From Escherichia phage SUT_E520: a stretch of 64,000 nt of DNA. The number at the start of each line of letters is the position of its first letter. Position 1 is the first letter of the stretch. The notes under the pieces were generated by a model. That model worked only from the letters and a program-made list of their open reading frames with translations. It ran no database searches and was not told where the DNA came from. The position numbers were made by a program, and so were the translations under genes. Shown piece after piece: positions 1-64,000 of this stretch. The stretch lies in the sequence record OQ990040; one strand, given 5' to 3'.

Positions 1-635
1 TCTACTTCAATGAAGGTAGAGGCGTTAGACTCGGACAGAACAAAGTCAACATTTGTTGCAAAGTCCTGGTATTCCTCGTCATGCTGCTTAATCAACTTCT
101 CCAGTTCCAGCGGATCAATCAAGAATGGAGTATTCTTGAGTTCCAGCAGGTTGAGTTGCATTTTAACTTCATCTTCGGAAGTTTTCTTATCACGGGTAGC
201 CATGCTATCCTGCAAACGCTCATATTTAGCATCAAACTGTGCTTTCTGCGTATTAAACTTAACCGTAGCGGCATGGAACTGCTTACGCATGTTAGCCAGC
301 AGTTGAGCTTTAAGCTCCATAGAACGCTTAGCTTCAATTGCTTCCGCAACAGTCATTTTACGAGAACCGATCTCAACGATTGTTTCTGCATTGCTCTTAA
401 TCAGAGCAGATTTAATACGATCACGCTGAGACATCATATCCAGCAGAGACTGGAAATCAGTCTTAATACGAGTAGACAGATCAGCTACTTCGATTGCAGC
501 GCCAACTACAACCTGGTTTTTATCCTTACCTTCACCAACAGCGATCAGAAGCTGCTGTTCAGTAGCTTTACGGATTTTAGCTTCCAGAGATTTGATAGTT
601 GCTAGAGCGCGAGTTTTAGAAATACGAGTAGTCAT
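1..635 (-). CDS. hypothetical protein, 3' part only (gene runs off the left edge of the window)
   Basis: My own translation of the minus strand from ATG at 635 (MTTRISKTRALATIKSLEAKIRK...) stays open to position 1; RBS-like AAGGAAACAAATAA upstream. Not in the ORF track because it is edge-truncated. The plus-strand ORFs 10..306 and 81..605 are low-complexity shadows. Confidence 0.5.
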   Translation of the reverse strand, partial: MTTRISKTRALATIKSLEAKIRKATEQQLLIAVGEGKDKNQVVVGAAIEVADLSTRIKTDFQSLLDMMSQRDRIKSALIKSNAETIVEIGSRKMTVAEAIEAKRSMELKAQLLANMRKQFHAATVKFNTQKAQFDAKYERLQDSMATRDKKTSEDEVKMQLNLLELKNTPFLIDPLELEKLIKQHDEEYQDFATNVDFVLSESNASTFIEV

Positions 636-688
636 TATTTGTTTCCTTATATGAGGTTTGAGATTTGAATTTGTTTAAAGTTGGTCTA

Positions 689-871
689 TTACAGACCAAT
701 TGCCAGCAGAGTGCGCAGAACAGTATCGTTACTGTTATCAATTTTAGGATTAGCACGATTTAGCAGATCAAAGATTTTCTGGACACCTGATTGACGTTCA
801 GCCATACGACGGATACCCAGATTACGAGTAGCTTTCTTACCATTTTTACGAACATTTTTAGATACTGGCAT
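689..871 (-). CDS. small basic hypothetical protein (60 aa)
   Basis: ORF track; compact spacing with neighbours on the same strand. Confidence 0.35.
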   Translation of the reverse strand: MPVSKNVRKNGKKATRNLGIRRMAERQSGVQKIFDLLNRANPKIDNSNDTVLRTLLAIGL

Positions 872-941
872 ATTTGTTTTCCTTTTATTGTTTTCTCAAA
901 TTTATGAATATATTATACAGAATTTTGGAGCCGGAAGCAAA

Positions 942-1643
942 TCAAATTTTCATTTTTTCGATCATAGCTGCAACACAATAGCTTTCAACTAAGGCATCAA
1001 ATGCAGGATCATGCTTAACCGGATAGATCCCATAACGAATGGTGTCCATCTTCTCCATTTTAGCTTTTGCCCAGCTAATACCTTCAGCCTCTAGATCTTT
1101 GTAACTATAATCAGCTTGCATCCAGAGATTACGAAGAGATCGAACATTGCCCAAATTCCAGAATTTCCACGGAACTACCTCTTCATTGGTTCCAGCATGG
1201 AATGTGTTTGCAGAGTAGATAGTCATATCAAACTCTGGGCCATTACCATAATACAAAGCATTTTCGCCTAGAGCCAACTCCATAATATTTTGAGCCATAG
1301 AGAAGGCAGCATAGTTTGAGCCAAATTTATTAGTGCAATGATGTTTACCATTTTGGAAGGCAATCAGTTTTGGATTACGTTCCTTCATAGCTTCCATAAT
1401 GTGAATAGCAGACGGGCTATTTTTAGCTTGATCCATCCAGAATGCTAGAGTAGATGCTGTAACTTTAGCACCAGAATTAAGCTGATCTTGTACATCCAAA
1501 GTAACAAATACTAGATCAGGGTCTTTATCAATTCCATGCATAGCCACAAAAGCGAAAGAAGGCATTGCGATATGAGTAGTACCACAATCTCCTGGAGTTC
1601 CCAGAGATTCAATATCTAGCATACCAAATGGTTTTACTTTCAT
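942..1643 (-). CDS. putative DEDDh-type 3'-5' exonuclease
   Basis: N-terminal FGMLDIESLG (D-x-E exo I-like motif) and C-terminal H-x4-D (HDPAFD) resembling DnaQ/Rv2179c-like exonucleases; motif-level only. Confidence 0.5.
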   Translation of the reverse strand: MKVKPFGMLDIESLGTPGDCGTTHIAMPSFAFVAMHGIDKDPDLVFVTLDVQDQLNSGAKVTASTLAFWMDQAKNSPSAIHIMEAMKERNPKLIAFQNGKHHCTNKFGSNYAAFSMAQNIMELALGENALYYGNGPEFDMTIYSANTFHAGTNEEVVPWKFWNLGNVRSLRNLWMQADYSYKDLEAEGISWAKAKMEKMDTIRYGIYPVKHDPAFDALVESYCVAAMIEKMKI

Positions 1644-1671
1644 AAGTTATCCTTTATTGTGTAGAAAACTA

Positions 1672-1908
1672 TTAAAGAGCTGTCTCTTTAATAGACTCCC
1701 ACTTCTTGGGGTCTTTAAAACCAGGGAGCATATCCTCACTGACATCCCAGTTCTCTTCCATAGAGAAGTCGGGCCATTCATCCCAACTACCTTCCAACTC
1801 TTCATAACAGGTATCCATTACCTCATGACTAGAAAGTCGTGTATAATCCCTAGCTGACTTATGGGTGGTAGCACGGTTAAAATCATTCTTTGCCACAAAA
1901 TTACGCAT
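1672..1908 (-). CDS. hypothetical acidic protein (78 aa)
   Basis: ORF track; same-strand operon context. Confidence 0.4.
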   Translation of the reverse strand: MRNFVAKNDFNRATTHKSARDYTRLSSHEVMDTCYEELEGSWDEWPDFSMEENWDVSEDMLPGFKDPKKWESIKETAL

Positions 1909-1949
1909 AGTTTCTCCAAATAAGAGGGGCTTTCGCCCCCTGATTTAAA

Positions 1950-2165
1950 TCACTTGCCCAGCAGTTTAAGGATATTTTCCATAATAGTTTGGGCAGATTT
2001 TTCACTCTTGTTGGTTTCAGCCAACTTTAAAGCGAGTTCTTCCTGCTGTTTCTGAATATCAGCTGCGATTTTTTGATCAGCCTCAATACGAGCTTGAAGC
2101 TCATCAGTGATAGTGGTAAAGGAAGCAACGATTTCAGTAACAGAACGTGGTTTCTTAGAGAACAT
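1950..2165 (-). CDS. hypothetical protein (71 aa, coiled-coil-like)
   Basis: ORF track; GC-rich hairpin immediately downstream of its stop. Confidence 0.4.
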   Translation of the reverse strand: MFSKKPRSVTEIVASFTTITDELQARIEADQKIAADIQKQQEELALKLAETNKSEKSAQTIMENILKLLGK

Positions 2166-2229
2166 AAAAAATATCCTTGATTAGTTAGAGAATTAGTGGA
2201 TTGTAGGGGCTTCTGCCCCTATTTATCTA

Positions 2230-2745
2230 TTACTTCGCTTTACGCTTGCGAGCTGGTTTAGCAGATTTACGAGCAGAATCACCAGTGAACTTAATGCCTA
2301 CACCGTAACACAGAGCGCGAACATTATCTTTACTATACTCTACGCCAAAGATATTTGGCTTAACAGAACCAAACTGTCCACGAGTATCGCGCAATACATC
2401 TGCTGTTGGTTTACGCTTCTGGTTAACTGCCTTCTCGTAGTCTTTCATAGACATACCATTACGAGAGAACAATTCAGCCCCAGCGTTGAAACTCAAAGAT
2501 ACTGGGACAGATTTGTGGCCGTAATTTTCTACATACATAACCATTTTGTAGGATTTACGGGTGGCATTTTTAGCTTTAGGCTTCTTACGAATCGGAGCCG
2601 GATTATTCAATGCTTGCGCAGCCTGAGCATCGGTAGGATGCTTACGCAGGTGACGTTCCAGACGAGCTTTGCGATTAGCCTCGGTCTGCGGGAAAGTTTT
2701 AACTGCCGGGGCTGCTTGAGTTTTTGCGTTTTTCTGCTTAGCCAT
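2230..2745 (-). CDS. hypothetical highly basic protein (171 aa), possible nucleic-acid binding
   Basis: Lys/Arg-rich N- and C-termini (KRKAK tail); RBS upstream. Confidence 0.5.
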   Translation of the reverse strand: MAKQKNAKTQAAPAVKTFPQTEANRKARLERHLRKHPTDAQAAQALNNPAPIRKKPKAKNATRKSYKMVMYVENYGHKSVPVSLSFNAGAELFSRNGMSMKDYEKAVNQKRKPTADVLRDTRGQFGSVKPNIFGVEYSKDNVRALCYGVGIKFTGDSARKSAKPARKRKAK

Positions 2746-2820
2746 TATTTGTTTTCCTTTTTGTTTATCAATTTATGAAGTATATTATACGAGAATTTGA
2801 AGCGTTTAGCAAATGAATTT

Positions 2821-3270
2821 TTAATTTATTAACTGTAAGCTTCTTTTAATTTCAGACCTTACTTGCATCAAAAGGACTCCTAAAGTATTATCCCCGATGC
2901 CTCGGCAAACACCCCAATATGTATCTCCCCAGGTATTTCCTTCGATCAAAGTTGCATTTTCTGTTGCTAACAGTTTATCTCTTAAATCAGGAATTGCAAA
3001 CTTTAATCGTAAAAGCTCTAGCATTACATCATCTTTTACTTTATCCCAGTCAGAGCGTAGGGTTAATTTACGTCCTCTACGTTTAGCAACTCCTGCATTT
3101 AGGGAGCGGAGTACATGAGCTACATCATCTTTTTGGTCGGATTTCATAGCCTGAAAAGCATGTTCTACAGTATCAGCATGCCATATCTCATTTAGATATT
3201 CGAAAGTAATTGGTGATAAATAAAAGTTAGATAAGAAACTATAAGTACCTTTAAATTCAGTAATCTTCAT
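2821..3270 (-). CDS. NADAR (YbiA-like, DUF1768) domain protein
   Basis: Aligns by eye to E. coli YbiA: FLSNFY...HAFQAMK and LLRLKF...LLAT...GNTWGDTYWGV...G.N.LG.LLM.VR. Confidence 0.7.
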   Translation of the reverse strand: MKITEFKGTYSFLSNFYLSPITFEYLNEIWHADTVEHAFQAMKSDQKDDVAHVLRSLNAGVAKRRGRKLTLRSDWDKVKDDVMLELLRLKFAIPDLRDKLLATENATLIEGNTWGDTYWGVCRGIGDNTLGVLLMQVRSEIKRSLQLIN

Positions 3271-3551
3271 TTTTTACGCCCCGCATCTTTAGCCTCCTCG
3301 GCTGTATAGATATACTGATAAGCCCCTTTGGAGTAGGCTGGAGCAGTACACATTTTCTTACGCTCAATCTCTTCTTGAGCTTTTCTTTCGCGTTCCGCTA
3401 ATTCTTCGTCCAAATAAACTAAACGTTGTTCTGGAGGAGGTGGAAGACGTGTTTCTGGCTCGCCAATATTAGCCTTTCTTATTTGACGAGGTGATTGTGC
3501 ACGTTTTCTCAATGGTTTAAATCCTAATGAATTTGAGTTATAGATCCGCAT
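3267..3551 (-). CDS. hypothetical protein (94 aa)
   Basis: ORF track; start/stop overlap with neighbours. Confidence 0.4.
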   Translation of the reverse strand: MRIYNSNSLGFKPLRKRAQSPRQIRKANIGEPETRLPPPPEQRLVYLDEELAERERKAQEEIERKKMCTAPAYSKGAYQYIYTAEEAKDAGRKK

Positions 3552-3628
3552 AAAGCCCTCCTCACTTTCAATACGAATATTATACTAAATTATAGGGCTT
3601 TAAGCAAGAGAATTTTTTAATTTATTTA

Positions 3629-4117
3629 TCACATCTCAGCCATTTCAGCTTCAGTAATAACTGTATTACATAAGGCGTCTACAGCCTCATTACCACTAAT
3701 ACCAGAATGTCCTTTAACCTTAATAAAGGTAGGGTTAGTATTATGAAAGTTGATATACTGCTGTGTTAATTTAAATGCTTCCTGCCAAAGTTCTAGATTA
3801 AGAGGAACTTCACCATCTGCTTTCTTCCAGCCTTTCCTTTGCCAAGAAAACATCCAACTTTCCATGCCATTTTTGCAATAAGCAGAGTCAGTATAGATAG
3901 CAATTGGTCTATTATCTTTTTTAACAGACCAACGTAGGGCTTCTACGATAGCTGTGAGTTCCATCTCATTATTTGTAGTTTTAGGATTATAACCAGATTT
4001 AGAACCTAAACGATCGTCGTTATCATCATAGACAATAAAACCCCAAGCACCTGGACCTGGATTAGACTTACAAGCACCATCTGTGTAAATGTGGAAAACC
4101 GACATTATACCTCCCAA
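3629..4117 (-). CDS. rnhA: ribonuclease H (RNase HI)
   Basis: IYTDGAC..NPGPGAWG N-terminal motif and ...GHSG..GNE..D C-terminal motif typical of RNase HI. Confidence 0.85.
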   Translation of the reverse strand: MGGIMSVFHIYTDGACKSNPGPGAWGFIVYDDNDDRLGSKSGYNPKTTNNEMELTAIVEALRWSVKKDNRPIAIYTDSAYCKNGMESWMFSWQRKGWKKADGEVPLNLELWQEAFKLTQQYINFHNTNPTFIKVKGHSGISGNEAVDALCNTVITEAEMAEM

Positions 4118-4386
4118 CTAATTTTAAGACCCATGTCTACAAAGGCGGCTTCTCGGTAGTATTGAGAGAGATGATACCCCTTATCCGATAAGGTTTTTAG
4201 TACCGATTTAGCGGCTCCTGGCATTTCTCTAGGATTATATAGCCACCTAGCGTAAGGATTATCTCGAATAATTACTTCTGTATTTCCAGACTTAGCAGCT
4301 TCTACAATCTTTTCTTCTATAAACTTTAGAAAAGCGGGTACTTCTGTTAATCCTGCAAGTTCTTGGGCTTCTTTGGCTGAAATCAT
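4105..4386 (-). CDS. hypothetical protein (93 aa)
   Basis: ORF track; overlapping start/stop with neighbours. Confidence 0.4.
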   Translation of the reverse strand: MISAKEAQELAGLTEVPAFLKFIEEKIVEAAKSGNTEVIIRDNPYARWLYNPREMPGAAKSVLKTLSDKGYHLSQYYREAAFVDMGLKISWEV

Positions 4387-4586
4387 GGCTTTTCACCTTC
4401 TGCTACACTTCTGGTTTTTGGTGGGATGGGAGGGTTAGGTTTTATAGCCGCTAATTCCCTATCTAAGAATTCCTCTATTGCTCTATCTACAAAGTAGTCA
4501 TAGGGTAAATGATAATGTTCTGATAGAGTAAGAAGTTTGTGCTCTTGGCTTTCTGTTAAATAAACTTTCTTTCTAAAGAGTCCCAT
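4383..4586 (-). CDS. hypothetical protein (67 aa)
   Basis: ORF track. Confidence 0.35.
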   Translation of the reverse strand: MGLFRKKVYLTESQEHKLLTLSEHYHLPYDYFVDRAIEEFLDRELAAIKPNPPIPPKTRSVAEGEKP

Positions 4587-4680
4587 ATGTGTATCTCCAA
4601 TCTATAAAATATATTATATTTAAATTTCACTAAATAAGCAAATGAAATTTAAATATAATAGCCCCGAAGGGCTATTTAAA

Positions 4681-5535
4681 TTACACAGTGAATGGATATG
4701 CAATAGCAGGATGGTGTTCGTAACCACGAACAGTAAAATCATCCTTATTTACCCAGGTCAATACATCCTCCAGAGTTCGGATATTTGGATTGATTTCTAG
4801 AGTAGGAGGTGCAAAGGGTTCACGATCAAATTGCTTATGCTCCATCAAAACATTATACTGATCCTCATAGATATGAAGATTGATAATCTTCTGGCGTGCA
4901 ATCCCTGGTTTAAGGCCTGTAATCTGTGCCATTAATGCTAGAAGCGTATAGCACTGAACCATGTTAAATACTTGGCCTAACAGGAAGTCATTAGATCTCT
5001 GGAAAGAGTTCAGATATAATGTATCTCCCAAAATAGAGAACTGATGAGTATGCATACATGGACGTAAGCAACCCTTTGAGAACTCCCCCGGATTCCAGAA
5101 GGTTAGAATTTCCCCACGATCATCAATGCCCTTTTTCAGATTATGATAAATCTTGGCTAGTTGGTCAAACATAAGACCATCGGAATTAGTCCACTGACGT
5201 CCTTGAACACCATAGACTCGTCCCATATCATCCTCACCTTTACGGTATGGATTGTCTAGCCAAGCTAAGTTTTCATTTGCATTAGCATTCCATGTGTTAA
5301 CACCAATAGCGCGGAATTGTGCTGCTGAATCATACCCACGTAGATACCCAATCATTTCCATTATTGCTTGTTTTGCAAACGCCTTACGAGTAGTAATAAG
5401 TGGGAATTCACCTGCACCTACGTTAAAAGTAAAATCTGCATCAATAATGGTGAGGCAACGAACCCCTGTTCTGGGATTCGTTACCCACTGACCTTCTGAT
5501 AGAATACGTTTTCCAACTTCTATATACTGATCCAT
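4681..5535 (-). CDS. thyA: thymidylate synthase
   Basis: 284-aa product with ThyA-like sequence; followed by DHFR, the classic thy-frd pairing. Confidence 0.85.
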
Positions 5536-6068
5536 TAATAAGTAACCAATTCCTGTACAAATCGCAGGCTGTTATCACTGTTTGCGCCAGTTGCGTAAAC
5601 TAAACGAGTAGATTCATAGTTGTAATCTAGAATCGTATTATCCAGATATACATCTGCCTCTAGTTTTTGATTACTAAAGATTGTGGATACAAAAGCACTT
5701 TCAATATGACCATATTGATACATTTCTAGAAGAAGGTTAGCACCACCTAGAACTACTGTCTGCTGATCTTTCAGAAATGTAGGTAAAGCATCCCCAATCT
5801 TAGAAATTGGGGTGTAAATATCATGTGTAATATCATCTGGCAGTGGACGATCAGCACGAATAAATAGGTCAGAAGCTCCAATCATACGTTCTCTAACGGC
5901 GTATGGAAGAGCTAAATAAGTACCCGCACCAATGATGATGTTATCTGGATTCAACACGTCCAGTTGAGAATAGAAAGCATCTAGTTCTTCTTTGAAGGAA
6001 CCCCATGGAAGTTTACCGCGGAGGCCGAACTCCCCATTCGGCCCAACTGCATACATTGCTGTAATCAT
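5535..6068 (-). CDS. frd: dihydrofolate reductase
   Basis: N-terminal ...[14 protein letters not shown]... resembles the DHFR fold motif; sits between thyA and nrdB. Confidence 0.75.
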
Positions 6069-7210
6069 AAGAAATCTCCAAATTCATTACCCAGATCTTT
6101 CAGAGTATCAGTAGAGGTCTCAGTTACCTGACCTACACGGTAGGCTGCACCAATCTGGATTTCTTGTGGAGCAGGCTGTAGAGAAGTAGTATCCAACCAG
6201 TTCATAATCCACGGAATAGGGTTTTTGGTGATTACTGGTAAATGACTAGGCCATTCTACACCGATGTGCATAAATGCATTACGTCCCACAAAATACAGAT
6301 ATTCTTCTAGAAGTTCTGCATTCAAGCCAATCAGACTACGACCTTTGAAAATGAAATGACCCCATTCAATTTCAGTTTTCAGAGTTTTCAGGAGCTGTGC
6401 TGGTGCTTTAGCCACTGCTTCATCTACCAGATCTTTGTCAAATTGCTGAAACATAATCTGGATGATTGCTTTGGACATCTGAGTGTGCAGAGCTTCATCT
6501 TTAGCGATTAATTGCAGATTTTTAGCAATACCTTGCAGAATATCGTTCTCTGCTAATGCAAAGGTACATGCAAAGGATGCGTAAAACTGCATTGCTTCCA
6601 GACCATAGATCGCAAAGTAAGCGTCTAATAGTTTAGCCTGAGTTTCACGTTTAACTTCAGGGAACTCAGTTTCTGGATATGTATTGTCGCCACGATGATC
6701 GCGTACTGCGATGAAATACTGACCTAACTGGTACAGTTCATCGAATAGTTCAACAGAATCAGCGATGCGCGCGAATGCTTCTTGGTTTTTGGTTACAGAA
6801 TCAATAAATTCTGCTGGATCAGTCAGCACATTACGAATAATATTGCTATAAGCACGACTATGCAGGTCTTCAAAATAGCTCCACTGTTTGAGCATACCTT
6901 CCAATTCTGGACGACTTACAAGCGGCATAATAGCTGCTTCAGGGGCACGACTAATAAAGGAATCAGTTTGAGTTTGCCATGCTAAGTTCAGGAGTGTAAT
7001 TTCCTGAATTTCTCGTGGGAGATTAGGCCATTGTTTCTTATCTGCTTCCAGACTGATTTCAGTTTCAGTCCAAAATTGAGAGCGCTGCAGAAGTGCCAGA
7101 CGTTCTAGTTCTGGATGTGCTACACGTACATAATCTGCGATACCGAGAGAATCTCCCAGGAAAAGGTCGGCGTTAGTATGATCCCAATTCAGGTTTAGTA
7201 AAGTAGTCAT
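6065..7210 (-). CDS. nrdB: ribonucleotide reductase class Ia beta subunit
   Basis: 381 aa; ferritin-like di-iron protein with NrdB-like C-terminus; adjacent to nrdA. Confidence 0.85.
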   Translation of the reverse strand: MTTLLNLNWDHTNADLFLGDSLGIADYVRVAHPELERLALLQRSQFWTETEISLEADKKQWPNLPREIQEITLLNLAWQTQTDSFISRAPEAAIMPLVSRPELEGMLKQWSYFEDLHSRAYSNIIRNVLTDPAEFIDSVTKNQEAFARIADSVELFDELYQLGQYFIAVRDHRGDNTYPETEFPEVKRETQAKLLDAYFAIYGLEAMQFYASFACTFALAENDILQGIAKNLQLIAKDEALHTQMSKAIIQIMFQQFDKDLVDEAVAKAPAQLLKTLKTEIEWGHFIFKGRSLIGLNAELLEEYLYFVGRNAFMHIGVEWPSHLPVITKNPIPWIMNWLDTTSLQPAPQEIQIGAAYRVGQVTETSTDTLKDLGNEFGDFL

Positions 7211-7276
7211 TGATTTTCCTCTTTCTCACTATTTCAGGAATATTATAGCAAATCTGGTAGCGATTAGCAAGTAAAA

Positions 7277-7759
7277 TTATAAACTATCAAGCTCCAATAG
7301 TTTAGCATCGCGCCATTCTATAGCATCCTCTAATTCTTTGAATGTTTTAGTATGTTTTACACCTTTTCTAGCAATCTGGACTTGGTAAGATCCGCTTGCT
7401 TTTTGGTGTATATTCTTAATACCTAACTTATTGTCTTTGTGCGCTCCGACATTCTTTCCATTGTTAAATCTATCAGATGCTAATAAATTAATTGCTCTAT
7501 TATCATGACGTATTCTGTTGTCATGGTCTACTTCTTTTGGAATGTATCCATGAGTGATATAGAATGCTAGGATATGTGCATAGTATTTTTTACCCCTTAC
7601 TTGCATTACTATATACCCTGAGCATTTTTCTAGAGAACCTGCTTCTTTGCCAGCAAACTTAGTATTAAAGGATTTATCTTCTCTAGGTTTGTGGGTAAAG
7701 ATTCCAGTTTCTGGATTATAGTCAAATAACCCAGCTATTTCTTTATATTTTTCTTCCAT
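7277..7759 (-). CDS. free-standing HNH homing endonuclease (HNH_3 with AP2-like C-terminal DNA-binding region)
   Basis: GY...AH.....THGYIP....VDHDNRIRHDNRAINL motif; inserted between nrdA and nrdB. Confidence 0.75.
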   Translation of the reverse strand: MEEKYKEIAGLFDYNPETGIFTHKPREDKSFNTKFAGKEAGSLEKCSGYIVMQVRGKKYYAHILAFYITHGYIPKEVDHDNRIRHDNRAINLLASDRFNNGKNVGAHKDNKLGIKNIHQKASGSYQVQIARKGVKHTKTFKELEDAIEWRDAKLLELDSL

Positions 7760-7814
7760 AATCTAAAATTACAGCTATGATAGGCCTAATAAAGGGGCTT
7801 TCGCCCCTTATTTA

Positions 7815-10148
7815 TTATAATTGACAACCACCGGATGCACATCCAGCAGCAGCTTCTTCACCTGCACCTCCACCATTTGCAGTATTGAAGTTTGCATAGT
7901 AGAAAGTTTTCCACCCATACTTAACAGCAGTCATGAAATCACGAACTACTACTGGGCCAGGAATGATTTCATTCTCAAACTTGGTGTAGTCATAGTACAT
8001 ATTCGTACTGATAGACTGACTGAAGAATTTCTGCATAGTTGCTACCCACTTGATCCACTCGATACGATCTACATCATAAGCCAGTTTATAGCTCATTAAC
8101 GTTTCCCAATCGGTTGCACCTGGAGCAATTGCAATTACTTTATTTACTGCACTACCCTTGATAGATACAATCTTACGAGGTGGTTCGATAGAGTTAGTAA
8201 CACCTAACAGAACAGAAGAACTTTCTCCCGGCATCTGAGCAGTCAGAACAGAGTTACGCATACCATATTTCAGAATATCTGCACGCAGAGACTCCCAATC
8301 CATTTCTAGACCTACGGATACCAGTTCATCAACAGTTTTCTTGTACGTGTCGATTACCAGAATTCCTTTAGATGGTTTAGTACGATCAAACCACTCACAT
8401 GCACCCTGTTCTTTAGCTAGGCGTACAGAGGCTTTATGCAGGAAGTAAGACAGTTTTTCAGCCTCACGGTGAATCCAGTTACGAGCTTCAATACCTTCAT
8501 AAGCCAGACCTTCTGCTGCCATTGCACCTGCTGCGTTCATCAGGCCAATACCAACATTACGACGTTTCTTAGCCGTATATTCCATAGTTGGGAACGGATA
8601 ATCCTGAATTTCAATAATTGTATCAACGAATTTCAGAAGGATGTAGCAAGTTTTTTCCCACTCAGCCAGAGATTCCATGCGTCCAAGTACAACACCGCCT
8701 AAGTTACACAGAGATACTTCACCAATATCCTCCGGCTTCATTTGATCAAGTTGTTCTTTTGTTTTATACAGTTCCGTGATATGATGGAACGGGCGTGTAG
8801 GCTGAGTAATTTCAACACAAAGGTTTGTCATACGGATCGGATCAAGGAAGTTACCGTGACGATTAGATTCCCCGATGTGATGAGCATACATACGTCCTGT
8901 TTCCATTCGGATACGTAGCCAAGTATCTAGGATTTCTTTTGCAGAGACTTTAGGAGCTGCTGGAACTGTTTTTCCTTCGTGGTCGATCTTTGTAAGAGAT
9001 GCCACACGTTTCTCCGCTGCCACGTAGATTTCTTCAAATTTAGCCTCGTCATCACTATAAAACGCTTCATGAACTTCTGGAGCATAGAAGTATGACATTA
9101 GCGTAATATCTTCGTTTTTAAGATAACGTTTTAACAAAAGATTGTTAAAGCTCAGAGAATAGTCCATCTTATCGATTTTATTCTCATCTGTAGCACGTTG
9201 TTGCTTAACCTGCATCAATTGAATGATTTCAGGGTCGAAGTACGTATAAGACACTGTGGCAGAACCACCACGAGTTTGCTGAGTATTGGCCTTTACTGAG
9301 CGGTCAATGTGTCGATAATATGGCAGTTTTCCGGAATGCGGGAATGCCCCATTTCGCACCGGATCAGCAATTGATCGGCTTTCAAGATGATACCCGATTC
9401 CCGCTCTGGCTGCGACCATTTTGAAGACGATGTGCTCGGCGGTGTCGATTGAATCCAACGTGTCAGTGGAATCCACGAGGCAGCAACTAGCAAATCCACG
9501 GTCACTAGAGCGCAGACCAACCAGTGGCGGCGTAGGAATGTTGATTTTGTGGAGTGACATTGCGTTGTAGAGGTCGATTGCATCTAGAATTGTCCAGTTA
9601 GGTTGAGATAACATCGCCATTGCCATACCCATGTAGGCAAACTGCGGAGTTTCATAGATTTCACCAGTGGCTATGTTACGACGGGAATACTTATCAAAGA
9701 ACTGTTTCAGCCCACCACTAGTAAAAAGACGGTCACGATCATGGTCGATAACCTGATTCAGAGCTTCAAATTGCTCATCGGTAATCCATGCACTCATGTC
9801 TTCCCATGCACCTACGCTAACCATATGGTCATGGAAGAAGCGCAGAGAAGGTGGTTCGAAGGAATCATAGAGGCGTTTACGCATTTGCGCAAGACGTAAT
9901 TCCTTTGCTGGCACATCATATGCTGGATTATCTTTGATAAGACTTTCAGCAGCTTTAATTAATGCATCCATCAGAGTGTCGGAATCTACAACCCCTTTAG
10001 GCAGAGTTTTTTGAGCAGCCATAGTAATGGCTGACCAACTTACATCAACTGTTTTGCAACCATACTCCGCCCAACCATTGAGTTTTTCAGGAGCAAAGTC
10101 TTCTACAGTACCGTCACGTTTAATTACTTTTTCAATGCGATGGCTCAT
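7815..10148 (-). CDS. nrdA: ribonucleotide reductase class Ia alpha subunit with N-terminal ATP-cone
   Basis: Long RNR-alpha-like protein. The track ORF extends to 10253, but the ATG at 10148 (MSHRIEKVIKRDG, ATP-cone start) has a good AAGGAAA RBS and is the likely start. Confidence 0.85.
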   Translation of the reverse strand: MSHRIEKVIKRDGTVEDFAPEKLNGWAEYGCKTVDVSWSAITMAAQKTLPKGVVDSDTLMDALIKAAESLIKDNPAYDVPAKELRLAQMRKRLYDSFEPPSLRFFHDHMVSVGAWEDMSAWITDEQFEALNQVIDHDRDRLFTSGGLKQFFDKYSRRNIATGEIYETPQFAYMGMAMAMLSQPNWTILDAIDLYNAMSLHKINIPTPPLVGLRSSDRGFASCCLVDSTDTLDSIDTAEHIVFKMVAARAGIGYHLESRSIADPVRNGAFPHSGKLPYYRHIDRSVKANTQQTRGGSATVSYTYFDPEIIQLMQVKQQRATDENKIDKMDYSLSFNNLLLKRYLKNEDITLMSYFYAPEVHEAFYSDDEAKFEEIYVAAEKRVASLTKIDHEGKTVPAAPKVSAKEILDTWLRIRMETGRMYAHHIGESNRHGNFLDPIRMTNLCVEITQPTRPFHHITELYKTKEQLDQMKPEDIGEVSLCNLGGVVLGRMESLAEWEKTCYILLKFVDTIIEIQDYPFPTMEYTAKKRRNVGIGLMNAAGAMAAEGLAYEGIEARNWIHREAEKLSYFLHKASVRLAKEQGACEWFDRTKPSKGILVIDTYKKTVDELVSVGLEMDWESLRADILKYGMRNSVLTAQMPGESSSVLLGVTNSIEPPRKIVSIKGSAVNKVIAIAPGATDWETLMSYKLAYDVDRIEWIKWVATMQKFFSQSISTNMYYDYTKFENEIIPGPVVVRDFMTAVKYGWKTFYYANFNTANGGGAGEEAAAGCASGGCQL

Positions 10149-10290
10149 TTGGCTTTCCTTTTTATAGTTATCAGGATTTAAGGAATATTCTACTTTATTA
10201 TCGGTCATTAGGCAAATAAAATTTTCTGATAGAAAAGGCCCGAGTATTTTCATACCCAGGCCCTGTATATTACCAGTCTAGCTTTTTAGC

Positions 10291-10512
10291 TTATTCAATT
10301 ACTTTAGCTCTAGCTACTTCTTTTAATAGAATATCTATGGAGGTGCTCAGCTCGTTATAATTGAATGGTTTATTTGGATTTGAGGTTACAATTTTCCACG
10401 CTAGGGTTGTCTTAGGACTTTCTTCCCCTTCCTTACGTGTAATCATATTAGCAGCACTCAGTGAAGTACGATGTATTTTAGTTTTACGGCTCAGATGAAC
10501 GACGTTTCCCAT
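10291..10512 (-). CDS. hypothetical protein (about 73 aa from MGNVVHL)
   Basis: ATG at 10512 one nt after the PhoH stop, preceded by GGGGAAGG RBS; the longer track ORF 10291..10581 overlaps PhoH. Confidence 0.35.
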   Translation of the reverse strand: MGNVVHLSRKTKIHRTSLSAANMITRKEGEESPKTTLAWKIVTSNPNKPFNYNELSTSIDILLKEVARAKVIE

Positions 10513-10513
10513 A

Positions 10514-11275
10514 TTACACCTTCCCCATGTCTTTAAAAATATCATAGAATGCTTTAGACTCAACAGAACGAACGTTATCAATCAATTCGATCATTGAGAA
10601 TGGGGCATTTTCGTATTTTTCATAGACTTCCATAAGGAGTGCTAGACCTGAGTCACCTTTAATGTCTTTCTGAGCTATATCTCCGCAGATAATTAAACGG
10701 CAGTCTTGTCCTACACGAGTTAGGAGACAAATCATTGCCTCAACGGAAATATTCTGAGCTTCATCGACAATTACATAGGAGTTGTTGAAAGTTCTGCCAC
10801 GAGCATGTTCGACAGCCAAAAATTTAATTTTCTGACGTTCGACATATCCTTTATACGCATGATCGCCGATGGCCCATTTCATACCATCAGCTATTGGCTC
10901 CAACCAAGGCTCTAGCTTTTCCGCTAGATCACCAGGAAGCATACCAAGAGACTTACCTAGAGGTTCATTAGGACGTACGAGAATCACTTGCTCAATATCT
11001 GAGTGAATGTCTGCGAGTTCCTGAGCTGCAAGAACGGACGGAATAAAGGTTTTACCAGTACCTGGCTCACCGATACCCACAGTCACTGTGTTGTTCTTGA
11101 TCATATTGATATATGATTTTTGCTCGCGGTTTTTACCTACTAGGGATTTAGCAACTGGGTTAGCGTAATCATTAGAAAAATCAGCCTGAATTACGTTATT
11201 CTCATATTTGTTGCCACGCTTTCTTGAACCATTACGGTTCTCTCTTTTTTGACGTGCTTTTCCCATAAATAACAC
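10514..11275 (-). CDS. phoH: PhoH-like ATPase
   Basis: Walker A GEPGTGKTF and Walker B VIVDEAQN in PhoH-like context. Confidence 0.85.
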   Translation of the reverse strand: MLFMGKARQKRENRNGSRKRGNKYENNVIQADFSNDYANPVAKSLVGKNREQKSYINMIKNNTVTVGIGEPGTGKTFIPSVLAAQELADIHSDIEQVILVRPNEPLGKSLGMLPGDLAEKLEPWLEPIADGMKWAIGDHAYKGYVERQKIKFLAVEHARGRTFNNSYVIVDEAQNISVEAMICLLTRVGQDCRLIICGDIAQKDIKGDSGLALLMEVYEKYENAPFSMIELIDNVRSVESKAFYDIFKDMGKV

Positions 11276-11618
11276 TCCTATAGTGTACTTCGCTAACAGA
11301 GGATCAACAAAAAGATCTTGTTTATCAACTTACAAATATATTATACCAATATATACAGTAAAAAGCAACTACAATTTTAAATAAGCCTATGATATTGCAT
11401 TTAAATAAAAAATTTGCTTGCTTTTAACGTGAGATGTGTGATACTAGATAATCATTTTATATCGCGTGCACGAGTGTGTGATTATACAATTTTTAATAGA
11501 GATTGGCAAATAAAATTTTTTGACTCAGATCATGTTACAGAACTTTATAGTAAAATATTGTTGACATCCGCCCTCGAATGAGTTATAATAGTAGTCTTAG
11601 TTAGAGAAGGAGAGTATA
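11276..11618. promoter_or_regulatory. divergent AT-rich promoter region between phoH (minus) and nrdD (plus)
   Basis: 340 bp non-coding with several TTGCTT/TTGACA and TATAAT-like hexamers on both strands. Confidence 0.5.
11561..11589 (+). promoter_or_regulatory. sigma70-type promoter for nrdD
   Basis: TTGACA - 17 bp - TATAAT, then GAAGGAG RBS and ATG at 11619. Confidence 0.6.
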
Positions 11619-13493
11619 ATGAATCGCAATGAAGAACTAAAGTATAAAGAAATGCAGGCGTTAATTAGAAACTGCAAAGAGATTATCGAAGGGTCAGCAG
11701 ATGAAGAGCTGCTGTTTAATAATGCTAATAAACCCTCAGAACGTTTCCCTACACAAAGGGATATGCTTGCAGGTGAATTGAGTAAGTATCTGATTCTAGA
11801 AGAAATGCCAATTCAGATTCGAAATGCTCATATGATTGGGGATATTCATTTCCATGATGCTGATTATGCTGCATTAGGCATGACTAACTGTTGTCTGGTA
11901 GCTTTGGAAGATATGTTGAAGAATGGTATGAAGGTTGGTAATGCTGAAATTAGCACTCCAAACTCTATCACTACTGCGGCGGCTATTACTGCTCAGATTA
12001 TCACTCAGGTTAGCTCCCATCAGTATGGTGGTACTTCTGTAGACCGCCTTGATGAAGTATTAGCCCCTTATGTTCGTAAATCATATGACAAAAATCATGC
12101 GTTTGCAAAACGTTGGACTAAGGATGAAGCCAAAGCATCCGTAATGGCTACGGAGATGACTGAAAAGGAAGTCTATGACGCTTGTCAGGGTTTAGAATAT
12201 GAAATCAATACCATGTTCAACTCTAACGGTCAGAGTCCATTTATTACCTTTGGTTTTGGTCTAGGAACTTCTTGGGAAGCACGTCTAGTACAGAAAGCAA
12301 TACTGAAAGTACGCATGGATGGTTTAGGTATCAATAAACGTACAGCTATCTTCCCGAAACTGGTATTTGTACTTCGTGATGGTGTTAACATGAAACCAGG
12401 AGATGTTAATTATGACATCAAGAAGTTAGCTATGAAATGTACTGCTGAACGTATGTATCCAGATTATATCAGCTATGACAAAGTTGTAGAAGTTACTGGA
12501 GACTATAAAGTTTCTATGGGCTGTCGTTCATTCCTAGCTGCTACAGAAGATGGTGAAACTGCCGGTCGTAATAACTTAGGTGTTGTTTCTGTAAACTTGC
12601 CTAGAATTGCTATCGAAGCTGAAGGAAATATTGACCTATTTTTTGATTTGCTTGAACTGCGTGTGGATACAGCGTTAAAAGCATTGGAGTGGAGAGTTGA
12701 TCGCTTAAAATACATCCAAGCTAAAGCTGCACCCATCCTCTATATGTCAGGAGCCTTTGGGTTACGCTTGGAGCCTGATGAATATGTATTCGATCATTTC
12801 TATAATCGTGCTTCTGTATCTCTAGGGTATATTGGCTGCCATGAAATGCTACAGTTCATGTTTGGCAAAGATATAGACACAATGTCCGAGACCTGCATCA
12901 AGTTTGTTCAGCGTGTATTGCAGTACATGCGGGATAGAGTCGATCAGAAGAAGGAAGAAACTAAGTTAGGTTATAGCCTGTATGCTACACCATCAGAATC
13001 CCTATGTGATCGCTTTTGTCGTCTAGACCGTGAATATTTCCCGGAACATGAAGATATTCTGTCCAAAGGATACTACACTAACTCTCACCACCTTGATGTG
13101 GAACGTAAAGTTGCTCCTAACGTGAAATTTGATTATGAATCTAACTTTACTCCGATTGCTTCTGGTGGGTGTATTTCCTACGTAGAATTACCGGATATGA
13201 AACGATTCCCAGATGCACTGGAATGGGTTATTAATTATGCTGCTAGTAAGGTTCATTACTTCGGTATTAATACTCCAGTGGATTCTTGCGGTAAATGTGG
13301 ATTCTTAGGTGAAACAATAGCATCCGAAGATGGATTTAAGTGCCCTATCTGTGGTAATCATGACCCCGAAACTCTTGAAGTAACTCGTCGAGTTTGTGGG
13401 TATCTTGGAAATCCGGGTGCTCGTCCATTTAACCCCGGCAAACAGCACGAGGTGATGGGCAGAGTGAAACATCAGGATATTCGAGCTAAATAA
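11619..13493 (+). CDS. nrdD: anaerobic ribonucleoside-triphosphate reductase (class III)
   Basis: C-terminal glycyl-radical motif RVCGYLGNP and Cys cluster CGKCGF...CPICG. Confidence 0.85.
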   Translation: MNRNEELKYKEMQALIRNCKEIIEGSADEELLFNNANKPSERFPTQRDMLAGELSKYLILEEMPIQIRNAHMIGDIHFHDADYAALGMTNCCLVALEDMLKNGMKVGNAEISTPNSITTAAAITAQIITQVSSHQYGGTSVDRLDEVLAPYVRKSYDKNHAFAKRWTKDEAKASVMATEMTEKEVYDACQGLEYEINTMFNSNGQSPFITFGFGLGTSWEARLVQKAILKVRMDGLGINKRTAIFPKLVFVLRDGVNMKPGDVNYDIKKLAMKCTAERMYPDYISYDKVVEVTGDYKVSMGCRSFLAATEDGETAGRNNLGVVSVNLPRIAIEAEGNIDLFFDLLELRVDTALKALEWRVDRLKYIQAKAAPILYMSGAFGLRLEPDEYVFDHFYNRASVSLGYIGCHEMLQFMFGKDIDTMSETCIKFVQRVLQYMRDRVDQKKEETKLGYSLYATPSESLCDRFCRLDREYFPEHEDILSKGYYTNSHHLDVERKVAPNVKFDYESNFTPIASGGCISYVELPDMKRFPDALEWVINYAASKVHYFGINTPVDSCGKCGFLGETIASEDGFKCPICGNHDPETLEVTRRVCGYLGNPGARPFNPGKQHEVMGRVKHQDIRAK

Positions 13494-13500
13494 GCTAATC

Positions 13501-13537
13501 AGCCGGGTTGCTAGTCGACCTGGCTTTTATTTTATTT
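13501..13537 (+). terminator. rho-independent terminator after nrdD
   Basis: AGCCGGGT / ACCTGGCT stem (one G-U pair) followed by TTTTATTTTATTT. Confidence 0.55.
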
Positions 13538-13564
13538 GCTTTCAGCCAAAAATTTATATATAAT
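13536..13564 (+). promoter_or_regulatory. early promoter with conserved leader
   Basis: TTGCTT - 17 bp - TATAAT, then ATAAATTTGAGAGGAG leader and ATG at 13593. Confidence 0.55.
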
Positions 13565-13592
13565 AGATTTATAAATTTGAGAGGAGAAAGGT

Positions 13593-13973
13593 ATGGAATT
13601 AAAGCCCTATATAGTTGAGTCTACATGTGGTGGTTTCCATCTTGGCGTAGACGATCTTAGAGAAGCTATTTTTGCATCTACTGGAGATTATTCCCATCTA
13701 GAGGGTATTGGATATTCATCAATTATTGGTGATTGGGTAGAAACAAATCTAGATGTATCACCATATAACTCAGATTGCTTGTTTGACGAGGATGAGGATG
13801 AAATAAAGTATGATATTGAATTTGTTTATAATAGAGTATTAAAAGTATACCAACGTAATCCCGAGGGATACGAAGATATTACTAAAGGTATTAAACAGTA
13901 TCTTAAAGATGTATACTATAATTTTTCTGATGAAGACCTAGAAACAGTTGCAGTGGAGTTTAATAATGGCTAA
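13593..13973 (+). CDS. hypothetical acidic protein (126 aa)
   Basis: ORF with strong RBS; acidic stretch DEDEDE. Confidence 0.45.
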   Translation: MELKPYIVESTCGGFHLGVDDLREAIFASTGDYSHLEGIGYSSIIGDWVETNLDVSPYNSDCLFDEDEDEIKYDIEFVYNRVLKVYQRNPEGYEDITKGIKQYLKDVYYNFSDEDLETVAVEFNNG

Positions 13974-14172
13974 GAATGTAAAACATCTTAAATATCGCTT
14001 AATTTACAATGGACGTATGGAAACAGAAGACCTGGCCCAATTAGCTATTAATTCTAACGAGGTTACAGTGCGTGCGCTGGCAATTGAAAAGTTGCGTGCC
14101 TCTTATGAAAATCGTGTTATGGAACTAGAGGAGAAACTTTATGGCATTCTCGAAGCCGATGCTACCAGATAA
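13948..14172 (+). CDS. hypothetical protein (74 aa)
   Basis: ORF track; overlapping operon spacing. Confidence 0.35.
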   Translation: MQWSLIMAKNVKHLKYRLIYNGRMETEDLAQLAINSNEVTVRALAIEKLRASYENRVMELEEKLYGILEADATR

Positions 14173-14362
14173 GGGTTTAAACGCCGCTTTGGAAAACGCA
14201 TTAATGCAGCACTGGGAAACTGGCTATAAGGATGGTGTTGAATCCTGCGCTACTATGCTAGAAGTTATTGCTAATACCTTAATGGAGAAAGGCAATAAAG
14301 AATTAGCTGAGCTATTAGACAGTATTGGGCAAAACTTCAGAGAACAGGTGAAAAATGCGTAG
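14141..14362 (+). CDS. hypothetical protein (73 aa)
   Basis: ORF track; overlapping operon spacing. Confidence 0.35.
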   Translation: MAFSKPMLPDKGLNAALENALMQHWETGYKDGVESCATMLEVIANTLMEKGNKELAELLDSIGQNFREQVKNA

Positions 14363-15170
14363 ATTAATTGTTATTAGCGGTGCAGGTTTGAGTGTTGAAA
14401 GTGGTGTACGAGCTTTTCGTACTGATACTGCTAGTGGTAAAGCATTGTGGGATGATTATGATCTAGAAGAAGTATGTAATATTCATGCCTTTCGTGGTAA
14501 TTTTTATCATAAAACCCATATGTTTTACAACAAGCGTCGTGAAGAGCTAAAAACTGTTGAACCCAATCTTGCGCATTTGCGTATCGGTGAATGGTATAAA
14601 CAATATCCAGGTCAAGTAGTAAACTTGACTACCAACGTTGATGACCTTATTGAGCGTTCTGGCGTTCCACATAATGACATTCTACACATTCATGGATATT
14701 TAAAAGAGGTTGTTGTAGCTGATAGCTACAATAGTAGCAATAAACGGATTATTGATGTAGGATACAATTCTATTGATCCAGATGATTATAAATGGGTTAA
14801 ACCTAATGTAATCTTCTTTGGAGAGCATGCTCCAGCATATGCGGAGATGTACAATGTTTTTGATGGTATTACCAGTCAAGATATGATCATTGTGGTTGGT
14901 TGCTCTAACCAAGTAATTAACTTCTACTGGGAATTATTTCCTGTTCTTAATTTGACTGCTGCCAAGCTAATGGTTGTTAACTACTATGATAGTGCCCTAG
15001 CGGCGGAACCGAGCTATCAAGGTATGACTCGTAGTGAGATGTACCAGCTGGAAGAACGCGGTATCCCTTACTGGGGTAAAGGTGCGGTAGATGCTTTCAG
15101 TGATCCTGATTTTATTGCTCGTGTAGAAGCTCATTTAGGGGGTAGACCTTATGTGTCAGGAAATAAGTAA
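14355..15170 (+). CDS. Sir2-like (sirtuin-fold) NAD-binding protein lacking the zinc ribbon
   Basis: GAGLSVESGVRAFR, NLAH...TTNVDDLIERSG, HIHGYL, PNVIFFGE and VVGCS align by eye to CobB/sirtuin motifs; no CxxC...CxxC zinc-binding cysteines. Confidence 0.7.
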   Translation: MRRLIVISGAGLSVESGVRAFRTDTASGKALWDDYDLEEVCNIHAFRGNFYHKTHMFYNKRREELKTVEPNLAHLRIGEWYKQYPGQVVNLTTNVDDLIERSGVPHNDILHIHGYLKEVVVADSYNSSNKRIIDVGYNSIDPDDYKWVKPNVIFFGEHAPAYAEMYNVFDGITSQDMIIVVGCSNQVINFYWELFPVLNLTAAKLMVVNYYDSALAAEPSYQGMTRSEMYQLEERGIPYWGKGAVDAFSDPDFIARVEAHLGGRPYVSGNK

Positions 15171-15663
15171 TACTCCAATTATTTTTCTAGACATTGATGG
15201 GGTGCTCAATTCGAGCATCTCCCACTATCATGCACCTGATGATGAAAAGATTTTCTTTGGAAGTGATTGGGTTTTCAAACCGCTTCTCAAGGCTTTTCAG
15301 GACTTTATTCGTCCTTCTCCAATAATGATTGTTGGAGTATCATCTTGGTTCTCTGTCAGAAATGAGATGGAGAACGTTCAGATTATGACCGGATTAGGCC
15401 TTATCGATCGTTTTCTTGGTACAACGGATTTTACTGGTGGTGGATTATCTAGGGGTAATTCTGTTCTTCGCTTCGTTGAAAAGCATAAGCTCAAACATTG
15501 GTGTGTGCTTGATGATGCGGGTGCTATGATGTATCAGTATCCAACGGTTATAGTCAACGGTAGGACTGGTATAAATCTTCAAGATTTAAAAGCTGTTAGC
15601 TATATGCTAGAATTTAGCCCAGATCTTGAAATGTGTAAATCCTTACAACAATTTAAGGTGTAA
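15151..15663 (+). CDS. HAD-superfamily phosphatase-like protein
   Basis: N-terminal FLDIDGVL (HAD motif I, DxDG) and a later VLDDAG acidic motif. Confidence 0.5.
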   Translation: MCQEISNTPIIFLDIDGVLNSSISHYHAPDDEKIFFGSDWVFKPLLKAFQDFIRPSPIMIVGVSSWFSVRNEMENVQIMTGLGLIDRFLGTTDFTGGGLSRGNSVLRFVEKHKLKHWCVLDDAGAMMYQYPTVIVNGRTGINLQDLKAVSYMLEFSPDLEMCKSLQQFKV

Positions 15664-15665
15664 AT

Positions 15666-16094
15666 ATGTTCAATAATGTATTCTCTAAAGAAGCTAACCC
15701 AATTTTGGTTAACTTTTGGCGTACTCTTCCAGCTAGCCTGTATAATGAGGCTATTAACTCTTTGAAAATATGGTGTGAGAATAACGAAATCTACTTTGCT
15801 TTTAAAGATGATATTGATGAAGCCCCCTGTATTGGTTTAATTGTTCAGGTAGAGGAGGGTCTTGAAGAGATTGTCGGCTGGAAAGAGTTAGATGAAATGG
15901 GCTTAGTTTTTGCGTTAAACTATAAGCTGTTTATGCCTGCTAAGCATCGCCTCGTTGTTAACTATAAAACTAGTGAATCTCCTGGTTTTCAAGTTAATGA
16001 ACGTTACGGTTGGTCTTACTCACCAGAAGAAGTGAATGATGGTATCCAAAAACTTCGCCGTTTCGGGTATATGATCCCAGGTTTAACTGCTTAA
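15666..16094 (+). CDS. hypothetical protein, paralog 1 of a tandem pair
   Basis: Shares DEAPCIGLIV, ELDEMGLVFALNYKLFMP and C-terminal RFGYMIPGL with the next ORF. Confidence 0.5.
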   Translation: MFNNVFSKEANPILVNFWRTLPASLYNEAINSLKIWCENNEIYFAFKDDIDEAPCIGLIVQVEEGLEEIVGWKELDEMGLVFALNYKLFMPAKHRLVVNYKTSESPGFQVNERYGWSYSPEEVNDGIQKLRRFGYMIPGLTA

Positions 16095-16103
16095 GGAGGC
16101 AGA

Positions 16104-16493
16104 ATGGAACAAGTATATTGGCGTCAGATTGACCCTAGTTTGGTGAAACGTGCGGAGAAGCTGCTACAACGTTGGTTGGGGGTAAGACAAGCCTCCTTCA
16201 CTTTTCCTGAGCAGCAAATAGATGATCCATGCATTGGCGTTTTCCTGTCTGGATACGCCAGGGAATGGGAACTGGATTGGAATGAGTTGTCTGCTATGGG
16301 TTTAATTGTTGCCCTAAATTTCTCTTTGTTCCATCCACGTGGTTTTGCCATATGTCGTGTGCCGGATGATGGTTGTTCGCCCCATCTTTTACAGGTGGAA
16401 AATGATATTTGGGAGTACACTCCAGATATTCTCAAAGAAGCTAAAGAACAATTAAACCGTGTTGGGATATATGTTCCGGGATTAAATGACTAA
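16104..16493 (+). CDS. hypothetical protein, paralog 2 of a tandem pair
   Basis: DDPCIGVFLSG, ELSAMGLIVALNFSLFHP and C-terminal RVGIYVPGL; GGAGG RBS. Confidence 0.5.
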   Translation: MEQVYWRQIDPSLVKRAEKLLQRWLGVRQASFTFPEQQIDDPCIGVFLSGYAREWELDWNELSAMGLIVALNFSLFHPRGFAICRVPDDGCSPHLLQVENDIWEYTPDILKEAKEQLNRVGIYVPGLND

Positions 16494-16519
16494 TGATTTT
16501 TATTAGCTGAACTCTGATT

Positions 16520-16545
16520 ACCGAGTCATTTTGGCTCGGTTTTAT
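16520..16545 (+). terminator. rho-independent terminator after the paralog pair
   Basis: ACCGAG - 9-nt loop - CTCGGT followed by TTTTAT. Confidence 0.55.
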
Positions 16546-16587
16546 CCGTACTCAAGACCAATGATAGCACCATCCGGAAAATTTTAC

Positions 16588-16616
16588 TTGCAGGATGCTC
16601 AAAATCTTGATATAAT
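16588..16616 (+). promoter_or_regulatory. promoter firing into the 16,620-17,115 non-coding region
   Basis: TTGCAG - 17 bp - TATAAT followed by a leader (ATTTATATTGAATTGAGAGAT) resembling the conserved early leader. Confidence 0.5.
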
Positions 16617-16679
16617 ATTTATATTGAATTGAGAGATATTAGTAAAAATTGATTTTGCTAATTTTTCTTGTTTACAATC

Positions 16680-17010
16680 CGCGATACGGAACAGTTAGGC
16701 TGCCCAATTAAGGGTTGTTTTAACTGTTACGTGTTAGTTTTTAAACAAATAGTTAATAGAATACTTAGCGATCTGCGTCCCGTAGGAACCCTGGTAAGGC
16801 CTCGAAGCAACCTAGATAGAGGTGGTTGTGAAGTGAGACGGGAGGAGTGAAAAACTCCGAGACGTGATTCTGTAAGTTATATTGCATCTAGTATGAGCTA
16901 GTACATGAAGCATTAGGTGAGCAAATCTGGCTTAGCGGCCATCCTCAAGGATTTGTGCGGTATAGCAAAGCAGCAGCGCAGCGTGAAAGTGGAAGTTGCC
17001 ACCCCACTTC
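16680..17010 (+). ncRNA. candidate structured non-coding RNA or long 5' leader / origin-proximal element
   Basis: GC-richer block with several local hairpins (e.g. GGAGTGAAAAACTCC), no credible ORF (only a TTG-start 60-aa ORF without RBS), no tRNA T-loop. Confidence 0.3.
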
Positions 17011-17115
17011 AGTATTTGCGATTAATTTGTTGAGAAATTGACAGTAACAGTTGTTCTATTCTTTCTGAATAGTCCTAAAGAAAACTTATTTCATTTCCAA
17101 CACAGGAGTATTGTT

Positions 17116-19905
17116 GTGTTCTCAATCCTACAAGGTCATGCAGGATTTCATCGCGATTTAGCCACAGGCAATTGGCGAGAAGTTAAAGCAGAAGACTATC
17201 TTTTTGCTAAAAGATTTTCCTCAAAGCATCCTGAAGGTAAACCAGCTTCAATGCCCTTCAAGTTTGATGTAATTGATGAAGTTGATCCTCAAACCCTAGT
17301 AGAAATGCTTCCTCTTATGAGACGTTTAACGTCTGACCCTCATATCGTTGCGGTACGAGGTCGATGTCTTACACCTAAAAATAATGTGCGACGTAAGAAG
17401 GGCAACTTTAATGTATCTAACCCAAGTCATATAATTGCAATGGACGTGGATGGTATTGTAGATACAGGTGGTTGCAACAAGTTTGATCTTGTTGGCATGG
17501 CTCGACATATTATTAGAATGTTAAATAGTATTAGTGAGGATATGTTTCCTCTTGATGCAGGGTTTATCGCTCATGCATCGTCTTCGGCTGGGCTAAAACC
17601 AGGTATCCGAATGCACTTAATACTAGAATCTAATGTTAAAGTAACTCAGGGTCAAATCAAATTCTTATTTACATCTATCAACGAAAGTAGTAGACAAAAG
17701 TATGGCTTTGATATTGCCGACTTAGCTTATTACTCTTCCGTACAGCTCCACTATTTTGCAGATCCGTTATTTACCGATGGTATAGTAGATCCGTTTAAAG
17801 CGGAGGGTGCTTCACGTCTGGTATTTGTTAAGGGTTCTAAAGTAAATTTACCCAATAATCTGGTTGACTATGAAACAACTAGAGGTGAGTTTAAGGAGGA
17901 GTTTTACTCTTTACTCGATCAAATTAAAGGTAAAAAAGCTGCCTCTGATAAAGTAGAGGAAACTATCAGCGAACTAGAAGAAGCTGAGGATGGAGTGTAT
18001 CTACGTATCATACCTAAACTCTATCACAGAGCCTTAGAGGATGGTGTTGATTTTGCATGGCTAGAAAAAGAAATCCGTCCAGCCTTATCAGAATATATTG
18101 CAACTAAAGATAACAGTCGCAATATTCAAGATTACTTTAATAACGGTCGTAAACAGGCTCTGAAAGCATTTGTTAATAATTCTAAACGTGATATACCTGA
18201 TGTTTTAAAGGGTATTCCACTTAAAAAGCTAGAAACTAATTCTCTAGAAACTGATAACTTCTTGAAATTAAATACTGTACCACCAGAAGGTTATATGACT
18301 TTTGTAAAAGCAAGTCTAGGTACAGGTAAAACTACAGCGGTTGTGCGTTGGTTAGATTCAGGAGTTATTAAAGGTAATTTCTTAGCAATTACCAATACTA
18401 GAGCACTGGTATCTTCAAATGCCAAGAAATTTAGTGCAGGACAATATGATAAGTCTGTAGATATGCTTAATTTTAAGCGGGGTGCTATTGACCGTATGTC
18501 CACAACTATTCACTCTTTGCATAAATTCAAGAGTTTTATTGGTCAAATTGATGCAATCTTTATCGATGAATGTGATGCAGTAATGAATGACCTATTATTC
18601 GCCCCGGTTGTTAAACAACGTCGCGAGTGTATTCAGGTTCTTCGGGATATTCTTGCAACTGCAAAAATCATTATATTATCTGATGGGGATATTAGTGCAG
18701 AAACAATTGAAGCATATGGTTCTTTGATTGAGTTTGATAAACCAGTAGCATTTTATAACCATCACCGTAAAATGCTATCAAAAGCTCATGCTTATGAGTT
18801 CCCGGATGAATCCAGTATTTGGGTTGCACTTCAGACTTCTCTAGAGATGGGTGAGAAATCTATCCTAGTATCTGACTGTGGGCCGGATGAACTGAATGAG
18901 AAGGGTATGGCATTGCGTCGTAATACGGGTGCGTTAGTTAAGGAAATCCACTCAAATTCTACATCCGATGTAGATATTCGACGTATTCTGGATTACACAA
19001 CTAATGAGCTAATTGATCAACAAATTGATTGCTTATTATGTAGTCCATCCGTAACAAGTGGTGTTGACTTCAACTATTTTGATAACGTATTCGTTATTAC
19101 TAGAACCAGCAACCAAGCGCCAAACATGCGTTTCCAAGCAATCAGGCGCGACCGTGGCGCTCAGAACATTTATTATTTTATTGATAAATCTACGAGTGGA
19201 TTCTCCGCAGGTTCTGAGCAATATAACATTGACGAAGGTTGGCTGGAGTTAGCACAACAATTATACGCACGTCGTAGAGAGCTGGAATCTAGGAATTATA
19301 CTAGTACTTTACGTTATTACTTGCTTGATCAGGGTGCAACTATTGATATTTTCAGTGAAAGCTGGGGAACTATCGAAGGTGCTGGGAAGGAATATACGGA
19401 AGAGCGAATCAAAGCTATTTTATATTCAACTCCTGATTATTGTGCTCCACGTCATGCTGATGCGTATGAAGCTAAACTACTTCTTGTTCGCTACTATCAT
19501 CTTGAGTCTATTAAAGATGTAACAGTTGAGCATGTTGAACAATATATCAAGGATAAACCTAATGATCGAGCGGCATTCTTCCATAAAATGCACGAGATGT
19601 TCTGGGAAGATATTAAGAAGTGTTCAAATGTCACTATCAAACCATTCATAGAAGCTCTGAAAGGTAAGAAGAAAGATTTCTTCCTTAAAACAGGTCAGAG
19701 TGCTAACCCAAAATATGCCAGAATGTATCTTGGTATGATGGGTATTGGTAAGGATATGAACACTGAAAATATTGTAGACTGGTACAGAACCTATTGTAAA
19801 ATCGAGTGTATGCCAATCCCCTATAAGTTTATGACTGATGAGGAGAAACATATGCATGATGAAGCAATGGCAGAGCTAGGTGCTAGAAATGACAGTGAAG
19901 AATAA
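17116..19905 (+). CDS. putative replication initiation protein: N-terminal primase-polymerase (AEP-like) domain fused to C-terminal SF2-type helicase/origin-binding domain
   Basis: N-terminal IIAMDVDG (hhhDhD-like) and KPGIRMHLIL (sGxGxH-like); C-terminal Walker A GTGKTT, Walker B IFIDECD, helicase-like SPSVTSGVDF and QAIRRDRG. Start moved to GTG 17116 (AGGAG RBS 7 nt upstream); the track ORF from 17038 has an implausible N-terminus. Confidence 0.6.
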   Translation: MFSILQGHAGFHRDLATGNWREVKAEDYLFAKRFSSKHPEGKPASMPFKFDVIDEVDPQTLVEMLPLMRRLTSDPHIVAVRGRCLTPKNNVRRKKGNFNVSNPSHIIAMDVDGIVDTGGCNKFDLVGMARHIIRMLNSISEDMFPLDAGFIAHASSSAGLKPGIRMHLILESNVKVTQGQIKFLFTSINESSRQKYGFDIADLAYYSSVQLHYFADPLFTDGIVDPFKAEGASRLVFVKGSKVNLPNNLVDYETTRGEFKEEFYSLLDQIKGKKAASDKVEETISELEEAEDGVYLRIIPKLYHRALEDGVDFAWLEKEIRPALSEYIATKDNSRNIQDYFNNGRKQALKAFVNNSKRDIPDVLKGIPLKKLETNSLETDNFLKLNTVPPEGYMTFVKASLGTGKTTAVVRWLDSGVIKGNFLAITNTRALVSSNAKKFSAGQYDKSVDMLNFKRGAIDRMSTTIHSLHKFKSFIGQIDAIFIDECDAVMNDLLFAPVVKQRRECIQVLRDILATAKIIILSDGDISAETIEAYGSLIEFDKPVAFYNHHRKMLSKAHAYEFPDESSIWVALQTSLEMGEKSILVSDCGPDELNEKGMALRRNTGALVKEIHSNSTSDVDIRRILDYTTNELIDQQIDCLLCSPSVTSGVDFNYFDNVFVITRTSNQAPNMRFQAIRRDRGAQNIYYFIDKSTSGFSAGSEQYNIDEGWLELAQQLYARRRELESRNYTSTLRYYLLDQGATIDIFSESWGTIEGAGKEYTEERIKAILYSTPDYCAPRHADAYEAKLLLVRYYHLESIKDVTVEHVEQYIKDKPNDRAAFFHKMHEMFWEDIKKCSNVTIKPFIEALKGKKKDFFLKTGQSANPKYARMYLGMMGIGKDMNTENIVDWYRTYCKIECMPIPYKFMTDEEKHMHDEAMAELGARNDSEE

Positions 19906-20122
19906 AAAATGGGAAACAAGGAAGTTTCCAGTAAAAGAACGTAAAGTTCCTGTTTACGACACTTCGGAAAAGCTATGTAGGGTGGTACCGCATAGATTAG
20001 CTGGCATCCCTAACATATCCGAGTGGTTACTTAAACAACGGAAAACAAACGTGTCTCTTCGTATCGGCTTTGAATTAGATAAAGTCTATGCTGAACTTGC
20101 TTCTTTACTCAAGGAATCGTAA
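19880..20122 (+). CDS. hypothetical small basic protein (80 aa; GTG start)
   Basis: ORF track; overlaps the 3' end of the preceding gene; no clear RBS. Confidence 0.3.
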   Translation: MLEMTVKNKKWETRKFPVKERKVPVYDTSEKLCRVVPHRLAGIPNISEWLLKQRKTNVSLRIGFELDKVYAELASLLKES

Positions 20123-20130
20123 AAATTTAT

Positions 20131-20159
20131 TTGCATAGTGCAAAAAATTTCTGTATAAT
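20131..20159 (+). promoter_or_regulatory. early promoter with conserved leader
   Basis: TTGCAT - 17 bp - TATAAT, then CATAAATTTGAGAGAGGAG leader and ATG at 20191. Confidence 0.55.
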
Positions 20160-20190
20160 AGATTCATAAATTTGAGAGAGGAGTTTAAAT

Positions 20191-20895
20191 ATGGCTGGTT
20201 CTCGTAGAAAGAAACATATCCATGAAATCCCGGATGAAGTCTTTAAAAAGGTTATAGAGCATCTGGAGAACGGTGGTACCAAGAAAGCAGCATGTGAAAT
20301 GCTCGGCGTATCATCCAATCCAACTATGGAAAGGATGATTGAAGAATGGCAAGACCGCCAGATTCAAGTGGCTGAAATGAAGAAAAAGAAACGTGGCACA
20401 CTCATTGAAGGCATTGAGTTAGCTAACGTTATTGAACAGTATTTGTCTGGTGATTCTTTTGAAGAAATTGCCGATCGTAATTACCGCTCTGTAGCAATGG
20501 TTAAATCTGTTCTGGAACGATATGGTGCTCTGCTTCGTTTGAATGATATTGTAGATCCATTGAATCCTCCAATTATTCCTGATGATGCTGTAGCAGAAGA
20601 ATTTGCAGTTGGTGAGCTTGTTTGGGTTCCTGGATACCAGTGTATCGGTGAAATCAAAAAAGCAATGGATAACCCTGTTGGTTGTTACCGTGTATGGCTT
20701 CTATCAGAAGGCAAACAACAGAACGTTCATTATATGAATTACGAGCTGGCTTCTGTTAAACATCTGGAAAAGTTAGGGGTAGACGTAAAATCTCTAGGAT
20801 ATAAGTGGACTCGTGAAGAAATTATTACGTTGATTAACGAAGCTGTTAAGGCTGCCCTGAAACTTGATAAAGAAAAAGGAAAACGCCGTGAGTAA
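20191..20895 (+). CDS. putative HTH DNA-binding protein (transcriptional regulator-like)
   Basis: HTH-like GGTKKAACEMLGVSSNPT and a second EEIADRNYRSVAMVKSVLERYG; basic C-terminus. Confidence 0.45.
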   Translation: MAGSRRKKHIHEIPDEVFKKVIEHLENGGTKKAACEMLGVSSNPTMERMIEEWQDRQIQVAEMKKKKRGTLIEGIELANVIEQYLSGDSFEEIADRNYRSVAMVKSVLERYGALLRLNDIVDPLNPPIIPDDAVAEEFAVGELVWVPGYQCIGEIKKAMDNPVGCYRVWLLSEGKQQNVHYMNYELASVKHLEKLGVDVKSLGYKWTREEIITLINEAVKAALKLDKEKGKRRE

Positions 20896-21139
20896 GCTAA
20901 CAGATTTGCTTAAAGATGGGGAAGTAAAAACTCTATATCGTAGAAGCTGGGATAATGACAATAATGGCTTAGTGTTACTAACTTTAGACGCTGACTCAGA
21001 TGTAGTTACCCAACATACCTGGGTAGCTGGTAATTATCCCTATAGTGAGGTTGTTACGTTAACAGTATGCGAAGCTATTGCTGACGATTGGGAGATTGCC
21101 AGCATTGATGATATGCTTGCTGTTGGCCTGGTGGAGTAA
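20864..21139 (+). CDS. hypothetical protein (91 aa)
   Basis: ORF track. Confidence 0.4.
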   Translation: MIKKKENAVSKLTDLLKDGEVKTLYRRSWDNDNNGLVLLTLDADSDVVTQHTWVAGNYPYSEVVTLTVCEAIADDWEIASIDDMLAVGLVE

Positions 21140-21156
21140 CTACAGAAAAATTTCAG

Positions 21157-21185
21157 TTGCTTAATCCTATAATTCTTGATATAAT
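21157..21185 (+). promoter_or_regulatory. early promoter
   Basis: TTGCTT - 17 bp - TATAAT upstream of the gene at 21243. Confidence 0.5.
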
Positions 21186-21242
21186 ATTCTCATAGTTTGA
21201 AAGAACTATTCTGTTTAATTCTTAATTAAGGAAATATAAAAT

Positions 21243-21653
21243 ATGACTACTCCAACTCAGTGGACTGATGAACTGTTCGAAAAAATGTCTTCCGAATACG
21301 TTGCTCGTATGGAGCAATTCCCAGAGGATGAACGTCCGGGTGTTAGCATGGAAATTGTTAGCGAAATTGCTCAGGAAAATGGTGTAACTCCGAACGGTTT
21401 TCGTATGAAGTTGACCAAAGCAGGTGTATATATCAAGAAAGCTGCTGGCTCTGCTTCTAAATCTAGTGCATCTACTGGAGAAAAAGCTTCTGGTGGTTCT
21501 CGCACTTCCAAAGCCCAAGCTCATGCCGATCTTCGTTCAGCATTCTCTGATGCTGGCCTAGCACCAGATTTTCTGGATGATGCAATTATCGACAAACTGA
21601 CCGGTAAAGCGGCTGCTCATCTGGCAGAAGCAATCCGAGCTATCACTAAGTAA
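21243..21653 (+). CDS. hypothetical protein (136 aa)
   Basis: ORF with AAGGAAA RBS; Ser/Ala-rich linker. Confidence 0.45.
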   Translation: MTTPTQWTDELFEKMSSEYVARMEQFPEDERPGVSMEIVSEIAQENGVTPNGFRMKLTKAGVYIKKAAGSASKSSASTGEKASGGSRTSKAQAHADLRSAFSDAGLAPDFLDDAIIDKLTGKAAAHLAEAIRAITK

Positions 21654-21689
21654 TTTTTAGATAAATCCACCAACAAAAGGAACACAGTT

Positions 21690-21986
21690 ATGACCAAAGC
21701 TGAAATTATCGCACAATGTGAAAAATTTGGTGAGTTTTATCTTCATTACGAGAAACTTCGTCAGAAAGGAACCACGTACCTTCAGGGTACGATGGAATTT
21801 GATCCAGCCCAAGATAAATATCTGGCTGAGCGTATTAAACGTGAACGTATTCGTAAAGCGAAAGATGATGAGATCCTTGTCTTCTCTCGTACTAATGATA
21901 GCTTCCGTTTTATTCCTGTCGAGAAAGTCCGTCGTGTGACTAGCCTCCAATCAGAGTTAGATCGTGCTTCTCCAGTAGGCCGATAA
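21690..21986 (+). CDS. hypothetical protein (98 aa)
   Basis: ORF with AAAGGAA RBS; terminator follows. Confidence 0.45.
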   Translation: MTKAEIIAQCEKFGEFYLHYEKLRQKGTTYLQGTMEFDPAQDKYLAERIKRERIRKAKDDEILVFSRTNDSFRFIPVEKVRRVTSLQSELDRASPVGR

Positions 21987-21996
21987 GAAACCAATT

Positions 21997-22020
21997 AGCC
22001 CCTATATGGGGCTTTTTGTG
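21997..22020 (+). terminator. rho-independent terminator
   Basis: AGCCCC - TATAT - GGGGCT followed by TTTTTGTG. Confidence 0.6.
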
Positions 22021-22036
22021 TATTTGGGATATGTAA

Positions 22037-22345
22037 ATGAGCGAACAGGTAAATCAAAACTATGAAGGACACGTTGATGACCAGTCCATCATACTTTGGG
22101 AGAAGGAGGGGGAACAAGTAAGATTAACAGTATCTGAATTTCGTGGGAATCTATACATGGGTATTCGTTACTGGCTTCTTGATATTAATGATGAATGGTT
22201 TCCAACGAAATCTGGCTTCTCTTTTCCTTACACCCTAGAAACAACATCACAGCTTTTCTATGCGTTTACACAGATTCTTAGCGAATCTGAGGTTTTACAT
22301 GAAGTACAGAAACGAGCTGAAGAACTCAAAGCCAAGAATGCCTAG
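22037..22345 (+). CDS. hypothetical protein (102 aa)
   Basis: ORF track; terminator overlaps its 3' end. Confidence 0.45.
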   Translation: MSEQVNQNYEGHVDDQSIILWEKEGEQVRLTVSEFRGNLYMGIRYWLLDINDEWFPTKSGFSFPYTLETTSQLFYAFTQILSESEVLHEVQKRAEELKAKNA

Positions 22346-22362
22346 TTCTTGGCTTTTTCTTT
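22331..22362 (+). terminator. rho-independent terminator
   Basis: GCCAAGAA - TGCCTAG - TTCTTGGC followed by TTTTTCTTT. Confidence 0.6.
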
Positions 22363-22372
22363 ATAAATGTAT

Positions 22373-22401
22373 TTGCTTTCAACTCAGTTTTGTTATATAA
22401 T
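22373..22401 (+). promoter_or_regulatory. early promoter with conserved leader
   Basis: TTGCTT - 17 bp - TATAAT, then TTTATATAAATTAATGAGAGGG leader. Confidence 0.55.
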
Positions 22402-22431
22402 ATTTATATAAATTAATGAGAGGGTTGCAAA

Positions 22432-22704
22432 GTGAAAAAGATAAGTATAAGTACACTTAAACCTTTCCCGTACATCGGACAGCCTCTTATACTTATGTGG
22501 GAGGGGAAGATTAATGGAGAAAAGTATACTAAAACTAGAAGTGGGTATAAGCTGATTTCACTTCATTACGAAAAAGAAGTATTAGTAGCTGAAATATACT
22601 CTCCGTTGTCAGATAGGCTAGTAAAAACTACATATTTGCATCTTTGCAAAAATTATACATGGCACGGATCCACTAGACAACCCACATACTATGAGGCAGA
22701 ATAA
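22432..22704 (+). CDS. hypothetical protein (90 aa; GTG start)
   Basis: ORF track; stop overlaps the ligase start (TAAATG). Confidence 0.4.
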   Translation: MKKISISTLKPFPYIGQPLILMWEGKINGEKYTKTRSGYKLISLHYEKEVLVAEIYSPLSDRLVKTTYLHLCKNYTWHGSTRQPTYYEAE

Positions 22705-23676
22705 ATGACCAATGTAAAAGACTTTATTAAACGTTGCCAAGAAGCATATTATCAAGGTATGTCTTTAATCTCTGATGAAGAGTATGATTGCCTGGTAAAA
22801 CGCTTTCCGTTAGAAGAAGAGATCGGACCTAAGGGCGATATTCCACATCTGTATCGTATGTATTCTTTACAGAAAGTTTATTATAATCGTGGAGATAAAC
22901 CTCCGTTTAACCCGTTAGGTCAAGTAGAAACTGATAAGTTAGATGGTTGTGCAATTTCTCTGTTATATATTAATGGCGAATTTGTTCAAGCACTAACTCG
23001 TGGTAATGGTATTCTAGGGAATGATGTCACAAGCAACGTAAGATTGCTGAATATCCCTAAAAAGATTTCCCAAAAAGTACCTACTCAAATCACTGGTGAA
23101 GTTCTAATTACAAAAGAAGTAGAAAATAAACGTAACTTTGCCTCTGGTGCTATTAACCTCAAAGATAGTGATGATTTTGTACAACGTATCGGAGAAGGTG
23201 GTTTAATCTTCGTTGCATATGGTATCCAGTGTTCTGCTGAATCTGTAGGTATTACAGAAGCATATTTAAAAGATATGCTTTGGCTGGAGAATGAGAACTT
23301 CTTAACAGTTGTTAATGTGCGTTCCTTCTTTAAATGGATTCCGACGGATGGTAAAGTTGTTCGTATTAATGACAACAACAAATTCTTCCGTGAAGGCTGG
23401 ACTAATAAATTCCCTCGTGGAGCATTCGCTATTAAAGAGGATGAAGAAGGCGAGGTTACAACTCTTACTAAAGTTGAATGGCAGGTAGGGGCTTCTGGTA
23501 AAGTAACTCCAGTTGGTTATTTCGAACCGGTAATTATTGATGATGCTACAATTGTTAAAGCGACTCTTAATAACGTTGATTATATTAACTCTCTTGATCT
23601 AGAGATCGGTTGCCAGATTCGAGTGATTCGTGCTGGTGGTGTAATCCCGTGCATAGTAGAGCGAGTATACGAGTAA
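22705..23676 (+). CDS. NAD-dependent DNA ligase, N-terminal half (adenylation and OB domains)
   Basis: Adenylation motif ETDKLDGCAIS (KxDG) and downstream LigA-like nucleotidyltransferase/OB sequence; ends before the Zn-finger/HhH/BRCT part. Confidence 0.75.
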   Translation: MTNVKDFIKRCQEAYYQGMSLISDEEYDCLVKRFPLEEEIGPKGDIPHLYRMYSLQKVYYNRGDKPPFNPLGQVETDKLDGCAISLLYINGEFVQALTRGNGILGNDVTSNVRLLNIPKKISQKVPTQITGEVLITKEVENKRNFASGAINLKDSDDFVQRIGEGGLIFVAYGIQCSAESVGITEAYLKDMLWLENENFLTVVNVRSFFKWIPTDGKVVRINDNNKFFREGWTNKFPRGAFAIKEDEEGEVTTLTKVEWQVGASGKVTPVGYFEPVIIDDATIVKATLNNVDYINSLDLEIGCQIRVIRAGGVIPCIVERVYE

Positions 23677-23726
23677 TACATAACCCTTTGCTACCCATCT
23701 ACCATATCGGAATTATAAAGTGGTTA

Positions 23727-23755
23727 TTGACATTTTCGCCGCTTAGGTATATACT
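23727..23755 (+). promoter_or_regulatory. sigma70-type promoter inside the ligase inter-ORF spacer
   Basis: TTGACA - 17 bp - TATACT. Confidence 0.55.
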
Positions 23756-23819
23756 AGTATCATTCAGTTGAGGGATAGAAAGTTATGGCGAGGGTAAGCA
23801 AAGTTAGTTAAAATTGTAG

Positions 23820-23848
23820 TTGCTAAATGCTTAAATACTTGCTATAAT
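23820..23848 (+). promoter_or_regulatory. early promoter with conserved leader
   Basis: TTGCTA - 17 bp - TATAAT, then TTTATATAAATTGATAAGGAAG leader. Confidence 0.55.
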
Positions 23849-23878
23849 ATTTATATAAATTGATAAGGAAGAAATTTG

Positions 23879-24649
23879 ATGAAAATCGAAATTCCAACAC
23901 AATGTCCCTCTTGTGGTTCTAAGCTAGATCTTGTCAACGGACAATTATTTTGTCGGAATAAGTCCAACTGTCCAGCGCAATCAAGTAAGTTAATTGAGAA
24001 CTTCTGTACAAAAATGAAGTTAAAGGGTTTTGGTCCAAAAACTATTGAGAAGCTGGAGCTGACGAAGATTTCAGAACTATTTTACCTAACCGAAGAAGAT
24101 TTGGTTAGAGCCGTGGGTAGCAAGGTTGCCGCTAAGTTAATTAGCGAATTAAATACTAAAGTTCGCGGAGACATTGACTTTGGTTCAGTTCTCGGTTCTT
24201 TAGGAATCCCTCTAATTGGAGAGGTTGCAGCAAAGAAATTATCCCAAAATTGCACTAGCTTCCACGATGTGAAGGCTGACGGCAAGGCTGGAGAAAATTA
24301 TAAAGCCTGGCTAAATTCCCCACAAGGCAAGGATGTTATCGAATTACCGTGGAAATTCTCAACTGGTGCTAAAGCTAAAACCGTCGTTACTGATGATTTA
24401 GTTGCCCAGCCAAATGGAATCGCGGTATGTATTACCGGATCTTTGCAAGACTTTGCAAATCGAACGGATGCAACAAACTATTTAGAAGGTCTAGGATATA
24501 CGGTTAAGAAATCTGTTACCAAAGACGTCAAATACCTAATCTGTGAGGATGAATCGAAGCGTTCTTCCTCATCTTATAAGAAAGCCGAAACGAATGGGAT
24601 AGAAATCCTGTCGATTAAAGAACTATTGGAGAAAAATAATAATGTCTAA
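23879..24649 (+). CDS. NAD-dependent DNA ligase, C-terminal half (Zn-finger, HhH, BRCT)
   Basis: Cys4 motif CPSCGS...CRNKSNCPAQ, HhH-like GIPLIGEVAAKKL, BRCT-like AVCITGSL...YLICED; ATG at 23879 preferred over TTG at 23876. Confidence 0.7.
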   Translation: MKIEIPTQCPSCGSKLDLVNGQLFCRNKSNCPAQSSKLIENFCTKMKLKGFGPKTIEKLELTKISELFYLTEEDLVRAVGSKVAAKLISELNTKVRGDIDFGSVLGSLGIPLIGEVAAKKLSQNCTSFHDVKADGKAGENYKAWLNSPQGKDVIELPWKFSTGAKAKTVVTDDLVAQPNGIAVCITGSLQDFANRTDATNYLEGLGYTVKKSVTKDVKYLICEDESKRSSSSYKKAETNGIEILSIKELLEKNNNV

Positions 24650-25409
24650 ACTGAACTGGAACGTAGAAGGTGTAACCGAGTCTCTGAAAGCAAAAGCCAC
24701 TGCTCTGGGTGTTTCTGTAATCTCTCAAGAACAAGTAGCCGCTATCGCCGCTGAACTGGCTGCTGAAACTGGCAAAGATGTTACCGCTCGCTCTGTTGGC
24801 TCTAAACTGCGTAAAGAAGGTTTTGAAGTACAGAAAGCTAACGAAGTACAGAAATCCCCGTGGACTCCTGAGCAGGAAGCTGAACTGGTTGATTTCCTGA
24901 ACGCTCATGCTGGTCAGTATACCTATGCTGAAATCGCTGCTGCTGTAGCTGGTGGTCAGTTCGGTGCTAAGCAGGTACAGGGTAAGATTCTGAGCCTGGA
25001 AATGACCGCTTCTGTTAAACCAACTGAAAAAGCTGCTGCTGTTCGTTCCTTTACTCCGGATGAAGAAACTGATTTTGTTAATCAGGTTGTTGCTGGTGCT
25101 ACTATTGAAGCTATCGCTGCTCACTTCGGTCGCAATATTAAGCAGATCCGTGGTAAAGCTCTGAGTCTGCTTCGTGAAGGTCGTATCGCTGCTATGCCGG
25201 TACAGGAAACCTCAAGTGCTAAAACTCGTGAAGATCTGTTAGAAGGTCTGGATCTGGTTAACATGACTGTTGCTGAGATCGCTGAGAAAACTGGTAAATC
25301 TGAGCGCGGTGTTAAATCTATGCTGTCTCGTCGTGGTCTGGTTGCTAAGGACTATGATGGTGCCGCTAAGCGTGCTAAACTGGATGCAAAAGCTGCGGCT
25401 GCTGAATAA
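24642..25409 (+). CDS. repeat-containing putative DNA-binding protein (T5 D5-like by position); strongly biased codon usage
   Basis: Three internally similar Ala-rich modules (...EIAAAVAGGQFGAKQVQGKILSLE... / ...IEAIAAHFGRNIKQIRGKALSLL... / ...VAEIAEKTGKSERGVKSMLS...); CTG/CGT/GGT/GCT-rich codons unlike neighbours. Confidence 0.45.
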   Translation: MSKLNWNVEGVTESLKAKATALGVSVISQEQVAAIAAELAAETGKDVTARSVGSKLRKEGFEVQKANEVQKSPWTPEQEAELVDFLNAHAGQYTYAEIAAAVAGGQFGAKQVQGKILSLEMTASVKPTEKAAAVRSFTPDEETDFVNQVVAGATIEAIAAHFGRNIKQIRGKALSLLREGRIAAMPVQETSSAKTREDLLEGLDLVNMTVAEIAEKTGKSERGVKSMLSRRGLVAKDYDGAAKRAKLDAKAAAAE

Positions 25410-25491
25410 TCTGGTAAATTAAACCTAAGGGGAGGGGGCTATGCTCCTTCCCCTTTTTGCATTTAGAAGGCACGAAAGCGTGCAAAGGAGA

Positions 25492-26964
25492 ATGACCTTG
25501 TTTAACGTGCAAGCTGTAGTGTTGAAGATGCTTCTAGCTTCCGAACAGAAGCAAATAGCATTGGAAACATTCTCAAAACTGCATAAAGATCATTTTAATG
25601 ACGCTTTCTCCTCAATTTACCAAGCCGTCCAGAATTATTATAAAAAATATAACACAATGCCGTCCATTGACGCACTTATGCTTGAAGCTAATAGGAACGC
25701 CCGCCTTTCTCAAGCCCTAGTCGTCTTAGCTAACACTCAAATTCCAGAAGTGAGCATGGAACAGGCACTTGAAGTCCTAGAGGCCGAGTATACACAGGAT
25801 TTATTCCTGAAGCTTCTAGAAACAGACGTGCTTCAAGATTTAACAATGCTGGATCAGGGAGAAATTCTCAACCGAGTTGCCTCCCTTCACTTAAAATTAG
25901 AAGAGAAAGTAACGAATACTGGAAAAGTATTCAACGCAGATAACATGCGTATTTTCCAGAGAGAAGAAGATACCAAACTGAACTTAATCGCTCTTGGTAT
26001 TTGTAATGAGTTCGATGCTCAAATTGGTTTAGCTCGCACAGAAACGTTACTGCTTGGTGGTTGGCGTGGTACTGGTAAATCCATTATCTGTTCAAACATA
26101 CAGGTTCAGCAATATTTGAATGGAGATATTGCTCCATACTTCTCAATTGAGATGAAAGAACATGAAGTATTTAGACGTAATCTAGCCATGTTAGCCGGGG
26201 TATCAGCACTAGCAATGCGTAATAATACTCTAGAAGGTGCAGCTCTATTGAGATTAGCCAGAACTAGAGCTAGAATGTTCAACGGGGGTGAAGAGCTTTT
26301 CGATAACTTCGTTAAACAGTATACAATGGCTAAGATGAGTGATTTCTACGATATGGAGAGTAAGCTAATAGAGGGGTATGAACTACATACTCCTATGATT
26401 ATCGTTTATGACCCTGAACTGTCCATTACAACAGTTGACGTAGAATTAAATAAATTAGTTGCTAGATATGGTGATAAAGTTACAGTAGCTTTACTGGACT
26501 ATATTAACCAAACCCGACTTCCAGATTCTAAAACCATTGATATGTATGACTGGAAGGAACAGATGGTTGTTAGCTCGTCTTTCAAATCCATCTGCCAGAA
26601 ACATAACGTGGCTGGCGTAGCTCCCTACCAGATCGATCAAGATGGTAGAACACGTATGTCAAAGGGGATTCTTGATTCCGCAGACATGGCTGCTAATCTT
26701 AATGCTGCTAAAGCTGATAATGGTCAAGGTGCTATTATGTTTGACTTTGTTAAGACTCGTTCTTCTGATAGCGTGAAGTTTATGCCTAAAATGAATTGGG
26801 AAACTCTGCGAATGGATAATACTACCAACCTAGCAATGGAAGATATATCTCAAATGGAAGCTGAGTTCGTTATCCCTATTGAGAAGGATAAGCCGGCTCA
26901 ACCTAAACGTGCTAAGAAAGACAAAACTGAAAATTCAACAGGTGAACAGGCCAGCGATATATGA
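25492..26964 (+). CDS. DnaB/RecA-fold replicative helicase-like ATPase
   Basis: Walker A LLGGWRGTGKS and downstream Walker B-like acidic strand. Start uncertain: the track ORF begins at 25441 inside a terminator-like hairpin; in-frame ATG at 25492 follows AAGGAG. Confidence 0.6.
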   Translation: MTLFNVQAVVLKMLLASEQKQIALETFSKLHKDHFNDAFSSIYQAVQNYYKKYNTMPSIDALMLEANRNARLSQALVVLANTQIPEVSMEQALEVLEAEYTQDLFLKLLETDVLQDLTMLDQGEILNRVASLHLKLEEKVTNTGKVFNADNMRIFQREEDTKLNLIALGICNEFDAQIGLARTETLLLGGWRGTGKSIICSNIQVQQYLNGDIAPYFSIEMKEHEVFRRNLAMLAGVSALAMRNNTLEGAALLRLARTRARMFNGGEELFDNFVKQYTMAKMSDFYDMESKLIEGYELHTPMIIVYDPELSITTVDVELNKLVARYGDKVTVALLDYINQTRLPDSKTIDMYDWKEQMVVSSSFKSICQKHNVAGVAPYQIDQDGRTRMSKGILDSADMAANLNAAKADNGQGAIMFDFVKTRSSDSVKFMPKMNWETLRMDNTTNLAMEDISQMEAEFVIPIEKDKPAQPKRAKKDKTENSTGEQASDI

Positions 26965-27851
26965 GTAGAATAACAGAACTACTTGATCTGAAAGGCATTG
27001 AATATAAAGACACAGGTGGGGACATCCTCATCTGTTGTCTCAATCCAGATCATGACGATAAACACCCAAGTTTGCGTATTGATCCTGAAACAGGTATTAT
27101 GCACTGCTTGAGTTGTGGCTTCGGTAAAGGTATACCGAGCATTTACCATTATTTTAATGAGACTCAGTACCGACAGTCTCCAAGACTATCGCAGGTACGT
27201 AAAAAGATTTCAGAGATTAGGAATGGATCTACAAATCTTGCAATTCCTGAATCTGCTTACCTTTTCGAAGGTGATTTCCGAGGTATAAGTTCTAAGACCT
27301 TGAAGAAATACTTTGCTTTCCAACACCAAGCAGACTGGGAAGGCAGAATTGTATTCCCAATCACAGATGCTGTTGGACGCAATATCCTATTTTTGGGTCG
27401 TTCTATAAACAGTTCTGCCCCTCCTAAATACTTAGTAAAACCAAAACAAGTTTCACCACCGATTTTCCCTGTACGATATAATACTCCAGTTCTTATTCTA
27501 GTTGAAGGTATCTTTGATATGCTGAACCTAGAGGATAATGGTATAGACTATGCTTCTTGCTGCTTTGGTACACATCAGTTTACTTCAGATAACATTGCAG
27601 ATAAGTTTAGCCCTTATATTATTGCTGGTGTAAAAGTTGTTGTTATCTTACTAGATAATGATGCTTCTGGTAATAAAGCTGCACAAGCGTTGGCCAAGCT
27701 AATTCGTACAAAAACGCGTTTAACACCTGTAGTGGCTAACTTTCTTCTACCCGAAGGTAAAGACCCTGGTGACTTAAATAAAGAAGAAATTGATATGTTA
27801 GCAAAACGTATTGAAATTTTAGTTGCTGAATCGCTTAAAGATTTGGTATAA
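26961..27851 (+). CDS. DnaG-like DNA primase (zinc-binding plus TOPRIM)
   Basis: CHC2-type zinc motif CCLNPDHDDKHPSL...HCLSCG, TOPRIM-like LVEGIFDMLNL and ILLDNDASG. Confidence 0.8.
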   Translation: MSRITELLDLKGIEYKDTGGDILICCLNPDHDDKHPSLRIDPETGIMHCLSCGFGKGIPSIYHYFNETQYRQSPRLSQVRKKISEIRNGSTNLAIPESAYLFEGDFRGISSKTLKKYFAFQHQADWEGRIVFPITDAVGRNILFLGRSINSSAPPKYLVKPKQVSPPIFPVRYNTPVLILVEGIFDMLNLEDNGIDYASCCFGTHQFTSDNIADKFSPYIIAGVKVVVILLDNDASGNKAAQALAKLIRTKTRLTPVVANFLLPEGKDPGDLNKEEIDMLAKRIEILVAESLKDLV

Positions 27852-27852
27852 T
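27823..27852 (+). promoter_or_regulatory. promoter for the DNA polymerase gene, within the 3' end of the primase gene
   Basis: TTGCTG - 18 bp - TGGTATAAT (extended -10); leader contains a TTGGTAAGT...ACTTACCAA hairpin ahead of a GAGGAG RBS. Confidence 0.45.
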
Positions 27853-27913
27853 ATATTGGTAAGTTAGAGAAGAAACACTGAAGTTATACTTACTTACCAA
27901 GAGGAGATTAAAT

Positions 27914-29239
27914 TTGAAAATCGCAGTAGTTGATAAAGCTCTAAATAACACTCGTTACGATAAACATTTCCAGCTATACGGCGAGGAAGTTGATGTATTT
28001 CATATGTGTAACGAGAAGTTATCTGGTCGTTTGCTTAAAAAGCACATTACTATTGGAACACCAGAAAATCCATTTGATCCGAATGATTACGATTTTGTTA
28101 TACTAGTAGGTGCTGAACCTTTCCTGTATTTCGCAGGTAAGAAAGGCATTGGTGACTATACTGGTAAACGTGTAGAATATAATGGATATGCTAACTGGAT
28201 TGCAAGTATCAGCCCAGCCCAGTTACACTTTAAGCCTGAAATGAAACCAGTTTTCGATGCAACAGTAGAGAATATCCACGATATTATCAATGGTCGTGAA
28301 AAGATTGCAAAAGCTGGTGATTACCGTCCTATTACTGACCCTGATGAGGCGGAAGAATATATCAAGATGGTGTATAATATGGTTATCGGACCTGTCGCAT
28401 TCGACTCCGAAACCTCAGCACTATACTGTCGAGATGGTTATCTGCTTGGTGTTTCTATATCTCACCAAGAGTATCAGGGTGTATATATCGATTCTGATTG
28501 TCTCACAGAGGTTGCAGTATATTATCTCCAGAAAATTCTGGATAGTGAAAACCACACTATTGTTTTTCACAACTTGAAGTTTGATATGCACTTTTATAAG
28601 TACCATCTGGGACTTACTTTTGATAAAGCACATAAAGAACGCAGGCTCCATGATACAATGTTGCAGCATTATGTTCTAGATGAGCGTCGTGGTACTCATG
28701 GCTTGAAATCTCTAGCAATGAAGTATACCGATATGGGTGACTATGACTTTGAACTAGATAAGTTCAAAGATGATTACTGCAAAGCACATAAAATCAAGAA
28801 AGAAGATTTCACCTATGATTTAATTCCGTTTGATATTATGTGGCCTTACGCTGCAAAAGATACCGATGCCACCATACGCTTGCACAACTTCTTCTTACCA
28901 AAAATTGAGAAGAATGAAAAACTTTGCAGTCTGTATTATGATGTTCTAATGCCTGGTTGTGTATTTCTCCAGCGTGTTGAGGATCGTGGTGTACCAATTT
29001 CTATTGATCGCTTGAAAGAAGCTCAGTATCAGTTAACTCATAATCTGAATAAAGCTCGTGAGAAACTATATACTTATCCAGAAGTCGTTCAGCTAGAAAA
29101 AGATCAGAATGAAGCGTTTAATCCAAACTCTGTTAAGCAGCTACGTGTTCTTCTGTTTGATTATGTTGGCTTAACTCCAACAGGTAAATTGACGGATACT
29201 GGAGCAGACTCTACAGATGCAGAAGCTCTGAACGAACTG
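27914..29239 (+). CDS. family A DNA polymerase, N-terminal part with 3'-5' exonuclease domain; interrupted by an N-run
   Basis: TTG start after AAGAGGAG RBS; exo motif FDSETSALY. Track ORF 27914..29410 reads through the gap into a wrong frame. Confidence 0.8.
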
Positions 29240-29339
29240 NNNNNNNNNNNNNNNNNNNNNNNNNNNNNNNNNNNNNNNNNNNNNNNNNNNNNNNNNNNNN
29301 NNNNNNNNNNNNNNNNNNNNNNNNNNNNNNNNNNNNNNN
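29240..29339. other. N-run (assembly gap) without duplicated flanks, inside the DNA polymerase gene
   Basis: 100 N; flanks not identical; polymerase frame resumes after the gap. Confidence 0.9.
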
Positions 29340-30350
29340 GGGTATCGTGTAATCGCATGGGACTTAACAACTGCGGAAGTTTATTATGCTGCTGTTCTAT
29401 CTGGGGATAGAAATATGCAACAGGTATTTATCAATATGAGAAATGAACCTGATAAATACCCGGACTTCCACTCTAACATCGCACACATGGTATTTAAACT
29501 CCAATGCGAGCCTCGTGATGTTAAAAAGTTATTCCCAGCTCTGCGTCAGGCTGCTAAGGCAATTACCTTCGGTATTTTGTATGGTTCTGGCCCAGCTAAA
29601 GTAGCTCATTCTGTTAACGAAGCTCTTCTGGAACAGGCTGCTAAGACAGGAGAACCGTTTGTTGAATGTACTGTTGCGGATGCGAAGGACTATATCGAAA
29701 CTTACTTCGGTCAGTTCCCACAGCTTAAGCGTTGGATTGATAAGTGCCACGATCAGATTAAGAATCATGGATTTATCTATAGTCACTTTGGTCGTAAGCG
29801 TCGTCTGCACAATATCCACTCCGAAGACCGTGGTGTTCAGGGTGAAGAAATTCGTTCTGGATTTAACGCAATCATTCAGTCTGCTTCCTCTGATAGCCTC
29901 CTTTTAGGTGCTGTAGATGCAGATAATGAGATCATTTCTCTTGGCCTAGAACAAGAGATGAAGATTGTTATGCTGGTTCATGACTCCGTGGTTGCTATTG
30001 TTCGTGAGGATTTGATCGACCAATACAATGAAATCCTGATTCGTAATATTCAGAAAGACCGTGGTATCAGTATTCCTGGCTGTCCGATTGGTATTGATTC
30101 AGATTCTGAAGCTGGAGGTTCTCGTGACTATTCTTGTGGTAAGATGAAGAAACAGCACCCATCAATCGCTTGTATTGATGATGATGAATATACTCGTTAT
30201 GTCAAGAGTGTATTACTTGATGCAGAGTTCGAGTATAAGAAACTAGCTGCAATGGATAAAGAGCATCCAGATCATAGCAAATACAAGGATGATAAGTTTA
30301 TTGCTGTATGTAAAGATTTGGATAACGTAAGAAGGATTCTCGGTGCTTGA
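29340..30350 (+). CDS. family A DNA polymerase, C-terminal polymerase part; continues out of the N-run
   Basis: Frame is open from the first base after the gap; motif B RQAAKAITFGILYG and motif C LVHDS. Confidence 0.8.
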   Translation, partial: GYRVIAWDLTTAEVYYAAVLSGDRNMQQVFINMRNEPDKYPDFHSNIAHMVFKLQCEPRDVKKLFPALRQAAKAITFGILYGSGPAKVAHSVNEALLEQAAKTGEPFVECTVADAKDYIETYFGQFPQLKRWIDKCHDQIKNHGFIYSHFGRKRRLHNIHSEDRGVQGEEIRSGFNAIIQSASSDSLLLGAVDADNEIISLGLEQEMKIVMLVHDSVVAIVREDLIDQYNEILIRNIQKDRGISIPGCPIGIDSDSEAGGSRDYSCGKMKKQHPSIACIDDDEYTRYVKSVLLDAEFEYKKLAAMDKEHPDHSKYKDDKFIAVCKDLDNVRRILGA

Positions 30351-30840
30351 TTTCAAATTGCCCGTCTATACGTTACGGGCGTTTGTATCAATTGAGCAAG
30401 AAGGTGATTATTCCGTAATTACAACAAGATATAATAAATATGTGCTAGATAACAGGAAGTTGCCTGGCACGTTTTCTCAACGTAGGCTCATTCTATTTGA
30501 GAAACGGAAAGAATTACCGTACAAGCTCTATCCTATTAGAGGTAGAATATCAATGTTGTCCCAATTAGTTGGGTCAAAGCGTAGCCAATTTATAGATTCT
30601 GATGGAAATCTTATTAATTGGAAGAAAACTACGTTCTATGATGTTGTTACCTCTAAAGTTTTGAATTCAGCTAGAATTTATAACGGAAAATACCAATGCT
30701 ATGTAGCTAAAGTTCCATACCCATTTGTATTATCCTATGTTCCAGCTTATATAAGCTATATTCTGGTAAATAATAGCCCTGTTATTTATCAAGTCCATCA
30801 AGAGGAGCCTGAAATTCCTAGACTTAGAATAAAATTATGA
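30343..30840 (+). CDS. hypothetical protein (165 aa)
   Basis: ORF track; overlapping start/stop with flanking replication genes. Confidence 0.4.
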   Translation: MLDFKLPVYTLRAFVSIEQEGDYSVITTRYNKYVLDNRKLPGTFSQRRLILFEKRKELPYKLYPIRGRISMLSQLVGSKRSQFIDSDGNLINWKKTTFYDVVTSKVLNSARIYNGKYQCYVAKVPYPFVLSYVPAYISYILVNNSPVIYQVHQEEPEIPRLRIKL

Positions 30841-32189
30841 AGGTTGTTATATCTAATAAAGCCTATTTCAAGCCCGATGATGAACTTTGGGATTATTGTA
30901 GTAAGCAAACCACTTATCACATAGAGACAATGACTAGTAAATACCCTATTATGTATAAGAATAGTGGTGTTGTTGCTAAAGAGATTAAGTGGATTCCTAT
31001 CACGCGTCTGGATTTATTAGATGCTAAAGGAGTAAAATACGAATTAGTAGATAAACGTACATTAGCTCCGGTAGATATACCAAAACCTAAGTTCAAGCTG
31101 CGTGAAGAAGACCAGCTCCCAATATATGAAGAGTGCGATGATACCTGTATTATTAATGGTAAGCCTGGGTTTGGTAAAACTATCCTAGCCCTTGCACTTG
31201 CGTATAAATTTGGCCAGAAAACTTTGGTAATCTGTACGAATACATCCATTCGTGAAATGTGGGCAGCAGAAGTTCGTAAATGGTTTGGGTTTGAACCGGG
31301 CATTATAGGTTCTGGGAAATACAATATTGATCCACCAATTGTAGTCAGTAATATTCAAACAGTGAATAAACATGCGAATAATCTTTCTAAAGTATTCGGT
31401 ACTGTTATAGTTGATGAAGTTCACCATTGTGTGGCTACAACTTTCACCAACTTCCTAGAAATATCATGTGCTCGCTATAAGATTGGACTATCTGGAACAT
31501 TAAAACGGAAAGATGGTCTACAAGTTATGTTCAAAGATTTCTTTGGATATAAGATCTTTAGCCCACCGGTTAATAATACTGTTGCACCTACAATCCATAG
31601 GTACTCCGTGCCTGTTGAGTTATCAGGAAACCAAAACGTACCATGGGCATTACGTGCTAATGATGTGTATAACCATCCTGAATATCGAGAGACTATTATA
31701 AACTTAGCACACTTATACGTGAATATGGGGCATAAAGTACTCATTGTAAGTGACAGAACAGAGTTAATCCAAACAGTACTAGAAGCTCTCGCACAGCGTG
31801 GTGTTACAACATATGAAATTATAGGGGCAACCCACTTGGATGACCGATTAAAAATTCAGGAAAATATAGCAAAAGGTGGGCCTTGTGTACTTGCAGCAGC
31901 TCAAAGTATCTTCTCTGAAGGTATTTCCCTTAATGAGCTATCTTGTTTAATAATGGGGAGTCTCATTAATAATGAATCTCTCATTGAACAGCTTGCAGGA
32001 CGTGTTCAACGTATTGTCGATGGTAAACTCGACCCTATTGTTGTAGATCTAATTATGAAAGGTGGCACTGGACTAAGACAGGCTTCTGGACGTATGGCAG
32101 TATATCGTAACAACGGGTGGAAAACTATTACCATGACTCCTGAGAAAGCAGTTCAATTAGCTAAAATTGCATTTGGCAACAGCTCATAA
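30837..32189 (+). CDS. SF2 DExH-box helicase (T5 D10-like by position)
   Basis: Walker A GKPGFGKT, DExH box VIVDEVHH, C-terminal helicase motif QLAGRVQR. Confidence 0.7.
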   Translation: MKVVISNKAYFKPDDELWDYCSKQTTYHIETMTSKYPIMYKNSGVVAKEIKWIPITRLDLLDAKGVKYELVDKRTLAPVDIPKPKFKLREEDQLPIYEECDDTCIINGKPGFGKTILALALAYKFGQKTLVICTNTSIREMWAAEVRKWFGFEPGIIGSGKYNIDPPIVVSNIQTVNKHANNLSKVFGTVIVDEVHHCVATTFTNFLEISCARYKIGLSGTLKRKDGLQVMFKDFFGYKIFSPPVNNTVAPTIHRYSVPVELSGNQNVPWALRANDVYNHPEYRETIINLAHLYVNMGHKVLIVSDRTELIQTVLEALAQRGVTTYEIIGATHLDDRLKIQENIAKGGPCVLAAAQSIFSEGISLNELSCLIMGSLINNESLIEQLAGRVQRIVDGKLDPIVVDLIMKGGTGLRQASGRMAVYRNNGWKTITMTPEKAVQLAKIAFGNSS

Positions 32190-32201
32190 ATGATGTATAA
32201 T
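32173..32201 (+). promoter_or_regulatory. early promoter with conserved leader (first of two tandem copies)
   Basis: TTGGCA - 17 bp - TATAAT, then CATAAATTTGAGAGAGAAAG and a TTCGGA...TCCGAA hairpin. Confidence 0.5.
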
Positions 32202-32272
32202 ATATACATAAATTTGAGAGAGAAAGTTTCGGATTGATAAGAAAGTCCGAAGCAGAAAAATAAAAATTTTAG

Positions 32273-32302
32273 TTGCTAAATTCTCTCGAAATCTAGTATA
32301 AT
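32273..32302 (+). promoter_or_regulatory. early promoter with conserved leader (second tandem copy)
   Basis: TTGCTA - 17/18 bp - TATAAT, then CATAAATTCGAGGAGAAAAC. Confidence 0.5.
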
Positions 32303-32409
32303 ATATACATAAATTCGAGGAGAAAACAAAAATTAAATTCTTCGATTATGAAAAGCTATACTTACTAGCTAGAGGAAATTCCGACCTAATTATCAAGCTA
32401 TTCAAAAGA

Positions 32410-32694
32410 ATGCTTACAGAGCCTGATGCTCATCAATTATTGGTCGGTTCCTCATTCATTTTGAATGAATCAACAATAGTTGATAATCCAAATAAATTGT
32501 CTAATAGACAACTGGCAGAATATCTAGGAATTTTAAGTCTACGAAATTATGCCGAATACAAGTTTACAAACGATCCTAGTTTGGACATACAATATGTTCC
32601 AGTATGGATACCACGTTTAGTAATCGACACTAACCCACTAATCGCAATTAACAAATCGAAATTAATCTTTAAAGAGGAAATAAAATATGGCTAA
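32410..32694 (+). CDS. hypothetical protein (94 aa)
   Basis: ORF track; weak RBS. Confidence 0.3.
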   Translation: MLTEPDAHQLLVGSSFILNESTIVDNPNKLSNRQLAEYLGILSLRNYAEYKFTNDPSLDIQYVPVWIPRLVIDTNPLIAINKSKLIFKEEIKYG

Positions 32695-33453
32695 GTCTTG
32701 GGGCGAAACTACTGGCGGTTCTAACGATAAAATCGAATTCCTGAAGTTCAACAACGGTATCACTCGTGTTCGTATCGTTTCTGGTGTTCTTCCACGTTAT
32801 GTCTATTGGCTGACTAATAAAGAGGGTAACGTAGCTCCTTTCGAATGTCTCCGTTTTAACCGTGACAAAGAGAGCTTTGTTCGTGGTAAAGCTGATCCGG
32901 TTCATGAGATGGGCTTCTTCGAGAAAGAGCTGGATAAAGATGGTAATCGTGTTCCGCTGAAACCGAAGAAAAACTATATCGCTTTTGTTATCGACCGTTC
33001 TGATAACAAACTGAAAGTAATGGAAGTCAAGGCTACTATTCTGAAAGGCATCCAGTCTATCATGAAGCAGCTGAGCCTGGCAACTCCGTTTGATATTGAT
33101 ATTTCTATCGAGAAAAAAGGTAAAGGTTTCGATACTGAGTATGATGTACAGCAGATTGCTGCTATGCAGTTCCAGATTAAGCTGCAAGATCCTAACAGTG
33201 CAGAATCTAAGCAATATGCTGCAGATGTAGATCTGATCGGTGAAGCTATGTGTGATGAAGATGGCGACATCATTAAGTTCGAAAAAGTTCCTTCTCTGGA
33301 ACAAACCTATCCGGTTCCTACCTATGAAGAGCAGAAAGAAGCAATTCTAGCCTTCATGGAAGGTCGTGAGAATAAAGATGATGATGCCAAATCTGGTAAT
33401 AGCAATGCAGGCTCCCAGAAAGGTATTGACACAGAAGCTGCAAGCGATCTGGA
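32687..33453 (+). CDS. putative ssDNA-binding protein (3' end lost in an N-run); optimal-codon usage
   Basis: AGAGGAAA RBS; acidic C-terminal region (DTEAASDL...) as in SSB tails; CTG/CGT/GGT-rich codons. SSB assignment is tentative. Confidence 0.4.
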
Positions 33454-33553
33454 NNNNNNNNNNNNNNNNNNNNNNNNNNNNNNNNNNNNNNNNNNNNNNN
33501 NNNNNNNNNNNNNNNNNNNNNNNNNNNNNNNNNNNNNNNNNNNNNNNNNNNNN
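33454..33553. other. N-run (assembly gap) without duplicated flanks, between the SSB-like and SbcD-like genes
   Basis: 100 N; flanks differ. Confidence 0.9.
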
Positions 33554-34471
33554 GAATGGCAGAAGCGTCGCTTCCTGATGCTAGGAGAACGGTTAAATGA
33601 TATATTCCATAATCATAACTGTGATCTTCATATTGCTGGTGGTGATATACTTGATGTTGCCGACCCGTCGTCAGAAGAAATAGAACTGCTTGAACAGTTC
33701 ATGTCAAGACTTGACCATCCAGGCAAAATCTTTACTGGAAATCATGAAATGTTAACGAAAACCATTTCATGTCTATATCATTATGCAGGAGTTATTAATA
33801 AAGTAACGAGTGGTAAGTGGGAAGTAATTACCAAACCATATCGTTCCCCTGAATTTGATATTGTTCCATATGACGAAATCCATAAATCTAAGTGGAAACC
33901 ATCTGAATCAAAACTATGTTTCACGCATGTTCGTGGTGAAATCCCTCCACATGTAAAACCAGAAATTGATCTAACTAAGTACAACTGTTATGATACTGTA
34001 ATTGCTGGCGATTTACATTCTTATACTAATAGCCAGACTATCGGATCTACTAGACTCCTCTACCCAGGGTCTCCATTAACTACATCGTTCCATAGAGAAC
34101 GCACAAAAGGTACAAATGGTTGCTTTATCGTTGATACCGACACATTAAAAGTAGAATGGATTGAACTCGGTGATTTACCACAACTGATTCGTAAAACAAT
34201 CGGAGCTGGTGAAGAGATGGAACCTAGTGATTATGATCGTGTAGTCTATGAAGTTACTGGTGACGTTGTTCAATTAAAGTCTATCAAAGACTCTGATTTA
34301 TTAGATAAGAAGATTAACCATCGAGTTACTAAAGACGCTAAGTTAAATCTTGTTGATCTTGATATGTTAGGCGAACTTGAACTTTACTTCCGTGAAGTTG
34401 AGAAGCTATCTCAAGGCGACATTGATAGAATCTTGGCTAGAGCTGCGAAATATGTCAAAGATTACAATTAA
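33554..34471 (+). CDS. Mre11/SbcD-like calcineurin-fold nuclease (5' end lost in an N-run)
   Basis: Phosphoesterase motifs AGGDILD, GNHE, GDLH; the track fuses it to the upstream gene across the gap. Confidence 0.7.
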   Translation, partial: EWQKRRFLMLGERLNDIFHNHNCDLHIAGGDILDVADPSSEEIELLEQFMSRLDHPGKIFTGNHEMLTKTISCLYHYAGVINKVTSGKWEVITKPYRSPEFDIVPYDEIHKSKWKPSESKLCFTHVRGEIPPHVKPEIDLTKYNCYDTVIAGDLHSYTNSQTIGSTRLLYPGSPLTTSFHRERTKGTNGCFIVDTDTLKVEWIELGDLPQLIRKTIGAGEEMEPSDYDRVVYEVTGDVVQLKSIKDSDLLDKKINHRVTKDAKLNLVDLDMLGELELYFREVEKLSQGDIDRILARAAKYVKDYN

Positions 34472-36821
34472 GACACTAAAATTTAGTAACGTTATGTCTT
34501 ACGGTAAGGACATCGTAATTCATCTCGATAAGAATCCCGTTACTCAACTAATCGGGGGCAATGGGCTAGGGAAATCTACAATTGCTACTGTTATTGAAGA
34601 ACTATTCTATAATAAGAACTCACGCGGTATTAAGAANNNNNNNNNNNNNNNNNNNNNNNNNNNNNNNNNNNNNNNNNNNNNNNNNNNNNNNNNNNNNNNN
34701 NNNNNNNNNNNNNNNNNNNNNNNNNNNNNNNNNNNNAATGGGCTAGGGAAATCTACAATTGCTACTGTTATTGAAGAACTATTCTATAATAAGAACTCAC
34801 GCGGTATTAAGAAAGATGCTCTGTTCTCTTGGTCTTCTCCGAAAAAAGAATACGATATGCACGCTTATTTCTCGAAAGATGAGGATGAGTATGAACTGCA
34901 TAAAGTAGTTAAGTCAACTGCTAAAGTAACTCTTATTAAGAATGGGGAAGATATTAGTGGACACACGGCAACCCAAACATACAAGATGATTGAAGAAATT
35001 ATGGGTGGTGACTTCCAAACATTCACCAAACTGATTTATCAATCGGTGGGCTCCAATCTAGACTTTCTAAAAGCAACGGATGCAACACGTAAGGCTTTTC
35101 TTGTTAACTTGTTCAATCAAGAACAGTATAAAGAAATGTCAGAAACTATTAAGGCTGACCGTAAAGAAATAGCAAATACCTTAAACAATTTGCAAGGCCA
35201 AATGGCTGTAATTACGAAAATCCTTAATGGAAAGAATAATCTAGGAACTCTACAGGAACCTGTAGAAGTACCGGAGTTTGATGAAGAACCATTAGCACAA
35301 GAACTTACTGAATCGAAAATTAAGGCGGCATTAGCCAAGTCTCAAGAGGCTAATATTACTAAATTGCGTAATTTGGACAAAGCTGTACAAGTTGCCGAAC
35401 AATCTTTCGAACCTTTCAAAAATTTACCCGCGCCCACCGACCAAAACGAAGAGATCTCAAGTGTTACGCGTGACCTAACGATTGTGACCTCACGTGCTGG
35501 TGAAGTTAAGAAACGTTATCAGAAGTTCAAGCAAGAGGCTTCAAATACTGAATGTCCTACTTGTGGTACTCATCTGGANNNNNNNNNNNNNNNNNNNNNN
35601 NNNNNNNNNNNNNNNNNNNNNNNNNNNNNNNNNNNNNNNNNNNNNNNNNNNNNNNNNNNNNNNNNNNNNNNNNNNNNNGAAGTTAAGAAACGTTATCAGA
35701 AGTTCAAGCAAGAGGCTTCAAATACTGAATGTCCTACTTGTGGTACTCATCTGGATACAACTGCCGCTCAAAAAGCAATGGATATGGCTAGAACAGAATA
35801 TGATCCTCTGTTCAAAGAGAAGCAATCTCTTGAAGCTAAGCTAGAACAGTTGAGGAAAGAACAACTTGAGTACGTTGCGTATATTAGAGCAAAGGATGCC
35901 TTGGATAAAGCAGTGGTAGCTAGGGACGAGTTCAAAAATTCAATGAGTGATGCTTCTTTTGAAGAACTCAATGTGCAAATCCTACAGGTGCAAATCCGAC
36001 AATTAGAACAGGAAATCGCTGATGGNNNNNNNNNNNNNNNNNNNNNNNNNNNNNNNNNNNNNNNNNNNNNNNNNNNNNNNNNNNNNNNNNNNNNNNNNNN
36101 NNNNNNNNNNNNNNNNNNNNNNNNNGATGCTTCTTTTGAAGAACTCAATGTGCAAATCCTACAGGTGCAAATCCGACAATTAGAACAGGAAATCGCTGAT
36201 GGACGTTCTAAGGTTGCAATTGCCAAAGAGCATAATGCAAATGTCGAATTAGCCAATGCAAAATATAAAGCGAAACTAGAACAGATTGAGAAAGCTGAAG
36301 CAGAAATGTCCGAGATTACTTCCAAATTAAATGAAGTATCAGAAGCTGTTGCTGATCTCGATATTCTGATTGCTGCATTGAAGAATTTAGTAGGATATAA
36401 ACTAGAGCATAGTGTGAAAGTATTTGAAGAACTAATTAATAAATACCTTTCTATTATGACTGGCGGTAAATTCGCACTTGGATTTGAACTTGATGAAACA
36501 AAATTACAAGTAGTAATCTTCAATGATGGAAATCGTACCAGTATGGAGAACTGCTCTACTGGTCAACAGAGTCGAATTAACCTAGCAACCCTGTTAGCTA
36601 TTCGGATGCTGTTAACATCTATTAGTAAAGTTAATATTAATCTTCTATTCCTTGATGAAGTAATTAGCTTTATTGATACGAAAGGACTTGACACTCTTGT
36701 TGAATTATTAAACGAGGAAGAAAGTCTAAATTCTATCATTGTTTCTCATGGGCATACGCATCCACTAGCTCATAAGATTACTGTCAAAAAAGATGCAGAA
36801 GGATTTTCCTACTTAGAATAA
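34452..36821 (+). CDS. SbcC/Rad50-like ATPase; length inflated by three artefactual 177-nt insertions
   Basis: Walker A GGNGLGKST, long coiled-coil with CPTCG zinc hook-like motif, C-terminal signature/Walker B region LLFLDEVISFID. ATG 34452 (MSKITIKTLKF) preferred over the track start 34377. Confidence 0.7.
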   Translation: MSKITIKTLKFSNVMSYGKDIVIHLDKNPVTQLIGGNGLGKSTIATVIEELFYNKNSRGIKXXXXXXXXXXXXXXXXXXXXXXXXXXXXXXXXXXNGLGKSTIATVIEELFYNKNSRGIKKDALFSWSSPKKEYDMHAYFSKDEDEYELHKVVKSTAKVTLIKNGEDISGHTATQTYKMIEEIMGGDFQTFTKLIYQSVGSNLDFLKATDATRKAFLVNLFNQEQYKEMSETIKADRKEIANTLNNLQGQMAVITKILNGKNNLGTLQEPVEVPEFDEEPLAQELTESKIKAALAKSQEANITKLRNLDKAVQVAEQSFEPFKNLPAPTDQNEEISSVTRDLTIVTSRAGEVKKRYQKFKQEASNTECPTCGTHLXXXXXXXXXXXXXXXXXXXXXXXXXXXXXXXXXXEVKKRYQKFKQEASNTECPTCGTHLDTTAAQKAMDMARTEYDPLFKEKQSLEAKLEQLRKEQLEYVAYIRAKDALDKAVVARDEFKNSMSDASFEELNVQILQVQIRQLEQEIADXXXXXXXXXXXXXXXXXXXXXXXXXXXXXXXXXXDASFEELNVQILQVQIRQLEQEIADGRSKVAIAKEHNANVELANAKYKAKLEQIEKAEAEMSEITSKLNEVSEAVADLDILIAALKNLVGYKLEHSVKVFEELINKYLSIMTGGKFALGFELDETKLQVVIFNDGNRTSMENCSTGQQSRINLATLLAIRMLLTSISKVNINLLFLDEVISFIDTKGLDTLVELLNEEESLNSIIVSHGHTHPLAHKITVKKDAEGFSYLE
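34637..34736. other. N-run flanked by identical 77-nt copies (34560-34636 = 34737-34813)
   Basis: Exact 77-mer AATGGGCTAGGGAAATCT...GCGGTATTAAGAA on both sides. Confidence 0.9.
35579..35678. other. N-run flanked by identical 77-nt copies
   Basis: GAAGTTAAGAAACGTTATCAG...ACTCATCTGGA repeated on both sides. Confidence 0.9.
36026..36125. other. N-run flanked by identical 77-nt copies
   Basis: GATGCTTCTTTTGAAGAACTC...ATCGCTGATGG repeated on both sides. Confidence 0.9.
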
Positions 36822-36824
36822 AAC

Positions 36825-37484
36825 ATGGCTGTAGATAGTAGAGAGAAAGGTAAACGTGGTGAATATCAGGTAAGAGATATTCTACGTGAGCGTACAGGTC
36901 TTGAGTGGGAACGTGTTCCTGGCTCTGGTGCTTTTGGCCAGAGCCACGGACTGAAAGGTGACATCTANNNNNNNNNNNNNNNNNNNNNNNNNNNNNNNNN
37001 NNNNNNNNNNNNNNNNNNNNNNNNNNNNNNNNNNNNNNNNNNNNNNNNNNNNNNNNNNNNNNNNNNNCGTACAGGTCTTGAGTGGGAACGTGTTCCTGGC
37101 TCTGGTGCTTTTGGCCAGAGCCACGGACTGAAAGGTGACATCTACCTTCCACCACAAAGCGGACACATTAGTAAATACTGCTTCGAAGTTAAGTGGTATA
37201 AAGATGATAATATATCAAGTAATTTATTTAATGTTGGTGAATCCACTCTAGAGAAGTGGTGGCAGCAGTGCTCACGTGAAGGTGAGCAGATGAACTCCAA
37301 ACCTGCATTAATATTCAAAAAAGACAGAGGACAGTGGTTAATAGCTTTGGATAGCTCAGACCCAATGGTTGACAACTTAATGAGTCGTACCCATATGGTG
37401 TTAAATAAGAAAGACATGGAAATCGTAATTGGTTTATTTGAACCGTGGCTACATCATGCATCTGTTGAGGACTTAATTAAATAA
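36825..37484 (+). CDS. hypothetical protein (T5 D14-like by position); inflated by one artefactual duplication
   Basis: ORF track; sits between the SbcC-like and flap endonuclease genes. Confidence 0.45.
   Translation: MAVDSREKGKRGEYQVRDILRERTGLEWERVPGSGAFGQSHGLKGDIXXXXXXXXXXXXXXXXXXXXXXXXXXXXXXXXXXRTGLEWERVPGSGAFGQSHGLKGDIYLPPQSGHISKYCFEVKWYKDDNISSNLFNVGESTLEKWWQQCSREGEQMNSKPALIFKKDRGQWLIALDSSDPMVDNLMSRTHMVLNKKDMEIVIGLFEPWLHHASVEDLIK
36968..37067. other. N-run flanked by identical 77-nt copies
   Basis: CGTACAGGTCTTGAGTGGGAACG...GGTGACATCTA repeated on both sides. Confidence 0.9.
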
Positions 37485-38536
37485 TGAGTAAATCCTGGGG
37501 AAAATTTATTGAAGAAGAGGAAGCTGAAATGGCTTCCCGTCGTAACCTAATGATTGTCGATGGAACTAACTTAGGCTTTCGCTTCAAACATAACAACAGT
37601 AAAAAACCATTTGCCTCAAGTTATGTTTCCACTATTCAGTCTCTAGCAAAATCTTATTCTGCTAGAACTACAATAGTTTTAGGAGATAAGGGGAAGTCTG
37701 CATTCCGCTTAGAGCATTTACCTGAGTATAAGGGTAATCGAGATGAGAAATACTCTCAGCGTACGGAAGAGGAGAAAGCGTTAGATGAGCAGTTCTTCGA
37801 GTATTTGAAAGATGCTTTCGAGTTATGTGAAACTACATTCCCAACTTTCACTATTCGGGGTGTAGAAGCAGATGATATGGCNNNNNNNNNNNNNNNNNNN
37901 NNNNNNNNNNNNNNNNNNNNNNNNNNNNNNNNNNNNNNNNNNNNNNNNNNNNNNNNNNNNNNNNNNNNNNNNNNNNNNNNNTTGAAAGATGCTTTCGAGT
38001 TATGTGAAACTACATTCCCAACTTTCACTATTCGGGGTGTAGAAGCAGATGATATGGCAGCTTATATTGTTAAACTGATCGGGCATCTATATGATCACGT
38101 TTGGCTGATTTCTACTGATGGTGACTGGGATACTTTATTAACTGATAAAGTATCTCGCTTCTCTTTCACAACACGTCGTGAATACCATCTTCGTGATATG
38201 TATGAGCATCATAATGTTGACGATGTAGAGCAGTTTATCTCCCTGAAAGCAATTATGGGTGATTTAGGGGATAATATCCGAGGTGTTGAAGGTATTGGGG
38301 CAAAGCGCGGGTATAATATTATTCGTGAATTTGGTAACGTTCTGGATATTATTGATCAGCTTCCACTGCCTGGAAAACAGAAATATATACAGAATTTAAA
38401 TGCTTCGGAAGAATTGCTTTATCGAAACCTAATTCTGGTTGATTTACCTACCTACTGTGTGGATGCTATTGCTGCTGTAGGTCAAGATGTATTAGATAAA
38501 TTTACAAAAGATATTTTGGAGATTGCAGAACAATGA
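37484..38536 (+). CDS. 5'-3' exonuclease / flap endonuclease (FEN); inflated by one artefactual duplication
   Basis: PIN-like N-terminus LMIVDGTNLGFR and H3TH-like region; corrected length 350-59 = 291 aa. Confidence 0.85.
   Translation: MSKSWGKFIEEEEAEMASRRNLMIVDGTNLGFRFKHNNSKKPFASSYVSTIQSLAKSYSARTTIVLGDKGKSAFRLEHLPEYKGNRDEKYSQRTEEEKALDEQFFEYLKDAFELCETTFPTFTIRGVEADDMXXXXXXXXXXXXXXXXXXXXXXXXXXXXXXXXXXLKDAFELCETTFPTFTIRGVEADDMAAYIVKLIGHLYDHVWLISTDGDWDTLLTDKVSRFSFTTRREYHLRDMYEHHNVDDVEQFISLKAIMGDLGDNIRGVEGIGAKRGYNIIREFGNVLDIIDQLPLPGKQKYIQNLNASEELLYRNLILVDLPTYCVDAIAAVGQDVLDKFTKDILEIAEQ
37882..37981. other. N-run flanked by identical 77-nt copies
   Basis: TTGAAAGATGCTTTCGAGTTATG...GATGATATGGC repeated on both sides. 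Confidence 0.9.
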
Positions 38537-38979
38537 TTAAAATTAAATTAACTCATCCAGATTGTATGCCTAAGATTGGTTCCGAAGATGCCGCAGGTAT
38601 GGATCTGCGAGCATTCTTTGGTACTAATCCTGCCGCAGACTTACGCGCTATTGCACCAGGCAAATCTCTTATGATTGACACCGGTGTCGCGGTAGAAATT
38701 CCGCGAGGTTGGTTCGGTTTGGTAGTTCCTCGTAGTTCTTTAGGTAAACGCCATTTGATGATTGCAAATACCGCAGGAGTGATTGACTCAGACTATCGTG
38801 GAACTATTAAGATGAATCTGTTTAACTACGGTTCTGAAATTCAAACTCTGGAGAATTTTGAAAGACTTTGTCAGCTAGTAGTAGTACCACACTACTCAAC
38901 TCATAATTTTGAAATCGTTGACGAACTAGGGGAGACTGATCGTGGGGAAGGTGGATTTGGAAGTTCAGGAAGCAAATAA
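38533..38979 (+). CDS. dut: dUTP pyrophosphatase
   Basis: 148 aa with dUTPase motifs AAGMDLRA, RSSLG, GVIDSDYRG, C-terminal GFGSSG. Confidence 0.9.
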   Translation: MIKIKLTHPDCMPKIGSEDAAGMDLRAFFGTNPAADLRAIAPGKSLMIDTGVAVEIPRGWFGLVVPRSSLGKRHLMIANTAGVIDSDYRGTIKMNLFNYGSEIQTLENFERLCQLVVVPHYSTHNFEIVDELGETDRGEGGFGSSGSK

Positions 38980-39208
38980 TTTTACTGATCCTAATATGAT
39001 AGGTATTGATACTAATATGTTAACTTATCAGATTAAAACTGCTGAACCAGAAACGTTTGTGCTAAAAACAGATAAAGAAGGTAATGTTACTTTCTGGGAC
39101 CCTGAAGGTTTTGTAGAGCTTTGTACTAATACGGATAATGAGCATTTAAAACTACTATTAGCTATTTATAATCTTGGTATTATAGAAGGTTGTAGAAGCA
39201 AGTAATAG

Positions 39209-39246
39209 AAAAACCCCGGTGGATTTTGTCCACCGGGGTTTCTTTG
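39209..39246. terminator. bidirectional rho-independent terminator at the early/late convergence point
   Basis: AAAAA-CCCCGGTGGA-TTTTG-TCCACCGGGG-TTTCTTT: perfect 10-bp GC-rich stem with A-run and T-run on either side. Confidence 0.75.
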
Positions 39247-39261
39247 TACTATGTATATGTA

Positions 39262-42030
39262 CTATGAGTTATCTGGCTTAATAAGCTCGCTAACAAGTTT
39301 CTTCAGTTCGGTTAATTCTTGCTCAAGTTTGTTAACTTTATCAGCTTGATAACGAAATGCGCAAGCTAGATCTGCCATAATGACGTTGTTATCAAGTGCT
39401 AATGTGTCATCTGCTTTGTCAACAACAATTTGGCGGTCTACATATTCTTCACCGTCATCGTTAACACCTATAACATCTGCAAAAATATCTCCACCAGGAA
39501 TTAATTTTACATATTCCGGGTCTATTTTTAGAAGGTCTTGGGCTATTAAGCCAAATCGCTGTATGTTGCTTCCATTGTATTTAAACATTGTCGGAAGCCA
39601 CTGCATAACGCGATCATAGCTTTCTTTTCCATCTGTATAGATTATATCGTGCTTTAAATCTCTGTCAGAGTTAGCGGCCTTTTGAAAAATGAAGTTTCCA
39701 TTTGATGACCATGTGGTTATATCGTTTGAGGCTGGTTGAAACTGGAAGTTACAGAAAAAATTACCATCACCACGAAGTCTTAACGAGCAAAAAGGCCAAG
39801 CATTATTTCCCTGTGGGATAAGACCCCAAGTTGCACGAATTGGATAACCACCAGTTGATTGTGTACCCCATGAAAGGCCAGGCGCCCATCCACCATCATT
39901 GTTAGGAATAATCTCGCCCCAAACAAGAGCATTACCCCAATAGTTAGGATCATCCCAGCCCATTTGTTGGGTTTTGCCAGTGTATTGAGCAGAATGAGTT
40001 CTGCCGTCAGGGTAAAACTTGTGCATATAGGACTGTATCCCTGCTTGATACAATTCTATTCCAAAAGATTCAACGTGTGTGTCGCCTCTTCTGATTAAAC
40101 CAGCGATAGCGTAATCGTCATACCAGTTGTAACGACTTACACCAGTCCATGTGTTTATTGGTGGATTCATGATTGAGAATAGTTGTGACGCATTGCGTTC
40201 ATTCCCGTCTGCATAAATACCAGCCCCAGGAGCTAAGGAAATACTTTTCGCTCCCGAAAAAGTACCATTTTCATTAAACTGATAATACTGTGCTAACCCA
40301 TTATGAAATACGCCTATTGTATGCTTTCCTACGCCTACTTGAGTCTCAAAATACGACTGAGAAGAACCAATATCTTCGCCTTGGGTATTCTTTAGTTTTG
40401 AATGGTATATACCTGCGTTTGCAGTAACTGCATTTTCCGTTTCATTTTCAACATTAAGACTAAGGAACTTTGGCGCATGTTTCTCACCAAGCCCTATATT
40501 ATTTCTGATACCATTCGCATCCTTAGCACCTGTACCACCAAATTGAATACCTAGTGGTAGCCATTGATCGGTGGTAGCATCATAAACGCCCCAATGATCC
40601 CCGTCAGCTGGAATGGTTAGATACTTGTTTTTATTTGGAGAATATAAAACTGTTTCTACAGAATTCTGAAACAGCCTATCAACTCCTAAATTATATCTAG
40701 CACCTTCAGGAGTATCTGCTCCTGTACCCCCAGCCGCAGTTGATAATGGAAGAGTTTCCCATGAAATTCCGTCACCTGTTGCATTTCTCTGAAGTACAAT
40801 AAGACCATCATCTCTAATAACAAATCTATATAATCTATTATGTGAATATAAAAAAGTATGAACCCCATCTTGCACAAGTGAGTCTATAAGGAGTGTCTGA
40901 CGAGAAGCATTGATATCCAACAGATCTGAAAGATTATTTTCTTTTAATAACGATTTACTAATGATACCTTCAGCTTTTCCAGCAGCCACTTCCGCGCGCC
41001 CAGCGTCTGTAGATGCGCTTTGTGCGCTACCAGCAGCATTGCTAGCTTGTTGTCCTGCTTCGATAGCGCTATTGCTTGCTTGTGCAGCGGAAGCAGCAGC
41101 AGCATCTTTTAGCGTGGTAGTTTCGGACACAGCAGCGTCCTTAATTCCCTGTGTGTCTATTTTTAGCTGCTCAACGTCTGATTTTAAAGCTACTGTCTCT
41201 GCTACTGCAGTATCCTTAATACCTTGTGTATCTATTTTTAGCTGTTCAACATCTGATTTTAAGCCTTGAATAGTAGTTACTGATTGGCTAGCTGAGGCTG
41301 CGGAATGGGCTGCATTGGTTTCACTAGTTTTTGCATTGGTTTCACTAGTTTTTGCATTGGTTTCACTAGCTTTTGCATTAGTTTCCGAGGTTTTTGCAGC
41401 GGATGCTGATGCGGCGGCTTGTGCAGAGAATATTTCTGCCCCATCTCTATAGCCTTTAGAATCCGAAGCAGAAGCAGCAGCATTAGTTTCACTAGCCTTT
41501 GCCTTATCTTCACTAGTCTTTGCTGCAATAGCAGAAGCAGCAGCATTAGTTTCACTAGCCTTTGCCTTATCTTCGCTAGCCTTTGCATTAGTCTCACTAG
41601 TTTTTGCGTTAGTCTCACTAGTTTTTGCATTAGTTTCACTAGCCTTTGCCTTATCTTCGCTAGTTTTAGCATTAGTCTCAGATATTTTAGCTGCAGCTGC
41701 TGATTCCTCCGATTTAGTAGCTGATGCAGCAGATTGAGTAGCAGATGTAGCGGACTGAGTGGCAGAGGCTTCAGAAGCTCCAGCAGAAATAGCAGCTTCC
41801 TGTTCAGAGTTCTTAGCATTAAGCTCCGAAGTTTTAGCCGCTATCTCAGAATCTTTTGCAGCTGCAGCAGACTTAGCTGCAGCCTCAATAGAAGATACTA
41901 ACTCACTTGCAGTAATAGAGCTAATAGAATTACCTAGAGTTACTGTATATCTAGGAAACTTACTAGCAGTAGCTTTAGTATCATCAATATTTAATATTTG
42001 TTGTACAATAATTTTAGTAGTTACTGCCAT
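39262..42030 (-). CDS. L-shaped tail fiber protein (pb1-like) with C-terminal intramolecular chaperone domain
   Basis: N-terminal Ala/Ser-rich coiled region with TSETNAK-type heptad repeats; C-terminal S74-like region ...DLKHDIIYTDGKESYDRVMQWLP...GLIAQDL.... Confidence 0.75.
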   Translation of the reverse strand: MAVTTKIIVQQILNIDDTKATASKFPRYTVTLGNSISSITASELVSSIEAAAKSAAAAKDSEIAAKTSELNAKNSEQEAAISAGASEASATQSATSATQSAASATKSEESAAAAKISETNAKTSEDKAKASETNAKTSETNAKTSETNAKASEDKAKASETNAAASAIAAKTSEDKAKASETNAAASASDSKGYRDGAEIFSAQAAASASAAKTSETNAKASETNAKTSETNAKTSETNAAHSAASASQSVTTIQGLKSDVEQLKIDTQGIKDTAVAETVALKSDVEQLKIDTQGIKDAAVSETTTLKDAAAASAAQASNSAIEAGQQASNAAGSAQSASTDAGRAEVAAGKAEGIISKSLLKENNLSDLLDINASRQTLLIDSLVQDGVHTFLYSHNRLYRFVIRDDGLIVLQRNATGDGISWETLPLSTAAGGTGADTPEGARYNLGVDRLFQNSVETVLYSPNKNKYLTIPADGDHWGVYDATTDQWLPLGIQFGGTGAKDANGIRNNIGLGEKHAPKFLSLNVENETENAVTANAGIYHSKLKNTQGEDIGSSQSYFETQVGVGKHTIGVFHNGLAQYYQFNENGTFSGAKSISLAPGAGIYADGNERNASQLFSIMNPPINTWTGVSRYNWYDDYAIAGLIRRGDTHVESFGIELYQAGIQSYMHKFYPDGRTHSAQYTGKTQQMGWDDPNYWGNALVWGEIIPNNDGGWAPGLSWGTQSTGGYPIRATWGLIPQGNNAWPFCSLRLRGDGNFFCNFQFQPASNDITTWSSNGNFIFQKAANSDRDLKHDIIYTDGKESYDRVMQWLPTMFKYNGSNIQRFGLIAQDLLKIDPEYVKLIPGGDIFADVIGVNDDGEEYVDRQIVVDKADDTLALDNNVIMADLACAFRYQADKVNKLEQELTELKKLVSELIKPDNS
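41300..41700 (-). repeat. 21-bp tandem repeats inside the tail fiber gene
   Basis: Iterated TTTTGCATTGGTTTCACTAGT-like units in two blocks; generate same-strand phantom ORFs 41277..41819 and 41419..41703. Confidence 0.7.
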
Positions 42031-42452
42031 TATTTAGTTACCCCATCACTGATAAATACTTTACCCTCCATTATACGAAAGGAGCTAATTGCAGATCCTA
42101 TAACATCTCTAGTCATAATTATATCATAGTATCCTGCGAATCGCTGACGAGGGTTATATTTATCTCTATCTTTAGATGCTCTAGCCCCTATATTTTCCAC
42201 AGATTCTACTGGCAAACTTATAGCTACAGCCCCTTGAGCAGCATCAATAATATTAGTAGTAAAGGATGCTAATATCTCCGCATTCTCATCTAGGCTATTT
42301 TTTATAGTACCCCTTAGAGAATACCCGGTTAAGTTAACGGGGGTATTTGTAGGTGGATAAGTACTATCATCAACATCTAAGAACTGCATCATTAAACCAT
42401 ATGGTACTTTCTCATCTATTACTAAATCTATAACTCTATTTTCAGTACTCAT
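42030..42452 (-). CDS. tail collar protein (T5 p132-like, 140 aa)
   Basis: Size and position between pb4-like and tail fiber genes match the T5 arrangement as I recall it. Confidence 0.55.
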
Positions 42453-42455
42453 TAT

Positions 42456-45035
42456 TTACCTTATATGGATGTACCCGTTTTGCAGGTCTATCTTCATTCT
42501 GTAATAGGCTTCCGGNNNNNNNNNNNNNNNNNNNNNNNNNNNNNNNNNNNNNNNNNNNNNNNNNNNNNNNNNNNNNNNNNNNNNNNNNNNNNNNNNNNNN
42601 NNNNNNNNNNNNNNNACCATTGCTGGGTTAACCCAACCGGAACCATTCCATTGACGAGTAAATGCAGATTGCGGAGCATTACTATTAAACTCTGTCAATA
42701 CATCATATCTAACTGGAGGACTACCAAAGTTATTCTGGAAGAAGGCATTAGCCTGCCCATCATCCCAACCACCAAGACCAGGAATACCTAAGGAATACAT
42801 TCCAGGACCACGTTGTCCATCATGTCCTATAGTACCTTCAGTACCACTCCACTGAACTACATCAGACCAGCTAGTACCTGCAAGTAGCTTATTAGTAACT
42901 GGGTCAAGTGTACCCGTAGTCGCATAGATATTTTGTGTCATATCTGTACGATTAGGTGGAGTTTTTGACCAACCAGGAGGCGGATAATCTTGTTCTAGTG
43001 GCTTTGCTGGAAGTGCAGTTGATATCTTATAAACAAATACTGTTTGCTTGCCCTGTATACCTGTTTGGATATCTACATCGCCATTTGGTGTTCCAATTAC
43101 TACTCCACTAGAAATACGTAGTACATCACCATCATAACGAATCCACTGTGTGGCATTACCAATGTCTAACTTAGCTTTGGCAGAGGTATTATCCATGCCC
43201 ATCCAAATACCGGAGTTATTATCCCCCCAAGATTTACCTTGAGTGTAAATTGCTGGATTATCCTTACCGGATAAGTTAGTCATGATAAAATTCGCAGCAT
43301 TAATATCTCTAGTAATTACTTTACCATCAACGTTAACAACACGGTTTATAGGATCAAAAGAAATAGGTGCTTTTCCCTCTTCATCTAGCAGACCAATGTT
43401 AATAGCACCAGTAGCTGCATCGATTAAGAATGTCTGTCTCCAGATTTCTCCATCTTTCATGCTGCCCTTAATAAAGGCATAGTTAACATCAATACCAGTC
43501 TCATTGACAAAGCTGTTATCTAGAGGAGTATCTTCATTCAATATAAATGTTACAGGAGCTGATTCTGTTATATCTTGTTTATTTGGTCCCCAGGCAATTG
43601 ATGATACCTTAAAGGTATGTTCAACTTTCCATGGGAATGATATAATTGTTGCAGCTCTGGCAGCACCAACGTTTATCTTTTGNNNNNNNNNNNNNNNNNN
43701 NNNNNNNNNNNNNNNNNNNNNNNNNNNNNNNNNNNNNNNNNNNNNNNNNNNNNNNNNNNNNNNNNNNNNNNNNNNNNNNNNNACCTTAAAGGTATGTTCA
43801 ACTTTCCATGGGAATGATATAATTGTTGCAGCTCTGGCAGCACCAACGTTTATCTTTTGAGCTTTAGCCCAGCCAGTCTTAGCGTATTCTTCAGAATTTA
43901 TATATGTAACCAAGAACTCACGAACATTAGCACCACCACCGCGTTCCCAATCCCACTCAATTCTAACATCATATCGTTCTTTACCATCAGCAATTCGTGC
44001 AGCTTTAAAAACAATATTGATAGGTGCAGTAGGAGGAACAAAATTATAAGCTACTGTTAAAATATTAGGGAATTCATAGTACCCAGAAGAATCAACTGTA
44101 ACACCATCAGGCATAGTTACTTGACCAGATATTCTGATCTTATAATCTCCGATAGGAACTCCACCAAATTTAATAGTAGNNNNNNNNNNNNNNNNNNNNN
44201 NNNNNNNNNNNNNNNNNNNNNNNNNNNNNNNNNNNNNNNNNNNNNNNNNNNNNNNNNNNNNNNNNNNNNNNNNNNNNNNACCATCAGGCATAGTTACTTG
44301 ACCAGATATTCTGATCTTATAATCTCCGATAGGAACTCCACCAAATTTAATAGTAGAACCTAAAGCCCCAATGTAATACTTAGTCCAAGGACTGTCTTCA
44401 GTAGCTGTACTTTTTAACTCAATAGTACAGTAGCTTGCTTCACCAGTTGTTTCTACGACAACTATCGGTGCACCTACCCCAACATCCACAGGTTCTGATT
44501 CAGATCTTGCTGCAACAATTATTGGCTTCTCTTTTGTCCTAAAGTTAGTCTCATTAGAGAGATTGATACCAATCTTAGCCTCTAGCAGTTCAGAATCAAT
44601 AATAGAGTCGTAGAAAGCCCCTTGAATCTCGTAAGAGGTTGAAGGGGTCAGGTTATTAATCATTATGAAGAAAGTATCTATACCAGTATAATCACGTCTA
44701 TCTATACTTTCTCCTGTCTTTAACCAAAAAGATCTACCAATAANNNNNNNNNNNNNNNNNNNNNNNNNNNNNNNNNNNNNNNNNNNNNNNNNNNNNNNNN
44801 NNNNNNNNNNNNNNNNNNNNNNNNNNNNNNNNNNNNNNNNNNNGAAGAAAGTATCTATACCAGTATAATCACGTCTATCTATACTTTCTCCTGTCTTTAA
44901 CCAAAAAGATCTACCAATAACGTCATAGTCAGTATATATAGAGTGCTGGACATATGCCATTGTATATCCAGTCATTATACTATTTAAGACCATTTTGGCT
45001 GGTGCATTATTCGAAATCATTAAATGGATGCCCAC
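42456..45035 (-). CDS. tail tip central fiber protein (pb4-like); inflated by three artefactual duplications and carrying one further N-run
   Basis: Large beta-rich protein between the baseplate hub and collar genes; corrected length about 859 - 3x59 = 682 aa. Confidence 0.65.
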   Translation of the reverse strand: MGIHLMISNNAPAKMVLNSIMTGYTMAYVQHSIYTDYDVIGRSFWLKTGESIDRRDYTGIDTFFXXXXXXXXXXXXXXXXXXXXXXXXXXXXXXXXXXIGRSFWLKTGESIDRRDYTGIDTFFIMINNLTPSTSYEIQGAFYDSIIDSELLEAKIGINLSNETNFRTKEKPIIVAARSESEPVDVGVGAPIVVVETTGEASYCTIELKSTATEDSPWTKYYIGALGSTIKFGGVPIGDYKIRISGQVTMPDGXXXXXXXXXXXXXXXXXXXXXXXXXXXXXXXXXXTIKFGGVPIGDYKIRISGQVTMPDGVTVDSSGYYEFPNILTVAYNFVPPTAPINIVFKAARIADGKERYDVRIEWDWERGGGANVREFLVTYINSEEYAKTGWAKAQKINVGAARAATIISFPWKVEHTFKXXXXXXXXXXXXXXXXXXXXXXXXXXXXXXXXXXQKINVGAARAATIISFPWKVEHTFKVSSIAWGPNKQDITESAPVTFILNEDTPLDNSFVNETGIDVNYAFIKGSMKDGEIWRQTFLIDAATGAINIGLLDEEGKAPISFDPINRVVNVDGKVITRDINAANFIMTNLSGKDNPAIYTQGKSWGDNNSGIWMGMDNTSAKAKLDIGNATQWIRYDGDVLRISSGVVIGTPNGDVDIQTGIQGKQTVFVYKISTALPAKPLEQDYPPPGWSKTPPNRTDMTQNIYATTGTLDPVTNKLLAGTSWSDVVQWSGTEGTIGHDGQRGPGMYSLGIPGLGGWDDGQANAFFQNNFGSPPVRYDVLTEFNSNAPQSAFTRQWNGSGWVNPAMXXXXXXXXXXXXXXXXXXXXXXXXXXXXXXXXXXPEAYYRMKIDLQNGYIHIR
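42516..42615. other. N-run (assembly gap) without duplicated flanks, near the 3' end of the pb4-like gene
   Basis: 100 N; flanks differ. Confidence 0.9.
43683..43782. other. N-run flanked by identical 77-nt copies
   Basis: ACCTTAAAGGTATGTTCAACTTTCC...TTTATCTTTTG repeated on both sides. Confidence 0.9.
44180..44279. other. N-run flanked by identical 77-nt copies
   Basis: ACCATCAGGCATAGTTACTTGACC...TTTAATAGTAG repeated on both sides. Confidence 0.9.
44744..44843. other. N-run flanked by identical 77-nt copies
   Basis: GAAGAAAGTATCTATACCAG...CTACCAATAA repeated on both sides. Confidence 0.9.
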
Positions 45036-47869
45036 TCCACAGACTGTTCTCCATCATCTCCTTCTGCTCTAATACGAAAATATAGTTTTCTATTTATTCC
45101 TAGAGCATCACTGTTATGAAGAGCAAAATCTGCCTTATTATACATTAATAAATAGTCATAAGTATACTGATTTTCAATACGTACACTTCTTAGCATTCTA
45201 TTCTGGGAGTCATAGATTTCCAGAGTATAGAATATACTTTCTATTATATCTTCTTCTGGTATCCTATCCCAAGCTAGTTTTACATCTGGGCCTACAAATT
45301 CAGTTACATCCCCAGAAGCCGTATTAGTTACCCTAAAATTAGATACTACACTTAGGTTTTTAGCAGAGTTAAGTTCTATAGATAAGGTTACTGGAGAACT
45401 TCTTCTACCATTTATATCCACAGCCCTTATTTCAAATATCGCTAAGCCTGCAGGCTCTCCAATTATCTCTTGGATCATGCGTTCATTGGGATTTGTTTCT
45501 AGTTGCTGCACAATATAAGGCTCAGCATGCCCGGAATGCACGATAGAGTAATAAACTACGTTATTAGTTAAGCTTGGAAGCCAAGATAACTCACCATTTT
45601 TTCCTATAGAACCAACTAAACCACCGGGTGTAGGAGTATATTTAAAATCTCTAGGAGGAAGAACGTTGTTACTAATATCTGGTATATCATTACCACTATT
45701 ATCTACTTGATCAGAGTTGATAAATACATCTTCCCCATACTCCTGTAGAGTAACATTTATCTTTCCTTCTCTAGAGTTTTCGACTTCATCTACTAAAAAG
45801 TACTTCTTATCCCATCCGTAACGGTCGTATGTAAATGCAATAGCATCGTTAGGCTCAATACCAATGAATTGATATGGTAAAGAAAATGAGAGGGTTCTAG
45901 AATACCTAGATTTCTTAAGTTCTCTGTCTGCAAAACTTCTAGCAGTATAGTAGTTAGTTATATTTGCAAAAGATAATTGTAATTTTTTATCTAAATTTTT
46001 ATCCTGCTCTTTATATTTAGAGTTATAAAAGGTAATAGAGTTAGTTTTCCAGCTAAGAGCTGGGTCTACTATGGATGCTTGAACTGAGTTGAATTTATTT
46101 CTACCAGTAGTATCTGATAGCTCTAAATCACCATAAGTATCCAGAAAATTAATCTCTAATGGAGTATTAGAATATTTTTCTACAGTAATCCTATATTGAC
46201 CAGATAAGTTGTTAATAGCCCCACCGTAGGATTCTAGTAAACCTTGCACATTTTTAAATACTGATTCAGATGTATCTAGAATAGTATTCATTTGTACTAT
46301 TTGTCTATTTTCTGCTAATGGATCAGTCCACCCAACATATCTCCAGTATGGCTGCCAGGATACTTGGTAAGATTCATCTATAATATCTAAGATAGCAGCT
46401 TCTTGTACCAATTGTTGTAGGGGGAACTGATCAATAGCAATGTTTGCACCATACCTATCTGAAGTTAAGTAGTCAAGTGTTTGCCAAATACCATTTAAAC
46501 TAGTACTATTAGCAGTTACTCTACCATCAGGATGATAGATTTTTATCTTCTTACCCTGAATCTCAGCACTAACTTCTGGAATCTCAGTTCTATTTTCATT
46601 AATAGTAAAGCGTACTACCGCGTATGCAGTATCTAATAATTTATATCTAGTATCCCAGTACTCAGGCCCATTACCGTTCATATTTTGGAGATAGAACCCA
46701 CGTTCCTTCGCTATATTTACTAATACTTCAGAAGCCGTTTGATCAGCTTTTCCATGATAAGTCCAAATCCTTATATCACCATTACCATCATTATATTTAT
46801 ATTCCTGACCGTGCACAGAAGGACTACTAGAAGATATTCCTGATGCTATTCTTTGCATGGTGTCTCCTGCTACTTTTTTAACACCGAAACAGGTTCTAGC
46901 AGAGCTATCATTAGAGTCCATACAAATCATAGGGTTATCCCCAAAGGAAAAGTCAAGAAAACCGTCTATCTCTCCTTCAGCAAAAGCGTATACTACGTAA
47001 ACTATATTAGGATTGTGTAATTCCGTATCCGCAAAAATAGGTATTCCCGGTATTTTCTGTACACCATAAACTACTGGTATATACTTAGCAGCAAGGTTAA
47101 AATCTATATCTACTTCTTTAGTAACAGTCTCATAATACTTTTTAAGACTATAACTTCTAGATAGTCCAAATAGCTTTTTCTTAGACTTTAGCTTGTATCT
47201 TTCTTCCTGTACCTGATACTTTGCTAGAATAGAGATACTTTTATTGGCATGAAAGAACCCATAATCTTCCTGGTATTCAAGTCTTTTAGCCCCGTTAGAT
47301 GGAACTAATTGTCCTGCTACAACCTCAAGCCCTCTATGAGAAGCATCATCAGTAAACCTACCGTTAACCCTATCAAAATCATAGAATTGGTTAGAACAAT
47401 TCCAAGTAATTGTAGAGGTTCCAACCCCAGAAGTACTAATGTTGTCCTTAATACCTCCACCAGTAATTCTCCCTCTAAAGTATAATAAAGGGCCATTTGT
47501 GTCTGGGTCTACAGGTAAAATAGAACCATCCTCTGTAATAATTGCTTGGTGGATTGATACTAGTCTATCTAAAAAGGATACACCATTCTGCACTAATTTC
47601 AGTACTTCATCCTGTGCTGTACCTGTAATAGTAAAAGATAGGCTGCCAATAGATAAATCTCTATTTTGTTTATGTGTGCTAATAGACTTAACTTTACCGG
47701 CCTGGTACAAAATACCATTATATAGTACATCTCTAAAATAGTCAGTTAAGTAAATAAAAGCAGTACTAGTACCTGTAGAGCCGGGTAATTCTAGAGAAAT
47801 TAGACTAGCAGTTTTTATTCTGCTATTATTTTTTAAGTAGTTTCTAGCACTATCTAATATTTTTTTCAT
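45020..47869 (-). CDS. baseplate hub / tail-associated protein (pb3-like, 949 aa)
   Basis: Length identical to T5 pb3 as I recall it; directly downstream of Dit. Confidence 0.75.
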   Translation of the reverse strand: MKKILDSARNYLKNNSRIKTASLISLELPGSTGTSTAFIYLTDYFRDVLYNGILYQAGKVKSISTHKQNRDLSIGSLSFTITGTAQDEVLKLVQNGVSFLDRLVSIHQAIITEDGSILPVDPDTNGPLLYFRGRITGGGIKDNISTSGVGTSTITWNCSNQFYDFDRVNGRFTDDASHRGLEVVAGQLVPSNGAKRLEYQEDYGFFHANKSISILAKYQVQEERYKLKSKKKLFGLSRSYSLKKYYETVTKEVDIDFNLAAKYIPVVYGVQKIPGIPIFADTELHNPNIVYVVYAFAEGEIDGFLDFSFGDNPMICMDSNDSSARTCFGVKKVAGDTMQRIASGISSSSPSVHGQEYKYNDGNGDIRIWTYHGKADQTASEVLVNIAKERGFYLQNMNGNGPEYWDTRYKLLDTAYAVVRFTINENRTEIPEVSAEIQGKKIKIYHPDGRVTANSTSLNGIWQTLDYLTSDRYGANIAIDQFPLQQLVQEAAILDIIDESYQVSWQPYWRYVGWTDPLAENRQIVQMNTILDTSESVFKNVQGLLESYGGAINNLSGQYRITVEKYSNTPLEINFLDTYGDLELSDTTGRNKFNSVQASIVDPALSWKTNSITFYNSKYKEQDKNLDKKLQLSFANITNYYTARSFADRELKKSRYSRTLSFSLPYQFIGIEPNDAIAFTYDRYGWDKKYFLVDEVENSREGKINVTLQEYGEDVFINSDQVDNSGNDIPDISNNVLPPRDFKYTPTPGGLVGSIGKNGELSWLPSLTNNVVYYSIVHSGHAEPYIVQQLETNPNERMIQEIIGEPAGLAIFEIRAVDINGRRSSPVTLSIELNSAKNLSVVSNFRVTNTASGDVTEFVGPDVKLAWDRIPEEDIIESIFYTLEIYDSQNRMLRSVRIENQYTYDYLLMYNKADFALHNSDALGINRKLYFRIRAEGDDGEQSVEWASI

Positions 47870-48480
47870 AGACTTTCCCGTAAATTTAGTGAGATGTTGG
47901 AGTATGTTCCGTTATTATTTAGTGTAGATCCAAAAGCATCACCATTCATGAGTTTTGTTCTAAATAGGATTCCATTAAATACTGGCTTCTCCGCTCCAGT
48001 AGTAGTTATAAATAAATCAGGGTATAAGTTTATAGACCATGTATTACCTGATTTGTTAAATGATGTTATTTTATATACTTTTGGGTGGTTAGACAGCTTA
48101 AATAGATCCCCCGGTTTTGGGGTACCTGTAAGAAACCCTTTTGTATCCATAGTTATATTAGAACCCTTCTGTCCAGCAGGTATATTTACTAGACTAGTAT
48201 TACCTCTAACTCTAAAAGCTTCGTATTGGGGTAATATAACATCTATATAACCACCAGTCCTTTTGTATTCTAGAATAAAAGCATCTAGAACACTATATTC
48301 ATCTGGAAATAATTCTGGATAAGAAATATTTATACCCCAGTATTGAGCAGATACCTTAACTTCGTTAACTTTACCATTTGGTAACTCATCACGAATTACT
48401 GGGTCATTATCAATCAGGTTAACACTTTCGAATCCTAAGCCTGAAAGTTCTGGATTCGTGTATGGGTCTGGTAATCTCAT
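47866..48480 (-). CDS. distal tail protein Dit (pb9-like, 204 aa)
   Basis: Size and position immediately after the tape measure gene. Confidence 0.7.
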   Translation of the reverse strand: MRLPDPYTNPELSGLGFESVNLIDNDPVIRDELPNGKVNEVKVSAQYWGINISYPELFPDEYSVLDAFILEYKRTGGYIDVILPQYEAFRVRGNTSLVNIPAGQKGSNITMDTKGFLTGTPKPGDLFKLSNHPKVYKITSFNKSGNTWSINLYPDLFITTTGAEKPVFNGILFRTKLMNGDAFGSTLNNNGTYSNISLNLRESL

Positions 48481-48589
48481 AGTTAATTTCTCCTCTTTAA
48501 TAACAATATTATAATAGTATTAGAAAATTTTATCAAGAAATTTTTATTTTTCCATAAAGAAAAGGAGGACTCAAAGTCCTCCTCCAGTT

Positions 48590-51500
48590 TTAAGAATTTC
48601 CTAATGTTTTCAGACTAGCACCGTTCTCATTCAGAGCTAATTCTACTGCGTCTCTTAGAGCACTACTATTACTAGAAGCAAACTCTCTAAAACTTGCAGC
48701 ATCCATAGCACTAATATTCAAGATGATAGGTCTTCCTGAAGTTGAGTTAGATGAAGTTTTTAGCTCATCATTAGGTGTAGCTTTCATAGGAATCATAGGG
48801 GTAACTACTTCTGTACCATGCTCACCCATTTGATAGCTAACCCCAGGGTACATATTACCACCCTCAGCACGAGGAACGAAAGAGTTAGCGCTACCTATAC
48901 CTTGATCGCCACGAATATAAGACAGTTCACCTGCATTAGCAGACATGGACACATCTATATTCTTCTGACGTTCTCCTAAGGTTAGGTAACTAGTTGTATC
49001 CGCTCCAGAATCTGCAATACTTGACATACCAGATGCAGAAGATGCTTGAGCAAGAGCTAAGGCACCTGCCAAACCTGCCGCCACCATCAAAGGAATAGAG
49101 AACGGGTACGGTACAGCTGTCGCCGCTTGCATTACAGCTACTGCAGTTTGGATGATGATCTGCTTCTTAGCTGCGTCTTGTTGAATCTTCAACTTTTCAG
49201 CTTCTAGTTTCTTCAACTTAGCTTTAGATGCTTCTGATTTACCATCACGTTTCTGCTCTGCTGCAATAGCCTGATCAATTGCACTAACCTGTTGACTAGT
49301 ACTATATTGAATCATAGAGGCCACAGTCTGCATACCTGCTGCGATCGTGGAAGTAGTGTCTAAAGACCCCATAGAGAACTGAATCATAGCATTGGTTAAA
49401 TTACCCATGCTTTGAGCTACAGCAGTTGCTTCGGAATTTAACTCAGATAGTTTAGAAATTGCCTGATCATAAGAAGCCATTCTATTTCCCATATCAGCAA
49501 AATCTTTATCTTCTCCAGATAGTCCAGTTGTAGGAGTGTACACAGCACCTAAAGAAGATCCAACAGAAGCTTGCATCTCCGCATTTCTCTGTGCCCTTAA
49601 ACCTGCTAGTTGTGCCCTAGTTTCAGCTATCTTTTTATTATATTCCGCTTGTGCCGCAGCATTACCTAATGTTTTCTGCTTTAAGTCTTCATATAATTTT
49701 AGCTGTTCCTGTAAGCGCTCCGCATTTCCCATTAATGGTTTAGCAGTAAATTGTCTTTGCTGTTCTTCCTCTCTACCAGCAGCCATTGAAGCAATCTGAT
49801 CTTGGCGGAATTTCCAGATTTCACGTTCAATTTGGGCTTGAGCACGTCTAGACTGTTCCGCCTCTTTCTGTTTATCAGCTTGTTTTGTATACCATTCGTA
49901 CTTCTCTTTTTCAATGGTCAATTCAAGATTTAACTGTGCTAAACGATACTGAGTATCTGTCATAGTACGGTTATTTAAGAGAGCTATCTCACGGTCTACA
50001 CCCAGAATTTTATCTGTATAATCCTTAACTTTCTTCTGAGCTTCCATACCCTGATTGGTAAGCTTAAGTTTCTCCAGCTGAATTTTTTCAATCTCTTTCT
50101 CAACAGCTTTATTTCCCTGATTAGTTTGAAGTACACGGCGTAAAGCAGCCTCTTGCTCTTCTAACTGTTGGAGTTCTAAACGCCTACCGGCTTCCTGTGC
50201 TTTTTCTTTATCTTTAGTTTGGTTGTATACGTCAGCTATCTTCTGTTGAACTGCTAACTGGTTCTTAGTCTCATTACCGGTTAGTTTAACGTACTCAGAT
50301 AAGGCCTGAGACGCAGTTTTCATTTCAGACAGAGTATTATAGCCTAGGTTAAGGTTTTTAACATACTCGTCTGCACTTTTACCAGTACCTTGAGATAGTG
50401 ATTCTATATTTTTTATAGCATCTGCTAAAGTAGCACTAGTCTTAGCAGCAGTATCTGTATTCTGAGCAACGTTCTGTATATCATTAGCTAAGTCACTAGC
50501 AGTTTTCTTAGTCTGATTATATGCCTTTTGTTGTTCAGTTAGTCCTTTTAATACAGTAGAGTTAAAATCGTATACAGCATCAGGATCAGTAGTATCTCTC
50601 TGTAGATTAATCTGTTTCTGAAACTCTGGATTAGCTTTTGCAGCAGCAGCTCCAGCAGCCTGATAAGCTGATTTCCAAGCATTGAGGTTCTCTGTAGAAT
50701 CCTCTACTTCCTTACCGAGTCTAGTTACTTGTAGACCCATAGCTGCGGTTTCTTCTACAAACTTTTTATTAGCTTCGGAAGCACCCGCGGCTGCAATACC
50801 AACAGGAATACCTTCACCAACTTGACGTATAGCTAGTTTTGTATAGAAATCTGCTTGTTCCATTCGTTTATCGAACTCAGATTTTAGCTTATTACGCTTA
50901 TCAAGAGATTCCTTATACATATCTAGAGCTTTATTATAGCCTTCTTCAGAAGCAGCTAAACTTAAAGCAACAGCACCAACGTTGGTAGGGTCTATCTGTC
51001 TATTAGTTTTTTCTTGAGCTCTAGCTGCCTCAGCAGATATAGAAGCCTGAGATGTATAAAATACTGTGTTGATAGCATCAATTACTGGCCCTAAATACTT
51101 AGCAGCAGCTTGTTGTATTTTTCTTAGTGCAGCATCTGCATTAGCAGCAAATTGCTCCCATGGAGTTGCACGTAGTACTTCATCTAGATAGCCAAACCGT
51201 TTAGTAGATTCAGCAATTACTGCATTAGCATATGCTTGTTGCTTCTGGAAAGTGGTAAGACTATTAACATTATATGTTATACCTGTGTTTGCAGCATTTA
51301 ACTGTTTAACATAATCAGCGTATGCGTCATTAAGACGGATAGTGACACCAAGTTCATCCAGAAGTTCGATTTCTTGTTTAGATACGCCCTTAATTACACG
51401 GTTAAGTGCATCAGTCATATCAACGCCAAGAACAGCAGCCGCACGACGAGCTACTAAACCAAATTTATTAAGTTGTTCAGCATCAAATCCATAAGCAGAT

Positions 51501-52270
51501 GCTGAAGATGCCTGTCTCATTGCTTCCTCAAAAGAAATAGCATATCCAGCAGCTTCTTGTAGTGATCTAGCAAGGGTCTGAACAGGAGTACCTGTCTGAG
51601 TACCTACTATAACACCAAATTTTTCTAGACGATTTAGCTGATCACCTAGTTTAAGTTGTTCAAATGCTGATTGCAAAACGAAGATGTTGGAAGCAAGAGC
51701 TGCGTACATAATAGGTAGACTACCACCGATCTTAGCCATTGCCGCAAAATCACGAGTTGCACCACGTGCTGAACCAGAGGTATTACCAATAGCTCTAGAA
51801 GCTCTACCAGCGGCACCAGCAGTGTCGTTAAAACCTCTAGCTGTACCACCTAATGCTCTATTAGTATCGTATAATCTATCCTGGACTTTTTCTGTTGCAG
51901 CTGCAACATCATTACCCATTGTTTTAACAGATCTAGAAACTCCATCAAATCCAATTTCTAGTTTATCTGTTACTTCAATAAGTTGGATAGCCAGGTAATC
52001 TAGCTTATCACCAATACCATCAATGGATTTAGTAATACCAGCCATACCCCTACTAGCTTGCATTTTAGTAAGACTTTTCGCTGCTCTGTCTGCTGCCCTC
52101 TCAATGGAATAAAGAGTTCTGGGCATTTTACCTAACTGCTCATTTGTCAGTTCGGAAGCAGCAGCAGCATTTTCCAACGCATCAGATACGTTTTCAATAG
52201 ACTTTGCAGTACGAGTTGCCCCCTTCTGTTTAACGTCTATTAGTAATTCTCGTATTAGCTTATCAGTCAT
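48590..52270 (-). CDS. tail tape measure protein (pb2-like, 1226 aa)
   Basis: Very long Ala/Gln/Lys-rich coiled-coil protein with hydrophobic segments and a C-terminal region, in canonical position. Confidence 0.9.
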   Translation of the reverse strand: MTDKLIRELLIDVKQKGATRTAKSIENVSDALENAAAASELTNEQLGKMPRTLYSIERAADRAAKSLTKMQASRGMAGITKSIDGIGDKLDYLAIQLIEVTDKLEIGFDGVSRSVKTMGNDVAAATEKVQDRLYDTNRALGGTARGFNDTAGAAGRASRAIGNTSGSARGATRDFAAMAKIGGSLPIMYAALASNIFVLQSAFEQLKLGDQLNRLEKFGVIVGTQTGTPVQTLARSLQEAAGYAISFEEAMRQASSASAYGFDAEQLNKFGLVARRAAAVLGVDMTDALNRVIKGVSKQEIELLDELGVTIRLNDAYADYVKQLNAANTGITYNVNSLTTFQKQQAYANAVIAESTKRFGYLDEVLRATPWEQFAANADAALRKIQQAAAKYLGPVIDAINTVFYTSQASISAEAARAQEKTNRQIDPTNVGAVALSLAASEEGYNKALDMYKESLDKRNKLKSEFDKRMEQADFYTKLAIRQVGEGIPVGIAAAGASEANKKFVEETAAMGLQVTRLGKEVEDSTENLNAWKSAYQAAGAAAAKANPEFQKQINLQRDTTDPDAVYDFNSTVLKGLTEQQKAYNQTKKTASDLANDIQNVAQNTDTAAKTSATLADAIKNIESLSQGTGKSADEYVKNLNLGYNTLSEMKTASQALSEYVKLTGNETKNQLAVQQKIADVYNQTKDKEKAQEAGRRLELQQLEEQEAALRRVLQTNQGNKAVEKEIEKIQLEKLKLTNQGMEAQKKVKDYTDKILGVDREIALLNNRTMTDTQYRLAQLNLELTIEKEKYEWYTKQADKQKEAEQSRRAQAQIEREIWKFRQDQIASMAAGREEEQQRQFTAKPLMGNAERLQEQLKLYEDLKQKTLGNAAAQAEYNKKIAETRAQLAGLRAQRNAEMQASVGSSLGAVYTPTTGLSGEDKDFADMGNRMASYDQAISKLSELNSEATAVAQSMGNLTNAMIQFSMGSLDTTSTIAAGMQTVASMIQYSTSQQVSAIDQAIAAEQKRDGKSEASKAKLKKLEAEKLKIQQDAAKKQIIIQTAVAVMQAATAVPYPFSIPLMVAAGLAGALALAQASSASGMSSIADSGADTTSYLTLGERQKNIDVSMSANAGELSYIRGDQGIGSANSFVPRAEGGNMYPGVSYQMGEHGTEVVTPMIPMKATPNDELKTSSNSTSGRPIILNISAMDAASFREFASSNSSALRDAVELALNENGASLKTLGNS

Positions 52271-52353
52271 GTTTTATTTTTCCCAATAAAAAAGGCTCTG
52301 GGCAAATCACCCAGAGCCAAGCCTCATCGTGGAACGCCCATTGGAGGAAACTT

Positions 52354-52722
52354 TTACCGTGCACGAGATCTAGCATGTGGCTTAACGTTAGGAATCCTTC
52401 CGTTTTGCGGTTTATGCTGCTCAGCACGCTTACGTGCAGCATCTACAGCTTTAGCATCAAATATATTGATAATGTGTAGAACGAATTCTTTTTCTATAGG
52501 ATCAGTAATCCCATAAATATCAAATAAAACACCTAATGCAGCCTTATCCTTACCTATAAAAATAGGGAAGTCACCCGGTATGAAACAGTCAATTAGACTG
52601 TTATAAATATTCATACTAATAGATACAATAGGTGGAAAATCTTCGAGTTCAACGGGCATAGCCTTAGGATCAGGCTCTATACCCATTGACTCGCAAAGTA
52701 TTAAATATTGTTGTTTAGTCAT
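52354..52722 (-). CDS. putative tail assembly chaperone (downstream ORF of a possible pair)
   Basis: Position immediately upstream of the tape measure gene; its reading frame stays open upstream across the stop of the preceding ORF. Confidence 0.4.
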   Translation of the reverse strand: MTKQQYLILCESMGIEPDPKAMPVELEDFPPIVSISMNIYNSLIDCFIPGDFPIFIGKDKAALGVLFDIYGITDPIEKEFVLHIINIFDAKAVDAARKRAEQHKPQNGRIPNVKPHARSRAR

Positions 52723-52783
52723 TTTAGATGCTGAGCTTTTAATACATTTGTCTGCAAAATCAGCAACAGCATCTAGGAGTTCT

Positions 52784-53188
52784 TTACGCTTTTGGGCTAC
52801 GAAAAGTGTCTAAGTGGAACACTGTTTGGTTGATCCAAGAATCAAACGCAGCAGAGTTCTGCATAAGCATTACAGCATTATCGCGGCTAAAAGGAACTTC
52901 AGTAGCGGGATCAGCATCTGTTTCAATCAGCATCAGTTTTTCAACGTCACCTACAGTCAAACCAGTCCAACCTTTAATAGCTGCGTCAACAAATGCTTCA
53001 ATGAACTTATCATCATCCTGCACTTGTATCAGTGTACCATTAACCCATTCGTCACGTTTAGCAGAAGAAATAACACGTTTAGAGGTAGCGCGAGACATAT
53101 AGTTAAGTTCTAGTTTAAAGTTTGGCATACCTGGGTAGGAAAGAGTAATAGTACGAGTATCAAGAGTAATATCTTTTAAATTAATCAT
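52784..53188 (-). CDS. putative tail assembly chaperone (upstream ORF of a possible pair)
   Basis: Position between the p140-like and tape measure genes; acidic protein. Confidence 0.4.
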   Translation of the reverse strand: MINLKDITLDTRTITLSYPGMPNFKLELNYMSRATSKRVISSAKRDEWVNGTLIQVQDDDKFIEAFVDAAIKGWTGLTVGDVEKLMLIETDADPATEVPFSRDNAVMLMQNSAAFDSWINQTVFHLDTFRSPKA

Positions 53189-54084
53189 TTTTTAATTTCT
53201 CCAAAGAAATCTATTCTCACTGGGTCTGAAGAAGCAGTAGGTATAATATCCCACTCAACTCTATACACATCTGAGAAATCTAGGCGTTTTGTAATACGTG
53301 CTGAAGGAAAATCTATAGAAATATTATTATTTCTTATATTTAAAGGTACATCTACCTCTGGTTCGACATTGTAAACCATATCTCCTGCAAAACGTTTTAA
53401 GTAATATAGAGAAATAGTTGCCGAAGCATTCATTTCATTTACATAAGCTCTTTTATTATTATAGATTTTATTTATATCAAAAACACTCTTATCTTCTCTC
53501 CAAGAGCACTGCTGCTGGAAAGATAAAGAGGCAGAGATAAGACCTGGTAAGACGCTACCATTAGTAGAAGCTATTACTGGGCTATAAGACATTACTTCAC
53601 CCTGTATAATAGAACCTGCTTCTCTATATGTAGATACTTCGGAAAATTTCCCCGATTCAATACCAACATTAAGAATTGGTATGTTCTTATCTAAAGAAAA
53701 ATCTACCGTAGATACATAACAGTTTTCAAAATATACACAGTTATTATCTTTATTTACTATATAGATATTGAACATAATAGGTTCAATATTATTACTATAT
53801 AGTGGGAGTAAGAAAGTATTACCTTTTCTATCAAAACCTAACCATTCAAAGAAGTTAGCCTCAGTAAGAGTATTACTGAAATTTACTGCTAGAGAGATAG
53901 AAGAGGGGGTTTGAGCATTTATAATAGAGTCTGCATAGTTAGTTCTACGATGAACAGTCCTACGAAGAGTCTTGAATTCCTCGTAGGAAGTCTGTATATC
54001 ATAGTTTGATAGGGCATCAAAATGAAATGCCCTACCATCATACTCAACTATAACTTTTGACTCTCTCATTAGAGAGTAGTACAT
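53185..54084 (-). CDS. minor tail protein (T5 p140-like, 299 aa)
   Basis: Size and position directly downstream of the tail tube gene. Confidence 0.5.
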   Translation of the reverse strand: MYYSLMRESKVIVEYDGRAFHFDALSNYDIQTSYEEFKTLRRTVHRRTNYADSIINAQTPSSISLAVNFSNTLTEANFFEWLGFDRKGNTFLLPLYSNNIEPIMFNIYIVNKDNNCVYFENCYVSTVDFSLDKNIPILNVGIESGKFSEVSTYREAGSIIQGEVMSYSPVIASTNGSVLPGLISASLSFQQQCSWREDKSVFDINKIYNNKRAYVNEMNASATISLYYLKRFAGDMVYNVEPEVDVPLNIRNNNISIDFPSARITKRLDFSDVYRVEWDIIPTASSDPVRIDFFGEIKK

Positions 54085-54088
54085 TTAA

Positions 54089-55495
54089 TTAGCCACCAGC
54101 AGTAACTGTAATGCTCTTAGTACCTTCTACACCAGAACCGTCTTTAGCTACAGCTTTGACAGTAACAGAACCTGTCTTAGTAGTGTCCGCAGTTAATAAA
54201 CCAGATTCTGGATCAATTGTAGCTGCATCACCACTAGAAATAGACCAAGTTACAGCACTATTAGTAGCATCTGGCGGAGTTACTTCAACAGACATCTGTA
54301 GAGTATTACTGTTCTGTACTGAAGTAGCATTACCAACAGATTTAACTGTGATTGATTCAACTAGTTTTGGTGGAGTTTTAGCTCCATCTCCTGTAGCAAT
54401 CAGATTAGCCACAGTGGTTTTAGTATACTTGTTAGAGAAACCAAGATAACCTTCATCACCAGTATCCAAATCTGTAGGGATAGCTTTAAACTCTACTGAA
54501 GTACCAAGTACATCATCAGTCTCAATAGTAGGAATGTTAACGTGAGCCTGTTTAGCAACCAGCACAGCTGCCGGACGTTCATCATCGTATTCACCACCAA
54601 GGATAAGTGCGATTTCAAACTTGTTAACTACCTTCAAGGTTTTGATAAGATCTTTGTACAGTTCCATAGAACCAAGAGATTTATCATTTAGATAGGCAGT
54701 TAGTGAACCAGTTAATTCAAATGCACCAGTAAATGAACCGATCGGAATATTTACACGGGACATAATATTCGGGGTTAGGTACGTGATGTTGTTATTAATG
54801 GTGAAAGTACCACCAGTAATAGGGATATCATATGCCTTATCAGAATCCATATCCTTAATTTTCAGGATAGTCAGTTTGTTCTTAATATAAGAACTCTGAA
54901 TAGTCATATAAGTTTCATCATCAATACCTACAGTATCAGGATCAAATGGTTGCTCATCCAAAGGAATAAGCTGGTTACCATTACCTGACCAAGTTACACG
55001 ACCAATATCCTCAATATCAACGTTAACTTCTGCCTGGTTGATCTGGCAAGAGTCGATGTAACTCCATGCTTTGTCAGTCAGGATGTAGATATGCAGCATT
55101 GCCAGTTCGTGGTACGCGTTATCTTTAAAGTTAACCATAAAATTGGTTTCGTTATTATGTGCTCCTGTGTCACCTTCTAGGTTAAGAGCTTTACCACTAG
55201 AAAGAGCGTGCCATAACATATAGTCAGGAACAATCTGTTTGTTAGTAGTTTTATCTTTATACGGAAGGATATAAGTAGAGAAACTCCACTCAGCCGCGTT
55301 TAAAGAGTCATTAAAACGTTTAGAACCACGAGTTGGACGCGGACCAGCTTCATTAACAGTAATATCTGTTGAGTTACTGTCCTGACCCCAAGAAATATCA
55401 TCCTGAACTAGAATCTCTTGCGTGTTGGTCTTATTATGACCAGTCTTAACCGTAGACACGAAGATTCGAGTATTACGTAATAGTTGTAAAGACAT
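54089..55495 (-). CDS. major tail tube protein (pb6-like) with C-terminal Ig-like (Big_2-type) domain
   Basis: 468 aa; C-terminal beta-rich TVTxxAxxG-type Ig-like segment; canonical position. Confidence 0.8.
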   Translation of the reverse strand: MSLQLLRNTRIFVSTVKTGHNKTNTQEILVQDDISWGQDSNSTDITVNEAGPRPTRGSKRFNDSLNAAEWSFSTYILPYKDKTTNKQIVPDYMLWHALSSGKALNLEGDTGAHNNETNFMVNFKDNAYHELAMLHIYILTDKAWSYIDSCQINQAEVNVDIEDIGRVTWSGNGNQLIPLDEQPFDPDTVGIDDETYMTIQSSYIKNKLTILKIKDMDSDKAYDIPITGGTFTINNNITYLTPNIMSRVNIPIGSFTGAFELTGSLTAYLNDKSLGSMELYKDLIKTLKVVNKFEIALILGGEYDDERPAAVLVAKQAHVNIPTIETDDVLGTSVEFKAIPTDLDTGDEGYLGFSNKYTKTTVANLIATGDGAKTPPKLVESITVKSVGNATSVQNSNTLQMSVEVTPPDATNSAVTWSISSGDAATIDPESGLLTADTTKTGSVTVKAVAKDGSGVEGTKSITVTAGG

Positions 55496-55521
55496 TTAAT
55501 TATTTTCTCCTAATCTGTAAC

Positions 55522-56007
55522 TTATCTGCGAAGTGACCTACGTGGAGGCTGATACCTCACTGTTACATTTATTTCTGCTAAACCATATGGGGCCAGTAGA
55601 CCCTCATCTGTACTAACTGATGTAATGATCATATCAGTTGCCTCACATGGGAAGGTCGATCCATTAGGTTTACTAACAGTATATTCTAAATTTCCACCTG
55701 TGTCAATAACGGTTTTTATATCCGCTACGAGTTTTTCAAGTTGCTCTTGAATGTCTGTTTTCTCTTTATCGTACACCAGGATTGGAAGTTCTAAAAACAT
55801 CCACTGTTGGCCTGAAGGAAGATACTGCCCAGTTTCAGTTCCGATATGAACTGCCACATAAGGAAACTCTCGTATTTCCTCAAATTTATAAGTTTGACGA
55901 GAAACGTTTCCATATAGGTTATTAAAATATTCGTCAGGTTGAGAACCGTCCAACTGTTTAGATATACGGTCAACCAGAGCTTGTGCAATACTTGTTCTAT
56001 GATCCAT
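55522..56007 (-). CDS. tail terminator protein (T5 p142-like, 161 aa)
   Basis: Size and position between head-completion and tail tube genes. Confidence 0.5.
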   Translation of the reverse strand: MDHRTSIAQALVDRISKQLDGSQPDEYFNNLYGNVSRQTYKFEEIREFPYVAVHIGTETGQYLPSGQQWMFLELPILVYDKEKTDIQEQLEKLVADIKTVIDTGGNLEYTVSKPNGSTFPCEATDMIITSVSTDEGLLAPYGLAEINVTVRYQPPRRSLRR

Positions 56008-56010
56008 TTA

Positions 56011-56778
56011 TTAGGTTCCTTGATTAACCTTGATTTTATATCTAGAGTGAATCAGGTCTCTTGCAGCTTTTGCTATAGCCTCACCAATAAGTTTTTGTGG
56101 GTTTCTAGCACCTGGGTAGGGTCGTAAAGATAATCTTCTATATGTAGATACTGCTGGATTAAATACAGAATATGGACGTACCATATAATTATACGTCACG
56201 TTTAGTTCGGGGGCACCTTTACTAGTCTCTGCATCCCTAAGCATAACATCTTTAATTTTTAGAGAATTTGCAAATCTACCAGTTCTAAACTTTAATGGCG
56301 CTCCTGCCTTTTTCATATCTTTTATCAAATATTCCTTAGCAACTATTTCAAGAATAGTACGCATATTACTATTTGATACAAAACGACCGGAAGCACCTGT
56401 TACTGCACCAGAATAACCATCTTCCACATCTCTAGGATCACCGAAGTTTACCTGTACTCTACCTGTAGAACGTTTTTTACCTACAGCAGATTTTTTACCA
56501 GCGGTTGCTTGTATTAAGTTCTCTAGAGCACCTAAATCTCCCGAAAGATCTAAACTAGAGGATACCGCTTTTAGTATAGAGGCTGTTCTAACATCAAGAA
56601 GATCTTGTGATACGGGTTTTGAAAACTTAAAAGATACTTGAGCAACAGTACCATCTCTGGTAGGATCTTTTAACCCTGTCTCAACAGAGTACACAACAGT
56701 ATTCTTATTATTTTCAGATCGTCCTGCAGTATCTAGCTGCTCTTTAATAATTTGTTTAGCTAGATCGGAAAGAGACAT
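56011..56778 (-). CDS. tail completion / neck protein (255 aa)
   Basis: Position in the head-to-tail joining module. Confidence 0.45.
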   Translation of the reverse strand: MSLSDLAKQIIKEQLDTAGRSENNKNTVVYSVETGLKDPTRDGTVAQVSFKFSKPVSQDLLDVRTASILKAVSSSLDLSGDLGALENLIQATAGKKSAVGKKRSTGRVQVNFGDPRDVEDGYSGAVTGASGRFVSNSNMRTILEIVAKEYLIKDMKKAGAPLKFRTGRFANSLKIKDVMLRDAETSKGAPELNVTYNYMVRPYSVFNPAVSTYRRLSLRPYPGARNPQKLIGEAIAKAARDLIHSRYKIKVNQGT

Positions 56779-57290
56779 TATACTCTCCTGTATACTTCAA
56801 TAATAGTACGAATATGCTCTGGAATACCAGACTTAGTGCTATTGAAGGTTACTGTTTCACCACCAATTGTTTTAGCTTGGCGATAATCTTGTTTATGCCA
56901 ATGATCTACTAGCATACACGCTGCTAACTTAAGATCTTCAGGCACTGGGTTAAATCCACCTTGTGTATACGCTACGTCCATATAACCTTCTGGAGGATTA
57001 AATTTGAGAAGGATAATACCGTCAGAGTATAGTTTATACTGCTCTGGGTCAATCTCATTATCATTAATCGTCACTTTAGTTACGGAGGTAGCAGATGGTG
57101 AACTCAGAAAATATTTCCTACGTGTAGGTTTTGTATTGATTAACTGGTCTACCGCATCAGCATCATCCATGCCTAGAAGGCTCGTAATCAGCGCATTGGC
57201 AGCAGTAATCATCATTTCTACACCGGATTCTAGTTCAGGTCGCTTTAAGCTACCATATAATCTATAATCTTCGGCTGTAATGATTTGCAT
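56778..57290 (-). CDS. head completion / head-tail connector protein (170 aa)
   Basis: Position immediately after the capsid gene; ATGA-type overlap with the next gene. Confidence 0.5.
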   Translation of the reverse strand: MQIITAEDYRLYGSLKRPELESGVEMMITAANALITSLLGMDDADAVDQLINTKPTRRKYFLSSPSATSVTKVTINDNEIDPEQYKLYSDGIILLKFNPPEGYMDVAYTQGGFNPVPEDLKLAACMLVDHWHKQDYRQAKTIGGETVTFNSTKSGIPEHIRTIIEVYRRV

Positions 57291-57350
57291 TTATTTTTCC
57301 CCAATAAAAAAGGAGAGCCGAAGCTCTCCTTATCGGCTGAAAAGCCTGTA

Positions 57351-58727
57351 TTAAGATGCAGCGTAAGCACCAGATACAACGCCGTTATTAAAGTAACGTT
57401 GCAGGTTAACACGCTGAGTAACGTAGTACGCATCACGCTGTTTACCAGCTTGGCGCTCACGTTCAACAGTAACAGCACGCTGACGCGGCATTACGAAGTT
57501 ATCTTTATAAACAATAACTGCGAACTCTGCAGAGTTAGCTTTAGCCGGGAAGAACTCAGAAACTACAACCGGCAGACCGTAAATACGACCAACCTGACCT
57601 TGCAGTTTAACAGCATCATTACCAACTTGGGCAACATCCTGCCATTCTTCATCTTCCAGCAGATCGTAATAAGCATCCATAGATACAATCAGTACCAGTT
57701 TGCTCAGTTTCAGACCATGACGGCCCAGTTTACGGCGCAGTTTAGAGATAGTTTTAGCAGTTACCAGAACAGAACCATCAGCTTTAGCTTCAGTAATAAC
57801 TTTAGCACTATCGCCTTCAGCCAGTTTCAGCAGACCCTTAGGCTTACCAGTACCGTCACCAGTCATGAAAGCTTCTTCGATAGAAACAGCGTGTGCTTCA
57901 ATCAGACGCTTACGCAGCAGCGGTAGCAGGGAGAAGATTGCATCTTCTTCAGTTTCATCAGTAATGAAGGACTTAGCAGCCAGTTTATAGGTTTTGAACT
58001 GAATTTCAGTCAGAGCACCTTTAACTTCGTCACCAGTAGTAGCATCAGTACCATATGCGCTAGCATCTACCCAAGTAGCTTTACCAGCATCTGGTTCAAC
58101 CAGCATAGTAAGAATTTTGCTGGACATTGGCAGTTCTTCAAACAGAGCACCAACTACTAGTTCTTTCTGCAGGTCACGAATAATACGCTGGGAGAAAATA
58201 GTTTCGTAGCTTTCACTAGAAACTTCTACTGAAGAGGACTGGTTTACAGTTTTCAGGTGTCTCTGGCCATGTTCGGTATCAAATACACCTTTTTCCATCA
58301 CGTAAGACAGAAGAACCAGTTTTTCAACTTCATCTTCAAAGTTTTCCTGAGTACCGTACAGTGCTTTAGCTACGCTATCACCAACGAAGGAACGACCTTC
58401 ACGAGCTGCTAGCAGAGATTTGATTTCGTCCTGAAGACCAACAATAGTTTCCTGCTGTTTTTCTACAGTCTGTGCAAACAGTTCTGCGCTCTTCTTAGAT
58501 TTCTCATCCAGGGATTTAACCAGTTCCAGAGCTTCTTCTAGCTTCTGACGATCTTCGCCAACTGCTTTAGAAACCAGGTCATTCATACGAGCCAGTTCTT
58601 TTTCTTCCTGCTCTTTACGCATACGTTCAGCTTCAGCAGCTTTCTGAGCAGCGGTCAGACCTTCCAGAGATTTAGCCAGATCACCCAGACCAAGTTCTTC
58701 TTTCAGCTTATTAATATCAATAGTCAT
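57351..58727 (-). CDS. major capsid protein precursor with N-terminal scaffold (delta) domain (pb8-like, 458 aa)
   Basis: N-terminal about 150 aa is a charged coiled-coil followed by an HK97-fold-like body; length matches T5 pb8 as I recall it; optimal-codon bias; hairpin plus T-run downstream. Confidence 0.9.
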   Translation of the reverse strand: MTIDINKLKEELGLGDLAKSLEGLTAAQKAAEAERMRKEQEEKELARMNDLVSKAVGEDRQKLEEALELVKSLDEKSKKSAELFAQTVEKQQETIVGLQDEIKSLLAAREGRSFVGDSVAKALYGTQENFEDEVEKLVLLSYVMEKGVFDTEHGQRHLKTVNQSSSVEVSSESYETIFSQRIIRDLQKELVVGALFEELPMSSKILTMLVEPDAGKATWVDASAYGTDATTGDEVKGALTEIQFKTYKLAAKSFITDETEEDAIFSLLPLLRKRLIEAHAVSIEEAFMTGDGTGKPKGLLKLAEGDSAKVITEAKADGSVLVTAKTISKLRRKLGRHGLKLSKLVLIVSMDAYYDLLEDEEWQDVAQVGNDAVKLQGQVGRIYGLPVVVSEFFPAKANSAEFAVIVYKDNFVMPRQRAVTVERERQAGKQRDAYYVTQRVNLQRYFNNGVVSGAYAAS

Positions 58728-58744
58728 TTTTAAATAATTCTCCG

Positions 58745-59377
58745 TTATTCTTTAACGTAGCCTAAAGCTATCGCAAGTTTTTCTAGTTCAGAAAGATTAC
58801 GTTCTTGAGCTGGGACAGCTTTAGAACTTATTGCAGTAAAAGATTTACGCCATTCAGTATAATCATGACCATTCATACTCTTAGCGAGATTGAATGTTGA
58901 GTCCTGATTACAAGGTACAGAAACTACCGAAACTTCGTATAGTTCTAAATCTTTAATAATAAATATATCAGTAGCTTCATCCCACTCTGCATCTAGGCAG
59001 CGGAATCCGATACTAAAAGTTTTCAGTACACCGTTTTTAATTAGCGAAAAGATAGCCGGGTCAGAACTTTCATAGATCTCACATTCGATTTCGAGACCCA
59101 TTTCAGTAGGATTAAGATCAATACACTTGCCGATTGGACGACGATGGTCGTGTCCGAAAAGAATAATCGGGTTTTTCATGTAGTTAGCAAGTGCATTAGA
59201 TGTTTTCCATGCAGAGGCAGGAATTACATCACCAGCGCGATCTTTACTAATTGTATTAGCGAATCCACGGATTTTTACAACACCCTCTTTGGATTCGCTA
59301 TCAATAGATTTAATATAAGCATCTAAATGAACCGGTGCTGATTTTAACTTGTTATAGTCAATAGCAGCTTGTGTCAT
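58745..59377 (-). CDS. prohead maturation protease (pb11-like, 210 aa)
   Basis: Position between decoration and capsid genes; size matches T5 pb11. Confidence 0.75.
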   Translation of the reverse strand: MTQAAIDYNKLKSAPVHLDAYIKSIDSESKEGVVKIRGFANTISKDRAGDVIPASAWKTSNALANYMKNPIILFGHDHRRPIGKCIDLNPTEMGLEIECEIYESSDPAIFSLIKNGVLKTFSIGFRCLDAEWDEATDIFIIKDLELYEVSVVSVPCNQDSTFNLAKSMNGHDYTEWRKSFTAISSKAVPAQERNLSELEKLAIALGYVKE

Positions 59378-59380
59378 TTA

Positions 59381-59863
59381 TTAGCCTCCAACACCGGGAT
59401 TAACCGTTACTGTGCATGCAGTAGAAGGTTTACTAACTTTCTTGCTATCTGTAACCGTTACTTTATAGACTCCCGAATCATCAGTAGCTGCTGCAGGCTT
59501 AGTATAGGTAGCTCCTGAAGCATCTGGAATAGGAGAACCATCTTTAGTCCATGCATAAGTATAAGGACCAGTTCCGCCGGTTGCAGTAACAGAAAGTGTT
59601 AATGCTGTACCTTCTGTAATAGACATACTAGCAGTTAAATCTTTAGAAAGAGTTAATGGTGGAGCAGGAGGAACTGCTTTACCATAAGCCTCTACAAATT
59701 TCTTCCATACTTTACGGTTAGTATGCGCAGATGAAAGTCCTAGTTCTCTACGCAGAAAAGCATAGCTAGGAACATATTTATGCGCAGCAACCGTAGCAAA
59801 GAAGATATGAGATTCTGGTAGTTTTTCACCAAAAATGGTCTTTAGACCATTATAATCAATCAT
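59381..59863 (-). CDS. capsid decoration protein (pb10-like) with C-terminal Ig-like domain
   Basis: 160 aa; C-terminal TLSVTATGGTGPYTYAWTKDGSPI...GVYKVTVTD Ig-like motif. Confidence 0.7.
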   Translation of the reverse strand: MIDYNGLKTIFGEKLPESHIFFATVAAHKYVPSYAFLRRELGLSSAHTNRKVWKKFVEAYGKAVPPAPPLTLSKDLTASMSITEGTALTLSVTATGGTGPYTYAWTKDGSPIPDASGATYTKPAAATDDSGVYKVTVTDSKKVSKPSTACTVTVNPGVGG

Positions 59864-61431
59864 TCTTTATCTCCCTCGGTGGAACCTTGAGGTCTGCCAC
59901 CTTCTTGACCAGATACACCTGTTACAGAACCAGCAACGTTAGCAGGAATACGAATCTTATCCATCTGCTCATCATCTAAAGGTTCAAGGTTCAGCTCTAA
60001 ACGAGCTTCGTTACCAGTCATAATACCATTATTAACCAATGAGGTTAAATGTTTAGCCTCAGCTTCTTTATCTGGTGTTAATGCAGCTACTTCCTTAGTA
60101 TTAGGAGTAATCTTATAACCAAAAAAGAAAGTAAGAGAACTAGTCAGTTTGTTCAGCATAGGAATGATAGTCATATAATAGAACAGTTCGATATTTGGTC
60201 GAATGTTCGCATTATTACCACCATCAAGCAGTACTTGCGGAACACCAAAGGCTAGACAGATAGATTTATTAAATCCTTCAATGTCTTCCTTGAAGTCTAG
60301 GTCTTTAAAAGAGGATATTTGGGAGTACGGTTTAGCTTTCATACCACCATCTAGAATCAGGACAGAGGACTGACCAGTACTAGGATTATAATCTAGTTGT
60401 AATTCTTCTTGTTTACGCTCACGCAATTTCTTGTTCAGGATTTCATCCGTCTCAAGAATAAGACCAATCACNNNNNNNNNNNNNNNNNNNNNNNNNNNNN
60501 NNNNNNNNNNNNNNNNNNNNNNNNNNNNNNNNNNNNNNNNNNNNNNNNNNNNNNNNNNNNNNNNNNNNNNNAGTTGTAATTCTTCTTGTTTACGCTCACG
60601 CAATTTCTTGTTCAGGATTTCATCCGTCTCAAGAATAAGACCAATCACAGTTCCATTATCGAGGAATTTCTCTTTAAAGTTAAGCATCTTAGAACGCTTC
60701 TCAAGAGAGTCAATAACAGTAGCAACACGAGATTGTCCAGAAATTTGAGAATTTGTGCCACACACGTAACTGTTATCCTTTATAAAGATAATCTCATCTA
60801 CGCGATAGTCTATCTGGTTATTAAATATAAATTTTTTGATAAACTTATTGGCATCTGCCTCTACTTGCATTAATGCAGCAGGGACATGGTAAAGTGCTGT
60901 GCCATCCCAATAGATGTATGCACAACCTTCAAAAAGTAGGTCAGTGACTACAAGTCTACGGAATGTGCTTATATNNNNNNNNNNNNNNNNNNNNNNNNNN
61001 NNNNNNNNNNNNNNNNNNNNNNNNNNNNNNNNNNNNNNNNNNNNNNNNNNNNNNNNNNNNNNNNNNNNNNNNNNTGTGCCATCCCAATAGATGTATGCAC
61101 AACCTTCAAAAAGTAGGTCAGTGACTACAAGTCTACGGAATGTGCTTATATCCATGAATGGATTAGGTCGTACATTTAAGAGAGTGTCTAGAGTCTTTGC
61201 CTTGATGCCATTGGCATACGTGACAATATTATATTTATCTCCGACAGTATAAGAACACTCCGCCGCACTATCTATAACCATATTAGCAGTTCTATTGAGA
61301 ATCTCAATTTTACTGTAGGCTTGTCCAGTGGTAAAAGGCTTACGGTTAGTGCGATGACTAACTGGTTCCATGTCTCTTATAATACGTTGACCCGGATTTA
61401 GCTTTTCAGTAATCCAGCTTTTAAAACCCAT
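59860..61431 (-). CDS. portal protein; inflated by two artefactual duplications
   Basis: Position after terminase; corrected length 523 - 2x59 = 405 aa. Confidence 0.8.
   Translation of the reverse strand: MGFKSWITEKLNPGQRIIRDMEPVSHRTNRKPFTTGQAYSKIEILNRTANMVIDSAAECSYTVGDKYNIVTYANGIKAKTLDTLLNVRPNPFMDISTFRRLVVTDLLFEGCAYIYWDGTXXXXXXXXXXXXXXXXXXXXXXXXXXXXXXXXXXISTFRRLVVTDLLFEGCAYIYWDGTALYHVPAALMQVEADANKFIKKFIFNNQIDYRVDEIIFIKDNSYVCGTNSQISGQSRVATVIDSLEKRSKMLNFKEKFLDNGTVIGLILETDEILNKKLRERKQEELQXXXXXXXXXXXXXXXXXXXXXXXXXXXXXXXXXXVIGLILETDEILNKKLRERKQEELQLDYNPSTGQSSVLILDGGMKAKPYSQISSFKDLDFKEDIEGFNKSICLAFGVPQVLLDGGNNANIRPNIELFYYMTIIPMLNKLTSSLTFFFGYKITPNTKEVAALTPDKEAEAKHLTSLVNNGIMTGNEARLELNLEPLDDEQMDKIRIPANVAGSVTGVSGQEGGRPQGSTEGDKE
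60472..60571. other. N-run flanked by identical 77-nt copies
   Basis: AGTTGTAATTCTTCTTGTTTACGC...GACCAATCAC repeated on both sides. Confidence 0.9.
60975..61074. other. N-run flanked by identical 77-nt copies
   Basis: TGTGCCATCCCAATAGATGTATGC...GTGCTTATAT repeated on both sides. Confidence 0.9.
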
Positions 61432-62132
61432 TATAAGAACCTTGCGAATCCTGATTTTGTTTCAGTCTTGACTTGTGTCTTTTCTTGAGGATTCTGTAAT
61501 TTGTCTTTCTGCTTTTGAACCCACANNNNNNNNNNNNNNNNNNNNNNNNNNNNNNNNNNNNNNNNNNNNNNNNNNNNNNNNNNNNNNNNNNNNNNNNNNN
61601 NNNNNNNNNNNNNNNNNNNNNNNNNTCCTGATTTTGTTTCAGTCTTGACTTGTGTCTTTTCTTGAGGATTCTGTAATTTGTCTTTCTGCTTTTGAACCCA
61701 CACTTTTTGCTTATTAGCAGAAAATAAAGGAGGTTCTTTTGTGTAAACCTTATGTAATAATTGGTGATGGTGTACACAAAGGGTAACAGTGTCTTCTACT
61801 AGCTCATGCCTATATCGATCATAGAATGCCGTCCTATTTGAAAGGACTATTTCTTCGTCAGTGAAATCCAATTGGAGTTCTTTAGCAAATTTTTTAACTA
61901 GTAGAGACACCGTATGGTAATGATGAAGCTCTAATTCTTCAGCACAACCGCAGATAGCACATTGAGAGTCTTTTTTATATTGACTTTTTATTCCGTCTCT
62001 CATAAGGGATATAGCATCGCGTTTATATTTTATATTGCTTGCCATAGTGTTCTCCTCAACTGTATGAATATAGTATACATAATCGTATCGAATTTGTAAA
62101 GGGGATTTTAAAATGCAGGAATGGGATACCAA
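61431..62132 (-). CDS. hypothetical Cys/His-rich protein; inflated by one artefactual duplication
   Basis: CAICGC...HHYH...CVHHHQLLH cluster suggests metal binding; lies between terminase and portal genes. Confidence 0.45.
   Translation of the reverse strand: MVSHSCILKSPLQIRYDYVYYIHTVEENTMASNIKYKRDAISLMRDGIKSQYKKDSQCAICGCAEELELHHYHTVSLLVKKFAKELQLDFTDEEIVLSNRTAFYDRYRHELVEDTVTLCVHHHQLLHKVYTKEPPLFSANKQKVWVQKQKDKLQNPQEKTQVKTETKSGXXXXXXXXXXXXXXXXXXXXXXXXXXXXXXXXXXWVQKQKDKLQNPQEKTQVKTETKSGFARFL
61525..61625. other. N-run flanked by identical 77-nt copies
   Basis: TCCTGATTTTGTTTCAGTCTTGAC...TGAACCCACA repeated on both sides. Confidence 0.9.
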
Positions 62133-62159
62133 CTGAGTAGTATCCCTTCCTATACTTAT

Positions 62160-63476
62160 TTATTTACCACGGGAAATAGAGTAAATTCCATAGCGCAGAG
62201 CATCACAGAGGTGAGAGTTAGCATCATGACGTGGTTTTTCACGTGATAATTTTTCTTCACCTTCTTGGAAATCCCACTTGTAATTCTGCAATGCGTGAAT
62301 TAATGAGGAACATGAAGCATCCACAATAATCTTGCCTTGTTGGAATAGTGCTTGTAAACATGCTAATCCATCTAGGACAGATTTTTTAGCTGGAGCCGAT
62401 GCAATTTCATGTTCATAAGCTAAGTCCTGACGGAACTGAGCTGCGGCAGAGTCAACAAAAACACGATCAACTTTATAACGATCTATACAGTGCTGAATAT
62501 ACGTAGCATGCTGAGCTGTGGTTTTCTCCGCCTGCTGGTACTCTTCTAATACATAGTAAGTATCCGTATCGTAATGATATTTAATAGTAAGAACTGCTGT
62601 AGGATCACGATAACCAACGTCAATACCAAGCAATGTTTCGAATGCTTCATCATCTTTAAAGAAGTGACGCATACCTTTAAGGTCTTTAACATGGTCTATA
62701 GCATTAAAGGTATCGAAGATCTGACCTTCGAATACAGAGAAGTCAGCCTCGTATTCTTGGCGAAAGTAGTTTTTACTAACTGTACGACGTGCTTCTTCGA
62801 TATCATTCAGATCAGCACGTGGGTTATCACGATATGTACCATGAATAGATACCCAGTTAGGTAATGTATCATCAAATCCGTAGGCATAAAACTCTTTAAA
62901 CCAGTTACCACCACGAGGAGTAGAGATAAATAGAGCCTTAGAGTTTGGTTTATCTAGGGTAGGACGCAACTGAACTCTAAAGGCATCACCACCCACATCG
63001 GAAATTGCCGCCTCATCAAAGATGATAAAGTCATATGAACGTCCAACTGCGGAGTCAGCCTGAGCTGCAGAAGCTAGTTTAAACAGTGAGCCGTTTGCCA
63101 GCTCAATCTCTTTATCTTTAGCATTCTCACGTTCGGTTTGTAGGCCATATTTTTTAATAAGACCCCGAATCTGAGACCATCCGATGTTGGCTAGTGAGTA
63201 GTTAGGGGCAACTACTAACACTTTCACATTAGGTTCCAACAATTTTAGGAACCCAAGTGTGTATGCGATGAAGGATTTACCTACACGGCGTGATACACAC
63301 GCCGTTACAAAACGATGTCTAGGGTCCTCTAAAGCATTGATGATTGCTATTTGAGGACCATTAGGTGTAATACCTTCTTGTGCTAGTATTCCCGAAACAG
63401 GTAAACGAAAGAAACGTTTGTCTATTCCGAAATCAATAACATCTACTGTGTTAACGTAGGGTCTTGATACTTCCAT
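62160..63476 (-). CDS. terminase large subunit
   Basis: 438 aa; Walker A VSRRVGKSF, Walker B FIIFDEAA, C-terminal nuclease-like acidic residues. Confidence 0.9.
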   Translation of the reverse strand: MEVSRPYVNTVDVIDFGIDKRFFRLPVSGILAQEGITPNGPQIAIINALEDPRHRFVTACVSRRVGKSFIAYTLGFLKLLEPNVKVLVVAPNYSLANIGWSQIRGLIKKYGLQTERENAKDKEIELANGSLFKLASAAQADSAVGRSYDFIIFDEAAISDVGGDAFRVQLRPTLDKPNSKALFISTPRGGNWFKEFYAYGFDDTLPNWVSIHGTYRDNPRADLNDIEEARRTVSKNYFRQEYEADFSVFEGQIFDTFNAIDHVKDLKGMRHFFKDDEAFETLLGIDVGYRDPTAVLTIKYHYDTDTYYVLEEYQQAEKTTAQHATYIQHCIDRYKVDRVFVDSAAAQFRQDLAYEHEIASAPAKKSVLDGLACLQALFQQGKIIVDASCSSLIHALQNYKWDFQEGEEKLSREKPRHDANSHLCDALRYGIYSISRGK

Positions 63477-63976
63477 TACTTCTTACCTCCAGTAGCTAGG
63501 GAAGTAATTAAGTCCATGTAGTTTTGATCCCCAGCTCCAGCAATAATATTATTCTGGATGTTGGTCTGNNNNNNNNNNNNNNNNNNNNNNNNNNNNNNNN
63601 NNNNNNNNNNNNNNNNNNNNNNNNNNNNNNNNNNNNNNNNNNNNNNNNNNNNNNNNNNNNNNNNNNNNTTCCAGAGAATATCCATAATATCTTGGTCAGA
63701 ACCCATGCCAGTTTCTTCCAGTTCCTCTAGTTTACGCTTGATAACCTCATCTAGAACACCAAATAAACGATCTCTGTTACGGAATCCACTCTCCATAAAA
63801 ATATCGTTTAAGTAATTCTTAACTTCACTACGATTCATAATATCTCGGAAAGCAATTTCGGACATCCCAAGACTACGTGCGGCAGAAGGCACATCGCTGC
63901 CGCACTGTAAATACGCTTCAATTACATCCATCCCTTCAGGGGACATAAGATCTGGTACTAATACATCATTTGCCAT
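63476..63976 (-). CDS. putative terminase small subunit (interrupted by an N-run)
   Basis: Small HTH-like protein ([19 protein letters not shown]) immediately upstream of the large terminase gene with start/stop overlap. Confidence 0.5.
63569..63668. other. N-run (assembly gap) without duplicated flanks, inside the putative small terminase gene
   Basis: 100 N; flanks differ. Confidence 0.9.
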
Positions 63977-64000
63977 ATTTCCTCCTTTAGGTAAGGCGTT

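Follow-up and report, generated by a model that had tools for sequence, protein, structure and literature searches.

Whether a small gene in the early region of Escherichia phage SUT_E520 (sequence record OQ990040) encodes an enzyme that frees phage DNA from a modification imposed by the host is the question addressed here. A preliminary description, made from the DNA alone, had noted that the predicted 149-amino-acid protein resembles Escherichia coli YbiA along its whole length, had assigned it to the NADAR-domain proteins and had proposed it as a candidate counter-defence or DNA-repair factor that removes ADP-ribose from guanine bases modified by DarT-type toxins. A profile search against Pfam PF08719 and a comparison of a predicted structure with characterized NADAR enzymes had been suggested as checks. 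The window analyzed here is a stretch of 64,000 nucleotides of OQ990040, from a Tequintavirus; over its first 25 kb it shows 100% identity with Escherichia phage SUT_E1520 (OQ885479.1) and 96-98% identity with many T5-like phages.

Gene and family assignment

The gene, for which the name adfN is used below, is an open reading frame (ORF) of 149 codons with an ATG start and a TAA stop on the minus strand (Table 1), a strand that the preliminary description had left unstated. The encoded protein matches the NADAR family (PF08719, DUF1768) at residues 9-142 with 78.8 bits (E=7.2e-22) against a Pfam gathering cutoff of 35.1 bits, covers positions 9-163 of the 163 positions of the profile and also matches phrog_1017 (E=1.2e-44). 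With E. coli K-12 YbiA (b0798), BLASTP aligns residues 10-141 of the 149 with 54 identities in 136 positions (40%; pairwise E=6e-21), and a sequence search of the PDB retrieves YbiA (2b3w; E=3e-15) and the P. nicotianae NADAR (8bau; E=7e-7), hereafter PnNADAR. The motifs that had been aligned by eye (SNF, EH.FQA.K, KF, LLAT, L.E, D.YWG and G.N.LG.LLM..R) all fall within the BLASTP alignment to YbiA. Judged by these comparisons, the NADAR family match is far beyond chance, and the claim of a NADAR/YbiA-like domain stands, with the profile search that had been suggested giving a score well over the threshold.

Predicted structure and active site

Homologues of the 149-aa protein were collected from a large protein collection (1038 at E<=1e-5, all with PF08719), and 99 of them were aligned. 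The AF2 model built with this alignment has a pLDDT of 97.2 and a pTM of 0.91 and consists of helices at residues 35-41, 47-54, 59-66, 75-90, 94-101 and 129-148, a hairpin of strands 21-25 and 28-32 and a second small sheet at approximately residues 107-125. This is the NADAR fold, an alpha-helical core with two small flanking beta-hairpins, and Foldseek against the PDB returned two significant matches only, YbiA (2b3w; TM 0.82, rmsd 2.6) and PnNADAR with bound ADP-ribose (8bau; TM 0.78).

Residues of the predicted protein were mapped by profile alignment to 8bau, with the roles reported by Schuller et al. (2023; PMC11543638), the numbering of the chain being that of the paper plus 2. E36, K43, K63, R67 and D74 correspond to E43, K50, K75, R79 and D86 of PnNADAR, respectively, and W75, K79, D116 and W119 to W89, R93, D130 and W133; E110, located in LIEGNTWGDTYWG, aligns with E125. 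The PnNADAR counterparts are ADP-ribose ligands or catalytic residues by structure and mutagenesis (PMC11543638). E36, K43, E110, D116 and W119 are invariant in the 99 aligned homologues, and K63, G66, R72 and W75 are nearly so. The catalytic Glu and Lys and the acidic residue at the distal ribose, which are E43, K50 and E125 in PnNADAR and E88, K95 and D171 in the protein of E. coli C7, are thus all present as E36, K43 and E110. Mutation of E88, K95 and D171 in the E. coli C7 protein abolishes the rescue from DarT1 toxicity, and its K115, the equivalent of K63, is required in vivo (PMC11543638). The sole ADP-ribose ligand that is replaced is the adenine-stacking Y84 of PnNADAR, whose place is taken by R72; since all other ligands are conserved, the pocket is intact, an outcome in favor of the preliminary description, and we infer the catalytic role of each individual residue.

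That the protein is a decayed remnant, or that it binds ADP-ribose in a purely structural way without catalysis, is hardly credible. Nothing specific points to such a reading, which is prompted by the mention in the literature of a non-enzymatic phage NADAR, and against it stand the full-length ORF, the intact E36, K43 and E110 that are invariant in the 99 homologues, the conservation of the gene at 95-100% nucleotide identity in approximately 95 phage genomes and the statement that AdfN proteins require enzymatic activity, for which the mutant evidence is from AdfN-T4 (PMC11825919, in the part of the text available).

Near-identity to AdfN-Bas32

The gene is already known, and a description of it, with its family assignment, activity and biological role, is in print for a protein one residue away from the predicted one. 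Johannesman et al. (Nat Commun, 2025; PMC11825919) described the anti-DarT factor NADAR of the Markadamsvirinae phages Bas32 and Bas33 and named it AdfN-Bas32. The predicted protein is of equal length to and identical at 148 of 149 positions with both bas32_0066 of phage IrisVonRoten (Bas32) and bas33_0070 of phage HildyBeyeler (Bas33). Genes in the window, Bas32 and Bas33 share the order thy, small ORFs, rnh, T5.090-like ORF, NADAR gene and DUF7022 gene. The gene in the window and that for AdfN-Bas32 are the same gene by sequence, by length, by their slot flanked by the T5.090-like ORF on one side and the DUF7022 gene on the other and by their occurrence in Tequintavirus, although AdfN-Bas32 comes from phages of the BASEL collection, to which the phage of the window does not belong.

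Expression of AdfN-Bas32 neutralizes the toxicity of DarT1, a guanine-specific DNA ADP-ribosyltransferase, in uninfected E. coli (PMC11825919). T5 is reported to be sensitive to DarTG1, and on hosts with DarTG1 the phages RB69, T5 and Bas25 regain full titer with ectopic AdfN-Bas32, whereas the plaquing of T5 on DarTG2, which modifies thymidine, is unchanged. Unlike AdfN-T4, AdfN-Bas32 requires no other phage factor (PMC11825919). In the text consulted, the published tests of AdfN-Bas32 use ectopic expression and include no deletion of its gene in a native T5-like phage, and among later publications a literature search on AdfN in phages of the T5 type turned up only a transposon study of T4. 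Given the identity at 148 of 149 residues with the tested AdfN-Bas32, the function proposed in the preliminary description, reversal of DarT-type guanine ADP-ribosylation as counter-defence, may be taken as correct and as already tested on a 99%-identical orthologue. It is the literature on this orthologue, not on the allele in the window, that supports a predicted anti-DarT1 and anti-DarTG1 activity of the latter, and the gene presumably contributes in the same sense during the natural infection by its native T5-like phage.

The alleles differ at two positions, 9 and 104, both of which are variable across the family: T9/E104 in the window, A9/E104 in Bas32 and T9/K104 in Bas33. The window allele therefore combines one state found in Bas33 (T9) with one found in Bas32 (E104). 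The NADARs of Bas32 and Bas33 are called identical by Johannesman et al. (PMC11825919), yet their GenBank records (L087:601-1050 and L001:3001-3450) differ at these two residues.

Position among the NADAR subfamilies

De Souza and Aravind distinguished NADAR classes by the residue at the position of PnNADAR E125, with Glu in the YbiA family, Asp in the BC4488/DarG1 group and His in the NADARs of T4-like phages (summarized in PMC11543638). By its E110 the predicted protein has the Glu of the YbiA family. It also shares with E. coli YbiA a minimal core without N-terminal extension (the YbiA-like core begins at residue 2), the E-x6-K motif and the D-x-YWG motif, in addition to the 40% sequence identity and the TM score of 0.82. 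Could it then be a housekeeping-type YbiA N-glycosidase (COG3236/TIGR02464) that destroys reactive riboflavin intermediates as part of a phage metabolism module? YbiA is its best match in both sequence and solved structure, E110 is the residue that defines the YbiA family, the gene lies near thy, frd and nrdAB, and many public records label it as a riboflavin biosynthesis protein or GTP cyclohydrolase II. However, the score against TIGR02464, the NCBIfam YbiA equivalog for riboflavin N-glycosidase, is 66.6 bits and remains below the cutoff of 73.7, while genuine E. coli YbiA scores 169.5 and close relatives of the predicted protein score 68-87, on both sides of the cutoff. E. coli YbiA is encoded on the chromosome in a LexA-regulated setting and fails to rescue cells from DarT1, although it removes guanine-linked ADP-ribose (G-ADPr) in vitro, whereas the Bas32-type protein, 99% identical to that of the window, does rescue them. 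Neither T5 nor the majority of T5-like genomes with a complete nucleotide-metabolism block contain the gene, a distribution that fits accessory counter-defence and not metabolism, and the GTP cyclohydrolase II labels are a carry-over from homologues fused to RibA. We therefore consider a housekeeping function very unlikely. The case of YbiA also means that sequence alone is no guarantee of activity in vivo, since a protein 40% identical to the predicted one is active in vitro without rescuing cells.

PnNADAR has the same fold, and its ADP-ribose ligands are conserved except Y84, but it is a eukaryotic protein of 27% identity with additional sequence at the N-terminus and an insertion within the chain next to the active site. 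With DarG1 of the BC4488 family (E. coli C7, G. lovleyi) the predicted protein would share its chemistry, its substrate (guanine-N2-ADP-ribose in DNA modified by DarT1) and a mode of detoxification that is enzymatic and does not involve binding of the toxin. It differs from DarG1, for which the comparison relies on published descriptions, in lacking a basic N-terminal beta-beta-alpha extension, in having Glu in place of Asp (D171) and in having no adjacent darT1; the basic extension of DarG1-type NADARs, absent from the 149-aa protein, is thought to bind ssDNA. The DarG1 structure from G. lovleyi was not retrieved by the Foldseek or HMM searches, and no ART domain or DarT1 gene was detected by Pfam and PADLOC scans among the neighbors of adfN (T5.090-like, DUF7022, RNase H). 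The only PADLOC match was a weak and uninformative one to the candidate family PDC-M42C (28 bits), and with the profile of the DS-32 NADAR anti-phage protein (NF053876) the score stayed at 44.8 bits, far below its cutoff of 240.

AdfN-T4 (gp30.3) is likewise an orphan phage NADAR that counters DarTG1, and its catalytic E36 and K43 have the same residue numbers as those of the predicted protein. The T4 clade has His instead of the Glu retained as E110, however, and there is no detectable pairwise similarity between the two proteins (no significant BLASTP alignment with T4 gp30.3; E=1.3). Moreover, AdfN-T4 needs the T-even context for full activity and, in contrast to AdfN-Bas32, does not neutralize DarT1 in uninfected cells (PMC11825919). 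AdfN-T4 and the Bas32-type proteins appear to have been acquired independently. The 149-aa protein is DarG1-like in action yet outside the DarG1 family, and YbiA-like in architecture yet no housekeeping YbiA. In the analysis of Johannesman et al., AdfN-Bas32 likewise belongs to neither the DarG1 nor the YbiA cluster and is described as nearest to two archaeal NADARs (PMC11825919).

Genome context and accessory cassette

On the minus strand of the window the genes follow each other in the order NrdA, HNH endonuclease, NrdB, dihydrofolate reductase (DHFR), ThyA, two small ORFs, RNase H, the T5.090-like ORF, the NADAR gene, the DUF7022 gene (T5.089-like), two small ORFs and the exonuclease (T5.087-like). 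This stretch corresponds to the early region of Tequintavirus in the annotation of T5. The neighbors on the same strand, from RNase H and thymidylate synthase to DHFR, NrdB and NrdA, agree with the early nucleotide-metabolism setting given in the preliminary description. The term operon used there is loose and overstates what is known of transcription, as the homologous stretch of T5 is annotated with several separate promoters.

Table 1. Features of the window around adfN and at other variable sites of the early region
Feature	Position	Strand	Basis
adfN (Bas32-type), 149 aa, predicted stand-alone NADAR-domain ADP-ribosylglycohydrolase	2821..3270	-	ORF, PF08719, near-identity to bas32_0066/bas33_0070, AF2, Foldseek
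T5.090 orthologue, 94 aa, phrog_4593, directly upstream of adfN	3267..3551	-	ORF, PHROG
Accessory cassette of ~0.48 kb (~481 bp; ~45 bp in T5): 3' end of T5.090-like ORF and whole adfN	2823..3303	-	Global alignment with T5
Probable promoter of the T5.090-like/adfN pair (TTGCTT...TATAAT, then GGAGG, ATG)	3553..3628	-	Homology to T5 promoter annotated at 46337..46411
Homologue of T5 promoter P-H207, directly after the adfN stop	2757..2829	-	TTGCTA-17-TATAAT at 2812..2784, near-identity to T5
71-aa ORF, phrog_2380, between T5.088-like and T5.089-like	1950..2165	-	Not present in T5 or Bas33
Two small overlapping ORFs, 93 and 67 aa, between rnh and thy	4105..4386, 4383..4586	-	No Pfam match
HNH_3 endonuclease ORF, 160 aa, between nrdB and nrdA	7277..7759	-	Site of hegH in T5

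The start of adfN overlaps the stop of the T5.090-like ORF by 4 nt (ATGA), and this stop/start overlap suggests that the two genes are co-transcribed and translationally coupled. Together with the homologue of a T5 promoter upstream of the T5.090-like ORF, it is most simply explained by an early transcription unit of two genes with adfN in second place. Transcription may run on into the following unit. No terminator-like site was seen between adfN and the P-H207 homologue. The latter would drive the downstream DUF7022 gene (T5.089 orthologue, 2230..2745). The promoter assignments rest on homology to annotated T5 promoters because a generic promoter scan of the region did no better than shuffled sequences (9 sites against 8.9 expected) and missed the promoter of the T5.090-like/adfN pair.

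Affine-gap global alignment of the window with T5, which was used to define the edges of the cassette, shows that collinearity stops at ~3304 and resumes at ~2822, and in T5 itself T5.089 and T5.090 are annotated as directly adjacent genes. What stands in place of the ~45 bp of T5 consists of the last ~12 codons of the T5.090-like ORF and the entire NADAR gene, whose stop codon forms the right edge. The T5.090-like ORF is identical to T5.090 at 84 of 92 positions, with all the differences in the last ~12 residues at its C-terminus. The gene is therefore an accessory one.

Distribution and relatives

The adfN gene was found at ~95-100% nucleotide identity in 95 records of Escherichia- and Salmonella-type T5-like phages, while the surrounding 2.2 kb is matched by ~441 records, and roughly one in five of these phages therefore carries it. 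A NADAR of 60% identity is encoded in the Epseptimavirus UTK0009 (Salmonella phage vB_SenS_UTK0009; L005:3489-3938) between rnh and T5.090, that is, on the side of T5.090 opposite to that in the window, and the T5.090 orthologue of UTK0009 has a T5-type C-terminus. This arrangement points to another insertion, independent of the first, within one variable neighborhood.

In a scan of species-representative genomes, 80 loci of 44-54% identity were kept. They are mostly bacterial (Bryobacterales, Planctomycetes, Pseudomonadales, Clostridia and Deinococcus), and as only one of the 80 belongs to an archaeon, the archaeal affinity reported for AdfN-Bas32 is probably a sampling effect. No ART toxin was detected by Pfam and PHROG beside three of the bacterial relatives (L047, L054 and L071), where the matches were to DUF3085, an NAD-dependent ligase and phosphohydrolase/phosphatase-like proteins.

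Cellular relatives of 47-54% identity are present in two to four copies per chromosome, for instance in OZ241991.1, a Bryobacterales metagenome-assembled genome (L008, L010, L016 and L026), OZ220680.1 (L047 and L055), OZ242340.1 (L028 and L049) and OZ241908.1 (L027, L035 and L061). The flanks of several copy pairs, among them L008/L010, L047/L055 and L028/L049, are 80-96% identical over several kb, and the NADAR genes of these pairs therefore lie within a repeated and possibly mobile element. The Azotimanducaceae copies L027, L035 and L061 have only ~0.4-0.9 kb in common around the gene.

Proposed mechanism and range of targets

Based on the near-identity to AdfN-Bas32, the intact pocket and the genome context, we propose, with considerable confidence, that the gene encodes an AdfN-type anti-DarTG1 NADAR enzyme of the Bas32 kind, which acts early and alone and restores guanine in phage DNA. 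In this model, a minimal stand-alone NADAR glycohydrolase would be produced early in infection. Host DarT1, the toxin of DarTG1, would ADP-ribosylate guanine in the phage DNA and thereby block its replication. The enzyme may then bind the ADP-ribose moiety with the diphosphate held by K43, R67, W75, K79, D116 and W119 and with the distal ribose flanked by E36 and E110, and hydrolysis of the N-glycosidic bond between ribose and guanine would restore unmodified DNA, so that the phage could replicate. Only guanine-linked ADP-ribose would serve as substrate, not the thymidine-linked form made by DarT2, and the enzyme would need no further phage factor.

Other or broader targets, which would be compatible with the anti-DarTG1 role, are also to be considered: other forms of ADP-ribosylation of nucleic acids (C-ADPr, G-ADPr in RNA or the products of other ARTs), or the free or protein-linked ADP-ribose of NAD-dependent defences, which the protein might bind or degrade. 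Removal of C-ADPr and activity on RNA are found in Glu-type members of the NADAR/YbiA family and not in those of the DarG1 and T4 types (PMC12945103), and the predicted protein is of the Glu type by its E110; Iyer et al. proposed that phage NADARs act on soluble ADPr derivatives, the literature mentions one phage NADAR that is non-enzymatic, and a phage NADAR-like inhibitor of Retron-Eco1 has been reported (Carabias et al., 2024, as cited in PMC11825919). On the other hand, AdfN-Bas32 has no effect on DarTG2, its only known substrate is DNA modified by DarT1, and no ART, macrodomain or NAD-salvage gene adjoins adfN. A broader or different target thus seems rather unlikely. More speculatively, the Glu-type minimal NADAR might be a broad eraser or binder of ADP-ribose (C-ADPr, RNA-ADPr or NAD/ADPr defences such as Retron-Eco1), and the two slots that flank T5.090 in Markadamsvirinae might be a hot-spot for independently acquired, exchangeable NADAR counter-defence alleles; we regard this combined extension as rather unlikely.

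If the anti-DarTG1 enzyme proposed above acts as AdfN-Bas32 does, the phage of the window and the ~95 related Escherichia and Salmonella phages would be expected to grow on hosts with DarTG1, on which T5 cannot. Such a prediction may help in selecting phages for therapeutic use or biocontrol. The analysis accounts for a single accessory gene of a phage related to T5 and adds no new biology to that of Johannesman et al. (2025; PMC11825919).

Neighboring loci and annotation

The slot between rnh and thy, which holds two small ORFs in the window (Table 1), contains only an annotated promoter in T5, one ORF in Bas33 and two in UTK0009, and by this differing content it is another variable slot. The HNH_3 ORF between nrdB and nrdA is probably a homing endonuclease. 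No tRNA genes were found by ARAGORN in the 64-kb window, which places the tRNA cluster of T5-like phages outside it. On the plus strand, a SIR2-family protein (PF02146, 86 bits) is encoded at 14355..15170, followed at 15151..15663 by a HAD-domain protein of the 'Swiss Army Knife' RNA-repair type (PF18143) and by two DUF7415 proteins; these genes, which are related to NAD/ADPr and RNA repair, are also present in T5 (T5.102-T5.107).

The labels of adfN in public records, 'swarming motility protein YbiA', 'GTP cyclohydrolase II', 'riboflavin biosynthesis protein', 'DUF1768 domain-containing protein' and 'hypothetical protein', could be corrected on the basis of this analysis; few records say 'NADAR', and none of those listed has the AdfN label. 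In several records the small ORF at the position equivalent to that of the phrog_2380 gene is labeled 'tail (length) tape measure protein', an implausible name in view of the size of the protein and its place in the early region.

Follow-up and report, generated by a model that had tools for sequence, protein, structure and literature searches.

Gene setting and cassette anatomy

The window, i.e. the whole stretch of 64,000 nucleotides that was analysed, is 100% identical to Escherichia phage SUT_E1520 and 97% identical to T5 derivatives in sequence comparison. Judged by this similarity its source is a T5-like phage, and the gene map is that of the early replication region of T5. The phage is a different isolate from T5; differences include small changes in spacers, e.g. 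in the N25 spacer, and an extra 90-codon ORF placed after the T5P35 homologue and before ligase A. Promoter cassettes precede, in the same orientation, the early genes nrdD, origin-binding helicase, D2, D3, ligase A/B, DNA polymerase and the D11 region. At least nine such sites between 11561 and 32302 were reported in the initial annotation. All nine are real, but the family is larger, with about 18 cassettes in the window, of which seven, at 0.9-11.4 kb, belong to the minus strand.

Direct reading and enrichment bore out the shared promoter and leader architecture at 9/9 of the first-reported sites. An A/T-rich, AAAATTT-like tract adjoins the -35 element upstream at all of them, and the -35 itself is TTGNNN (9/9), with TTGC in 7/9. 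The spacer has the claimed 17 bp at eight sites and 18 bp at 32273. TATAAT is followed by an invariant A (9/9), an A/T-rich discriminator and a purine-rich transcript start with (A/G)TAA(A/G)TT...GAGAG common to all nine. The description of the sites as intergenic fails for 32173, whose -35 falls within the final codons of the helicase gene. The long conserved leader was overstated: its core is present at all sites, while the full 18-mer ATAAATTTGAGAGRGGAG, with up to 3 mismatches, occurs at three only (13571, 20166 and 32208). The most divergent leaders belong to sites 11561 (CTTAGTTAGAGAAGGAG) and 21157 (ATAGTTTGAAAG), and four or five cassettes of the window match the motif poorly (-10 at 3584, 4618, 10192 and 11584).

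On the plus strand, the nrdD cassette (11545..11613; -35 TTGACA at 11561, -10 TATAAT at 11584, predicted +1 at 11596) has its ATG at +24. The homologue of T5P31, or 'repeat c' (13520..13588; -35 13536, -10 13559, predicted +1 13571), carries leader ATAAATTTGAGAGGAG and an ATG at about +23, and is immediately preceded by a terminator hairpin at 13501-13525. At the T5P32 homologue (16572..16640; -35 16588, -10 16611, predicted +1 16623), ATTGAATTGAGAGA is followed by a strong hairpin, giving a long leader ahead of the origin-binding helicase gene. The T5P33 homologue before D2 (20115..20183; -35 20131, -10 20154, predicted +1 20166) has leader ATAAATTTGAGAGAGGAG and an ATG at +26, while the T5P34 homologue before D3 (21141..21209; -35 21157, -10 21180, predicted +1 21192) has a hairpin at the 5' end of its leader ATAGTTTGAAAGAACTAT and an ATG at +52. 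Two cassettes correspond to 'repeat b': the T5P35 homologue (22357..22425; -35 22373, -10 22396, predicted +1 22408), with leader ATAAATTAATGAGAGG, GTG at +25 and a terminator hairpin before it at 22328-22356, and the T5P37 homologue before ligase B (23804..23872; -35 23820, -10 23843, predicted +1 23855), with leader ATAAATTGATAAGGAAG and ATG at +25. Two plus-strand cassettes were absent from the initial annotation: the T5P36 homologue (23711..23779; -35 TTGACA 23727, -10 TATACT 23750, predicted +1 23762; leader ATTCAGTTGAGGGATAG) and the DNA polymerase cassette (27807..27876; -35 27823, 18-bp spacer, -10 27847, predicted +1 27859; leader GTAAGTTAGAGAAG), whose -10 overlaps the primase stop codon. 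The latter probably corresponds to 'Ppol', an early promoter described by Klimuk et al. (PMC7472727). The cassettes at 11561 and 27823 carry no promoter annotation in the T5 record. Two tandem promoters complete the strand. The first, equivalent to T5 'repeat c copy 7' (32157..32225; -35 32173 within the D10 helicase gene, at its 3' end, -10 32196, predicted +1 32208), has leader ATAAATTTGAGAGAGAAAG, then a hairpin at 32226-32253, and no nearby start codon. The second is the T5P38 homologue (32257..32326; -35 32273, 18-bp spacer, -10 32297, predicted +1 32309), with leader ATAAATTCGAGGAG; the next ORF of at least 40 codons begins at 32410 (+102).

All seven minus-strand cassettes lie outside the first-reported range. 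They are the cassette at 888..956 (-35 940, -10 917, predicted +1 905; leader ATAAATTTGAGAAAAC, ATG +35) and the homologues of T5P25 (2760..2828; -35 2812, -10 2789, predicted +1 about 2776-2777; leader (C)ATAAATTGATAAAC, ATG +33), T5P26 (3555..3623; -35 3607, -10 3584, predicted +1 3572; leader ATTGAAAGTGAGGAGG, ATG +22), T5P27, assigned by position (4589..4657; -35 4641, -10 4618, predicted +1 4606; leader TATAGATTGGAGAT, ATG +21), T5P28 before the nrdB/frd/thyA operon (7218..7286; -35 7270, -10 7247, predicted +1 7235; leader GAAATAGTGAGAAAGAGG, ATG +26), T5P29 before nrdA (10163..10231; -35 TTGCCT 10215, -10 TAGAAT 10192, predicted +1 10180; leader TAAATCCTGATAAC, ATG +33) and T5P30 before phoH (11316..11384; -35 11368, -10 11345, predicted +1 11333; leader GTAAGTTGATAAAC). 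The motif match is weak at the T5P26 and T5P27 homologues, and the T5P29 homologue is a weaker cassette.

Motif statistics and the T5 early promoters

TTG-N20-TATAATA has 15 matches in the window against 0.50 expected (15 or more in 0/100 shuffles), and 15/15 are co-oriented with the flanking genes. TATAATA-N5-RTAARTT has 9 matches against 0.01 expected; RTAARTT thus follows at that offset 9/45 TATAATA words of the window (binomial P about 8e-21). Information per position amounts to 0.55-1.05 bit at +2..+7 and +9..+13 and is lower at +1 and +8, and leave-one-out matrix scoring recovered 11/16 sites at p<0.001. Leader-motif matches of at least 12 bits number 13 against 4.1 expected, with 7 placed exactly 12 nt past TATAAT and 6 elsewhere, while at 8 bits or more the window holds 78 against 78 expected. 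The motif is therefore not equally common away from promoters, where it occurs at chance level only. Over +1..+20 of the 18 cassettes, purines make up 70% (background 53%) and C 5.3% (background 17.8%, P=1.6e-12).

The designation "early promoter" was confirmed by the T5-like source, by the early genes downstream and by the T5 reference record AY587007, in which the homologous places are annotated as "putative early promoter T5P25-P38", with repeats a/b/c marked across -10 and leader. The early promoters of that record (T5P6-P38) have the same -35 TTGCTw, 17-18 bp spacer and TATAATA as the cassettes of the window, and their positions and downstream genes agree. The early promoter consensus published in 2012 for the T5-like phage AKFV33 (PMC3326045) likewise includes AAAAATT at -43 and TAAATT at +1. 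The cassettes are the known T5 early promoter set, and the observation is real and already known.

PN25 was reportedly placed among the T5 early promoters by Gentz and Bujard in 1985. By its sequence, site 20131 is this classic N25 promoter: it has the entire -10-to-leader stretch in common with T5P33, carries at -12..+2 the sequence TATAATAGATTCAT given for N25 in PMC7472727, and has the first C of its transcript at +30, as N25 is described to be without C before +30 (PMC12464699). As cited in PMC12464699 and PMC5961368, a swap of the N25 initial transcribed sequence lowered productive RNA about 10-fold (Kammerer et al. 1986), an effect obtained at one promoter by wholesale swap rather than point mutations. 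A purine-rich, C-poor composition has been linked to productive escape (PMC12464699, PMC5961368). Since the conserved transcript start was already known to aid promoter exit of the host RNA polymerase, it is real but not new. The suggestion that the cassette is "not just a promoter" holds only in so far as the transcribed part is genuinely conserved and constrained; according to these papers, the initial transcribed sequence of N25 is itself a working part of the promoter that sets escape. A search of the literature for mapped T5 transcript starts or transcriptomes gave nothing relevant.

Role of the conserved transcribed part

The cassettes are likely to be class II (early) promoters for the host sigma-70 RNA polymerase, in which the transcribed part would act mainly at the level of DNA and polymerase by favouring escape. 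Each forms a compact unit of about 70-80 bp, with an UP-like A-tract at about -43, -35 TTGCTw, a 17-18 bp spacer, an extended -10 TATAATA, an A/T-rich (ATATT-like) discriminator, an A start and the conserved initial transcribed sequence ATAAATT(T/G/A)...GAGAG. On the non-template strand the first 8 transcribed nt are A/T-rich, and those that follow are rich in purines with hardly any C, a composition shown for N25 to favour fast escape and high productive output. Escape would limit the rate of these promoters because the polymerase binds so tightly. For N25 only, the literature has demonstrated the start site and an effect of roughly 10-fold; for the remaining cassettes we infer both initiation at the predicted +1 and a use of the motif like that in N25.

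It is unlikely, though worth serious weighing, that the leader works mainly at the RNA level, as an unstructured A/U-rich 5' end with a purine-rich Shine-Dalgarno sequence, which would either form a cassette for translation initiation, made up of an S1-binding enhancer and a ribosome-binding site, or set mRNA stability. Of the 18 cassettes, 8 have a start codon at +21 to +26, with GAGAGG, GGAG or AAGGA 6-8 nt before it, and 13536 is one more by direct reading; many T5 early promoters beyond the window (P8, P9, P14, P16, P20, P22) have the same geometry, and the first ~8 nt are unpaired in most predicted leader folds. If a gene begins 21-26 nt downstream, the purine run would double as Shine-Dalgarno sequence, so that one cassette would serve as promoter, leader and ribosome-binding site; at other distances it could not do so. 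The claim that the leader contains the ribosome-binding site accordingly stood at 4/9 first-reported sites, plus 13536, and fell at 16588, 21157, 32173 and 32273, where the start codon is 52 to >100 nt off or absent. The motif is equally conserved at 16623, 21192, 27859, 32208, 32309, 905 and 2777, where starts lie at +33 to >+100 and have separate Shine-Dalgarno sequences of their own, and neither internal ribosome-binding sites nor other parts of the window show an excess of it. Its distance to the -10 is fixed, whereas that to the start codon varies from +21 to >+100, which ties it to the start site rather than to the ribosome-binding site and counts against a purely translational element. 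Fold prediction found no common RNA fold among the leaders, and an Rfam search of them matched no family.

Among the annotated T5 promoters the motif was found (p<0.01) in 25/34 early, 0/5 pre-early and 1/3 late ones, classes that are "putative" in AY587007 and very small for late and pre-early. Pre-early promoters also use the host polymerase, and their lack of the motif would not be expected of a sequence that is purely "optimal for sigma-70 polymerase". In relatives, the orthologous promoters vary at 0/36 positions of the -10 and at 11/84 of +1..+14, against 51/104 of the spacer (Fisher p=1.6e-7). The matrix trained on the window matched at +1 of consensus promoters from other genera in 5/6, 8/14, 5/12, 5/17 and 5/10 cases (p<0.01), the motif recurring in Klebsiella, Enterobacter, Proteus and Vibrio relatives; purine-richness by itself does not explain a conserved word ATAAATT across genera.

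This class specificity and retention would also suit a role, about as unlikely as the RNA-level one, of the block at about -6 to +13 as a cis-target of the phage temporal switch. A reader such as gpT5.026 on RNA polymerase, the D5 DNA-binding protein or another factor may recognise the DNA or the nascent 5' RNA and turn early promoters off at late onset, possibly in addition to the escape function. The mechanism of the early/late switch of T5 was reported as unknown by Klimuk et al. 2020 (PMC7472727), who found the discriminator ATATT in all known early promoters, suggested that it underlies the differing effects on early and late genes, and showed that, with gpT5.026, RNA polymerase binds the non-template segment -5/+2 of N25 about 8-10-fold more weakly. 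Against such a target, direct reading of the consensus shows neither an extended dyad nor a direct repeat apart from AAATTT, the promoter classes are putative and small as stated, and the N25 effect occurs with host polymerase alone.

Shared ancestry only, with recent duplicates or recombination-homogenised repeats and an unselected transcribed part, is very improbable: parts of the cassettes appear in the T5 record just as the dispersed repeats a, b and c, and the neighbours at 32196 and 32297 (-10 positions) have an identical 19-mer, but paralogous cassettes vary freely in spacer and upstream flank and not in the -10 to +13 block, each orthologous promoter retains its own subtype although the helicase is only 50-68% identical and 49% of spacer positions vary, and the sole indel examined (22423-22704) is a plain ORF insertion within a leader, with no exchange between leader copies.

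Comparison with known systems

Other strong phage promoters used by the host polymerase, such as the T4 early promoters, T7 A1 and lambda PL, likewise depend on sigma-70, have UP-like A-tracts and an extended consensus, and recur many times before early genes as a means of out-competing the promoters of the host. The extensions of their consensus are found upstream of and around the -10, and to our knowledge their definition includes no common transcribed word of about 13 nt. Sigma-70 promoter-proximal pause elements, e.g. of lambda PR', are -10-like hexamers in the initial transcribed region, and the TAAATT of the cassettes (+2..+7) agrees with the -10 consensus at its three key positions (T1, A2, T6). 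This likeness in sequence is only a lead; the cited literature reports no promoter-proximal pause of N25.

The conserved leader is the very region (+1..+20) addressed by the work on the N25 initial transcribed sequence (Kammerer et al. 1986; Hsu and co-workers, PMC12464699; Heyduk, PMC5961368), and the purine-rich, C-poor composition of N25 is common to all cassettes of the window. That work concerns a single promoter and general composition, and a specific word in some 25 early promoters, confined to the early class, lies outside its scope. What is modestly new is the specificity for the early class in T5, the retention at orthologous promoters despite spacer turnover and the recurrence in other genera.

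Promoter cassettes in the early region

Reading of the nine sites between 11561 and 32302 confirmed the common promoter architecture proposed for all of them in the initial annotation. The family is real but bigger than these nine, with about 18 cassettes in which an early promoter is combined with a conserved transcribed leader; of the additional ones, two are plus-strand cassettes (23727 and 27823) and seven are minus-strand cassettes, located at 0.9-11.4 kb. The pattern TTG-N20-TATAATA was found 15 times in the window vs 0.50 expected matches, always oriented with the neighbouring genes, and two further cassettes have an 18-bp spacer. The sites have the elements of T5-type early (class II) sigma-70 promoters: a -35 TTGCTw and a -10 TATAATA 17-18 bp apart, an A-rich tract (AAAAATT) near -43 at every site, and an A/T-rich discriminator, ATATT, with TAAATT at +1. 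Immediately 5' of the -35, the A-A-A-A-T-T positions carry 0.7-1.6 bit of information, and the A after TATAAT, at -6, is invariant across 16 sites and followed by T/A/T at -5 to -3. A generic sigma-70 consensus scan of the window showed no enrichment (61 matches vs 61.4 expected, and 33 vs 32.7) under loose criteria by which a TTGCTT-type -35 scores just 3/6 against TTGACA. Of the two patterns, the family-specific one alone is informative.

The register of the leader motif is fixed to the -10 and variable to the start codon. RTAARTT was found exactly 5 nt past TATAATA (TATAATA-N5-RTAARTT) at nine sites vs 0.01 expected in the window, where 9 of 45 TATAATA words carry N5-RTAARTT (P about 8e-21). 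Information content is 0.55-1.05 bit per position at +2 to +7 and +9 to +13 over 16 sites, and leave-one-out matrix scoring gave p<0.001 in 11 of these 16, which were picked in the -35/-10 scan and visually (upstream tract, position) and thus carry some selection bias. The motif match is weak in the cassettes with a -10 at 3584, 4618, 10192 and 11584. The exact 18-mer leader first described fits three sites and is too strict for the remainder, which have the core only; this common core is (A/G)TAA(A/G)TT, followed by TGAGAG, GATAA or GATGAG. Equally frequent occurrence inside coding regions had been named as evidence against the motif, but its excess is wholly promoter-linked and not scattered through coding sequence. 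A leader-only matrix gave 13 matches of at least 12 bits in the window, seven of them exactly 12 nt after a TATAAT and the other six no more than the chance expectation of 4.1, while 78 matches vs 78 expected were found at 8 bits.

Over window bases 11000-24000 the sequence is 100% identical to that of Escherichia phage SUT_E1520, and T5 and many T5-like phages match it at 95-97% identity. The gene map, made via the T5_ev212 annotation across the region, has three blocks: early genes thyA, frd, nrdAB and phoH on the minus strand (1-11.3 kb), an early replication block on the plus strand (11.6-39.2 kb) with nrdD, origin-binding helicase, D2, D3, ligase A/B, D5, replicative helicase, primase, DNA polymerase, D10, D11, SbcCD, D14, D15 and dUTPase, and, beyond 39.2 kb, tail genes of the late class on the minus strand. 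The sign of the GC skew flips at the borders of these blocks. The window contains 15 masked runs of exactly 100 N each (29240-29339, 33454-33553, 34637-34736, 35579-35678, 36026-36125, 36968-37067, 37882-37981, 42516-42615, 43683-43782, 44180-44279, 44744-44843, 60472-60571, 60975-61074, 61526-61625 and 63569-63668), which break ORFs artificially, the DNA polymerase for example being listed as 27914-29410 and 29415-30350, and also create false alignment breakpoints. The mechanical ORF start of nrdA is at 10253, and a T5P29-like promoter (-35 at 10215) lies inside this extension (10148-10253, minus); the ATG at 10148 is probably the true start, yielding 777 aa vs about 776 aa in T5.

Correspondence with T5 early promoters

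The window sites lie ahead of early genes in a T5-like genome and point in the direction of these genes; they are orthologous to annotated T5 promoters. The T5 record AY587007 marks "putative early promoter T5P25 ... T5P38" at homologous places and also labels -10 and leader parts as "repeat a/b/c". T5P25-P38 and the window sites align column by column, and the annotated T5 promoters gave the consensus TTGCTnAnTGCTnnAAATTTTnGTATAATATnTnnATAAATTnGAGAGA. Site 20131 equals T5P33 (T5 sequence TCATAAAAAATTTATTTGCTTTCAGGAAAATTTTTCTGTATAATAGATTCATAAATTTGAGAGAGGAGTTTAAATATG), which we take to be the classic N25 promoter. This identity is corroborated by the published non-template strand of N25 from -12 to +2, TATAATAGATTCAT (PMC7472727), and by the N25 transcript, the first 29 nt of which are without C, none occurring before +30 (PMC12464699); the first C of the site 20131 cassette is at +30 in the window. 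The N25 match therefore places the +1 of site 20131 at 20166, and the other start sites were predicted by register. The +1 of N25 is defined in PMC7472727, where the early promoters Ppol and P15A were covered by primer extension; a literature search turned up no relevant start-site or transcriptome data for T5. The interpretation of the window cassettes as early promoters is supported.

Proposed function of the transcribed word, and individual leaders

When +3 to +20 of N25 was swapped for an "anti" sequence, productive RNA decreased about 10-fold and the escape half-life, about 3 min with the native sequence, rose to about 45 min; according to the authors, the native initial transcribed sequence evolved for faster escape (PMC12464699). 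Abortive/productive ratio and promoter strength are also altered between N25 and N25anti (PMC12464699; PMC5961368 citing Kammerer 1986), and Kammerer et al. 1986 are credited with the first report of a more than 10-fold effect in vivo (PMC5961368). The window cassettes have the composition relevant to this effect, a purine-rich, C-poor non-template strand over +1 to +20, with 70% purine vs 53% in the background and 5.3% C vs 17.8% (19 C vs 63.9 expected in 18 cassettes, P=1.6e-12). We propose that the transcribed word would be one functional component of a promoter of great strength, acting on the polymerase in initial transcription, and that its purine half would double as a ribosome-binding site where a gene follows immediately.

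The ribosome-binding site placed in the leader by the initial annotation, looked for as a purine run 5-10 nt from a start codon, fits 8 of the 18 tabulated cassettes, in which the start is at +21 to +26 and GAGAGG or GGAG is well placed as Shine-Dalgarno. In the remaining cassettes the start codon, if there is one, is found from +33 to beyond +100; besides the eight tabulated cassettes, site 13536 also has a close start codon by direct reading. In the short-leader cassettes a role of the RNA in translation probably contributes; conservation in the long-leader ones cannot be explained in this way. No fold common to eleven leaders, by which a structured leader RNA (riboswitch, attenuator, protein-binding hairpin) would be recognised, was found, and no Rfam match at gathering score was obtained in the window. 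In predicted folds of the eleven leaders the motif is mostly unpaired, and strong hairpins downstream occur in only two, unrelated to each other. Recombination at the cassettes is unsupported: of 19 clusters of alignment breakpoints, six are no more than 70 nt away from a promoter +1, which intergenic location alone could explain, and the best case, at 22423, is a plain ORF insertion without duplicated leader. A preference for NAD capping was set aside, -1 being a pyrimidine and +2 a T.

Individual loci showed additional features. A strong hairpin at 16631-16669 (+; -12.7 kcal/mol, z -4.7), directly 3' of the leader of the T5P32 homologue, is followed by a U-rich run (UUUUUCUUGUUU), and the origin-binding helicase, the next long gene, starts about 400 nt on; the hairpin may act as an attenuator or may mark where a short RNA of about 50 nt ends. 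Two tandem early promoters (32157-32326), 101 bp apart, follow the D10 helicase gene, and Klebsiella-type relatives have three at the same place (11337, 11429 and 11528 in L029). The first tandem transcript is without ORF and has a very stable hairpin at 32226-32253 (+), GUUUCGGAUU...AGUCCGAAGC (-14 kcal/mol, z -5.6), without a following U-run. The DNA polymerase leader (27859-27900, +) opens with a stem from +1 to about +39, ending just before the Shine-Dalgarno, with counterpart leaders in related loci L029 (from 6889), L035 (from 16899), L036 (from 16765) and L037 (from 16840). GUAAG...CUUAC forms the stem in the coliphage and in Klebsiella and Enterobacter phages; Proteus RP7 has UGGAU...AUCCA and Vibrio Chester has GUAAUUC...GGAUUAC. 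By inspection of these sequences the pairing differs between genera in a compensatory fashion, and the stem may stabilise the 5' end or serve as a translational operator.

The T5P34-homologue leader has a perfect hairpin at its 5' end (21192-21209, +; AUAGUUUGAAAGAACUAU), retained in Enterobacter phage KKP_3711 and not in Klebsiella-type phages. At 22423-22704 (+) a 90-codon ORF (GTG at 22432), which T5 and 24 of 30 related loci compared lack, is inserted in the T5P35-homologue leader, 3' of GAGAG and 5' of the ligase A start, its left junction being exactly at promoter +15. Pfam gave no match for three small ORFs adjoining cassettes, this one included. The divergent control region of phoH (-) and nrdD (+), 11276-11618, has three consensus promoters, at 11368 (-), 11509 (-) and 11561 (+); the one at 11509 (TTGCCA, 17 bp, TATAAT) has a G/C-rich start, CTCGTGCACGCG, without the early word. 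In the late region, at 48480-48536 (-), a consensus promoter (TTGATA, 17 bp, TATAAT, ATTGTT) is followed by the leader ATTAAAGAGGAGAAATTAACTATG, the same sequence as the 'RBSII' ribosome-binding site in pDS/pQE expression vectors. This promoter matches T5P39, which is late in AY587007, and is without the early ATAAATT word.

Conservation, early-class specificity and comparison with known promoters

The comparative evidence is the modest new part of this study. Relatives were gathered through the D10 helicase. Among six orthologous promoters, variable positions numbered 0 of 36 in the -10, 6 of 36 in the -35, 9 of 36 in the discriminator and 11 of 84 at +1 to +14 vs 51 of 104 in the spacer (Fisher p=1.6e-7 for the spacer vs +1 to +14); the transcribed word is kept while spacers get replaced. 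The promoter-specific subtype is retained in phages with a helicase only 50-68% identical, which argues against recent duplication. When the window-trained matrix was used to score consensus promoters from other genera at their +1 (p<0.01), the word recurs in relatives infecting Klebsiella (5/6, Klebsiella-type), Enterobacter (8/14, KKP_3711), Proteus (5/17, RP7) and Vibrio (5/12 in Chester, 5/10 in D432), and none of five promoters matched in a metagenomic contig with a 40%-identical helicase.

A viral-contig scan with TTG-N20-TATAATA-N5-ATAAATT gave many unrelated A/T-rich contigs among the matches listed; the pattern was imposed and has no bearing on spread. Six unrelated-looking metagenomic viral contigs (L055, L066, L068, L101, L106 and L107) closely resemble the cassettes in their promoter-leader-RBS order (TTGACA, 17 bp, TATAATAACAAC, ATAAATT(T/A)GAGAGGTAAAAATG), but ATAAATT was imposed by the search, so no enrichment is claimed. 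In PQ773600.1, a 41-kb record labelled Corynebacterium phage CPphiVTCCBPA_418, the D10 helicase is 97% identical to that of the coliphage, which suggests that the record is contaminated or mislabelled.

Across the complete genome of T5, 25 of 34 annotated early promoters were found to have the motif, many beyond the window-homologous region, vs 0 of 5 pre-early and 1 of 3 late promoters, these classes being "putative", the late and pre-early samples small and the automatic -10 choice having failed in two or three entries. Since pre-early promoters too use the unmodified host enzyme, this specificity is unpredicted by an account in which the sequence is purely the best for the sigma-70 polymerase. 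Klimuk et al. state the class-switch mechanism as unknown, and report that with the T5 protein gpT5.026 the polymerase binds less strongly to N25 at its -5/+2 segment and that the ATATT discriminator is present in all known early promoters (PMC7472727). Together with the class specificity, these two properties make the discriminator and word a candidate switch target.

The block that is specific to the early class, ATATTC-ATAAATTTGAGAG at -6 to +13, is shared by Demerecviridae phages as far apart as coliphages and those of Vibrio and Proteus. Direct reading of the consensus ATATTCATAAATTTGAGAG for dyad or direct-repeat symmetry revealed only the 6-bp palindrome AAATTT; given the early-class specificity, an operator for a sequence-specific DNA-binding regulator stays a candidate. 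The interpretation in the initial annotation is supported in part, as far as early promoters are concerned; an element distinct from the promoter is hypothetical, and the candidate switch target is a more specific form of the proposed "recognition element". We regard it as rather unlikely that this candidate cis-element, beyond being optimised for escape, serves for recognising, and later silencing, the phage's own early promoters; the silencing agent could be gpT5.026-modified RNA polymerase, D5 or another factor, on DNA or on the nascent 5' RNA. If true, the block would explain the T5 early-to-late switch, a moderate upside, and it offers a defined, testable candidate for that transcription switch.

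For the T5-like phage AKFV33 the same consensus has been published (TTGCTw, TATAATA, 17-18 bp, AAAAATT at -43, TAAATT at +1; PMC3326045), and the element was thus already known. As textbook promoters the cassettes carry little weight as a discovery. They provide about 25 natural variants per genome for the study of how the initial transcribed sequence controls escape, and N25 itself underlies widely used expression vectors and decades of promoter-escape work.

Follow-up and report, generated by a model that had tools for sequence, protein, structure and literature searches.

A Phage-Specific Zinc-Less Sirtuin and Its HAD and DUF7415 Neighbors in an Early Operon of T5-Like Phages

Introduction

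Sirtuin-centered gene neighborhoods of phages have been treated in a comparative survey (Iyer, Burroughs, Anantharaman, and Aravind 2022, Viruses 14:1977; PMC9503650), section 3.7.3 of which describes the neighborhood of Sir2 and HAD genes in phage SP15 and which, in its passage on this arrangement (configuration 3, SP15), predicts NAD+-dependent, KptA-like repair of RNA ends. Escherichia phage SP15 is a T5-like phage, and its locus is the one analyzed here, 93.7% identical over the region, with no difference as regards the presence of Sir2 and HAD. In the passages of the survey that concern the locus, the DUF7415 paralogs, the T5.100-like gene, the loss of the HAD gene in Sugarlandvirus, and the deletions of Sir2 and HAD are absent. 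Zinc-less sirtuins of Vibrio phages have been proposed to be protein deacylases (PMC5107563). Lactobacillus Sir2La may be another active sirtuin without zinc; it is not used as evidence here.

Several characterized systems offer points of comparison. The likeness to Tpt1/KptA, the proposed analogue, would lie in the consumption of NAD+, the transfer of ADP-ribose to a phosphate oxygen, and the company of enzymes acting on (cyclic) phosphates; Tpt1/KptA has an ADP-ribosyltransferase fold unrelated to the Rossmann fold of sirtuins, and the analogy is drawn from gene context alone. The defense SIR2 NADases (ThsA, DSR1/DSR2, SIR2-HerA, and SPARSA) share the SIR2 superfamily and the use of NAD+ with the phage protein but are of the SIR2_2-type family and host encoded. 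In NARP1-AP (Adps, Adpp, and Namat), as at the present locus, a phosphatase gene is attached to NAD+-handling genes; Adpp is the ADP-ribose (ADPR)-1''-P phosphatase of NARP1 operons and acts against aRES defense (10.64898/2026.01.28.702374). NARP3 is encoded by some T5-like relatives (PMC13464706).

Results

Locus and operon structure. The window, i.e., the whole stretch of 64,000 nucleotides analyzed, is from a T5-like phage (Tequintavirus), and its stretch with the cluster is 100% identical to phage SUT_E1520. A sequence-only reading had singled out four ORFs between nrdD and the replication genes; their positions, motifs, and placement were all confirmed, and they are real conserved genes rather than chance ORFs. 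All four lie on the plus strand between nrdD (11619-13493) and the gene for the origin-binding helicase (about 17100-19905). Together they make up the 3' portion of an operon of seven genes (13593-16493) flanked by terminators (Table 1), the Tequintavirus early operon T5.100-T5.107. Three further small ORFs of the same transcription unit (13593-14362) had been overlooked in that reading. The HAD ORF overlaps the Sir2 stop by 20 nucleotides.

Table 1. Features of the early operon and its boundaries (positions in the window)
Feature	Position	Strand	Length (aa)	T5 counterpart	Family or signal
Rho-independent terminator after nrdD, upstream boundary of operon	13501..13534	+			10-pair stem-loop, then TTTTATTTTAT
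Sigma-70-like early promoter	13536..13564	+			TTGCTT-17 nt-TATAAT, then RBS GAGGAG; read directly from sequence
T5.100 homologue	13593..13973	+	126	T5.100	phrog_11748; function unassigned
Small ORF	13948..14172	+		T5.101-like	phrog_5236; start annotated in Lindwurm is equivalent to about 13966 here
Small ORF	14141..14362	+	73		phrog_5827; function unassigned
Phage-clade sirtuin	14355..15170	+	271	T5.102 orthologue	
Capless HAD phosphatase	15151..15663	+	170	T5.105 orthologue	HAD_SAK_2
DUF7415 paralog a	15666..16094	+	142	T5.106 orthologue	PF24187, 1e-36; phrog_2502
DUF7415 paralog b	16104..16493	+	129	T5.107 orthologue	
Terminator hairpin, downstream boundary of operon	16520..16545	+			ACCGAG...CTCGGT, then TTTTAT; from sequence

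The operon boundaries agree with annotation in related phages. A terminator is annotated at the place of the upstream one in T5 and Lindwurm and at the position homologous to the downstream one in T5, Lindwurm, and Spivey. The promoter scored under the -35 threshold of the promoter scan; the T5 annotation has a promoter at the homologous position (55708-55782).

Sirtuin. The 271-aa protein had been read as Sir2-like, and a profile search places it in the sirtuin family: it matches Pfam SIR2 (PF02146; E = 4e-24, 86 bits versus a cutoff of 24) over profile positions 1 to 178 of 180, and phrog_2162 at 5e-119. Its best relatives by sequence are CobB, Sir2Af1/Af2, SIRT5, and Sir2Tm, the closest solved one being Escherichia coli CobB (1s5p; E = 4e-17). 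It resembles CobB and SIRT5 in GAGxS, FR, the Y-x-x-R anion site, N-x-D, the HG histidine, FGE, and GxS. The NAD+-binding residues G9-A10-G11, S13, and F21-R22 and the catalytic H113-G114, which lies in the expected HIHG context, align to CobB and are invariant among 25 clade members, as are FYxxRR, NxTTNVD, KPxVxFFxE, GxS, and N209. The class III motif FY58-N-K-R61-R62 aligns to FY92-N-A-R95-R of CobB, with Y58, R61, and R62 invariant in the clade.

The phage sirtuin differs from CobB and SIRT5 in several respects. First, it has no zinc cysteines. As the sequence-only reading had noted, a CxxC...CxxC module is absent; the protein has two cysteines in all (C41 and C183), the alignment puts A122 and a D/Y/K stretch (Ala, Asp, Tyr, and Lys) opposite the zinc cysteines of CobB, and conserved Cys was found at these positions in 0 of the 25 clade members. 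Second, TQNxD is replaced by TTNVD, in which N94 and D96 are retained and Gln has become an invariant Thr. Invariants specific to the clade (W32, C41, F46, and Y51) are a further difference. All NCBIfam matches are to "NAD-dependent protein deacylase" models, each below its cutoff (99 versus 243, 89 versus 320, and 77 versus 318 bits). Identity is 52 to 63% to the sirtuins of rV5, Mydo, and Phapecoctavirus and 41% to that of Serratia phage BF, and the 271-aa protein matches the clade HMM. By sequence, the protein thus belongs to a divergent, phage-specific sirtuin clade that has lost the zinc module and kept the NAD+-binding and catalytic residues, and it is not a CobB orthologue.

A likeness to the immune SIR2 NADases (ThsA, DSR, and SIR2-pAgo) had also been suggested and is not supported: the protein is of the CobB/SIRT5 type (PF02146) with the class III Y-x-x-R. 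No defense SIR2 profile in PADLOC matched at an E value of ≤0.1 (the sole match, to a type I restriction endonuclease, was noise), and Pfam SIR2_2 gave no match at an E value of ≤1. No sensor or partner domain (SLOG, HerA, pAgo, or TIR) is fused or adjacent; this is a single-domain protein with HAD, DUF7415, and small ORFs as neighbors.

HAD phosphatase. The 170-aa protein, recognized earlier by its HAD motif I, belongs to the "Swiss-army-knife RNA repair" family (HAD_SAK_2, PF18143; E = 9e-20, 71.9 bits versus a cutoff of 27.5) and is a capless HAD phosphatase with its motifs intact. It has the Rossmannoid HAD fold without a cap. Among 24 homologues, FLDIDGVLN is invariant and all four HAD motifs are present, with D14/D16, S64/S65, R101, and D121 invariant and D122 nearly so. 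No solved relative was found by sequence, with either the single sequence or the 24-sequence profile; in a fold search, the closest structural relatives were capless HADs, several of which act on proteins (SCP1, Fcp1, UBLCP1, and CTDNEP1). It shares the fold, the four intact motifs, and the lack of a cap with capless (C0) HADs such as MDP-1, the SCP1/Fcp1 CTD phosphatases, and UBLCP1, and its Pfam family with the HAD domain of the polyvalent "Swiss army knife" RNA repair proteins. The RNA-end role that the family name implies is a prediction.

DUF7415 paralogs. The two small proteins are paralogous, as had been proposed: they share about 30% identity (tblastn E value, about 1e-16), both match DUF7415 (PF24187; 125 and 110 bits versus a cutoff of 27), and both carry PCIG and G(Y/I)xxPGL. 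However, 5 of 11 close homologues have Ser where PCIG has its Cys, so that PCIG is not a functional motif. A profile search with DUF7415 gave 159 relatives. Across the wider family only W6, G66, and S92 are invariant; so few invariant residues argue against enzymatic activity. The fold is confidently predicted, as compact alpha/beta proteins, and no relative of it was found in the PDB. An internal duplication is suggested by two Pfam stretches per protein and by a model with two beta-alpha-beta-beta units; against it, hhalign of the N-terminal half with the C-terminal half gave a probability of 4.5%, and an HMM of the stand-alone domain matches only the C-terminal half.

DUF7415 is known in fusions to PF04447 and to thymidylate kinase, and most stand-alone copies sit between gpL and the lysis genes in P2-like contigs. 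The pyrophosphohydrolase fused to DUF7415 has no detectable homology to the rV5 enzyme. A role of DUF7415 as a nucleotide-metabolism domain was considered and is weakened by the P2-like context and by this unlikeness of the fused enzyme.

Distribution and linkage. The zinc-less sirtuin was found in 991 phage records of the collection searched, model phage T5 among them, and the T5-type block is present in about 500 phage records (T5-like). The description of the block as an accessory cluster therefore fits poorly; since phages DT57C (loss of Sir2 and HAD) and SelmaRatti (a deletion in the cluster) carry natural deletions, it is better called conserved but dispensable.

Nor do the four genes form a single module, as had been supposed; they are separable and not obligately linked. 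Klebsiella phages of the genus Sugarlandvirus have Sir2 and two DUF7415 genes and lack HAD. At the loci examined in the rV5, phi92, Vibrio, and jumbo phage lineages, Sir2 has neither HAD nor DUF7415 as a neighbor within about 5 kb. Among IMG/VR viral loci, Sir2 was found within 8 kb of non-T5 HAD relatives in 0 of 60 and near stand-alone DUF7415 in 0 of 80. In a divergent T5-like contig, with the order HAD, T5.100, and Sir2, proximity is kept and order changed.

In other lineages, the same sirtuin clade has different neighbors. The rV5 locus encodes an RnlA-like RNA ligase, cREC (PF20274; 9e-14), Sir2, and an NTP pyrophosphohydrolase, together with a divergent P-loop kinase and a phosphoesterase. 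In jumbo phage Serratia BF, a 2H/Acb1-like protein is encoded two genes upstream of Sir2, from which a single small ORF separates it, and directly downstream of Sir2 lies a Nudix-cREC fusion. Cyclic-phosphate-processing genes thus directly adjoin the sirtuin in two unrelated lineages. A third locus with RNA repair genes near the sirtuin is that of the rV5 relative Proteus phage Mydo (phosphoesterase, RNA ligase, three small ORFs, and Sir2). A stretch of 2.6 kb in Aeromonas phage Aeh1 contains HAD, rnlA, and a DUF7415 gene. An RNA ligase lies near HAD in about 8 of 60 non-T5 viral loci, a frequency not clearly above chance for large phages. The T4-like HAD contexts (Aes012 and MP1) were uninformative.

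Discussion

The cluster consists of genes that are already known and annotated in the T5 reference record, T5.102 (Sir2-like), T5.105 (HAD), and T5.106/T5.107, and both the Sir2-HAD neighborhood and a mechanism for it were published in 2022 (PMC9503650). It is therefore not novel; only the DUF7415 context and the adjacency of HAD to NARP1-like genes are absent from public annotation and from the 2022 survey. No functional study of T5.102, T5.105, T5.106, T5.107, DUF7415, or phage sirtuins was found in the literature.

Our best guess as to function is the published model of RNA or ADPR-phosphate processing, to which we give a probability of roughly 0.35. According to this model, the sirtuin would use NAD+ to place ADP-ribose on a phosphate rather than to act on an acyl-lysine, the target typically being a 2'-phosphate left on RNA such as tRNA by metal-independent nuclease cleavage. 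The reaction would release nicotinamide and ADP-ribose-1'',2''-cyclic phosphate, as that of Tpt1/KptA does, and the HAD phosphatase would then act either on the broken RNA, trimming its terminal phosphate, or on the ADPR-phosphate by-product, dephosphorylating it. In other lineages these tasks would fall to the cREC, 2H, Nudix, RnlA, and kinase proteins encoded beside the same sirtuin clade; in T5-like phages, HAD is the sole partner, and the host would have to supply the ligation step. The DUF7415 pair probably serves as binding or adaptor proteins.

Several lines of evidence favor RNA or ADPR-phosphate processing. First, the sirtuin belongs to the distinct phage clade of the predicted RNA repair systems. 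Second, a phosphate-processing gene adjoins it, the HAD_SAK_2 gene overlapping its 3' end. Third, clade-wide loss of the zinc module and the change of Gln to Thr suggest a noncanonical substrate. The zinc module is normally required for sirtuin structure and is part of the peptide-binding cleft. Fourth, gene context fits: cyclic-phosphate-processing genes adjoin the sirtuin in rV5 and Serratia BF, RNA repair genes are near it in Mydo, HAD and Sir2 stay close in the divergent T5-like contig, and HAD, rnlA, and DUF7415 are neighbors in Aeh1. Against the model, the protein keeps every hallmark of an acyl-lysine deacylase, FGE and Y-x-x-R among them, and Sir2 and HAD can occur apart. In virulent phages, moreover, the early regions consist of long codirectional arrays, which makes adjacency weaker evidence than it is in bacterial operons. 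In addition, tblastn with the Mydo ligase and a PF09414-type ligase detected no Rnl1-type or PF09414-type RNA ligase at an E value of ≤1 in the window or in T5 (1 to 50 kb and 53.5 to 63 kb), so that the pathway would be incomplete in T5-like phages unless host enzymes help. We know of no sirtuin with demonstrated activity on RNA.

Nearly as likely, and itself well short of even odds, is that the protein is a plain deacylase, removing acetyl, succinyl, or other acyl groups from host or phage lysines early in infection as CobB does. It would thereby reactivate or reprogram enzymes of metabolism, transcription, or replication, and HAD and DUF7415 would be unrelated neighbors on the same early transcript. 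This is consistent with the separability of Sir2, HAD, and DUF7415, with the identity of the best relatives, and with the NCBIfam matches, all of which are to deacylase models. Each residue required for deacylation is invariant in the clade, and Y58-x-x-R61 corresponds to Y92/R95 of CobB. The Y-x-x-R of CobB and SIRT5 (Y102/R105 in SIRT5) binds succinyl-lysine. The same role has been proposed for the Vibrio phage proteins (PMC5107563). However, the zinc module and the glutamine of TQNxD have been lost throughout the clade, scores against the NCBIfam CobB models are far under the cutoffs, and the deacylase reading does not explain why the sirtuin gene of other lineages repeatedly sits directly next to cREC, 2H, Nudix, and RnlA genes.

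An NAD/ADP-ribose-centered role, as put forward from sequence alone, is plausible; for the counter-defense role attached to it, no supporting evidence was found. In a more specific form, small-molecule counter-defense would protect the NAD+ supply of the phage: HAD would dephosphorylate ADPR-1''-phosphate from RES-type NAD+ phosphorylases, or the cyclic phosphate formed from ADPR-PP, and the sirtuin would interconvert ADPR derivatives and NAD+ via nicotinamide exchange or destroy ADPR-based immune signals. We regard this as improbable. A precedent for recruiting a phosphatase is Adpp, and in Serratia phage ChuuTotoro and a related JGI contig an HAD_SAK_2 gene heads a Prs-like and NAMPT-like pair with the NARP1 domain makeup, a place comparable to that of Adpp. 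The sirtuin of Serratia BF adjoins NAMPT, an NMNAT-like gene, the Acb1/2H-like protein, and Nudix. [quoted passage not shown] Nevertheless, Adpp is a macro domain, unlike HAD; the pair of Adps (Prs-like) and Namat (NAMPT-like) genes was not found in the window or T5; and just 4 of 60 other viral loci have Prs- or NAMPT-like genes near HAD, a count that does not clearly exceed chance. Further, a sirtuin consumes NAD+, contrary to NAD+ sparing, the protein phosphatases among the structural relatives of HAD point away from a small-molecule substrate, and the literature gives no antidefense phenotype for these genes.

We give similarly little credence to a combined scheme in which the zinc-less sirtuin would be the first to act on a phosphorylated nucleic acid end or an ADP-ribose derivative in place of an acyl-lysine, as a Tpt1/KptA-like RNA 2'-phosphotransferase or ADP-ribose "capper," with HAD as the counterpart of Adpp that hydrolyzes ADPR-1''-phosphate or cyclic phosphate and the DUF7415 proteins as RNA- or nucleotide-binding adaptors. 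A nonhomologous Adpp counterpart would account for the position of HAD next to the sirtuin in T5-like phages and next to the NARP1-like pair in ChuuTotoro. The basis cited for the adaptor idea is the proximity of DUF7415 to rnlA in Aeh1 and its fusion elsewhere to dNTP pyrophosphohydrolase and nucleotide kinase.

That the phage Sir2 is a defense-type NADase, hydrolyzing NAD+ like ThsA, DSR, or SIR2-HerA for superinfection exclusion or host shutoff, is highly improbable, and such an identity was rejected on the negative PADLOC and Pfam SIR2_2 searches: only the superfamily fold and the catalytic His and Asn are shared, the protein is accompanied by none of the usual sensors or partners (e.g., SLOG, HerA, or pAgo), the phage's own DNA ligase depends on NAD+, and the gene is encoded in a constitutive early operon of a lytic phage.

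Phages with the zinc-less sirtuin include many therapeutic candidates. If the RNA repair prediction is true, sirtuin chemistry would extend from protein lysines to RNA phosphates, and these phages would have a pathway for mending tRNA damaged by host nucleases. Should the protein instead turn out to be a simple deacylase, it would offer a clear example of host protein acylation being rewritten by a lytic phage.

Organization and distribution of the cluster

The cluster is already known, from existing annotation and from a published in silico prediction. Its four ORFs were recovered exactly where the sequence-only reading had placed them, as the final four of a seven-gene, same-strand unit whose promoter and terminators are also annotated in the T5, Lindwurm, and Spivey records. 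Escherichia phages SUT_E1520 and SUT_E420 share the 3.6-kb stretch at 100% identity and many Tequintavirus genomes share it at 93 to 97%, with matches in 529 phage records. Its counterparts in the T5 reference (AY543070) are T5.100, T5.101, T5.102 (annotated as a “putative Sir2-like protein”), T5.105, T5.106, and T5.107; unlike in the window, two additional small ORFs (T5.103 and T5.104) separate Sir2 from the HAD gene in T5. Downstream, ∼550 bp of noncoding DNA separates the operon terminator from the origin-binding helicase gene, and the T5 record has an annotated promoter near the beginning of the matching stretch. The helicase gene starts with TTG at 17038 in the mechanical ORF list and ∼80 nt later in related records.

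Features of the Sir2 operon, related loci, and other genes discussed (window coordinates unless another sequence is named)
Feature	Sequence	Coordinates	Strand	Details
nrdD terminator	window	13501-13525 + T-run	+	upstream limit of seven-gene unit
Promoter	window	13536-13564	+	TTGCTT-17-TATAAT
Sir2	window	14355-15170	+	271 aa
HAD	window	15151-15663	+	170 aa
DUF7415 paralog a	window	15666-16094	+	142 aa
DUF7415 paralog b	window	16104-16493	+	129 aa
Hairpin terminator	window	16520-16545	+	downstream limit of seven-gene unit
Noncoding stretch	window	16546-17100
Exoribonuclease-like ORF	window	942-1643	-
HNH homing-endonuclease ORF	window	7277-7759	-
Split NAD+-dependent DNA ligase	window	22705-24649		two adjacent genes
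Sir2/HAD remnant ORF	L004 (DT57C)	3354-3626
Sir2 and both DUF7415 paralogs, without HAD	L179 (Klebsiella phage Spivey)	2485-4246		Sugarlandvirus
HAD_SAK_2 (Aeh1p322), nrdA.1, denA, rnlA (RNA ligase 1), 77-aa DUF7415 (Aeh1p318)	L178 (Aeromonas phage Aeh1)	15958-18519
HAD_SAK_2, Prs-like, NAMPT-like	L005 (Serratia phage ChuuTotoro)	4980-8196		NARP1 domain makeup
HAD_SAK_2, Prs-like, NAMPT-like	L012 (JGI contig)	6001-9569		NARP1 domain makeup

The sirtuin was detected by tblastn in 991 phage records, from T5-like phages, Vequintavirinae (rV5 and Mydo), Phapecoctavirus/Justusliebigvirus, Vibrio schizoT4-like phages, and jumbo phages. HAD occurs in 490 phage records (Escherichia and Salmonella T5-like phages; Aeromonas, Morganella, and Proteus T4-like phages; some Vequintavirinae), and two-unit DUF7415 proteins occur in 523, Demerecviridae throughout. 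Four records named as Listeria or Campylobacter phages (“Listeria phage LM 4-...” and “Campylobacter phage C13/A148”; OR848287, OR847503, MG065692, and MG065642) carry T5-like genes, with Sir2 and HAD ∼94 to 98% identical, and are probably contaminant or mislabeled entries.

Properties of the encoded proteins

Profile HMM searches upheld the sirtuin assignment of the 271-aa protein (Pfam SIR2 [PF02146], 86 bits; phrog_2162, 5e-119), and its closest solved structures are Escherichia coli CobB, Sir2Af1/Af2, SIRT5, and Sir2Tm. Alignment with CobB shows retention of G9-A10-G11-x-S13, F21-R22, N94, D96, H113-G114, and F155-G-E157, with Y58-x-x-R61 at the position of CobB Y92/R95. This Y-x-x-R is the class III motif, which binds the succinyl-lysine carboxylate in CobB and SIRT5. 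The zinc cysteines of CobB are replaced by Ala, Asp, Tyr, and Lys, and the whole protein contains two cysteines, so that its earlier description as zinc-ribbon-less was correct. In an alignment of 25 homologues with identities down to 54%, the listed CobB-aligned residues never vary, the zinc site is missing clade-wide, and TTNVD always replaces TQNxD. Zinc-less phage sirtuins were noted earlier for KVP40 and phiSt2, with T5 also listed (PMC5107563). Scores against the NCBIfam CobB-type models were all far under their cutoffs and no PADLOC defense model matched the sirtuin; together with the alignment, these results indicate, at the level of sequence, that it is a divergent, phage-specific branch of CobB/SIRT5-type sirtuins.

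The 170-aa protein matches HAD_SAK_2 (PF18143; 72 bits). FLDIDGVLN (motif I), GVSSWF (motif II), R101 (motif III), and D121 (motif IV) are invariant in 24 homologues, and D122 of motif IV is nearly so. No sequence relatives were found in the PDB, and the AlphaFold model is confident (pLDDT, 95.1). The PHROG family named “Sir2 (NAD-dependent deacetylase)” (phrog_18062) is an ORF left behind by a natural deletion in phages DT57C and SelmaRatti, in which Sir2 residues ∼169 to 216 are joined to HAD residues ∼130 to 170. Intact HAD matches this family (6e-58), and the HAD gene therefore seems to receive the name “Sir2” as well in PHROG-based annotation, so that many records show “Sir2 x2.”

Both small proteins belong to DUF7415 and are ∼30% identical to each other, in agreement with their description as tandem paralogs; the Cys of their “PCIG” motif is not conserved across orthologues. 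For the 129-aa protein, the structure was predicted with very high confidence (pLDDT, 95.7; pTM, 0.88). Exhaustive profile searching gave 159 relatives, most sharing only a ∼55-aa core, which stands alone or is fused to a dATP/dGTP pyrophosphohydrolase (PF04447) or a thymidylate-kinase-like domain. Only W6, G66, and S92 are invariant over the wider family, a pattern of conservation that argues against an enzymatic role. Stand-alone DUF7415 was found in 80 IMG/VR contigs, mostly as a 60- to 80-aa gene of P2-like phages between the head completion gene gpL and the holin and muramidase genes, and none of the 80 had HAD or Sir2 within 6 kb. Records differ in how they name DUF7415 proteins, with “tail tube protein,” “tail protein,” and “RNA-binding protein” all in use. 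We found nothing to support any of these names and no paper mentioning DUF7415; the position between gpL and the lysis genes may have given rise to the “tail” names.

Candidate functions

Section 3.7.3 of Iyer, Burroughs, Anantharaman, and Aravind (Viruses 2022, PMC9503650) places most viral sirtuins in a distinct clade, with three conserved neighborhoods: jumbo phages such as Serratia BF, with 2H, Nudix, cREC, and PIN; rV5 and Mydo, with a T4-like tRNA ligase, cREC, kinase, MazG, and calcineurin-like phosphoesterase; and Sir2 with HAD, typified by the T5-like Escherichia phage SP15. SP15 is 93.7% identical over this region, and the cluster therefore corresponds to the third neighborhood as described in that section, which predicts NAD+-dependent, KptA/Tpt1-like removal of RNA 2′-phosphates for these sirtuins. 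Our reexamination found RnlA, cREC (PF20274), Sir2, and an NTP pyrophosphohydrolase at the rV5 locus, along with a divergent P-loop kinase and a phosphoesterase. The Serratia BF locus reads NMNAT-like, hypothetical, NAMPT, small ORF, 2H/Acb1-like, small ORF, and Sir2, followed by a Nudix-cREC fusion, a membrane protein gene, and PhoH. Literature searches turned up no experimental study of any of these four proteins of T5.

We consider this RNA repair model, in which the sirtuin would use NAD+ to strip 2′-phosphate from RNA in the manner of KptA/Tpt1, the single likeliest mechanism, with a probability of roughly one in three. We prefer it because cyclic-phosphate-processing genes, as we infer them to be, directly flank the sirtuin clade in two unrelated lineages and because the zinc module, which would be the part that shapes the sirtuin peptide cleft, has been lost, with the chemistry and the anion-binding Y-x-x-R-R retained clade-wide. 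Against it, RNA ligase homologues are absent from T5-like genomes (window and T5 1 to 50 kb and 53.5 to 63 kb; E ≤ 1), HAD is dispensable within Demerecviridae, the fact that genes are neighbors counts for little in phage early regions, and we know of no sirtuin that acts on RNA. Ordinary protein deacylation of the CobB type comes close behind in probability, if likewise tentative.

The sequence-only reading had proposed an NAD/ADP-ribose or counterdefense module; its observations (ORFs and zinc loss) stand, and its interpretation does so in part. Small-molecule counterdefense of this kind seems doubtful. It draws on the HAD_SAK_2 gene that heads a pair resembling NARP1 (an NAD+ reconstitution operon with Prs-like and NAMPT-like genes) in ChuuTotoro and the JGI contig, where it may be a nonhomologous counterpart of the ADPR-1″-phosphate phosphatase Adpp. 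NARP1 operons are known to recruit such a phosphatase, but the recruited enzyme is a macro domain (10.64898/2026.01.28.702374), and NARP1 is missing from the window. The proposed likeness to ThsA- and DSR-type immune SIR2 proteins found no support in the PADLOC search; the sirtuin is not related to ThsA, DSR, or SIR2-HerA, and a defense-type NADase is very unlikely.

Other genes in the window

The NAD+-dependent DNA ligase is split into one gene with adenylation and OB domains and another with HhH and BRCT domains; its presence implies that phage replication needs NAD+. The HNH ORF lies between the presumed nrdB and nrdA, which were assigned from size and T5 synteny. HNH insertions in related phages occupy variable sites, some inside the Sir2 operon region (MM-1, BB1, and SP15). 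The exoribonuclease-like ORF contains a 3′-5′ exoribonuclease Rv2179c-like domain (5e-8), and the T5 record seems to name its counterpart a “putative metallopeptidase.”

Linkage and evolution of the four genes

The genes are separable across phage lineages, which argues against an obligate four-gene module. Neither HAD nor DUF7415 was found within ∼5 kb of the sirtuin in the rV5, Mydo, Phapecoctavirus, and jumbo phage loci examined, and in none of 60 non-T5 viral contigs was a sirtuin within 8 kb of a HAD relative. Two loci nevertheless show recurring linkage. In a divergent T5-like metagenomic contig, a T5.100 homologue sits between HAD and Sir2, an order unlike that of the window. Aeh1, a second and unrelated lineage with HAD near DUF7415, has HAD, rnlA, and a stand-alone DUF7415 within 2.6 kb, there beside RNA ligase. 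Further evidence of separability comes from the natural deletion in DT57C and SelmaRatti, which is in frame and leaves a piece of Sir2 joined to the HAD C terminus; Sir2 and HAD are therefore both dispensable in the laboratory. Klebsiella Sugarlandvirus phages possess nrdD, Sir2, and two DUF7415 genes and lack HAD. Tandem duplication of DUF7415 therefore seems to have happened before Sugarlandvirus diverged from the T5-like genera, and within Demerecviridae the DUF7415 pair appears to be tied more tightly than HAD to Sir2.
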